Assembly: GCA_028823435.1 (NCBI GenBank)
Contig: JAPKBK010000001.1
Coordinates: 1-29,237 of the forward strand
Length of the DNA stretch: 29,237 bases
Origin: Flavobacteriales bacterium
GTDB lineage: Bacteria > Bacteroidota > Bacteroidia > Flavobacteriales_D > Sanyastnellaceae
Reading direction: 5' to 3'
Part shown: piece by piece, positions 1 through 29,237 of the stretch
Position numbering within the stretch: position 1 is the first letter of the stretch
How the letters are laid out: each line of letters begins with the position of its first letter
Notes under the pieces: generated by a model
The model's database searches: none
Told to the model about the DNA's origin: nothing
The model's input: the letters and a program-made list of their open reading frames with translations, nothing else
Translations under genes and position numbers: made by a program

Positions 1-2
1 TG

Positions 3-143
3 GGAGCCCCAAAAAATAAGAAGATGACAGAGGAAAAAGCGGCATCTAAAGCAGATGCAATGGCCTCATTAAAATCTTCAAGAATACCTTCAGAAGAAGA
101 AGTTCTCTCACACAAAAAGCAAACGGTTGGAGCCGGAGCTTAA
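3..143 (+). CDS. 3' end of a gene truncated by the window edge, probably bactofilin (polymer-forming cytoskeletal protein)
   Basis: Frame 3 is open from the window start to TAA at 141-143: (M)GAPKNKKMTEEKAASKADAMASLKSSRIPSEEEVLSHKKQTVGAGA*. It is not in the ORF track. The identity is inferred from the recalled Flavobacteriales order bactofilin-AtpZ-atp operon and the leading MG that fits the end of the bactofilin domain; the domain itself is outside the window. Confidence 0.5.
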   Translation, partial: GAPKNKKMTEEKAASKADAMASLKSSRIPSEEEVLSHKKQTVGAGA

Positions 144-369
144 TCCCCCACAACCCAAGTCAACCCCTAGGTTAAAAGCCACCAAAACCGCTTTGCGCTT
201 TGCGGGTATCGGAACAACGCTGGCTTCAGCCATCGGCCTAGGCGCCATTGGGGGCAGGCAAATAGACGATCACTTCCAGCTTGATAAACCACTCGGAACG
301 GCTGCGGGCGCCATACTGGGTTTGGCATTAGGGATGTGGTCAGTCCTCAGAAATATTCAGACAAAATAA
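127..369 (+). CDS. AtpZ/AtpI-family (ATPase gene 1) small membrane protein
   Basis: 80 aa, two hydrophobic helices flanking G..ID..F....P (GLGAIGGRQIDDHFQLDKPLGTAAGAILGLALG), upstream of atpB. The TTG start overlaps the upstream gene by 17 bp, so the exact start is uncertain. Confidence 0.8.
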   Translation: MEPELNPPQPKSTPRLKATKTALRFAGIGTTLASAIGLGAIGGRQIDDHFQLDKPLGTAAGAILGLALGMWSVLRNIQTK

Positions 370-373
370 AATC

Positions 374-742
374 ATGAATAGATTTATTATTAAAACACTG
401 ATTGTTTCTGTTTTATGCATGGCGATAGGGCACCTTCTTCCTTTTTTTTCTGACATGGCACACCAACCCATTTGGTTTTTAACAATCGCCTTCTATGTCT
501 TGCTTACAATTTTGCTAAGAACCTGGGTCGCGAAATCACAAAAAGGGTCTGCAATAAAATTTTCAACGGCAGTCATTGGAACAACGACAGCTAAAATGCT
601 ACTCACCCTTGTGATTATCACAACCTATCTTGTGTCTCAATTGCCGCACCGAGAGCTGTTTGTGTTTGGGGTATTTGGGGTATTTGTTGCCTTTTCGGTC
701 CTGTTTGTGATTGATGTTCAACAGTTAATTAAGGGGGGATGA
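374..742 (+). CDS. AtpI/UncI-like four-helix membrane protein (DUF6168-like)
   Basis: 122 aa, about four hydrophobic segments, F....G....KMLL pattern, position immediately before atpB. Confidence 0.7.
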   Translation: MNRFIIKTLIVSVLCMAIGHLLPFFSDMAHQPIWFLTIAFYVLLTILLRTWVAKSQKGSAIKFSTAVIGTTTAKMLLTLVIITTYLVSQLPHRELFVFGVFGVFVAFSVLFVIDVQQLIKGG

Positions 743-785
743 AAGAAAAGTTATATTCTTCCATTTATTACACACTTAATATTCG

Positions 786-793
786 TACTTTTG
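786..793 (+). promoter_or_regulatory. Bacteroidota sigma-70 -7 element TACTTTTG upstream of atpB
   Basis: Exact match to TAnnTTTG, 26 nt before the ATG at 820. TTTA at 764-767 is an imperfect -33 candidate. Confidence 0.7.
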
Positions 794-819
794 CCTCGTT
801 TTTTGAACAGATTTATAGC

Positions 820-1965
820 ATGATAACTGAGTTCGCCAAACGATTTGCAATTACCGCTCTTATAATAATAGGAGGGGTAAGTTTCGTTGCCGCTCAAACC
901 GAGGGGCATGGCGAGGTTGATGACCACAATCACTCAAATCACGACACCCACGACACCCACGATGCGGGTCACAACTCACTAGACGATGGGGAGCACGGTG
1001 ACTTTGTTGCCAAAGACTTCATTATCCCTCACATCGCGGATGCGAATGAGATCCACTTTTTTGGTGACCACCACAGCGGTTTCAGCCTTCCCCTCCCTAT
1101 GATTTTTTACGTAGAGGGCAAGGGGTTTGATCTGTTTATGAGCTCAAAATTTCACGGTTCAGATGACGCCCTAACTGCGACAGGCCCTAATACAGGCACG
1201 GTCTATGTCAAGAATCCCGATACGGGAATAACCTCGGAGGGCGGAGAATCATTTTATGACATCTCTGTTACAAAGTCAGTGTTCGGGATGATGTTTATTA
1301 TGACCCTCTTGGTGCTTATGCTGAGGTCTATGGCAAAAAGCTACTCAAAACGCCCTGGTCAAGCTCCCAAAGGGCTTACAAATGTTCTTGAGCCCTTGGT
1401 TTTGTTTGTGAGAGACGACATCGCTGTGCCAATTATCGGAAAACACAAGGCGGGTAAATTTCTCCCATTCCTTCTTACAACATTCTTTTTCATAGTCGCA
1501 AGTAACCTGTTGGGTCTCATCCCTTTTATAGGTGGATTTAACATTACAGGAACAATTGGTGTGACTGTTGTGTTGGCGTTTGCCGTCTTCTTTATCTCGA
1601 CAGTGAATGGAAACAGAAATTACTGGGGTCACTTGTTTTGGCCTCCTGGTGTACCAAACCTTGTAAAACTACTCGTCGTTCCAATTGAAGTTTTTGGGAT
1701 GTTTCTAAAGCCCACAGTTCTAATGATTCGTTTGACAGCGAACATGACGGCAGGGCATATTATTATTTTGTCATTTGTCAGTTTGGTTTTTATTTTTAAC
1801 CAAAATTATGGAGAGATCGCTGGCTTCGGCATGGGTGTCTTCTCCACTTTATTTATGATTTTCATGTATTTCCTAGAGCTACTTGTAGCTTTCCTTCAAG
1901 CATACGTTTTCACACTTCTTGCGGCCATTTATTTTGCAGATGCAACGCAAGAGGCACACCATTGA
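820..1965 (+). CDS. atpB: F0F1 ATP synthase subunit a, with N-terminal signal peptide and His/Asp-rich extension
   Basis: Motifs IRLTANMTAGH (essential Arg), ELLVAFLQAYVFTLL and NLLGLIPF. I moved the start from 739 to ATG 820 because the 739-819 segment contains the promoter and a signal-peptide-like sequence begins at 820. Confidence 0.97.
   Translation: MITEFAKRFAITALIIIGGVSFVAAQTEGHGEVDDHNHSNHDTHDTHDAGHNSLDDGEHGDFVAKDFIIPHIADANEIHFFGDHHSGFSLPLPMIFYVEGKGFDLFMSSKFHGSDDALTATGPNTGTVYVKNPDTGITSEGGESFYDISVTKSVFGMMFIMTLLVLMLRSMAKSYSKRPGQAPKGLTNVLEPLVLFVRDDIAVPIIGKHKAGKFLPFLLTTFFFIVASNLLGLIPFIGGFNITGTIGVTVVLAFAVFFISTVNGNRNYWGHLFWPPGVPNLVKLLVVPIEVFGMFLKPTVLMIRLTANMTAGHIIILSFVSLVFIFNQNYGEIAGFGMGVFSTLFMIFMYFLELLVAFLQAYVFTLLAAIYFADATQEAHH
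940..963 (+). repeat. 9-bp tandem repeat CACGACACC x2 plus CACGAT (His-Asp-Thr repeats) in atpB
   Basis: Read directly: 940-948, 949-957 and a partial copy at 958-963, all in frame. Confidence 0.85.
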
Positions 1966-1995
1966 TAATAATAATAATTTAAAAAACAACCCATC

Positions 1996-2241
1996 ATGGA
2001 ATTGTTGACCATTCTTTTTGAAATTACTACTGGCCACGGACTCGCGGCTCTTGGAGCAGGAGTTGCTGCTATTGGCGCCGGAATCGGCGTTGGATTAATT
2101 GGTAAAGCGGCGTTGGAGTCAATGGCGCGTCAGCCAGAATCTTCAGACGACCTTCGTGCCAATATGATTCTTGCAGCTGCCCTCGTTGAGGGTGTTGCGC
2201 TCTTCGGAATCATTATTTGTCTACTTGTAGTCTTAGGCTAG
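1996..2241 (+). CDS. atpE: F0F1 ATP synthase subunit c, H+-type
   Basis: GAGVAAIGAGIGVG glycine stripe, ARQPE loop, ALVEGVALF carboxylate. It lacks the Gln and the Ser/Thr after Glu that make up the Na+-binding signature. Confidence 0.98.
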   Translation: MELLTILFEITTGHGLAALGAGVAAIGAGIGVGLIGKAALESMARQPESSDDLRANMILAAALVEGVALFGIIICLLVVLG

Positions 2242-2245
2242 TCCG

Positions 2246-2743
2246 ATGGGAACGTTGTTAACACCCGCTTTCGGTACAGTATTTTGGGCAACCTTGTCTT
2301 TTTTGTTGGCGCTCTTTATTTTAAGAAAACTAGCTTGGGGACCAATCCTAAAGGCTTTACAAGATCGCGAAGAAAGCATACAAGAAGCGCTTCGCTCTGC
2401 CGACAAAGCACGCGAGGAAATGGCGAGCCTAAACTCGGACAACGACCGCTTGTTACAAGAGGCGAGAAGTACCCGAGACGCAATGCTTAAAGAATCTCGA
2501 GAAATGGCCAACAAGGTCGTCTCGGATGCAAGAGCAAAAGCTAAAGAAGAAGCCTCTAAAGAGGTAGAGTTAGCGCGCGAGGCAATACAAATTGAGCGAA
2601 AAGCGGCCATTGCCGAACTTAAAGCAGAGGTTGCGAAATTGTCTATTGATATTGCTGAACGCCTTCTTCGCGAAGAGCTTACAGATTCAGGCAAACAAAC
2701 AGCACTTGTTGATAAGCTCATCGATGAATCGACACTGAACTAA
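2246..2743 (+). CDS. atpF: F0F1 ATP synthase subunit b
   Basis: N-terminal TM helix, then KLAWGPILKALQDREESI and an Ala/Glu-rich coiled coil; operon position. Confidence 0.97.
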   Translation: MGTLLTPAFGTVFWATLSFLLALFILRKLAWGPILKALQDREESIQEALRSADKAREEMASLNSDNDRLLQEARSTRDAMLKESREMANKVVSDARAKAKEEASKEVELAREAIQIERKAAIAELKAEVAKLSIDIAERLLREELTDSGKQTALVDKLIDESTLN

Positions 2744-2747
2744 TCAA

Positions 2748-3305
2748 ATGGCTAGTAAACGCGTAGCATCCAGATATGCCAAGGCACTCCTTGGTTTTGC
2801 TTCCGAAAGGAATGAACTAGATCTTGTCGAGTCAGAACTCCGCATGATCTCTTCATTGGTTGATGCGTCTCGAGAATTCGAACTTTTGCTTACAAGCCCT
2901 GTTGTAAAACCAAATAAAAAGAAGGAGATACTTAAGGCTATTTTTAAAGAAAGCTTGAGTGACCTAACATTTGGTTTTATTAATATTTTAGTAACGAAAG
3001 GCAGAGAAACAATTTTACCTACAATTGTAGCAGAAGCGCTTTCTCAATTACGTCTAATAAACAACATCCAGGCTGCGGAGGTGCGCTCTGCAACACCACT
3101 GGAATCGTCTTCTCGTGATAACATTTTGGCTGAAATAGCCAAAGTTCACGATGGAGTCATTGAACTAAAAGAAACGATCGATCCAGACCTCCTAGGAGGA
3201 TTTATCCTGAGAATGGATGACAAACAGATTGACGCTTCATTAAAGCGCCAGCTCAGCACGCTGCGCCGAAAACTATCAGAACACGATTACGAGCCTGAAT
3301 TTTAG
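2748..3305 (+). CDS. atpH: F0F1 ATP synthase subunit delta
   Basis: [10 protein letters not shown]-terminus and [23 protein letters not shown]-terminal motif. Confidence 0.97.
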
Positions 3306-3322
3306 GCCTAAAAGAATCTCAA

Positions 3323-4900
3323 ATGGCTGAAATCAACCCAGCAGAAGTATCATCAATTCTACGTGAGCAATTGGCAGGAGTAAAATCTGCAGCTGAACTA
3401 GAAGAAGTCGGTACAATCCTTCAAGTAGGTGACGGAATTGCCCGTATCTACGGTCTTAGTAATGTCCAATCAGGAGAACTCATAGAGTTCGACAATGGCG
3501 TACGTGGTATTGTCCTCAATCTCGAGGAAGATAACGTGGGCGCCGTTTTGCTTGAGCCATCTAAAGACCTTAAGGAAGGAAGTTCAGTAAAAAGAACAGG
3601 AAGAATTGCATCCATAAAAGCCGGCGAAGGTCTTCTAGGACGTGTTGTCAATACGCTTGGAGAGCCAATTGACGGAAAGGGCCCTGTCACTGGGGATCTT
3701 TACGAAATGCCTATTGAGCGCAAGGCGCCAGGTGTAATATTCCGTCAACCGGTAGCCGAACCTCTTCAAACAGGAATTAAGGCGATTGACTCAATGATCC
3801 CTATCGGTCGAGGACAGCGTGAGCTTATCATAGGCGACCGTCAAACAGGTAAATCATCTGTTGCGCTTGACACGATTATCAATCAAAAGGAGTTTTATGA
3901 TGCGGGCGATCCAGTATTCTGTATTTATGTCGCTATTGGTCAAAAAGGATCAACGATTGCAGGAATCGTAAGCATGCTAGAGGAAGCCGGAGCAATGGCC
4001 TATACCGTCATTGTTGCAGCGACAGCGTCAGATCCAGCACCACTTCAGTTCTATGCGCCCTTTACAGGAGCGGCTGTGGGTGAATTCTTCCGTGATACAG
4101 GTCGTGCGGCTCTCGTTGTATATGATGATCTTTCTAAGCAAGCGGTAGCTTATCGCGAGGTGAGTCTTCTGCTACGTAGACCTCCGGGTCGTGAGGCATA
4201 CCCTGGAGATGTTTTCTACCTACACTCACGTCTGCTTGAAAGAGCGGCCAAAGTGATTGCCGTGGACAGTATCGCAAGGGAAATGAACGACCTTCCGGAA
4301 TCTTTAAAGTCAATTGTAAAAGGAGGTGGGTCACTAACGGCTCTTCCTATTATTGAAACGCAAGCCGGTGACGTAAGTGCATATATCCCAACGAACGTAA
4401 TTTCTATTACCGACGGACAAATATTCCTTGAGTCAAATCTTTTCCTTTCTGGAATTAGACCAGCAATTAATGTTGGAATCTCAGTAAGCCGCGTAGGTGG
4501 TAATGCTCAGATAAAATCAATGAAGAAGGTAAGTGGTACACTTAAACTAGACCAAGCTCAATATCGTGAATTAGAAGCATTTGCCAAGTTCGGTTCTGAC
4601 CTCGACGATGCTACAAAAGCGATTCTTGACAAGGGCGCCAGAAACGTTGAGATTCTGAAACAAGACCTTAACTCTCCACTCCCCGTAGAGGAGCAGGTGG
4701 CCATGGTTTACTGTGGTACCAAAGGACTTTTGATGAATGTTCCGATTAATAAGGTAAAGCAGTTTGAGCAAGATTACTTGGACTATTTAAGAGCGAAACA
4801 CTCAGACACGTTGAGCGCCTTGAAAAACGGAAAATACACAGATGCTGAAACAAGTGTTTTGGAGTCTGCTGCTGCTGAAATGACCGCTCAATACGCATAA
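3323..4900 (+). CDS. atpA: F0F1 ATP synthase subunit alpha
   Basis: [27 protein letters not shown] (Walker A), [34 protein letters not shown]. Confidence 0.99.
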
Positions 4901-4911
4901 TCTAGACGACT

Positions 4912-5799
4912 ATGGCTGGAGGATTAAAAGAAGTAAGAGAACGCATCGGTTCAGTTCAGAACACGATGCAAATCACATCTGCGATGAAGATGGTGTCTGC
5001 GGCAAAACTCCGCCGAGCTCAGAACGCGATAACACAGATGAGACCTTACGCAGAGAAAATCCAAGCGATACTGGCAAACGTTAGCGCATCCTTAGATTCT
5101 TCAGAAGGCGTATTCTCAAACAAAAGAGAGGTAAAAACCGCTTTGGTAATTGCGATTACTTCTAACAGAGGGCTTTGTGGAGGGTTTAACAACAACAGCA
5201 TGAAATTAGCACAAGCTGCAATCTCTAAGTATCGTTCAGAGGGAGCAAATGTTGTTGTATTGCCTTTGGGAAAGAAGGCAAACGAGTCTTTCTCGAGAGG
5301 TGGAAGTGAATTTGCGGAAGGTTTCGGGGACCATTCTTTAGCAGTGTTCGACAATCTAAATTTTGACACTGCTTCAGAGATAGCCCAAACCGTCATGGAC
5401 GGGTTCGTTTCAAAAAAGTGGGACGCTGTAGAGATTACATATAGCCAATTCAAAAACGCAGCAGTCCAAATCCCTACGCAAGAAGCATTCTTACCCCTGT
5501 TGCCGCTCGCCACCCCAGAAGACAACAAAACGGTTGAAATCGATTATATTTTCGAGCCAAATCTTCAGGAAATAGTTGAAAACATATTGCCAAGTGCACT
5601 TAAGACTCAACTTTACAAAGCGCTTTTAGACAGTAACGCAGCCGAGCATGGCGCGCGGATGACAGCCATGCATTCAGCAACAGAAAACGCGGGAGACCTG
5701 CTTCAGGATCTTAAGATCACGTACAATAAAGCACGTCAAACCTCTATTACGACAGAGATCCTTGAAATTGTCGCAGGATCAGAGGCGTTGGGAGGTTAA
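4912..5799 (+). CDS. atpG: F0F1 ATP synthase subunit gamma
   Basis: ITSAMKMVSAAKL, SNRGLCGGFN, EHGARMTAMHSATENA, NKARQTSITTEILEIVAG. Confidence 0.99.
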   Translation: MAGGLKEVRERIGSVQNTMQITSAMKMVSAAKLRRAQNAITQMRPYAEKIQAILANVSASLDSSEGVFSNKREVKTALVIAITSNRGLCGGFNNNSMKLAQAAISKYRSEGANVVVLPLGKKANESFSRGGSEFAEGFGDHSLAVFDNLNFDTASEIAQTVMDGFVSKKWDAVEITYSQFKNAAVQIPTQEAFLPLLPLATPEDNKTVEIDYIFEPNLQEIVENILPSALKTQLYKALLDSNAAEHGARMTAMHSATENAGDLLQDLKITYNKARQTSITTEILEIVAGSEALGG

Positions 5800-5847
5800 A
5801 TAAGTCAAAAATCCGACCTTTTAATTTTTTGGCGCGATTTTAGTTAC

Positions 5848-5855
5848 TAGATTAC
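5848..5855 (+). promoter_or_regulatory. Candidate -7 element TAGATTAC, 4 nt before the kinase ATG
   Basis: TAnnTT core; same 4-nt spacing to ATG as at glmS, thiL, pyrC, the OMP and the M1 peptidase. The last two bases deviate from consensus. Confidence 0.4.
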
Positions 5856-5859
5856 CCAT

Positions 5860-7299
5860 ATGGGCTTAAGATTTAGAATTTTTATCGGAATGCTTGCAGT
5901 TGTGTTGGTTGCTCTAGTAGCTACCGCAGTTGTTGCTTTCGACTTTTCCCAAAAACAAGAACTGGCCTATAACAGCCAGAGACTGTTAAGAAAAGAGGCT
6001 GCCTTAAGCAGAAGCTTAGACTATGTTCTCACAAGGCAGGGGGGAAGCCTTCCATCGGACAGTATTTCTATCGTTTTTACAGACCACATCTGTGAGTTGG
6101 CGGACGTCCACAGTCTCACGTTCAGCTTATATAGGCCAGACGGCGTTTTAGTGACCACATCAGCCTCGTTTGAGAACGAGAACCTTCAGCCTGACTTAGC
6201 GTTAGACCAGCGCCTGCTTGATAAGCTTAAATGGAAAGGGGACCGTGTTGTTGTGAAGGAAACGTTAGGCCCAAACGAAATAACACGTGTTCATTGGGTG
6301 GTGACGGCCGATGATGGAGCTCCCTTATTAATCGCGACTGCGAGATATAACCCGAGACCATTAACCCAAGGGGGCATCAAGCCTTTTCTAAACCGATTGG
6401 CTCCAGTTTATTTGTTTCTATTTCTAGGCGCGATGCTCATCGCATATCTCATCGTTCAGTCAATCCTCAGGCCGCTTCATCGGTTAAGGTTAGAGATGGC
6501 ACAAGTAGACCCCCTAGGCAACACAACGTCCTTAGATCACAAATGGAATGACGAAGTAGGCGAACTTGTAGATCAGTATAACGCACTCCTTTCTAAGCTT
6601 AGAGAAAGCCTGGTTAGCAGGGCAAAAGATGAACGAGAGGGTGCCTGGAGAGAGATGGCACAACAAGTTGCCCATGAGATAAAAAACCCACTCACACCTC
6701 TCAAGCTGGGCATTCAGCAGCTTGAACGCGCATGGAACGACAAGGCTGATGACTTTCCGGATAGATTGAAACGGTTTTCTGCGACAGCAATATCTCAAAT
6801 AGATGTTCTTGCAACGATTGCAGAAGACTTTGCACTCCTTGCAGTCGTTCGTGAGGCCGAAATAATCTCAGTTGACTTAAACAATGTCGTCAATAACGCG
6901 GCTCACCTATACGGGGAAGAATGTGTTCTTGTAGAAAGTCAATCACACAAGATCCTGGTCGAGGGTGACGCCAGCCGCCTGATGCGCGCCTTCAATAATC
7001 TTATTGCCAATGCACTTGATTCGATGTACGATGCGAAATCAAAGGAGCCCATTAAAGTTGAGATTACAGAGGATGAAGATTTTGCGATTGTCAAGGTTAT
7101 CGATACAGGCATAGGGATTCCGCCCGAGAAGATGGCGCGTATTTTTGAGCCCAGATTCACAACAAAAACGCATGGCTTAGGCTTAGGCCTAGCGATGGTT
7201 AAAAGCATTGTTGAGCAATCAAAAGGCGAGGTGTCAGTGGTGTCAAAAGAAGGCAAGGGCGCCACCTTTACCATTAAGCTTTTAAAAGCCCGTAAATAA
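5860..7299 (+). CDS. Membrane sensor histidine kinase (2 TM, periplasmic sensor, HAMP, HisKA, HATPase), NtrY-like H-box
   Basis: H-box AWREMAQQVAHEIKNPLTP, N-box FNNLIANA, G1 DTGIGIP, F-box IFEPRFTTK, G2 GLGLGL. No response regulator in the window. Confidence 0.95.
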   Translation: MGLRFRIFIGMLAVVLVALVATAVVAFDFSQKQELAYNSQRLLRKEAALSRSLDYVLTRQGGSLPSDSISIVFTDHICELADVHSLTFSLYRPDGVLVTTSASFENENLQPDLALDQRLLDKLKWKGDRVVVKETLGPNEITRVHWVVTADDGAPLLIATARYNPRPLTQGGIKPFLNRLAPVYLFLFLGAMLIAYLIVQSILRPLHRLRLEMAQVDPLGNTTSLDHKWNDEVGELVDQYNALLSKLRESLVSRAKDEREGAWREMAQQVAHEIKNPLTPLKLGIQQLERAWNDKADDFPDRLKRFSATAISQIDVLATIAEDFALLAVVREAEIISVDLNNVVNNAAHLYGEECVLVESQSHKILVEGDASRLMRAFNNLIANALDSMYDAKSKEPIKVEITEDEDFAIVKVIDTGIGIPPEKMARIFEPRFTTKTHGLGLGLAMVKSIVEQSKGEVSVVSKEGKGATFTIKLLKARK

Positions 7300-8053
7300 C
7301 CGGTCGACTTGGTGAAGCATCAAGGTCGAAAGGGGCCACCTGTAGACTCAAAGCATATAAGCCGTCTGGAGCGCTGTCTGGAGCGAAAACGAACTCAGTG
7401 ATTGTTGCAGACCTGCGCGGCGTGCTACCCACTCCAAAAAAGGCGCGGTGGCTTTCTAAGGCACCTCCATCAACCTCTTTGTCGACGGATGGAAGGTCTA
7501 GTAAAAGATGCTGTACCCCCCTTTGAACCAATCTATTTGTAAAATCAACATCCAAGTACGGCGGATTCGAGTTTGCCCAGTCTTTTGATTTCTTTTCAAT
7601 GTCGTTAGGGAGTGTGCGAATAATCAAGGATGGTGGCAAAGGTTCCGTAGCGGATAACCCGCCAGGAAGCTGAGACCCTGTAATCACAAAGTCCCCACCT
7701 TTCTGTTCGGGGGAAATTGACACAAGCAGGCAAGGCATCAATAAGGGCATTGAAATGTCATTGACAGATTCTGCTTCTTTTGTGATGTGACCCAGGCACT
7801 CTGTATGTGTGCCGTGGCCGTGAGGATTGAAGCTTACGTTTGTAAAGTTTACAGCGCCACCCAGCGCTACGCTACCCACAAAACCTTCTTCTTTTACGGG
7901 CTCAAAATGTGGTCGTCCCACATACCACGCCGCGGGACCCTCCCCTTTGCGAGGGTCTCGAAGTGGGAGACTAAGGTCAATGGGAGACGAAAGGTCAACT
8001 GTTTTAGAGGACCCGTTCCAATGTAAGGCAATGTTTATTTTAGAAAAATCCAT
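7274..8053 (-). CDS. Cyclase-family metal-dependent hydrolase (kynurenine formamidase KynB-like)
   Basis: FNPHGHGTHTECLGH metal motif, LDLPSVD, H...F, TITEF, and APFDLDASPSRP C-terminus. I moved the start to ATG 8053 because the TTG at 8068 overlaps the U-tract of the upstream terminator. Confidence 0.85.
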   Translation of the reverse strand: MDFSKINIALHWNGSSKTVDLSSPIDLSLPLRDPRKGEGPAAWYVGRPHFEPVKEEGFVGSVALGGAVNFTNVSFNPHGHGTHTECLGHITKEAESVNDISMPLLMPCLLVSISPEQKGGDFVITGSQLPGGLSATEPLPPSLIIRTLPNDIEKKSKDWANSNPPYLDVDFTNRLVQRGVQHLLLDLPSVDKEVDGGALESHRAFFGVGSTPRRSATITEFVFAPDSAPDGLYALSLQVAPFDLDASPSRPVIYGLLKA

Positions 8054-8066
8054 AAAGTAAAGAAAC

Positions 8067-8097
8067 AAAAAAAAGGCGCCCCGTTAAGGACGCCTTT
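8067..8097 (-). terminator. Rho-independent terminator of the OMP gene
   Basis: Minus strand AAAGGCGUCC-UUAACG-GGGCGCCUUU (10-bp stem with one G-U pair), with a U8 tract at 8074-8067, 27 nt after the OMP stop. Confidence 0.9.
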
Positions 8098-8124
8098 CAG
8101 TAATATTATTAATTCCGTTGCGTA

Positions 8125-8958
8125 TTAGTCAAAAAGGAATCCGACACGGATCGCGCCGTTAAAAACGTTTCCAAGAGATGTGTTAGAAACTTGGTTAGGG
8201 TAAGTATACCCTTGCTCGTAGTAATCGTAGAAAATATCTCCCTCAAGAACATTGAAAGGAAGCTCACCTACAAAGCTGTCAGCAATAGCTGCTCCTGCTG
8301 TTGTAGGATCAAAAGCACCATTGAATTGAATGTTGAATGCCGTGAGGTCACTTGTTTCAATAGTGTGGTTACCGAAAGAAGTTGTTCCGAAACCTAGACC
8401 AGCCTCAAATCCAACATAAATCGCATCAGAGAAGTAGTAATCAGCACCGAAGAGTAAGTTTAAACCCATAGAGCTGTATGCCTGCTTGTTTGTTAAATCC
8501 CAAGTCACGTATACATCAGGTTGCCCTACGTTGTCAAGATCATTTGGCCCCCAAGACTCAATCATGTCAGTGCGACTGCCCATCATGTAGTATGCCTCGA
8601 TACCGAAATAAGGGCTAAGGTTGTCAGTTCCAGAGAAGTGAATCTCGTAACCAGGCGCAATGCCAATCAGAGAGTTTGATGTCTCCATATTTAACTGTGG
8701 ACTCACAGGATCTCCAAGCTGCTCACCTTCTTGGTAGTAAGCATATGTTCCAGAAGTAGAACCTACAGTCAATGATACGCGAAACGCCTTATCATCATCA
8801 AGGAAATTACGATACTTAATGGTCGTGCCATCAATAGGGCTATTGCCAAAAGGAGTAAGGTTTACCTCTACGTTGTGCTCTCCGCCCAACTGCTTTTGCG
8901 CCTGTGCGCTTGTGAATACTAGCGAGAAAATCGCTAGAGTGAACATTAGTTTTTTCAT
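8125..8958 (-). CDS. Outer-membrane beta-barrel protein (probably 8-stranded) with signal peptide
   Basis: Signal peptide MKKLMFTLAIFSLVFTSAQA|Q; alternating amphipathic strands (GIAPGYEIHF, LSPYFGIEAYY, GLNLLFGADYYFSDAIYVGFEAGLGF); C-terminal strand GAIRVGFLFD. Confidence 0.85.
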   Translation of the reverse strand: MKKLMFTLAIFSLVFTSAQAQKQLGGEHNVEVNLTPFGNSPIDGTTIKYRNFLDDDKAFRVSLTVGSTSGTYAYYQEGEQLGDPVSPQLNMETSNSLIGIAPGYEIHFSGTDNLSPYFGIEAYYMMGSRTDMIESWGPNDLDNVGQPDVYVTWDLTNKQAYSSMGLNLLFGADYYFSDAIYVGFEAGLGFGTTSFGNHTIETSDLTAFNIQFNGAFDPTTAGAAIADSFVGELPFNVLEGDIFYDYYEQGYTYPNQVSNTSLGNVFNGAIRVGFLFD

Positions 8959-8962
8959 ACCC

Positions 8963-8970
8963 TAAATATA
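8963..8970 (-). promoter_or_regulatory. Candidate -7 element TATATTTA, 4 nt before the OMP ATG
   Basis: Minus strand TATATTTA-GGGT-ATG. A second candidate, CATATTTG, lies at 9029-9022. Confidence 0.45.
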
Positions 8971-9108
8971 TTTAATTTCAGTTTTCAAAGTGCAATAACG
9001 GGAATACTGAGCAGAATCAAGCAAATATGTAGATATTAACACTCACGTTTCACTTGTTAATAACATCAAAAAGGAGTTTTAACAGCTGATTATCAATAAT
9101 GTAGGTCG

Positions 9109-10968
9109 TTATTCGACGGTAACACTTTTTGCTAAATTTCTAGGCTGATCTACATCACACCCTCTTAAAACAGCAATTCTATAACTCAAAAGCTGCAAAG
9201 GGATCACACTTAATAGCGGCGCGAGTGAGTCCACACATCTTGGAATTTCGATGACGTGATCTGCCAGAGACGCTGCCTCCGAGTCGCCTTCGGTAACGAT
9301 CGCAATCAGCTTACCTCCGCGCGCTTTAACTTCTTGAATGTTGCTTACGACTTTTTCATAAACATCATCCTTGGTCGCGATAAATATGACAGGCATATCA
9401 TCGTCAATCAACGCGATAGGGCCGTGCTTCATTTCTGCAGCTGGGTAGCCCTCAGCGTGTATGTAACTGATTTCTTTAAGCTTTAATGCGCCTTCTAAAG
9501 CCACGGGAAATTGATACCCTCGACCCAAATACAGCGCGTTTTCAGCTGTTTCAAATTTAGAGGCGATCGTATCGATAAAATCAGCTTGCTTCAGGACAGT
9601 CTCAACCAATTCAGGGATCCCGTTTAGCTCGGTGAGCAAGCGTAGAAATCGCTCACGAGGAAGGCTCCCTTTTTTAAACCCAACATGCAGCGCGATCATT
9701 GAAAGAACCGCAATTTGAGAAGTGAACGCCTTTGTAGAAGCAACACCAATTTCTGGTCCAGCGTGCGTATACGCTCCGCTTTCAGTTTCACGAGCGATAC
9801 TTGACCCCACGACATTGCAAACACCGAAAACATGAGCTCCCGCCTCTTTTGCCGTTTTAATGGCAGCAAGTGTGTCAGCTGTCTCTCCACTTTGGGAAAT
9901 GGCGATGACCACGTCGTTAGGACGAATAATTGGGTTTCGATACCTGAATTCAGAGGCATATTCTACTTCAACAGGAATCCGAGTGAACTCCTCCAGTAAA
10001 TATTCCGCCACCAAACCTGCATGCCAACTCGTTCCACAACCCAAAATGAGAATACGAGAGGCATTTTGCCACCTGTCCCAATGGTCGTCAATTCCCGCCA
10101 TTTTAATTTCACCCAACTTCAGGTTTATACGCCCTCTTATCGAATCACGAATGGAGCGTGGTTGCTCAAAGATCTCCTTCAGCATAAAATGCTCGTATCC
10201 GGCTTTTTCAATCGCTTCTAGTTCGATTTCTAAGGCGTGGACCTCTGGTGTTATTGCAACATTAGAAATGGTTCGTATTCGAAGACCTTCATTTAAATCT
10301 AGAGCGGCAACCTCCTCATCTTCCAAATACACAACATTCTTCGTGTACGGTATGATGGGCGTAGCGTCTGAAGCGACGTAAAAGGCGCCATCTTCCCCCA
10401 TTCCGATTACCAGTGGACTAGACTTCCTTGCCGCAATTAATCTGTCAGGATGTTCTCGGTCAATCACCACAATGGCATATGCTCCCACCACTTGCTTCAG
10501 TGCAGATCTTACAGCATCAAATAAACTTAATTCTGACCCCAACATGATTTCCTCAATGAGGTGAACAAGTACCTCCGAGTCTGTGTCGCTTAAAAGTGCG
10601 TGGCCCCTTTGGTCTAAAGTCTCACGAAGTGCAGCATAATTTTCAATGATGCCATTATGAATGATTGCAATCCGTCCTTTGCTCGCCCTGTGTGGATGTG
10701 CATTGACGTCATTAGGCGGACCATGGGTTGCCCACCTTGTGTGGCCGATTCCCACATTGCCTAAAAGCACTTCTTTCCCAACGTGCGAGAGAAGGTCTTT
10801 AACTTTCCCTTTCTTTTTTCGAACAACAAGCTTCGCAGGCTCAGTCTTTGTGGATTCTATAACCGCAACACCAGCGCTATCGTAACCACGGTATTCTAAC
10901 CGCTTTAAACCATCAATAAGAATGGGGAAAGCGGGTTTGGGTCCCAGATATGCAACAATTCCACACAT
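9109..10968 (-). CDS. glmS: Glutamine-fructose-6-phosphate aminotransferase (isomerizing)
   Basis: MCGIV N-terminal Cys, LEYRGYDSAG, GHTRWATHG, HNGIIENY, ISQSGETADT, EIGVASTKAFT, EMKHGP, PRNLAKSVTVE. Confidence 0.99.
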   Translation of the reverse strand: MCGIVAYLGPKPAFPILIDGLKRLEYRGYDSAGVAVIESTKTEPAKLVVRKKKGKVKDLLSHVGKEVLLGNVGIGHTRWATHGPPNDVNAHPHRASKGRIAIIHNGIIENYAALRETLDQRGHALLSDTDSEVLVHLIEEIMLGSELSLFDAVRSALKQVVGAYAIVVIDREHPDRLIAARKSSPLVIGMGEDGAFYVASDATPIIPYTKNVVYLEDEEVAALDLNEGLRIRTISNVAITPEVHALEIELEAIEKAGYEHFMLKEIFEQPRSIRDSIRGRINLKLGEIKMAGIDDHWDRWQNASRILILGCGTSWHAGLVAEYLLEEFTRIPVEVEYASEFRYRNPIIRPNDVVIAISQSGETADTLAAIKTAKEAGAHVFGVCNVVGSSIARETESGAYTHAGPEIGVASTKAFTSQIAVLSMIALHVGFKKGSLPRERFLRLLTELNGIPELVETVLKQADFIDTIASKFETAENALYLGRGYQFPVALEGALKLKEISYIHAEGYPAAEMKHGPIALIDDDMPVIFIATKDDVYEKVVSNIQEVKARGGKLIAIVTEGDSEAASLADHVIEIPRCVDSLAPLLSVIPLQLLSYRIAVLRGCDVDQPRNLAKSVTVE

Positions 10969-10972
10969 ACTT

Positions 10973-10980
10973 CGAAGTTA
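10973..10980 (-). promoter_or_regulatory. -7 element TAACTTCG, 4 nt before the glmS ATG
   Basis: Minus strand TAACTTCG-AAGT-ATG fills the 14-bp intergenic gap. The same octamer and spacing precede thiL. Confidence 0.6.
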
Positions 10981-10982
10981 AT

Positions 10983-12332
10983 TCAGTGACTACAAGTAAG
11001 AACGAGTCTGGCGCGATTTAAATCAACACCAGTACCCCTAATAACGACCCCTTGGATAGAAATTCCAGCTCGGCTAGACACAATATACAAGGGCGGAATG
11101 GGATCTTCAGGAGAGAAATTACCATACGCGAATCCCGCTTCTCTGTTAAGTAGATGTTGTATTGTTCTGCTTATGTTGAAACGATACTCTTTCGTAGAGT
11201 AGTCATAGTAACCATCAATGTTTATACCTGGAGAGACTTGATCTGGCGTGGATATAGAAATACCCTCAGGGTTTTCTGTCAGGATAAAAAGTTGCTCATG
11301 TGGGGGGTATCGAGAATCGAAGAAGGACGCGTCAAGCGGTAGGATTAATTCGGCCTTTTGAACTGCACGCTCGGGACCCAACGAATCAGTAATTGAATTT
11401 AAAAATGGAATTCGCAATTGGGTTTTAAGCCCAGAACCAGACATGATGTATAGAGACTGATCTCCAGTCACGAATGCCGAGTCAGAAGGGGGGTTATTTA
11501 GGTATGACAATTCACCGACATAATCCTGGCTAAACATATTCACTCTCGCGCTTAGAGGGCTGATGATGAAATCGTAGAACGAGGTATCGTTGTCGTTGTG
11601 GTAGTGGAGTCGCATCAAGCTCAATCCAGATGAAATATCGATTCCTGCAGCACCCACACCATCACCCATCGTTGAGACAACAATCCCGGGTAAGAAATTT
11701 AACCACGACTCATTGTCCTGGAAAACCAAGGTGTCCTGATCGAGAATGGATTGTCCAAACGCAAGATTCATGTTTAAACGAATCTGAGACACAACAGTAT
11801 CCTCACCGATAATTAAATCTTGTGACGGATTGAGAGAAACCGGTCCCTGCGAGGCGTCGTTTAAAATATCATGGGTAACCTCGGGGGAGAAATTTGAGTA
11901 ATAAGCTGAATCGTAGGAGAGCGAATCGGTGAGTTGTTGAACGAGCATGCTTTGGTCACTTAACTGCCCATAGGTGTCGCCAGTGAACCGAAGACTTAAA
12001 AAGAGACTGTCAACCTGAGGGTTGGATCCGAAATCTATTCCTGGGGCACTAAGACGGAGTTGCGAAGCAAATCCAGCAGTGGTCCAACCTATTCTGGGGG
12101 TGAAAACCCGACCTAGAACAGCAGTACTCAGTCTCGCTGTCGAAAGAGAATCCTCTCGAACCGTCACCATTTCGACGGTTAAAGTGTCAGATGTGTAGAC
12201 CCCAAACATATCAGATTCTGGCTGAAGCCCTAGTCCGATAGAGGAGTCTGGCTTTTTACAGCCAACAAATATAATAAGGCACCATAAAATCCAGAAGGCT
12301 GCCCGAGGGATGTTAGCTTTTTGCTTCATCAT
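10983..12332 (-). CDS. DUF4270-family lipoprotein
   Basis: Lipoprotein signal ending IIFVG|CKKPDSS; G.GLQP, VREDSL.T, F..QLRL, G...RL and Y.FNI..TIQ patterns; recalled synteny between the GlgA-like gene and glmS in Bacteroidota. Confidence 0.8.
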   Translation of the reverse strand: MMKQKANIPRAAFWILWCLIIFVGCKKPDSSIGLGLQPESDMFGVYTSDTLTVEMVTVREDSLSTARLSTAVLGRVFTPRIGWTTAGFASQLRLSAPGIDFGSNPQVDSLFLSLRFTGDTYGQLSDQSMLVQQLTDSLSYDSAYYSNFSPEVTHDILNDASQGPVSLNPSQDLIIGEDTVVSQIRLNMNLAFGQSILDQDTLVFQDNESWLNFLPGIVVSTMGDGVGAAGIDISSGLSLMRLHYHNDNDTSFYDFIISPLSARVNMFSQDYVGELSYLNNPPSDSAFVTGDQSLYIMSGSGLKTQLRIPFLNSITDSLGPERAVQKAELILPLDASFFDSRYPPHEQLFILTENPEGISISTPDQVSPGINIDGYYDYSTKEYRFNISRTIQHLLNREAGFAYGNFSPEDPIPPLYIVSSRAGISIQGVVIRGTGVDLNRARLVLTCSH

Positions 12333-12338
12333 AGGGCG

Positions 12339-12346
12339 CGAATATA
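12339..12346 (-). promoter_or_regulatory. Candidate -7 element TATATTCG, 6 nt before the DUF4270 ATG
   Basis: Minus strand TATATTCG-CGCCCT-ATG in the 18-bp intergenic gap. Confidence 0.5.
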
Positions 12347-12350
12347 TCTA

Positions 12351-13181
12351 TTATTCCCCGACAGCCTCAAACTTTCCCTCAAGAACTTCATCGTAAAATT
12401 GGTTAATCTCTGCAAGATATCCTTTTTCACCAGGGAATGGGAGAACAGGAACGCCAGCAGCGGCCATTTTAGATGTCGTTTCTTCATCCAAATCTTCGGA
12501 TGCAGTAATGAGTGCGTCAGCATTTTCAATTGCGATCGCATTCATGTTGTTGAATGTAGCGTTTTTAATGGTCTGAACCTTCTCAGCATCAATTCCATCA
12601 AGTGTGACCTTCTCGGAAAGTCGCGCGTCTAAAGCGCCCTCAAACCCTTCATCATAGATACTACATACGACTTTGCTGTTTGCGAAGTAGGGGTCGTCAG
12701 CGTAATTGTTCTTCAGGTAAAGCGGCAGCAGATTGGCCATCCACCCATGACAGTGAATGACATCGGGAGCCCATCCAAGCTTTCTCACGGTTTCCAAAAC
12801 ACCTCTTACAAAGAAAATAGCGCGCACATCGTTGTCCGCAAAAAGCTTGTCTTTTGCATCATATAAAACAGCTTTACGCTTGAAAAGATCATCATTGTCT
12901 ATGAAGTAGACCTGCATCCTCGCAGTAGGTATTGATGCTACTTTGATAATTAAAGGGTGATCGACATCATCGATGTTTAGATTCATCCCAGAAAGTCGAA
13001 TAACCTCGTGTAACTGATGACGACGCTCATTAATTTTACCAAACCTCGGCATAAACACGCGTATCTCACGACCCTTATCGTGTGTTCCCTGTGGTAGGTG
13101 ACGAGAAATAGAACTCATCGGTGTTTCAGGGAGGAAGGGAACCAAGTGTTGGGATACGTATAGGATTCGTGCTTTGCTCAT
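12351..13181 (-). CDS. Short glycogen/starch-synthase-like protein (GT5 N-terminal domain only)
   Basis: ILYVS....PF, IRVFMPRFG, VYFIDN..LFKR, DN..RAIFF.RGVLE and PDVIHCHGW align to the GlgA N-domain. It is only 276 aa and lacks the KxGG motif. Confidence 0.85.
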   Translation of the reverse strand: MSKARILYVSQHLVPFLPETPMSSISRHLPQGTHDKGREIRVFMPRFGKINERRHQLHEVIRLSGMNLNIDDVDHPLIIKVASIPTARMQVYFIDNDDLFKRKAVLYDAKDKLFADNDVRAIFFVRGVLETVRKLGWAPDVIHCHGWMANLLPLYLKNNYADDPYFANSKVVCSIYDEGFEGALDARLSEKVTLDGIDAEKVQTIKNATFNNMNAIAIENADALITASEDLDEETTSKMAAAGVPVLPFPGEKGYLAEINQFYDEVLEGKFEAVGE

Positions 13182-13212
13182 AGTTTGTGCTCTCTTCAGG
13201 TTAGACGAACAC

Positions 13213-13243
13213 CAAATATAGCTAATTTTACGGCTAAATCCAA
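13213..13243 (-). promoter_or_regulatory. Bacteroidota promoter TTG-N20-TATATTTG for the GlgA-like gene
   Basis: Exact TAnnTTTG at 13220-13213, TTG at 13243-13241, 20-nt spacer; ATG 31 nt downstream. Confidence 0.75.
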
Positions 13244-13282
13244 GTAATTACATAGGATACAGGGCGATAAGCTTCCTAAAAA

Positions 13283-14137
13283 ATGAAAATTATACGCACA
13301 TCCGTCGAGCTAAACCACTGGTTTAACGAACATAATAATCACAACAACAAATCGCTTGGACTTGTCCCAACGATGGGTGCTTTACATCAAGGTCATGCTT
13401 CTTTGATTGAAAAAGCATCAAGAGAATGTGATTTAGTGGTGGTAAGCATCCTAGTAAACCCGACCCAATTTAATGAAAAAGATGATTTGGACGCTTACCC
13501 AAGAACAATGGACGCTGACGCCAAAATTGCCAAAGCAGCGGGTTGCAATGTGATTTTTGCACCAACGGCAGAAGATTTATATGGGGGCAAACCAAAAGCA
13601 GAGCATATGGATTGGGGAAGCCTAACACATTCATTTGAAGGGAAATGCAGGCCAGGTCATTTTGACGGTGTCATCGCAGTGGTCGACAAACTATTCGGGG
13701 CCATAAAACCAGATAAAGCGTATTTCGGAGCCAAGGATTTGCAGCAAGTTGCAGTCGTGCAAAAAATGGCACACATAAGGCACCCCAATATTGAGGTTGT
13801 GAGCTGCGAACTGATTCGAGATTCAAAAGGTTTGGCCCTAAGTTCAAGAAACATAAGGCTGACAAATCAAGGCGTAAAGCGGGCTTTAAAGCTCTCGTTT
13901 GCGCTCGCAAATGTGGTGGAGAACACGTCATCAGGGAGGTCTATAAAAACAGCTGTAGACACTGCCAGGAAAGAGCTACAGACTTCTGAAGGAATCGATT
14001 TGGAGTATTTTGATGGGGTGAACTACCACACGTTTTCTCATGAAGATGAACCCTTCGAATGGAGTCACATTGTAGTGGCGGCAAACGTCGATGGCGTAAG
14101 ACTTATCGACAACATTGAAATAGAGGTTGTAGGTTAA
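13283..14137 (+). CDS. panC: Pantoate-beta-alanine ligase
   Basis: [52 protein letters not shown]. Confidence 0.98.
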
Positions 14138-14158
14138 GCCACTTTATCGGTACTTTGT
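14127..14158 (+). promoter_or_regulatory. Candidate promoter TTG-N21-TACTTTGT for tatA-mltD-DUF4837
   Basis: TTG at 14127-14129 and TACTTTGT at 14151-14158. The same octamer precedes the M1 peptidase. The ORF-track GTG start at 14157 falls inside this element. Confidence 0.5.
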
Positions 14159-14174
14159 GGCAAATAACGAATTC

Positions 14175-14399
14175 ATGTTACTAGCGTTTTTGACATCAAA
14201 CTATCTTCTGTTTATCCAAAATATTGGAGGCGGAGGAATTGCATTAATTCTCCTTGTGGTATTGCTGCTTTTCGGTGGACGTAAAATTCCAGAACTCATG
14301 CGTGGCCTGGGTCAAGGCTTGAAAGAGTTTAAGGATGCGAATAACAAGGATGACGACAGCACGTCAGACAAAGCTTCGGACGACAACAAATCTAAGTGA
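14175..14399 (+). CDS. tatA: Twin-arginine translocase TatA/TatE subunit
   Basis: TM helix then [24 protein letters not shown] and an acidic tail; ATG 14175 preferred as start. Confidence 0.95.
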
Positions 14400-15661
14400 G
14401 TCATAGGCTTTCAAATTTGATCGTTACGTGTCTTTTCTTTGCGACAAACCTTTTGGTTTTTGGACAGGAAGACCTACACGATGGAAGCCTAAATCAGATA
14501 GATACTACACTTCTTATTCAAACAACGGTTGCACCTTTTTCTTGGGAAGAGGAGTGGTCAATTTGGTGTGACTCTCAGACTTGCGTTAGCTCTGATACGG
14601 GGCTATGGAATATTATGGGGGAACCGGACTTAGAGCTAGATACAGCTGTCATGAAATCAAGAATGGCGATACTAGATATGTCGTCGGAGCTAGATTTACA
14701 ATGGAACATCGTTTCGCACAACCGGGTCGCTCTTTACGTAAGCAAACGCAAAAGAGGATTGGGCACAATGTTGGGAAGGGCTCCCGCATTTTTTCCACTT
14801 TTCGAAGAGATGCTAGACCGGTCAGGCCTTCCTTTGGAGCTGAAGTATTTGCCCATTGTGGAAAGCGCTTTGAATCCCGAAGCGAGATCTCCAGCAGGCG
14901 CCCGCGGCTTGTGGCAATTCATGTACTATACAGCGAAAGCTGAAGGACTGAGGATCGACAGCTATATTGACGAAAGGAAGGACCCCCAAAGGAGCACAGA
15001 AGCCGCCTGCAATCACCTGAAGAAGCTTTATGGAATTTACGACGATTGGTACCTCGCGCTTGCAGCATACAACGCTGGGGGCGGAAATGTAAATAAGGCA
15101 ATTCGCAGAAGTGGAGGCAAGACAAATTATTGGGAAGTGAGGCCCTTTCTACCTAGAGAGACACGGAATTACGTCCCAAATTTCCTTGCCGTTGTCTATC
15201 TGATGGAGTACCATGCAGAGTACGGTATCGTCCCGAGAAACATCCTGCCTGGATATGTAGAGATGGATTCCGTGCATGTTGAAGGACCCCTTAGATTTGA
15301 CCAAATCGCAGCGCTCACCCTAATGTCTGAATCAGAACTTGCCGTCATGAACCCCATGTTTCGGCAAAAAGTTATTCCAGGCCCAGGGGAGAAGTGGGCT
15401 GTGAGAGTTCCAAATGAATCAGTGGCTGTTTTTATAGCGCGTGAGGCTGAGATGAGACTCATCAATCCAGATTTAACCCCTGCTATTAAATACGAACCTG
15501 AACCGATATTCTATCGCGTGAAGTCAGGAGACGTGTTGGGAACAATTGCAGAAAGACACGGCGTTTCCGTAAGAAAGATAAAAGATTGGAATGGCTTAAA
15601 CAGTTCGAATATCAAAATCGGACAAAGGCTTATCATTCACGGTGACCCCACCAAACTATGA
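14396..15661 (+). CDS. mltD: Lytic murein transglycosylase (SLT domain plus one C-terminal LysM), MltD-like
   Basis: [13 protein letters not shown] (catalytic Glu), [33 protein letters not shown]; Lys[30 protein letters not shown]. Confidence 0.9.
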
Positions 15662-16704
15662 GATGGCCGCTCCTTCTTTTTGTTGTGATTTTGTGCGGCT
15701 GTGGAAGCCAAGAAGGGGCCAGATCACCACTCCCAAGTAGGGTAGGCGCGCAAGGCGAAGTTCTTGTGGTTTGTACCGATGCGGTTTGGGAAGGTGTGAT
15801 CGGAGATAGCATTAGAAACATCCTTATGAAACCATATGCTGTGCTACCTCAGATGCATACCGAGACATATGAACCCATGTTCGATGTGGTGCACAAGAAC
15901 AGGTTTGATTTCAGCAAGTTTTGGAAACCTCACCGAAACATTATCGATGTTGAAATTGCAGACAGGGTTGACACTCAGGACCCCTCAGTCGTCTTTTACA
16001 AGGAGAAGTACTCACAGGGACAGATCTATATTTTAGCAAAAGCCAGAACCCAAGCTGCACTTGCGGAGAAGTTTTCAGAGCGGGCAAATGAAATGGTCAG
16101 TCTCTTACATGACGTAGAGGTAAAGCGAACAACATATGTCACGAAGCTTTCGACAGATGAGGTGATACAGGCGAAAATAAACACCATATGGGGCTTGGAT
16201 TTGTTAATCCCTAAAGGGTCATATGCTGTAAGAGCGGATACTGCATTTACCTGGATAGACAGACAACTCACGAGGTTTCGAGGGAGCAACAACCACGATG
16301 TCCAAGAAGGTTTTTTTATACACAGCGAACCCTACCTCGGTCAAAATCAATTTACCCTCGAACACATCCTCAATAGACGCGATGAACTTACCGAACGATA
16401 TGTTTCTGGTCCCACAGAAGGGAGCTACATGCAAATTGAACGGCGCATGACCCCCACATATGAAGCGTTTTCTTTTAATGGAGGCTTTGCAGCTGAGGTA
16501 AGAGGTCTTTGGAGAATGGAGAATGATTTCATGGGCGGCCCTTACTACAGTTTGACCTTTTACGACGAACCGAATGCGCGCCTCATCACAGTTGAAGGAT
16601 ACGCATATGCGCCATATTTTGACAAGCGCCCCTACATGAGAGAAATAGAAGGCATTGTCAAGTCGGTCAAGAAGATTGCGCCTGAAGAGCTTGTATCTCA
16701 GTGA
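15658..16704 (+). CDS. DUF4837-family lipoprotein
   Basis: Lipobox ILCG|C; LP...G..GEVLVV, EP.FD, EVRGLWRM.NDFMGGP and EG..YAP...KR.Y.RE.E patterns; ATGA coupling to mltD. Confidence 0.8.
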   Translation: MRWPLLLFVVILCGCGSQEGARSPLPSRVGAQGEVLVVCTDAVWEGVIGDSIRNILMKPYAVLPQMHTETYEPMFDVVHKNRFDFSKFWKPHRNIIDVEIADRVDTQDPSVVFYKEKYSQGQIYILAKARTQAALAEKFSERANEMVSLLHDVEVKRTTYVTKLSTDEVIQAKINTIWGLDLLIPKGSYAVRADTAFTWIDRQLTRFRGSNNHDVQEGFFIHSEPYLGQNQFTLEHILNRRDELTERYVSGPTEGSYMQIERRMTPTYEAFSFNGGFAAEVRGLWRMENDFMGGPYYSLTFYDEPNARLITVEGYAYAPYFDKRPYMREIEGIVKSVKKIAPEELVSQ

Positions 16705-19238
16705 GCTATGATAAACTTGGCGCTGTTTGTTGTGCGTTGGTTTTGATACCAAACCGCCACATAAGACCCCTCGGACCAACCCTCTAGATCGAGAGAAACC
16801 TCAACATTCTCGATGAGAGATTTGCTGAGAATCACCCTTCCATTGATGTCCCAAATTTTGATTAAATCGGCCTCAAAATCGCTTTTTAAGGTGATTGATG
16901 TAGATGCTGGAGAAGGAAATGCAGTGGCTGTAGCGCTCGCTAAATCAGGCGCATCGATAGAAAGAGAAATGTCACCATTTGCAAAGGCGTATTGTCCTTT
17001 TCTCAGTGATGAAACTTTGAAAACACCGTTGCCGTTTGTCAACGACCCTGCCTGCCATGTGTAGTCCGGATATTGCACCCATGTAGCGGCTGAATGAGGT
17101 CGCCACGCGAGGAAAGCACTTTCCTCATCGCCATAGAAAAGATCGTAATCTAAACCCTCGTCGTTGTTGCCGACATAGGAGAACCGCGCGTCGATCGTGA
17201 GGGCCTCGGTCCCTTCGACTCCGTCTTCCCAAGTTCCGTCCACAGTCCAAAAATGTGTCGCACTTATTTCGTCGACATAAAACGCTGTGGGCTCACTGTC
17301 GGGAGCGGCCCAATGATGTTCAATTCGAGCGATGACGCTGTCCGTAATGTTGTCGCACCCCAGTCTCATTTCAACCCAAGGCATCGTTGATAATCCTGTC
17401 GCTTCGGTAATTGCTACGGTGTGATCTAACCTTCCTTGGTTGAGCTTTCCGTCAGCATTAAGTGCGATGAGGACATAGGGTTCGGGGTGTGAAATTGTCA
17501 CCTCATCATACGCTCCCCCAACACGCACTTCTACAAGCGTTGTGTCCCATTCGGCATTCCAAAGCGTAACATCGAGCGGTTCATTCTCGTGGAAATGAGT
17601 GCAAGCACGTAGCTTTTGGTTTAAATACAGCGTGGTTTCAAACCCATCACCCCCAGCTCCTGTTTCAGTAACAGTGGAGTCAATGAGCCAAGTAGAAAAG
17701 CCAGGCTGGTAAATTTGTGCATCGAAAAAAGGATCAAGATCCAACCCGGTGACATCCTCAAGCGTGAGACGAAAGACCTCTGCATCCATGTGGCTGTCGA
17801 AGTGGGTAGAAATAACCGATTGGCATGCGCTGCGGTACAGTTCGTCACCGAGATATGCTCTGAGGTTGTGATGTATAGACGCGCCCTTGTAATACGTGGT
17901 GCGGCCGTAAATTTGCGCGTCCGGCATCGGAGAAAGAGGATGGAAACCCTCGTCCTGTATGTGGCACTCCTCTAACACAAACTGCTGATTGTCTTTCACA
18001 AGATCAATAAATTCCCCGTGCCCATCTTTAAGTTCAATAAAAAGATGGCTGGAGTATTCAGCCGGGCCTTCTTTAATCCACATGTGGTTATGAATCGTGG
18101 GAGCCACGAGGTCTCCCCACCAAAGGTGACCGAGTTCGTGAGAAAAAAGATCACCATTCGCACTCACGCTTTGCTCGATCATAAAGCGTGGATAGGAGAT
18201 ATTTGTCGGGACTTCCAATGCCCCATCTGTGGTAAGAACATACCCCACTCTTTCCCATGCATAAGGTCCCCACCAGTATTCGAGCGCATCGATGGCGTAT
18301 CCGATGTCAATGAATTTATTTGACATGAGGTTGATGTCCTCCGCTTTGGCGGTAAGCCTAACAGGAATGTCTCCATATTCTCCTGTATGGACGAAGTTGC
18401 TGTCGACATAGGTAGACACAGCAAACGCAGCCTGGTGAGTCGTAATGGGGTGTTCGAGGATGAAGCTCCGGGTTAATGTGTCTCCTTCTTCAAACGTCTC
18501 TCCCAGAAAGGTTCCTTGAAGGTGGGCTTTCATTCCGTCTGCGCTTCGGATGTTCCAAGAGTATGTCGCCCTTTCCACAAAGTTATCGAAGCATGGATGC
18601 CAAACCTTGCCGTAATTCGGGGGGATGCTTGTAAGACCAATCCCCATGTGGTAGATGTATCCAGCAGTAAAGTAGACCCCTCCCCAAGAAGGATCCTGTC
18701 CAGGGTGTCCGCCATAGAAGACTTCTATTTCGTGGGCATCCCCGGATTGAAAAACAGCGTTCGGAGAAGGAACAATGAGTCGCCCGTTTTCGTGAACGAA
18801 CCCAGAACTTGCCCCATCGATATTAACAGAGTCAACAGTTAATGACACGAGATCAAACCAAATCTCTTCCGCGCCACTTTCAATAACGGCGACCGTAATC
18901 AGGGCTCTGGCCTGCATCTGCTGTAGGCCGTAGTTTGTAAGGTCGAGATCCAAAGCGTAATGAACAATATCGAACGTGTCGCTTCTCGAAATCGATTCCG
19001 ACATGTCGTAATTTTCTACGAAAGACCTGTTGCTTAAAGCGTTCATGCCGTCGCCCACTTCAGAATGCACATGGCCATTCAAACCCAAACCCCGACACCC
19101 CATGGGAGAGAACACCCTTTGATTGGTCGTGTATTCAGACAAATTCTTAATTTTTGTTTGGCCAAAAGAAGGTGTAGAATTCGCGGTGAGGCTGAATAAA
19201 ATCACGAATACCGCAAAAGAGTGTGTAAGTCGTTGCAT
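16698..19238 (-). CDS. M1-family zinc metallo-aminopeptidase with T9SS C-terminal sorting domain
   Basis: HELGH-x18-E (HELGHLWWGDLVAPTIHNHMWIKE) at 18140-18126, GALEV exopeptidase-motif variant, YYKGA tyrosine motif, signal peptide ending SFG|Q, and CTD FPSPAS...IWDINGR...GSY...KFII. ATG 19238 is preferred over GTG 19244. Confidence 0.9.
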   Translation of the reverse strand: MQRLTHSFAVFVILFSLTANSTPSFGQTKIKNLSEYTTNQRVFSPMGCRGLGLNGHVHSEVGDGMNALSNRSFVENYDMSESISRSDTFDIVHYALDLDLTNYGLQQMQARALITVAVIESGAEEIWFDLVSLTVDSVNIDGASSGFVHENGRLIVPSPNAVFQSGDAHEIEVFYGGHPGQDPSWGGVYFTAGYIYHMGIGLTSIPPNYGKVWHPCFDNFVERATYSWNIRSADGMKAHLQGTFLGETFEEGDTLTRSFILEHPITTHQAAFAVSTYVDSNFVHTGEYGDIPVRLTAKAEDINLMSNKFIDIGYAIDALEYWWGPYAWERVGYVLTTDGALEVPTNISYPRFMIEQSVSANGDLFSHELGHLWWGDLVAPTIHNHMWIKEGPAEYSSHLFIELKDGHGEFIDLVKDNQQFVLEECHIQDEGFHPLSPMPDAQIYGRTTYYKGASIHHNLRAYLGDELYRSACQSVISTHFDSHMDAEVFRLTLEDVTGLDLDPFFDAQIYQPGFSTWLIDSTVTETGAGGDGFETTLYLNQKLRACTHFHENEPLDVTLWNAEWDTTLVEVRVGGAYDEVTISHPEPYVLIALNADGKLNQGRLDHTVAITEATGLSTMPWVEMRLGCDNITDSVIARIEHHWAAPDSEPTAFYVDEISATHFWTVDGTWEDGVEGTEALTIDARFSYVGNNDEGLDYDLFYGDEESAFLAWRPHSAATWVQYPDYTWQAGSLTNGNGVFKVSSLRKGQYAFANGDISLSIDAPDLASATATAFPSPASTSITLKSDFEADLIKIWDINGRVILSKSLIENVEVSLDLEGWSEGSYVAVWYQNQRTTNSAKFIIAH

Positions 19239-19263
19239 AGCCACAAAGTACGACGGACCTTTA
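19233..19263 (+). promoter_or_regulatory. Candidate promoter TTG-N20-GACCTTTA, 4 nt before the FKBP ATG
   Basis: TTG at 19233-19235 (inside the M1 coding sequence), GACCTTTA at 19256-19263, then CGGT-ATG. The -7 match is imperfect. Confidence 0.4.
19243..19250 (-). promoter_or_regulatory. Candidate -7 element TACTTTGT, 4 nt before the M1 peptidase ATG
   Basis: Minus strand TACTTTGT-GGCT-ATG; TTTC at 19274-19271 lies 20 nt upstream. Confidence 0.5.
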
Positions 19264-19267
19264 CGGT

Positions 19268-19741
19268 ATGGAAAAAATAATTGTAGCCCCAGGGAAGTTT
19301 ATTGAGATTGAATATATCTTAAGTGAAGCAACGGAAGACGGTCAATTGGGAGAATTGCTGGAAGAGTGCCCTGCTGAACAAGCCTTTGGGTTCAACGTTG
19401 GCTCAGGAGAAGTCCTAGAATCATTTGAAAAAGCGCTTAGCGGACTGCAAGCCGGCGAACCTTTTGAAGTTGCTATTTCTTGCATAGATGCATATGGGCC
19501 CACTACAGAGGACGCCATTGTGATGATCCCTAAAAATGTGTTTGAGATTGATGGTGAATTCGACGAAGAGAATATCAAAGTCGGAGAGGCAATCCCCATG
19601 AACGATGAAGAAGGAAATGAAATTTTCGGTGTTGTAGTTGACGTTTTGGAAGACGAAGTACAGATGGATTTCAACCATCCATTTGCAGACTTGGACCTTC
19701 ATTTTTCTGGTCGAATTTGTGATATTAGAGAAGAAGCCTAA
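19268..19741 (+). CDS. slyD: FKBP-type peptidyl-prolyl isomerase, SlyD-like, with IF chaperone domain and no His/Cys tail
   Basis: IEYIL, F.VGSGEV..SFEKAL.G...GE, DAYG, insert-in-flap segment, and MDFNHPFAD.DLHFSG (NHPLAG variant). Confidence 0.85.
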   Translation: MEKIIVAPGKFIEIEYILSEATEDGQLGELLEECPAEQAFGFNVGSGEVLESFEKALSGLQAGEPFEVAISCIDAYGPTTEDAIVMIPKNVFEIDGEFDEENIKVGEAIPMNDEEGNEIFGVVVDVLEDEVQMDFNHPFADLDLHFSGRICDIREEA

Positions 19742-19757
19742 ACCACGCTCTTAGGTG

Positions 19758-19765
19758 TAACTTCG
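19758..19765 (+). promoter_or_regulatory. -7 element TAACTTCG, 4 nt before the thiL ATG
   Basis: TAACTTCG-CACC-ATG; identical octamer and spacing to glmS. Confidence 0.6.
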
Positions 19766-19769
19766 CACC

Positions 19770-20798
19770 ATGGAACGTACGGAGATACAAGAATTGGGAG
19801 AGTTCGCTTTAATAAATCGACTCACGCAAGAATTAAAGAATAACGCACCATCTACTTTGTTAGGTGTGGGTGATGACGCAGCGGTAATTGACCCTTTAGG
19901 CAAACGCGTTGTTGTCTCGACAGACATGCTTGTGGAAGGCGTGCATTTCGATTTAAGCTATGTGCCGTTAAAACATTTGGGATATAAAGCCGTAATCTCA
20001 AACATCAGTGATGTGTGTGCGATGAATGCCAAACCTACTCAAATCGTAGTAGGCTTAGGTGTCTCAAATAGGTTTTCTGTCGAAGCTCTCGAGGAATTGT
20101 ACGATGGAATCAAGACCGCGTGTCAGCTTTACGAAGTAGACCTCGTAGGAGGAGATACAACCTCGATTCCCTCAGGACTTACCTTGTCTGTTACAGCTTT
20201 GGGGCTTGTCGATGCAGATAAAATTGTAACACGCTCAGGAGCCAGTGCAGGAGATTTGCTTGTGGTTTCAGGAGAGCTTGGGTCTGCGTACTTGGGCCTA
20301 CAAGTTCTAGAGCGTGAAAAAGAAGTCTTCAAGGAAGCCCCAACAGCACAACCAGAACTCAAAGACCACAGCTATATTATTGAACGTCAACTGAAGCCGG
20401 AGGCGAGGACAGACATCATTAGAGAGCTTGCAGACCTTGAGATTAAACCTACAAGCATGATCGATATCTCTGACGGTTTGGCCTCAGAATGCCTTCATAT
20501 CGTCGCAGCGAGTGGAGTAGGGGTTCGTGTATATGAGGAGAAACTCCCCATGGATCCCAAAACATATGATACTGCACGTGAATTCAACTTGGACCCTACG
20601 GTGTGCATGCTAAGCGGTGGAGAAGATTATGAGCTTTTATTTACGGTGCATCAAGATGATTTCGAAAAAATACGCAACCACCCCAAACTCTCTATTATCG
20701 GTCACATGACTGAGGATGTCAATGAGCAAGTCATGGTGACCAACAGTGGCCAAGACATCACGCTCAAAGCGCAGGGTTGGGACAGTATAAAAGCGTAA
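19770..20798 (+). CDS. thiL: Thiamine-monophosphate kinase
   Basis: GEFALI, GVGDDAAV, STDMLVEGVHF, NISDVCAMNA, LVGGDT, MIDISDGLASE, GGEDYELLFT. Confidence 0.97.
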   Translation: MERTEIQELGEFALINRLTQELKNNAPSTLLGVGDDAAVIDPLGKRVVVSTDMLVEGVHFDLSYVPLKHLGYKAVISNISDVCAMNAKPTQIVVGLGVSNRFSVEALEELYDGIKTACQLYEVDLVGGDTTSIPSGLTLSVTALGLVDADKIVTRSGASAGDLLVVSGELGSAYLGLQVLEREKEVFKEAPTAQPELKDHSYIIERQLKPEARTDIIRELADLEIKPTSMIDISDGLASECLHIVAASGVGVRVYEEKLPMDPKTYDTAREFNLDPTVCMLSGGEDYELLFTVHQDDFEKIRNHPKLSIIGHMTEDVNEQVMVTNSGQDITLKAQGWDSIKA

Positions 20799-20810
20799 AC
20801 GAGCAAATAC

Positions 20811-22727
20811 ATGTGTGGCATAGCTGGCGTTTTCGGAATTGAGAACTTCCCAGAGGGGGAGGCACACTCCGTAGCGTTAAAAATGGTGGAAGCGATGTCT
20901 CACCGTGGCCCAAATTCCAAGGGCACTTGGTCTGACAACAAAAACCTGTCGTTGGGCCATTCTCGTCTTTGCATCTTCGATACGGAGTCCTCAGAAGCGA
21001 ATCAACCTCTTATAGACAAACCTTCCGGAGACGCACTTGTTTTCAATGGCGAGATCTACAACTTTCGCTCACTACGCGCTGAATTACAAACTTCAAAAGA
21101 GTGCAACCACACGTTTAAAACGACCGGAGATTCAGAAGTTTTGTTTGCTGCTCTTCGGTCTTGGGGACTGGATAGAACCCTTCACAAGCTAGACGGCATG
21201 TTTGCCTTTGCGTGGTGGAATGCAGCCGAGGAAAAATTGTCACTGGCGCGAGATAGATTTGGCATTAAGCCGCTTTACTGGTCCTCAGAAAACGAAAAAG
21301 GTGCCATCCTATTTGCCTCAGAAGTTAGAAGTTTACTTGCTTCTGAATGCATCGCGCGTCGCGTAAATAAAAATGCATTAACGGATTATCTGAGATATTC
21401 TACAGTGCACGCGCCTGACACGATTGTCAAGGATATAAAATTATTGGAAGCGGGTTGTGCGATAGAAATACAGGATGAATCCACAGATGTTTTCCGTTGG
21501 TGGAACACAGCCACTGAAGCACAAAAGGCAAAGCGGGACCTCTCCCCGGCAAACGATTCGGATGCGATTGCAAAAGACCTTCGGGAGACCCTTACTGCTT
21601 CTGTTGAAGCGAGAATGCAATCCGATGTTCCCATTGGGGCGTTTCTTTCAGGTGGGATTGACTCCACAGCGATTGTTGGTCTTATGTCTGAAATTTCAGA
21701 CAAGCCCATCAACACATTTACAGTGGCGATTGATGATGCTTCTTTAGATGAAAGTCAGATTGCGCGTCAAGTTTCCGAAAAATTCCAGACCCAACATCAC
21801 GAAATCCATTTGACCACGGATGATGTACTTGAAAAAGTTCCCGCGGCCCTTGCGGCGATGGACCATCCTTCTTTTGATGGGCTGAACACCTACATCGTAA
21901 GCGGGGCGACACAAGAGGCCGGAATCACCGTGGCATTAAGTGGTTTAGGTTCGGATGAAATATTTGCGGGCTACCCCGTTTTCGATCGATCTGTACAACT
22001 CATGAAACATCAATGGATTGGTTCATGGCCGAGAGGTTTGCGACGTCTTGTGGGAATGTCATACCACACCCTTTTTCCAGGAGAGGGGTCAAGAAAACGC
22101 GCAGAAATCCTCGCGGGCAATTATTTTGCCCTCGAACATACATACCCACTGTCTCGTCAACTTTTTCTGGACGCAGATGTAAAACAGATCCTCGGTTCAA
22201 AAAGCCTTGCGAACAATGCTGTTTTCGAGTGGATCACAGATTCCATTAGGCCGGGAACAGACGCCTTCTCCCTTCCATTTTTAAGCAAGGTTTCCCTTGC
22301 GGAACTCCACACATATCTGGGACATACACTTTTGAGAGACACCGACACGTTCAGTATGGCGCACTCCTTAGAGGTTCGAACACCATTTCTGGACCACAAA
22401 TTGGTCACGAAAGTTCTCGCTTTGCCAGACAGCCTCAAGCCTCCCCGTTCCGAATCTCAGCCACCCAAGTCTCTTCTCGTAAAGTCTCTTGAGGGCATAG
22501 TTTCAGAGGATATTTCAATGAGAGAGAAGCAAGGGTTTGTACTTCCTTGGGATGCCTGGCTTAAGGGCCCTTTAGACCAAATATATTCGGAGGGAATTGA
22601 TGCCCTTGCGTCATCTGAATTAATCCAGGCGCGAGCGTTACAGAAGATTCTGTCCACTTCAACATGGAGCCGTAAGTGGAGCTTGTCGGTTCTTGGATAC
22701 TATATCAAGCGTCATGGACTCAGATAA
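20811..22727 (+). CDS. asnB: AsnB-family class II glutamine amidotransferase (asparagine-synthase-like, glycan-cluster type)
   Basis: MCGIAG, HRGP, FNGEIYN, GMFAF, RDRFGIKPLY, FLSGGIDS, SGLGSDEIFAGY, LLRDTD..SMAHSLEVR.PFLDH. The substrate is uncertain. Confidence 0.9.
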   Translation: MCGIAGVFGIENFPEGEAHSVALKMVEAMSHRGPNSKGTWSDNKNLSLGHSRLCIFDTESSEANQPLIDKPSGDALVFNGEIYNFRSLRAELQTSKECNHTFKTTGDSEVLFAALRSWGLDRTLHKLDGMFAFAWWNAAEEKLSLARDRFGIKPLYWSSENEKGAILFASEVRSLLASECIARRVNKNALTDYLRYSTVHAPDTIVKDIKLLEAGCAIEIQDESTDVFRWWNTATEAQKAKRDLSPANDSDAIAKDLRETLTASVEARMQSDVPIGAFLSGGIDSTAIVGLMSEISDKPINTFTVAIDDASLDESQIARQVSEKFQTQHHEIHLTTDDVLEKVPAALAAMDHPSFDGLNTYIVSGATQEAGITVALSGLGSDEIFAGYPVFDRSVQLMKHQWIGSWPRGLRRLVGMSYHTLFPGEGSRKRAEILAGNYFALEHTYPLSRQLFLDADVKQILGSKSLANNAVFEWITDSIRPGTDAFSLPFLSKVSLAELHTYLGHTLLRDTDTFSMAHSLEVRTPFLDHKLVTKVLALPDSLKPPRSESQPPKSLLVKSLEGIVSEDISMREKQGFVLPWDAWLKGPLDQIYSEGIDALASSELIQARALQKILSTSTWSRKWSLSVLGYYIKRHGLR

Positions 22728-23874
22728 AACCCGCATCCTCGTTTCTACGGAGTGGTTCCCCCCAGCTTTTAAGGCTGGAGGCCCCATCAGAAGCGTCTTT
22801 AATCTCATTCTTGCGATGAAGTCGGATGGTGGGAACCCAGACCTTGAGTTTTTTGTGCTTTCTGGGGCATATGACTTGGGAGAAGAAGAGAAGATGGAAG
22901 GAGTGGAAGAAGGAGTTTGGTCTGACTTGGAAGGCACACCAGGGGTTCACGTCAGATATGAAAACCGCTTAAATTGGAGGAAATCAAATTGGAAGCATGT
23001 GTTTGAAGAGGTCAAGCCAGACGTGCTCTACTTGAACAGTCTGTTCAGCCTCGCATTTACGCTTAGGCCCTTACAAATAGCACGTGCGAAAGGCGTAAAA
23101 ACAGTGCTTGCTCCCCGTGGCATGTTGGGGGCGGGCGCGCTTGAAATCAAACCTTTGAAGAAGTTTGTTTTTCTCAGCCTTGCTAGAAATTTAGATTTCT
23201 TTCGTGGTGTAGAATTTCATGCAAGTACTGAAGAGGAAGTACGTGAAGTGAACATGCATGTTCCAGGCAAAAAGGTTTTTGTGGCTAGAAATTTCTCGGA
23301 CCCCACCCTTAACCCCCTCCCCACAACACCCCTTTCAGGATCCATCAACTTGCTATGTCTTGGAAGGGTCCATCAAAAAAAAAACCTGCTGTTTGCAGTT
23401 AAAATATTGTCAGAAATGAACCTGAATGGCAGAAAGGTGTGTGTCAATATCGTGGGCCCGTCCGAGGATGAAAATTATCTAAATTCAATCCTTCGTTTTT
23501 CCAACGCTAGCCTAGATATTTCCTACTCAGGAACCGTTTCTCACCAAGGCTTACATGAGGTATTTAAGAACACGCACTTCCTCCTAATGCCCACCATGCA
23601 TGAAAACTACGGCCATGCAATCATCGAATCTTGGGGGTTTGGCAGGCCTGTCCTCCTTAGTGACAAGACCCCTTGGCGAGATTTACAAAAGAAGGGATTG
23701 GGCTACTGTACGCCACTTGTCTCTGCGCTTTGGGAAGCGGTTTTTAAGGAAATCCTCCTTGTATCAGAGCCTGATTTAAAAGACATGTCAGCGACGTGTC
23801 ACGCGCATTATCAAGACCTTGTGTTTGACCCTGAAACGCTAAAGGCAAACAGGGTTATTTTCACATCCAATTAG
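22714..23874 (+). CDS. GT4-family (GT-B) glycosyltransferase
   Basis: F.PAFKAGGPIRS N-terminal motif, LAPRGML, GRVHQKKNL, and E-x7-E signature ENYGHAIIE. ATG 22714 overlaps the asnB stop (the ORF track uses TTG 22693). Confidence 0.9.
   Translation: MDSDKTRILVSTEWFPPAFKAGGPIRSVFNLILAMKSDGGNPDLEFFVLSGAYDLGEEEKMEGVEEGVWSDLEGTPGVHVRYENRLNWRKSNWKHVFEEVKPDVLYLNSLFSLAFTLRPLQIARAKGVKTVLAPRGMLGAGALEIKPLKKFVFLSLARNLDFFRGVEFHASTEEEVREVNMHVPGKKVFVARNFSDPTLNPLPTTPLSGSINLLCLGRVHQKKNLLFAVKILSEMNLNGRKVCVNIVGPSEDENYLNSILRFSNASLDISYSGTVSHQGLHEVFKNTHFLLMPTMHENYGHAIIESWGFGRPVLLSDKTPWRDLQKKGLGYCTPLVSALWEAVFKEILLVSEPDLKDMSATCHAHYQDLVFDPETLKANRVIFTSN
23375..23384 (+). repeat. A10 homopolymer inside the GT4 coding sequence
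   Basis: CAT CAA AAA AAA AAC CTG. It is the longest homopolymer I found in the window and is currently in frame. Confidence 0.9.
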
Positions 23875-23895
23875 ATCGCAATTAAACCTCCGCCC

Positions 23896-24867
23896 ATGTC
23901 CGCCCCAAAACACACTTCTAATCGTATTTCGACTCTTTTCGGGATAAAATACCCCATCATTCAAGGAGGTATGGTGTGGTGCGCTGGATGGGAATTGGCC
24001 AGCGCAGTGAGCAATGCTGGAGGTTTGGGGATTATAGGTGCGGGGAGCATGTACCCAGATGTTTTAAAAGACCAAATAAAAAAATGCCAAGCGGCGACAT
24101 CCCTGCCTTTTGCGGTGAATATCCCACTGCTCTACCCAGCGGTGGAGGAGCACATGGAGACGATTGTTGCGCTGAAGGTCCCCATTGTTTTTACAAGCGC
24201 CGGGAGCCCTAAAACATGGACTTCACATTTAAAATCTCATGGCATTAAAGTCGTCCATGTGGTAAGTAGCTCAGCCTTTGCCATTAAATCTGAGTTGGCT
24301 GGTGTAGATGCGGTTGTTGCTGAGGGGTTTGAGGCTGGCGGCCACAACGGCAGAGAAGAAACGACGACAATGTGTCTGATCCCTGCGGTATCTCAAGTCT
24401 GTCACATCCCCGTAATCGCAGCCGGCGGGTTACACGATGGAAAATCCATTCTTGCCGCAATGGTCCTTGGCGCTGAGGGTGCGCAATTGGGATCTCGATT
24501 TGTGGCTTCTGAGGAGTCATCGGCTCACCGCGCATTTAAGGATGCAGTCCTTTCAGCAAATGAAGGGTCGACAACCTTTACCCTGAAGGAGCTTACCCCT
24601 GTACGCATGCTTCACAACGCCCTTTTTAAAGCGGTGGTACAAGCGCAACAAAACGGCGCCACTCCTGAGCGGCTCAAAGAGATCATGGGGCGAGGCAAAG
24701 CAAAGAAGGGAATGTTTGAGGGTGACATTGAAAATGGAGAACTTGAGATAGGTCAAATTGCTTCACTGCTTAAATCCGTGCGCCCTGCAGCGGAGATTAT
24801 TTCAGAGATTGTGAATGACTACCGCAAAATAGGAGGGGCCAAGCTCGGTCAGCGTTTCGAATTTTAG
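23896..24867 (+). CDS. FMN-dependent oxidoreductase, FabK / nitronate monooxygenase family
   Basis: PIIQGGMVW, AVSNAGGLG, PFAVNI, EGFEAGGH, PVIAAGG, GA.G.Q.GSRF, ELEIGQ. Confidence 0.9.
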   Translation: MSAPKHTSNRISTLFGIKYPIIQGGMVWCAGWELASAVSNAGGLGIIGAGSMYPDVLKDQIKKCQAATSLPFAVNIPLLYPAVEEHMETIVALKVPIVFTSAGSPKTWTSHLKSHGIKVVHVVSSSAFAIKSELAGVDAVVAEGFEAGGHNGREETTTMCLIPAVSQVCHIPVIAAGGLHDGKSILAAMVLGAEGAQLGSRFVASEESSAHRAFKDAVLSANEGSTTFTLKELTPVRMLHNALFKAVVQAQQNGATPERLKEIMGRGKAKKGMFEGDIENGELEIGQIASLLKSVRPAAEIISEIVNDYRKIGGAKLGQRFEF

Positions 24868-26657
24868 CCGAAATGTTTTCGAATGGCCATTGCCACTCCA
24901 CGACCTACCGCCTCAAGGAGCTCCTCTAAGTTCGCTTCACGGATTTTTGTGACTGAACCGAACCTCGACATCAACTTCTTTTTAATGGCTGGCCCCACAC
25001 CCTTAATGTCATCCAATTCTGAATGTAATGACGCTTTGCTTCGTCTTTTTCTGTGATGCGCTAAAGAAAACCGATGTGCCTCGTTTCTCATTTGTTGAAT
25101 GACCCTTAATGTGGGCGATCTCTTATCCAAATAAATGGGTGCAGAATCTCCAGCAAAGAAAAGCTCTTCGAGTCGCTTGGCGATGCCCACGACGGTGATG
25201 ACGCCCCTCAATCCCAGCGCCTCAACCGCTTCCATGGCGTGACTTACTTGCCCCTTTCCGCCGTCTATCACAAGCAACTGCGGCAGATCTTTCTTTTCTT
25301 CGAGCAGGCGTTTATATCTGCGATAAACCGCCTCCCGCATACTGGCAAAATCGTCAGGACCTACAACGGTACGGATATTGAAATTTCTATAATCTCGCTT
25401 GGCGGGTTTGCCATTTCGAAACACAACGCACGCAGATGTAGGGCTTGTTCCTTGCAAATTTGAGTTGTCGAAACACTCAATATGAACAGGGTGCTCTGTT
25501 AATCTTAAGTCCGCCTGCATGGTGTCCATAAGCCGTTTTGTAGCTGCTTCTGGATCAATCTGCTCCTGATGTTTCTGTTTATCCTTCATAAAGAATCGGG
25601 CATTCTTTTCAGACATATCTACGAGGCGTTTTTTATCTCCTTTTTCAGGAACGGAAATAGAAACACCGGAGATTTCGAGATCAACCTTAAGCGGTGTAAA
25701 TATTTTTTTGCTTTTGCTTTTAAACTTTTCGCGAATAAGCGGAATTGCCGCTTCGAGAATTGTGGCATCGGATTCATCCAATCTTTTCTTTACCTCAAAG
25801 GTGGACCCCTTAACGATTGCCCCTGAAACGACCAGCATAAAGTTGACATACCCCGCACTGCTGTCACTTGCGATTGTAAACACATCAACACCATCTATTT
25901 TAGGGTGTACGACAGTGCTTTTTGCTTGATACTTGTCAAGTGATTTCAATTTGGAATTAAAAATATCCGCCCTTTCAAAGGCCAAACCCACCACCGCTTC
26001 ATTCATCTCCCTTTTCAAATGATCTCGAACGACCCCCAGGTTTCCTCTTAAAACGTGTTGAATTGATTTTATGCTCTTGCTATAATCGTCCTCCGACTGT
26101 TTCCCCACACAGGGCCCCAAACAATTTCCGACGTGATACTCCAAGCATACTCTGAACTTTTTATGAAGGATATTCTTCTCACTTAAATTCAACGAACACG
26201 ATCGGATGGGATATAATTTCTTACACAGATCTAGCACAGTCTTCATGCTTTTAAGACTCGTAAATGGCCCAAAATACTCCCCCTTTATGCTCATGACGCG
26301 CGTTGAAAAAACCCTTGGAAACCGTTCTTTTTTAAGAACAATAAACGGGAAGGTTTTGTCATCTTTAAGGAGGATATTGTATACCGGTCGATACTCCTTA
26401 ATAAGGTTGTTTTCTAAAAGCAGCGCGTCTTGCTCGGTGGGAGCTACAATCCATTCAATATCTCGGATTTTGCGGACGAGCAATTTGGTCTTGTTATTTT
26501 CGTATGTTTTTCTATTAAAGTAACTGGACACTCGCTTCTTCAGGTCCTTCGCCTTTCCAACATAGATGACCACACCGGCCTCATTAAAATGTTTATAGAC
26601 CCCAGGCTGATGAGGCAGACGCGTGAGGATGTTTTGTATGTGTTGTGAGGCTTTCAT
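24864..26657 (-). CDS. uvrC: Excinuclease ABC subunit C
   Basis: GIY-YIG PGVY...YVGKAKDLKKRVSSYF, LKDDKTFP, Cys cluster, IECFDNSN, DGGKGQ, RNEAHRF, HhH LDDIKGVG. Confidence 0.98.
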   Translation of the reverse strand: MKASQHIQNILTRLPHQPGVYKHFNEAGVVIYVGKAKDLKKRVSSYFNRKTYENNKTKLLVRKIRDIEWIVAPTEQDALLLENNLIKEYRPVYNILLKDDKTFPFIVLKKERFPRVFSTRVMSIKGEYFGPFTSLKSMKTVLDLCKKLYPIRSCSLNLSEKNILHKKFRVCLEYHVGNCLGPCVGKQSEDDYSKSIKSIQHVLRGNLGVVRDHLKREMNEAVVGLAFERADIFNSKLKSLDKYQAKSTVVHPKIDGVDVFTIASDSSAGYVNFMLVVSGAIVKGSTFEVKKRLDESDATILEAAIPLIREKFKSKSKKIFTPLKVDLEISGVSISVPEKGDKKRLVDMSEKNARFFMKDKQKHQEQIDPEAATKRLMDTMQADLRLTEHPVHIECFDNSNLQGTSPTSACVVFRNGKPAKRDYRNFNIRTVVGPDDFASMREAVYRRYKRLLEEKKDLPQLLVIDGGKGQVSHAMEAVEALGLRGVITVVGIAKRLEELFFAGDSAPIYLDKRSPTLRVIQQMRNEAHRFSLAHHRKRRSKASLHSELDDIKGVGPAIKKKLMSRFGSVTKIREANLEELLEAVGRGVAMAIRKHFG

Positions 26658-26670
26658 TTAGTTCCCCAAA

Positions 26671-27057
26671 CTATTCCTTTTGCGCACGTTCTATCTGAGA
26701 TATTTTCTCGGTAATCTCTAACAAAACCTCCTTCATCGCCACGGGATGTTCCCACCACCAGGTGTGACTCCTCTCAAACTCAGCTGCGCTCACTTCGTGC
26801 TTCGCAAAGACTTCATAGTACGCCTCACCCAGCCTCTTTTTAACGTCATCATTTCTGAAAACACCGATCTTTGACGCTCCCTCAATGATTTGAATGTCAG
26901 CCATTAACATAACGAATTCAACCCTTTCTAGAATCCCTTCAGGCGGATTCACGTTTGCCAAATCGCGAGAATCTTCAGCGCAACCGACCCCTATAAATAA
27001 AACGAAGATTGCAGGTATTAAAATCCTATCTGTTAAACGTGAGACGCTGCCCAGCAT
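26671..27057 (-). CDS. DUF4296-family lipoprotein
   Basis: Hydrophobic stretch ending GVG|C; M..IQI.E and Y..VF.KH.V....F..S..WW..HP..M pattern; follows pyrC. The start is uncertain because it overlaps pyrC by 32 bp. Confidence 0.75.
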   Translation of the reverse strand: MLGSVSRLTDRILIPAIFVLFIGVGCAEDSRDLANVNPPEGILERVEFVMLMADIQIIEGASKIGVFRNDDVKKRLGEAYYEVFAKHEVSAAEFERSHTWWWEHPVAMKEVLLEITEKISQIERAQKE

Positions 27058-28387
27058 GATTTCCGTTTTCCGTTAAAATATTTACGCCATTCCACACCCT
27101 CGTACCATTGACCCATGTGCCTACGACATGGGATTTAAATTCGTGTCCCGTAAATGGGGACCACCCACATTTGTAAAGAATGTTTTCGCCCGTAACGGTC
27201 CATGCAGCGTCCGGGTTCACAAGGACCAAATCTGCTTGATATCCCTCTCGGATGTATCCTCGGTTTTCAAGTTGAAAGCATTCGGCCACTCTGTGAGACA
27301 TCAGTTCAACAACCCTTTCAACAGATATTACTCCTTGATGAACAAGGTCCAGCATTGCGGGCAAACCGTGTTGTACCAAAGGACCTCCTGACGGTGCTGA
27401 AAAATATTTCCCACTCTTCTCTTCAACTGTATGGGGCGCGTGATCAGTCGCGACAACATCGATTCTCCCATCGAGCAACGCGGCTCGTATTGCGGTTCGA
27501 TCTCTTTCGGTTTTTACTGCGGGATTCCATTTGATGTACGTCCCCTTATTGCTGTAATCGGCATCCGTAAACCAAAGGTGGTGGATACAAGCCTCAGCTG
27601 TAATACGTTTTTCAGAAAGCGCCTTATTGCCATCAAATAGACTTAACTCTTTTGCGGTAGAAATATGAAGGATGTGTAGCCTTGTACCCAGCTTTGACGC
27701 AAGCTCCGCGGCTTTTGAAGAGCTTTTATAACACGCCTCCGCGCTTCGGATTAAGTGATGCTGATCTATGGGGACATTCTCACCCCACCGCTCTTTTGCG
27801 GTGGCAATATTTGCCCTAATGATCGACTCATCTTCACAATGTGTAGCCACTAAAGTCGGGCTCTCTTTAAAGATCCCCTCTAAAACCTTTTCCTCATCGA
27901 CTAACATGTCTCCTGTAGATGAGCCCATAAACACCTTCACGCCGCAAATTCTTTTCGGATCAGTCTTCAGGACCTCGTCAATATTGCCATTGCTCGCCCC
28001 CATAAAGAAGCTGTAATTTACAGCACTTACCTCATCCGCCCTCTCGTACTTGTCTTGCAGAAGCTCTTGTGTCAATGCCTGGGGAATGGTGTTTGGCATT
28101 TCCATAAAAGAAGTGATGCCTCCCGCCGCCGCCGCCGCTGATTCAGTCGCGATCTCTGCTTTGTGGGTGAGGCCAGGTTCTCGAAAGTGTACTTGGTCAT
28201 CAATACATCCCGGCATGAGCCAGAACCCTTTTGCGTTCACAACCTCAGCGCCTTGGACCTCTTCTAATGTTAGAGACCCTTCTTTTACTTTTAAGATCAT
28301 TTCTCCTTCGACAAGGACGTCACCGACAAAGACGCGTCCCTCATTGACGATGTGGGCTTGGCTAAATAAAGTTCTACTTCTTGACAT
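27026..28387 (-). CDS. pyrC: Dihydroorotase (long form, amidohydrolase superfamily, QxH metal motif)
   Basis: DDQVHFREPG, EMPNT, GVKVFMGSSTG, HCEDE, HILHIST, IKWNP, ATDHAPH, KCGWSPF. Confidence 0.92.
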   Translation of the reverse strand: MSRSRTLFSQAHIVNEGRVFVGDVLVEGEMILKVKEGSLTLEEVQGAEVVNAKGFWLMPGCIDDQVHFREPGLTHKAEIATESAAAAAGGITSFMEMPNTIPQALTQELLQDKYERADEVSAVNYSFFMGASNGNIDEVLKTDPKRICGVKVFMGSSTGDMLVDEEKVLEGIFKESPTLVATHCEDESIIRANIATAKERWGENVPIDQHHLIRSAEACYKSSSKAAELASKLGTRLHILHISTAKELSLFDGNKALSEKRITAEACIHHLWFTDADYSNKGTYIKWNPAVKTERDRTAIRAALLDGRIDVVATDHAPHTVEEKSGKYFSAPSGGPLVQHGLPAMLDLVHQGVISVERVVELMSHRVAECFQLENRGYIREGYQADLVLVNPDAAWTVTGENILYKCGWSPFTGHEFKSHVVGTWVNGTRVWNGVNILTENGNHAGQRLTFNR

Positions 28388-29099
28388 GCTTCAAATTTAC
28401 CCTCATTTTCAAGACGCCCCAGAAGGCTTCATTAAAAATATCCATACTCATTTTAGACGTACCCAATTCTCGGTCGCTAAATGAGATTGGAATTTCGACT
28501 ATTTTAAAACCCCTTCGCTTCGCACGCAACTTCATTTCGATTTGGAATGCATACCCTATAAATTCAACCGAATCCAGTTCAATTGCCTCCAGAACCTCCC
28601 TGCGATAGCCCACAAATCCGGCGGTGCTGTCACGAACTCCCAGCCACAAAATCAAGTTTACGTATAAGGATGCGCCCCGACTCATGACCCTTCTTTTCAG
28701 AGGCCAGTTTACCACACCTCCTCCCTGAACATATCTAGACCCAACGGCTACTCCAGCCCCATTTTCAACACATGCTTTTTTTAAGCGAATGAGATCTTTA
28801 GGTGTGTGTGAGAAATCACAATCCATCTCAAAGACGTAGTTAAAATCTCTTTCAAGTGCCCACTTAAACCCCGCGATATAAGCTGTCCCTAGGCCTTGTT
28901 TCCCCTCCCTCTCCAATAAAAAGACACGACTTGCGTACTTTTTCATTTGTGCCTTCACAAGATCAGCTGTACCATCAGGGCTACCGTCATCAACAATAAG
29001 CACGTCAAACGCCTGATCTAAACCCACAACGGTTTCAATCATCTTCACAACGTTTTCCTTTTCGTTGTAAGTGGGTATTATGACTAAACTGTCACTCAT
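28374..29099 (-). CDS. Polyprenol monophosphomannose synthase-like GT2 (DPM1 family)
   Basis: IIPTYNE, VDDGSPDGT, KQGLGTAY, EMDCDFSH, GSRYV.GG, D.TAGF, GYAFQIEMK, EIPI.F.DR..G.SKMS. Confidence 0.92.
   Translation of the reverse strand: MSDSLVIIPTYNEKENVVKMIETVVGLDQAFDVLIVDDGSPDGTADLVKAQMKKYASRVFLLEREGKQGLGTAYIAGFKWALERDFNYVFEMDCDFSHTPKDLIRLKKACVENGAGVAVGSRYVQGGGVVNWPLKRRVMSRGASLYVNLILWLGVRDSTAGFVGYRREVLEAIELDSVEFIGYAFQIEMKLRAKRRGFKIVEIPISFSDRELGTSKMSMDIFNEAFWGVLKMRVNLKHVKK
28392..28399 (-). promoter_or_regulatory. -7 element TAAATTTG, 4 nt before the pyrC ATG, inside the GT2 3' end
   Basis: Exact TAnnTTTG; minus strand TAAATTTG-AAGC-ATG. Confidence 0.6.
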
Positions 29100-29106
29100 C
29101 GATTGC

Positions 29107-29235
29107 TTAAGTGGTCATTCTTAGGATGTTTAGATCTTCTTCCTTAAGATGTCTCCAATGTCCTCTTGGAATATCCTTCTTTGTGAGGCAAGCAAAGATT
29201 ACCCGATCTAATTTTGTAACCTTATACCCGAAATG
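29107..29235 (-). CDS. rluB: 3' end of an RsuA/RluB-family pseudouridine synthase, truncated by the window edge
   Basis: Manual translation HFGYKVTKLDRVIFACLTKKDIPRGHWRHLKEEDLNILRMTT* matches the GY.V..L.RV......L..G.WR.L C-terminal signature. It is not in the ORF track, and the exact paralog is uncertain. Confidence 0.7.
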   Translation of the reverse strand, partial: HFGYKVTKLDRVIFACLTKKDIPRGHWRHLKEEDLNILRMTT

Positions 29236-29237
29236 TT

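Follow-up and report, generated by a model that had tools for sequence, protein, structure and literature searches.

Bacteroidota do not use Shine-Dalgarno pairing, and their start-codon recognition is still under study. The DNA analysed here (the window, 29,237 nucleotides of a marine Flavobacteriales metagenome-assembled genome with a 1.93 Mb, 80%-complete assembly in 325 contigs) raises a question in this respect, in that several of its genes carry a TAnnTT box exactly four nucleotides (N4) before the ATG. Do such boxes act as promoters that leave the mRNA without a leader? The explanation that we consider very likely is that sigma-A promoters start transcription at the A of the ATG and give leaderless mRNAs for approximately 13–17% of the genes of this genome, as the sequence patterns described below suggest.

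An initial annotation had listed six TAnnTT-N4-ATG sites, and all six are present in the window. On the forward strand, they precede a sensor histidine kinase gene (box TAGATTAC at 5848-5855, ATG 5860; element 5848..5862) and thiL (box TAACTTCG at 19758-19765, ATG 19770; element 19758..19772). On the reverse strand, they precede the gene of an outer-membrane protein (OMP) with no family match (box TATATTTA at 8963-8970, ATG 8958; element 8956..8970), glmS (box TAACTTCG at 10973-10980, ATG 10968; element 10966..10980), the gene of an M1-family peptidase with a T9SS tail (TACTTTGT at 19243-19250, ATG 19238; element 19236..19250) and pyrC, the dihydroorotase gene (TAAATTTG at 28392-28399, ATG 28387; element 28385..28399). 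The sequences of three weaker cases were likewise as described, namely those of an FKBP-type isomerase (GACCTTTA, N4, ATG 19268; element 19256..19270, forward strand), a putative cyclase (TTTCTTTA, N4, ATG 8053; element 8051..8065, reverse strand) and a DUF4270 lipoprotein (TATATTCG, N6 before ATGATG; element 12327..12346, reverse strand). Two further genes serve as a contrast: a glgA-like gene has an ordinary leadered promoter (TATATTTG at 13213-13220, with 31 nt to ATG 13181; element 13182..13220, reverse strand) and tatA has a short leader (TACTTTGT at 14151-14158, ATG 14175; element 14151..14177, forward strand).

Genes were called throughout the genome by a simple in-house ORF caller and box offsets were counted from the first in-frame ATG (n=1394 genes). 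The sharp TAnnTT peak at −12 that had been predicted from the window was found: the box starts at −12 in 159 genes and at −13 in 50; the remaining offsets between −60 and −14 have approximately 15 each. The chance expectation of 0.2 hits given in the initial annotation was close to the empirical value, a rate of ~1% per gene and position corresponding to ~0.3 in 28 genes. The box-N4/5-ATG arrangement is present in about one in seven of all genes (~13–17%). This amounts to roughly one quarter of the obligatory transcription-unit heads and to about 30% of the genes with a recognisable box within 100 nt. It is scarcely conceivable that this peak arises by chance, or as an artefact of taking the first ATG after an in-frame stop codon, with TAA or TAG supplying the TA. 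Position −12 does lie in frame, and TAA or TAG opens 47% of the boxes, but the other in-frame offsets have no peak (11 at −9, 23 at −15 and 12 at −18, versus 159), and the out-of-frame −13 is enriched too. The excess also persists without gene calls, TANNTTTG-N4-ATG occurring 69 times versus 15–21 times at the in-phase spacings N1, N7, N10 and N13, and it is conserved between species. On these frame controls, annotation-free counts and cross-species comparisons, the artefact was rejected. With regard to the start codon itself, ATG was counted 180 times versus 18–29 at control offsets and GTG 29 times versus ~8, while TTG and non-start codons gave no box excess in the same genome-wide count.

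The boxes themselves resemble promoters beyond the hexamer. After TAnnTT was fixed, the start-adjoining boxes were found to have T at −6 in 47% and G at −5 in 55%, with G in 11% at −10 and 4% at −9; the full consensus TAHHTTTG is present in only 28 of the 159 boxes at −12, and the match to TTTG is weaker than the consensus. The A at −11 is indispensable, as T[not A]nnTT has no excess at −12 genome-wide. The T at −12 is partly dispensable, boxes with another base there but with A at −11 and TT at −8/−7 giving a net excess of ~37 genes, and this combination matches −10-type elements. Flanking bases were compared between start-adjoining boxes, leadered TAnnTTTG boxes and boxes within coding sequences: A is avoided at −13 (0.14 and 0.13 versus 0.37 in coding sequences) and G at −9 (0.04 and 0.08 versus 0.29) and −1 (0.06 and 0.04 versus 0.24), and C is favoured at −4 (0.42 and 0.46 versus 0.16). 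AT-rich patches lie one and two helix turns upstream, and the AT profiles of start-adjoining and leadered boxes correlate with r = 0.69. The start-adjoining boxes thus carry the flank signature of the genome's leadered promoters, which chance boxes in genes lack. Of a −33 element (TTTG, ~20 nt upstream), the logo has only a faint G at −35 and T at −38/−34, with AT-rich patches at about −20, −30 and −40; no clear −33 element was reported for Flavobacterium johnsoniae either (PMC6847099).

These features bear on the reading that TAnnTT at −12 is a translation-initiation signal in a leadered 5' UTR, for example an S1-binding or unstructured AT-rich element such as GeneMarkS-2 describes for Bacteroidetes, which we regard as very improbable. 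Bacteroidota, which initiate without Shine-Dalgarno pairing, have A/T-rich motifs 7–9 nt before their starts (PMC6028130), and all genes of the present genome are A-rich from −14 to −10. However, the motif is the promoter consensus with a TTTG tail, G being avoided at −10/−9 and an A-run being absent, and A is required at exactly −11. Its flanks and upstream AT periodicity are common to leadered promoter boxes, and hardly any operon-internal gene has it, although such genes need translation signals too.

If the boxes are promoters, TAnnTT(TG) at 4–5 nt before the ATG would be the ordinary −7 element of the housekeeping sigma-A of the Bacteroidota type, RNA polymerase would begin the transcript with the A of the ATG or no more than one base away from it, and the ribosome would directly recognise the 5'-terminal AUG of the resulting mRNA, which would be without a 5' leader. 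The promoter of F. johnsoniae consists of T−12, A−11, T−8, T−7, T−6 and G−5, with 4–5 nt to the start site (PMC6847099), and the box of F. psychrophilum also lies at −12 to −5 (PMC9723704). Since in F. johnsoniae the element spans −12 to −5 and the start site follows 4–5 nt later, RNA polymerase should start at or near the A of the ATG here. The core of the earlier proposal, a −7 promoter element with transcription starting at or next to the A of the ATG, gains strong though indirect support from the positional peak, the flank signature, the dependence on context and the conservation; the transcription start itself and leaderless translation are what we infer from them. It is quite unlikely that transcription starts a few bases off the A, giving leaders of 1–5 nt or a start inside the ATG with downstream translation. 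In F. johnsoniae, the distance from box to start is both 4 and 5 nt (PMC6847099), the 5-nt spacing makes up a quarter of the cases here, a small shoulder at −14/−15 is larger in another genome (G306), and the DUF4270 gene probably has ~9 nt between box and true ATG. Nevertheless, N4 is three times as frequent as N5, with N3 and N6 near background, as would be expected if the preferred start position is under selection for a purine, here the A of the ATG. In addition, G is avoided at −1, and leaders of 1–3 nt act as leaderless in practice.

The box also depends on genomic context. It is present in 23% of the genes whose upstream neighbour is divergent, in 24–40% where the gap is 20–40 nt and in only ~4% of co-directional genes with a gap below 12 nt, which are operon-internal; it stands largely at the heads of transcription units, as is typical of leaderless genes. 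In a genome of the same genus (glmS 72% identical), 13.0% of the genes have the box, and among orthologue pairs it is present in both members of 16, in one only of 8 and 7, and in neither of 99 (odds ratio 28, Fisher p = 9e-10); the sequence around conserved boxes often differs between the orthologues. The window sites were compared in up to 10–11 genomes of the genus per site, the source genome being G000. The M1, FKBP and kinase boxes are kept with their spacing in every genus genome examined, and the glmS box is also conserved.

Another reading is that the boxes are functional but often minor or conditional, most mRNA being leadered or polycistronic and coming from upstream promoters or read-through. 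We consider this unlikely, and it qualifies the leaderless explanation rather than replacing it. Contigs of public metatranscriptomes cross the glmS start in four runs and the kinase start in two, and join FKBP to thiL; these assembled contigs reveal expression and some read-through but can neither show starts nor measure dominant 5' ends. Of the 193 box-bearing genes, 100 have a co-directional upstream neighbour, half of them with a gap below 40 nt, but the other 93 are divergent and cannot be read-through products. Moreover, the FKBP and M1 boxes lie back to back in the 29-nt gap between the two start codons, and both are invariant in the genus. For glmS, the kinase gene and FKBP-thiL, read-through accounts for at least some of the RNA, and the leaderless promoter may play a secondary part.

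The individual window genes differ in how well their boxes are conserved. In each of the 10 genus genomes compared, the kinase gene has TAG[AC]TT at −12 (or −11), with a conserved T-run/TTGG ~17 nt upstream. Its start is bridged by RNA contigs from two runs, which means that read-through from the atp genes also exists. The glmS box fills the 14 nt that follow the preceding gene's stop codon, and TAA[AC]TT stands exactly at −12 in 7 of 11 genus genomes, the rest having TAGCTG or TAATTG; contigs from four runs across this start indicate co-transcription with the upstream gene too. At M1, all 10 genus genomes compared have TACTTTG at the same 4-nt distance, whereas the four bases between box and ATG vary and protein identity amounts to only 36–54%. 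At FKBP, the nine relatives that have an orthologue all read GAC[CA]TTTG-N4-ATG, whereas G000 itself has TTTA. RNA contigs from two studies share their beginning at 19288, 20 nt into the gene, no more than a weak hint. The remaining boxes are less widely kept. That of thiL, a clade-specific box, is present in only G000 and its close relative G010; in other genus members there is no box and thiL abuts the FKBP gene, and RNA contigs continue from FKBP into thiL. That of pyrC is partly conserved and likewise clade-specific, with TACGCTTG, TAAAAT or TAAAGT at −12/−13 in the four relatives where it is readable. In the genus orthologues of the OMP gene, whose RNA contig depth is the highest of the window, the T at −12 is not retained and the region is just AT-rich, a different block being conserved at about −38 to −18; the OMP box is therefore doubtful as a leaderless promoter and may be a chance match in an AT-rich leader.

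The ATGs assigned to several of these genes are real starts. The GlmS start is certain because the protein begins with MCGI, the catalytic cysteine (Cys2) adjoining the Met. The kinase has an N-terminal membrane helix beginning at the Met, and signal peptides lie at the Met of the OMP, DUF4270 and M1 proteins, the last of which matches Pfam M1 and Por_Secre_tail. In the DUF4270 gene, the first ATG is replaced by TAA, TTT or TCA in more distant genus members and only the second (12329) is kept, so that the true start is probably 12329, ~9 nt after the box, and a very short leader is possible. The cyclase TTTCTTTA was rejected as a credible box, as it has T instead of A at −11, a form with no genome-wide excess at −12; the called TTG at 8068 is part of the T-run of an upstream terminator and lacks conservation as a start codon. 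The leadered promoter of the glgA-like gene is conserved together with its leader in 10 of 10 genus genomes, and RNA contigs of three studies end at 13180-13190.

The distribution of the arrangement was surveyed in 201 genomes of the order and 151 genomes of the class. The suggested comparison with a Flavobacterium genome gave a gross frequency of 5.1% over a background of 3.5% there, versus 14.7% over 2.0% here, which corresponds to net frequencies of ~1.6% and 12.7% of genes with the same script. The earlier idea of a lineage-specific strategy linked to compaction holds only in part. The arrangement is not confined to this lineage, since the signal is similar or stronger in Fluviicola, most genera of the same family and several other Bacteroidia families; in the cultured Fluviicola chungangensis (4.3 Mb), it is as strong as in the source genome. 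The proposed link to genome compaction was not upheld as stated either: the number of box-N4-ATG junctions is constant across genome sizes in the family while their density falls, which looks like dilution. By the strict-box count there are ~50–110 such junctions per genome, the full set being several times more.

In the model species F. johnsoniae, F. psychrophilum and Bacteroides thetaiotaomicron, the same TAnnTTTG lies at −12 to −5, with 4–5 nt to the start, Shine-Dalgarno sequences are not used, and leaderless mRNAs are present in all three as a small minority. In F. johnsoniae, 87% of the leaders exceed 10 nt (PMC6847099), 5.5% of F. psychrophilum mRNAs are leaderless (PMC9723704) and ~3.7% of B. 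thetaiotaomicron 5' UTRs are shorter than 10 nt (PMC7366714), whereas ~13–17% of all genes and ~23% of those with divergent neighbours have the arrangement in the source genome. Predicted leaderless genes elsewhere (Zheng et al. 2011; GeneMarkS-2 group C, Actinobacteria and Deinococcus-Thermus) have the same fixed distance between a −10-type box and the AUG, with a strong AUG preference and enrichment at operon heads, as here. A promoter box abutting the AUG is a known kind of expression, far commoner here than in model Bacteroidota. Those surveys sought Pribnow-like boxes ~10 nt before the start, whereas the present box is the Bacteroidota-specific TAnnTTTG; leaderless genes were found in only 1 of 37 Bacteroidetes/Chlorobi genomes (2.4%), a possible underestimate according to the authors (PMC3160421), and in the GeneMarkS-2 analysis 90% of Bacteroidetes fell into group B, which is leadered and non-SD (PMC6028130). 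It is tentatively suggested, though we hold it to be somewhat doubtful, that leaderless initiation is a major, ancient and patchily retained mode in Bacteroidia, with a near-constant gene set bearing box-N4-ATG in many families, which would account for at least a fifth of the transcription units of small-genome lineages, and that the three mapped models are low outliers behind the textbook leadered view.

The maps of these three cultured species make leaderless mRNAs appear rare in the phylum; the positional signal here and in several other lineages says otherwise, and Fluviicola is a cultured organism where the question is directly testable. The arrangement is relevant to the design of expression constructs for these bacteria. 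As a rule, box-N4-ATG also flags the heads of transcription units in metagenome-assembled genomes and corrects ORF calls whose predicted starts reach into the promoter. The initial annotation had noted that upstream GTG and TTG calls fall inside promoters, which is true for GTG 19244 (M1) and GTG 14157 (tatA), both within TACTTTGTG. The ATG 19238 that it had chosen by itself for M1 is kept in 10 of 10 genus orthologues, unlike the upstream GTG, and is the codon at which the signal peptide begins. In the ATG-started TatA protein, the Pfam TatA_B_E match begins at residue 17.

The window, of 29.2 kb, is the longest of the 325 contigs in a 1.93 Mb assembly (G000; 44% GC, about 80% complete). Its AtpA is 78–86% identical to AtpA of uncultured Flavobacteriales, Crocinitomicaceae, Schleiferiaceae and Flavobacterium, and DNA near-identical to the window is contained in marine metagenomes of several studies; hence, the organism is a marine bacterium of the order Flavobacteriales (Bacteroidota). 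The genus comprises 17 further species-level genomes of about 2.0–2.5 Mb if complete. The initial annotation placed a TAnnTT box, the core of the Bacteroidota −7 promoter element, just before the ATG of six genes, namely the kinase (ATG at 5860), OMP (8958), glmS (10968), M1 (19238), thiL (19770) and pyrC (28387) genes, and a weaker one before FKBP (19268), the cyclase and DUF4270; all nine sequences are present in the window exactly as it gave them. Several of the starts are supported by their proteins: the GlmS N-terminus reads MCGI, with the catalytic Cys adjoining Met, signal peptides begin at the Met of M1, OMP and DUF4270, and the kinase N-terminus is a membrane helix at Met. The M1 start, which had been chosen by hand, is present in 10 of 10 genus genomes, and the ORF-track GTG at 19244 is not kept.

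A simple ORF caller based on codon usage gave 1644 genes in G000, of which 1394 were usable for the offset profile, and for each gene the start of TAnnTT was recorded by its distance from the first in-frame ATG. The genome-wide peak at −12 that had been anticipated was found, the box lying at −12 in 159 of the 1394 genes and at −13 in 50, against about 15 for each other offset from −60 to −14. Counted without annotation, TANNTT-N6-ATG occurs 397 times in G000 versus 239–264 at in-phase spacings, and the strict TANNTTTG-N4-ATG, with 4 nt between box and ATG, 69 times versus 15–21. The box-before-ATG observation is real and highly non-random. An artefact of in-frame TAA or TAG stops was rejected because the in-frame offsets −9, −15 and −18 are at background. 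When relaxed boxes are admitted, the net excess in G000 reaches about 215–235 genes (15–17%); in these counts the A at −11 is indispensable, and the T at −12 is dispensable in part.

The −7 element of F. johnsoniae has been mapped as T-12, A-11, T-8, T-7, T-6 and G-5, with the start site 4–5 nt further (PMC6847099), and the same geometry is found in published start-site work on F. psychrophilum (PMC9723704). The box geometry in G000 is the published Bacteroidota geometry if the A of ATG is taken as +1. Among the 159 boxes, T occupies −6 in 47% and G occupies −5 in 55%, G is nearly absent from −10 and −9 (the TAHHTTTG refinement), and −1 is a pyrimidine position, with G there in just 6%. ATG-abutting boxes were aligned on the box with leadered TAnnTTTG boxes 22–70 nt before starts and with 387 chance boxes inside genes. 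The ATG-abutting and leadered boxes alike avoid A at −13 and G at −9, carry C at −4, avoid G at −1 and are preceded by patches rich in AT at about one, two and three helix turns (AT-profile r = 0.69); none of these shared flank features was present in the 387 chance boxes. The triplet after the box in G000 is ATG in 180 cases versus 18–29 at control offsets and GTG in 29 versus about 8, with no excess in the same counts of TTG or non-start codons.

The genomic context fits a promoter. The box is borne by 23% of genes with a divergent upstream neighbour and, where the gap is 20–40 nt, by 24% of co-directional and 40% of divergent genes. The main rival, that the box is a translation-initiation signal rather than a promoter, was rejected, because operon-internal genes would need such a signal too, whereas the box precedes just about 4% of co-directional genes when the gap is below 12 nt; the flanks shared with leadered promoter boxes also speak against it. 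The likeliest mechanism, which the sequence evidence makes highly probable, is that sigma-A promoters set a predicted +1 on the A of ATG, and roughly one gene in seven would then be transcribed as a leaderless mRNA. Some co-directional genes probably have a leaderless promoter alongside read-through. With the strict TAHHTTTG, 41 genes of G000 have a box at −14 to −11 (the putative leaderless class) versus about 96 net with a box 14–100 nt upstream, so that this class makes up about 30% of recognisable promoters.

The syntenic region was compared in ten further species of the genus, with GlmS identities of 72–86%. At M1, TACTTTG and the 4-nt spacing are invariant in 10 of 10, with variable spacer bases and a protein just 36–54% identical. 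FKBP had been ranked among the weaker sites; the site is there, yet GAC[CA]TTTG-N4-ATG recurs in 9 of 9 relatives with an orthologue (G000 reads TTTA), which places it among the best cases. The kinase box is TAG[AC]TT in 10 of 10 genus genomes, the glmS box is exact in 7 of 11 with near-matches in the remainder, the pyrC box is conserved in part, and the OMP box is not conserved across the genus. The thiL box is confined to G000 and its closest relative; in the others thiL adjoins FKBP. Among 130 G000/G005 orthologue pairs with collinear N-termini (G005 being a near-complete genome of the same genus), both members have the box in 16, one only in 8 and 7, and neither in 99, so that box status is conserved (odds ratio 28, p = 9e-10), and the upstream sequence around conserved boxes has frequently turned over. 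Across families, comparison was limited to the 32 orthologue pairs usable for Fluviicola and the 8 usable for F. pectinovorum.

A distance of 29 nt separates the start codons of M1 and FKBP, which are on opposite strands and have their boxes back to back (19231–19275). Genus members keep this gap over its full length, and the upstream half of either promoter must fall in the first codons of the other gene. The glgA-like gene at 12351–13220, a leadered contrast, is half-length, glycogen-synthase-like and has the Glyco_transf_5 domain only. Its consensus promoter and leader (31 nt from box to ATG) are conserved in 10 of 10, its first 90 residues are 93–97% identical across the genus and in RNA contig depth it is second within the window, so that the gene is both expressed and constrained. 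In the gene at 24864–26657 (−), leader length and start codon vary inside one genus: in three orthologues (L147, L149 and L151) the first codon in the alignment is GTG, 6 nt downstream of a perfect TATCTTTG box, and in three other members an ATG lies about 18 nt past the same box.

The share of genes with TAnnTT at −12/−13, tabulated with one script throughout, is 14.7% in G000 (background 2.0%), 13.0% in the 424 kb examined of G005 (2.6%), 11.7% in Fluviicola chungangensis (4.3 Mb; 2.8%) and 18.1% in G306 (2.27 Mb, 54% GC, a different family; 1.4%). The lower frequency foreseen for Flavobacterium was borne out, F. pectinovorum having 5.1% versus a background of 3.5%. For whole-genome counts of the strict pattern, the in-phase N7 spacing served as control, and a reversed-pattern control was set aside since it is blind to promoter abundance. 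The N4 and N7 counts are 69 and 15 in G000, 145 and 45 in Fluviicola, 120 and 71 in Sphingobacterium hungaricum, 76 and 51 in F. enshiense, and 181 and 134 in F. pectinovorum. Across 201 genomes of the order, the N4/N7 ratio has a median of 2.9 (range 0.95–6.7) in the window's own family, where G000 is 5th among 40; the ratio is comparably high in a second family (f10), and the majority of the remaining families lie at 1.0–2.4. In a class sample of 151 genomes (including the unpublished G308, on which no claim rests), the ratio is at least 2.5 in about 20 by hand count, from about ten families, and about 1.0–1.5 in the others. Two genomes high by whole-genome pattern counts, G027 and G018, have the box in 7 of 115 genes (163 kb) and 3 of 70 (103 kb), samples too small to rank; in a small 47 kb sample of G257 it is found in 7 of 35.

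The trait had been proposed as lineage-specific; it is high in the genus of G000, yet strong also in Fluviicola, f10 and about ten families of the class. It is patchy and quantitative, and not specific to the genus. The proposed link to compaction held in part: larger genomes of the family have a lower N4/N7 ratio and a lower density (Spearman with genome size −0.58 and −0.51), but the absolute excess, with a median of 55 per genome, shows no such fall (−0.14), all three values being descriptive since related genomes are not independent. The link seems to reflect a near-constant count of such genes set against fewer total genes. The top TANNTTTG-N4-ATG densities in the class sample belong to G306, G265 and G340 (family f58) and G257, G298 and G333 (family f50), with an excess of 50–74 per Mb versus 28 in G000; in the 200 kb examined of G306, where 18% of genes have the box at −12/−13, there is an extra shoulder at −14/−15.

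Actinobacteria, Deinococcus-Thermus and archaea are well known for leaderless genes recognised by a −10-like box about 10 nt before the AUG. The phenomenon is already known in kind, and its interest lies in scale and distribution, not mechanism. A 2011 survey reported leaderless genes in 1 of 37 Bacteroidetes/Chlorobi genomes and warned that non-Pribnow promoters escape detection (PMC3160421), and GeneMarkS-2 placed 90% of Bacteroidetes in the non-SD leadered group (PMC6028130). In start-site maps, leaderless or very short leaders were found for about 13% of mRNAs in F. johnsoniae (PMC6847099), 5.5% in F. psychrophilum (PMC9723704) and 3.7% in B. thetaiotaomicron (PMC7366714). Some papers loosely call leaderless initiation prevalent in Bacteroidetes (PMC5397173; PMC12123416); no paper documenting Flavobacteriales lineages with a comparable leaderless share was found.

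The window was matched by six marine metatranscriptome runs, and RNA contigs of four runs (four studies) were placed on 5001–25000. Being assembled, these contigs cannot show 5′ ends, and contig ends and uncovered parts were not counted as evidence, save for one weak hint at 19288. Contig depth differs strongly between genes (OMP about 240, glgA-like about 89, neighbours about 28), and the organism was therefore transcribed in situ. Among the contigs listed, some cross the starts of glmS and the kinase and connect FKBP with thiL; these genes therefore receive read-through from upstream. Contigs of two studies among those listed both begin at 19288, 20 nt inside FKBP. At the leadered promoters of tatA and the glgA-like gene, listed contigs end 14–27 nt inside the predicted starts, with which a start near the ATG at 19268 is weakly compatible.

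Contigs of three runs, each from a different study, part from the window sequence within the kinase gene at 6692 and run on into 170–255 nt of unrelated sequence whose first 30 letters are identical among them, which may be a population variant or a rearrangement. The genus conserves a GC-rich hairpin with a T-run (8069–8124) directly 3′ of the highly expressed OMP gene. Adapter sequence is present at 8117 in contigs of two RNA runs, which suggests a frequent RNA end just past the OMP stop codon. Two convergent genes overlap at their 3′ ends at 16696, and behind this position a contig of one RNA run carries a 9-nt insertion (CTCAGTGAG).
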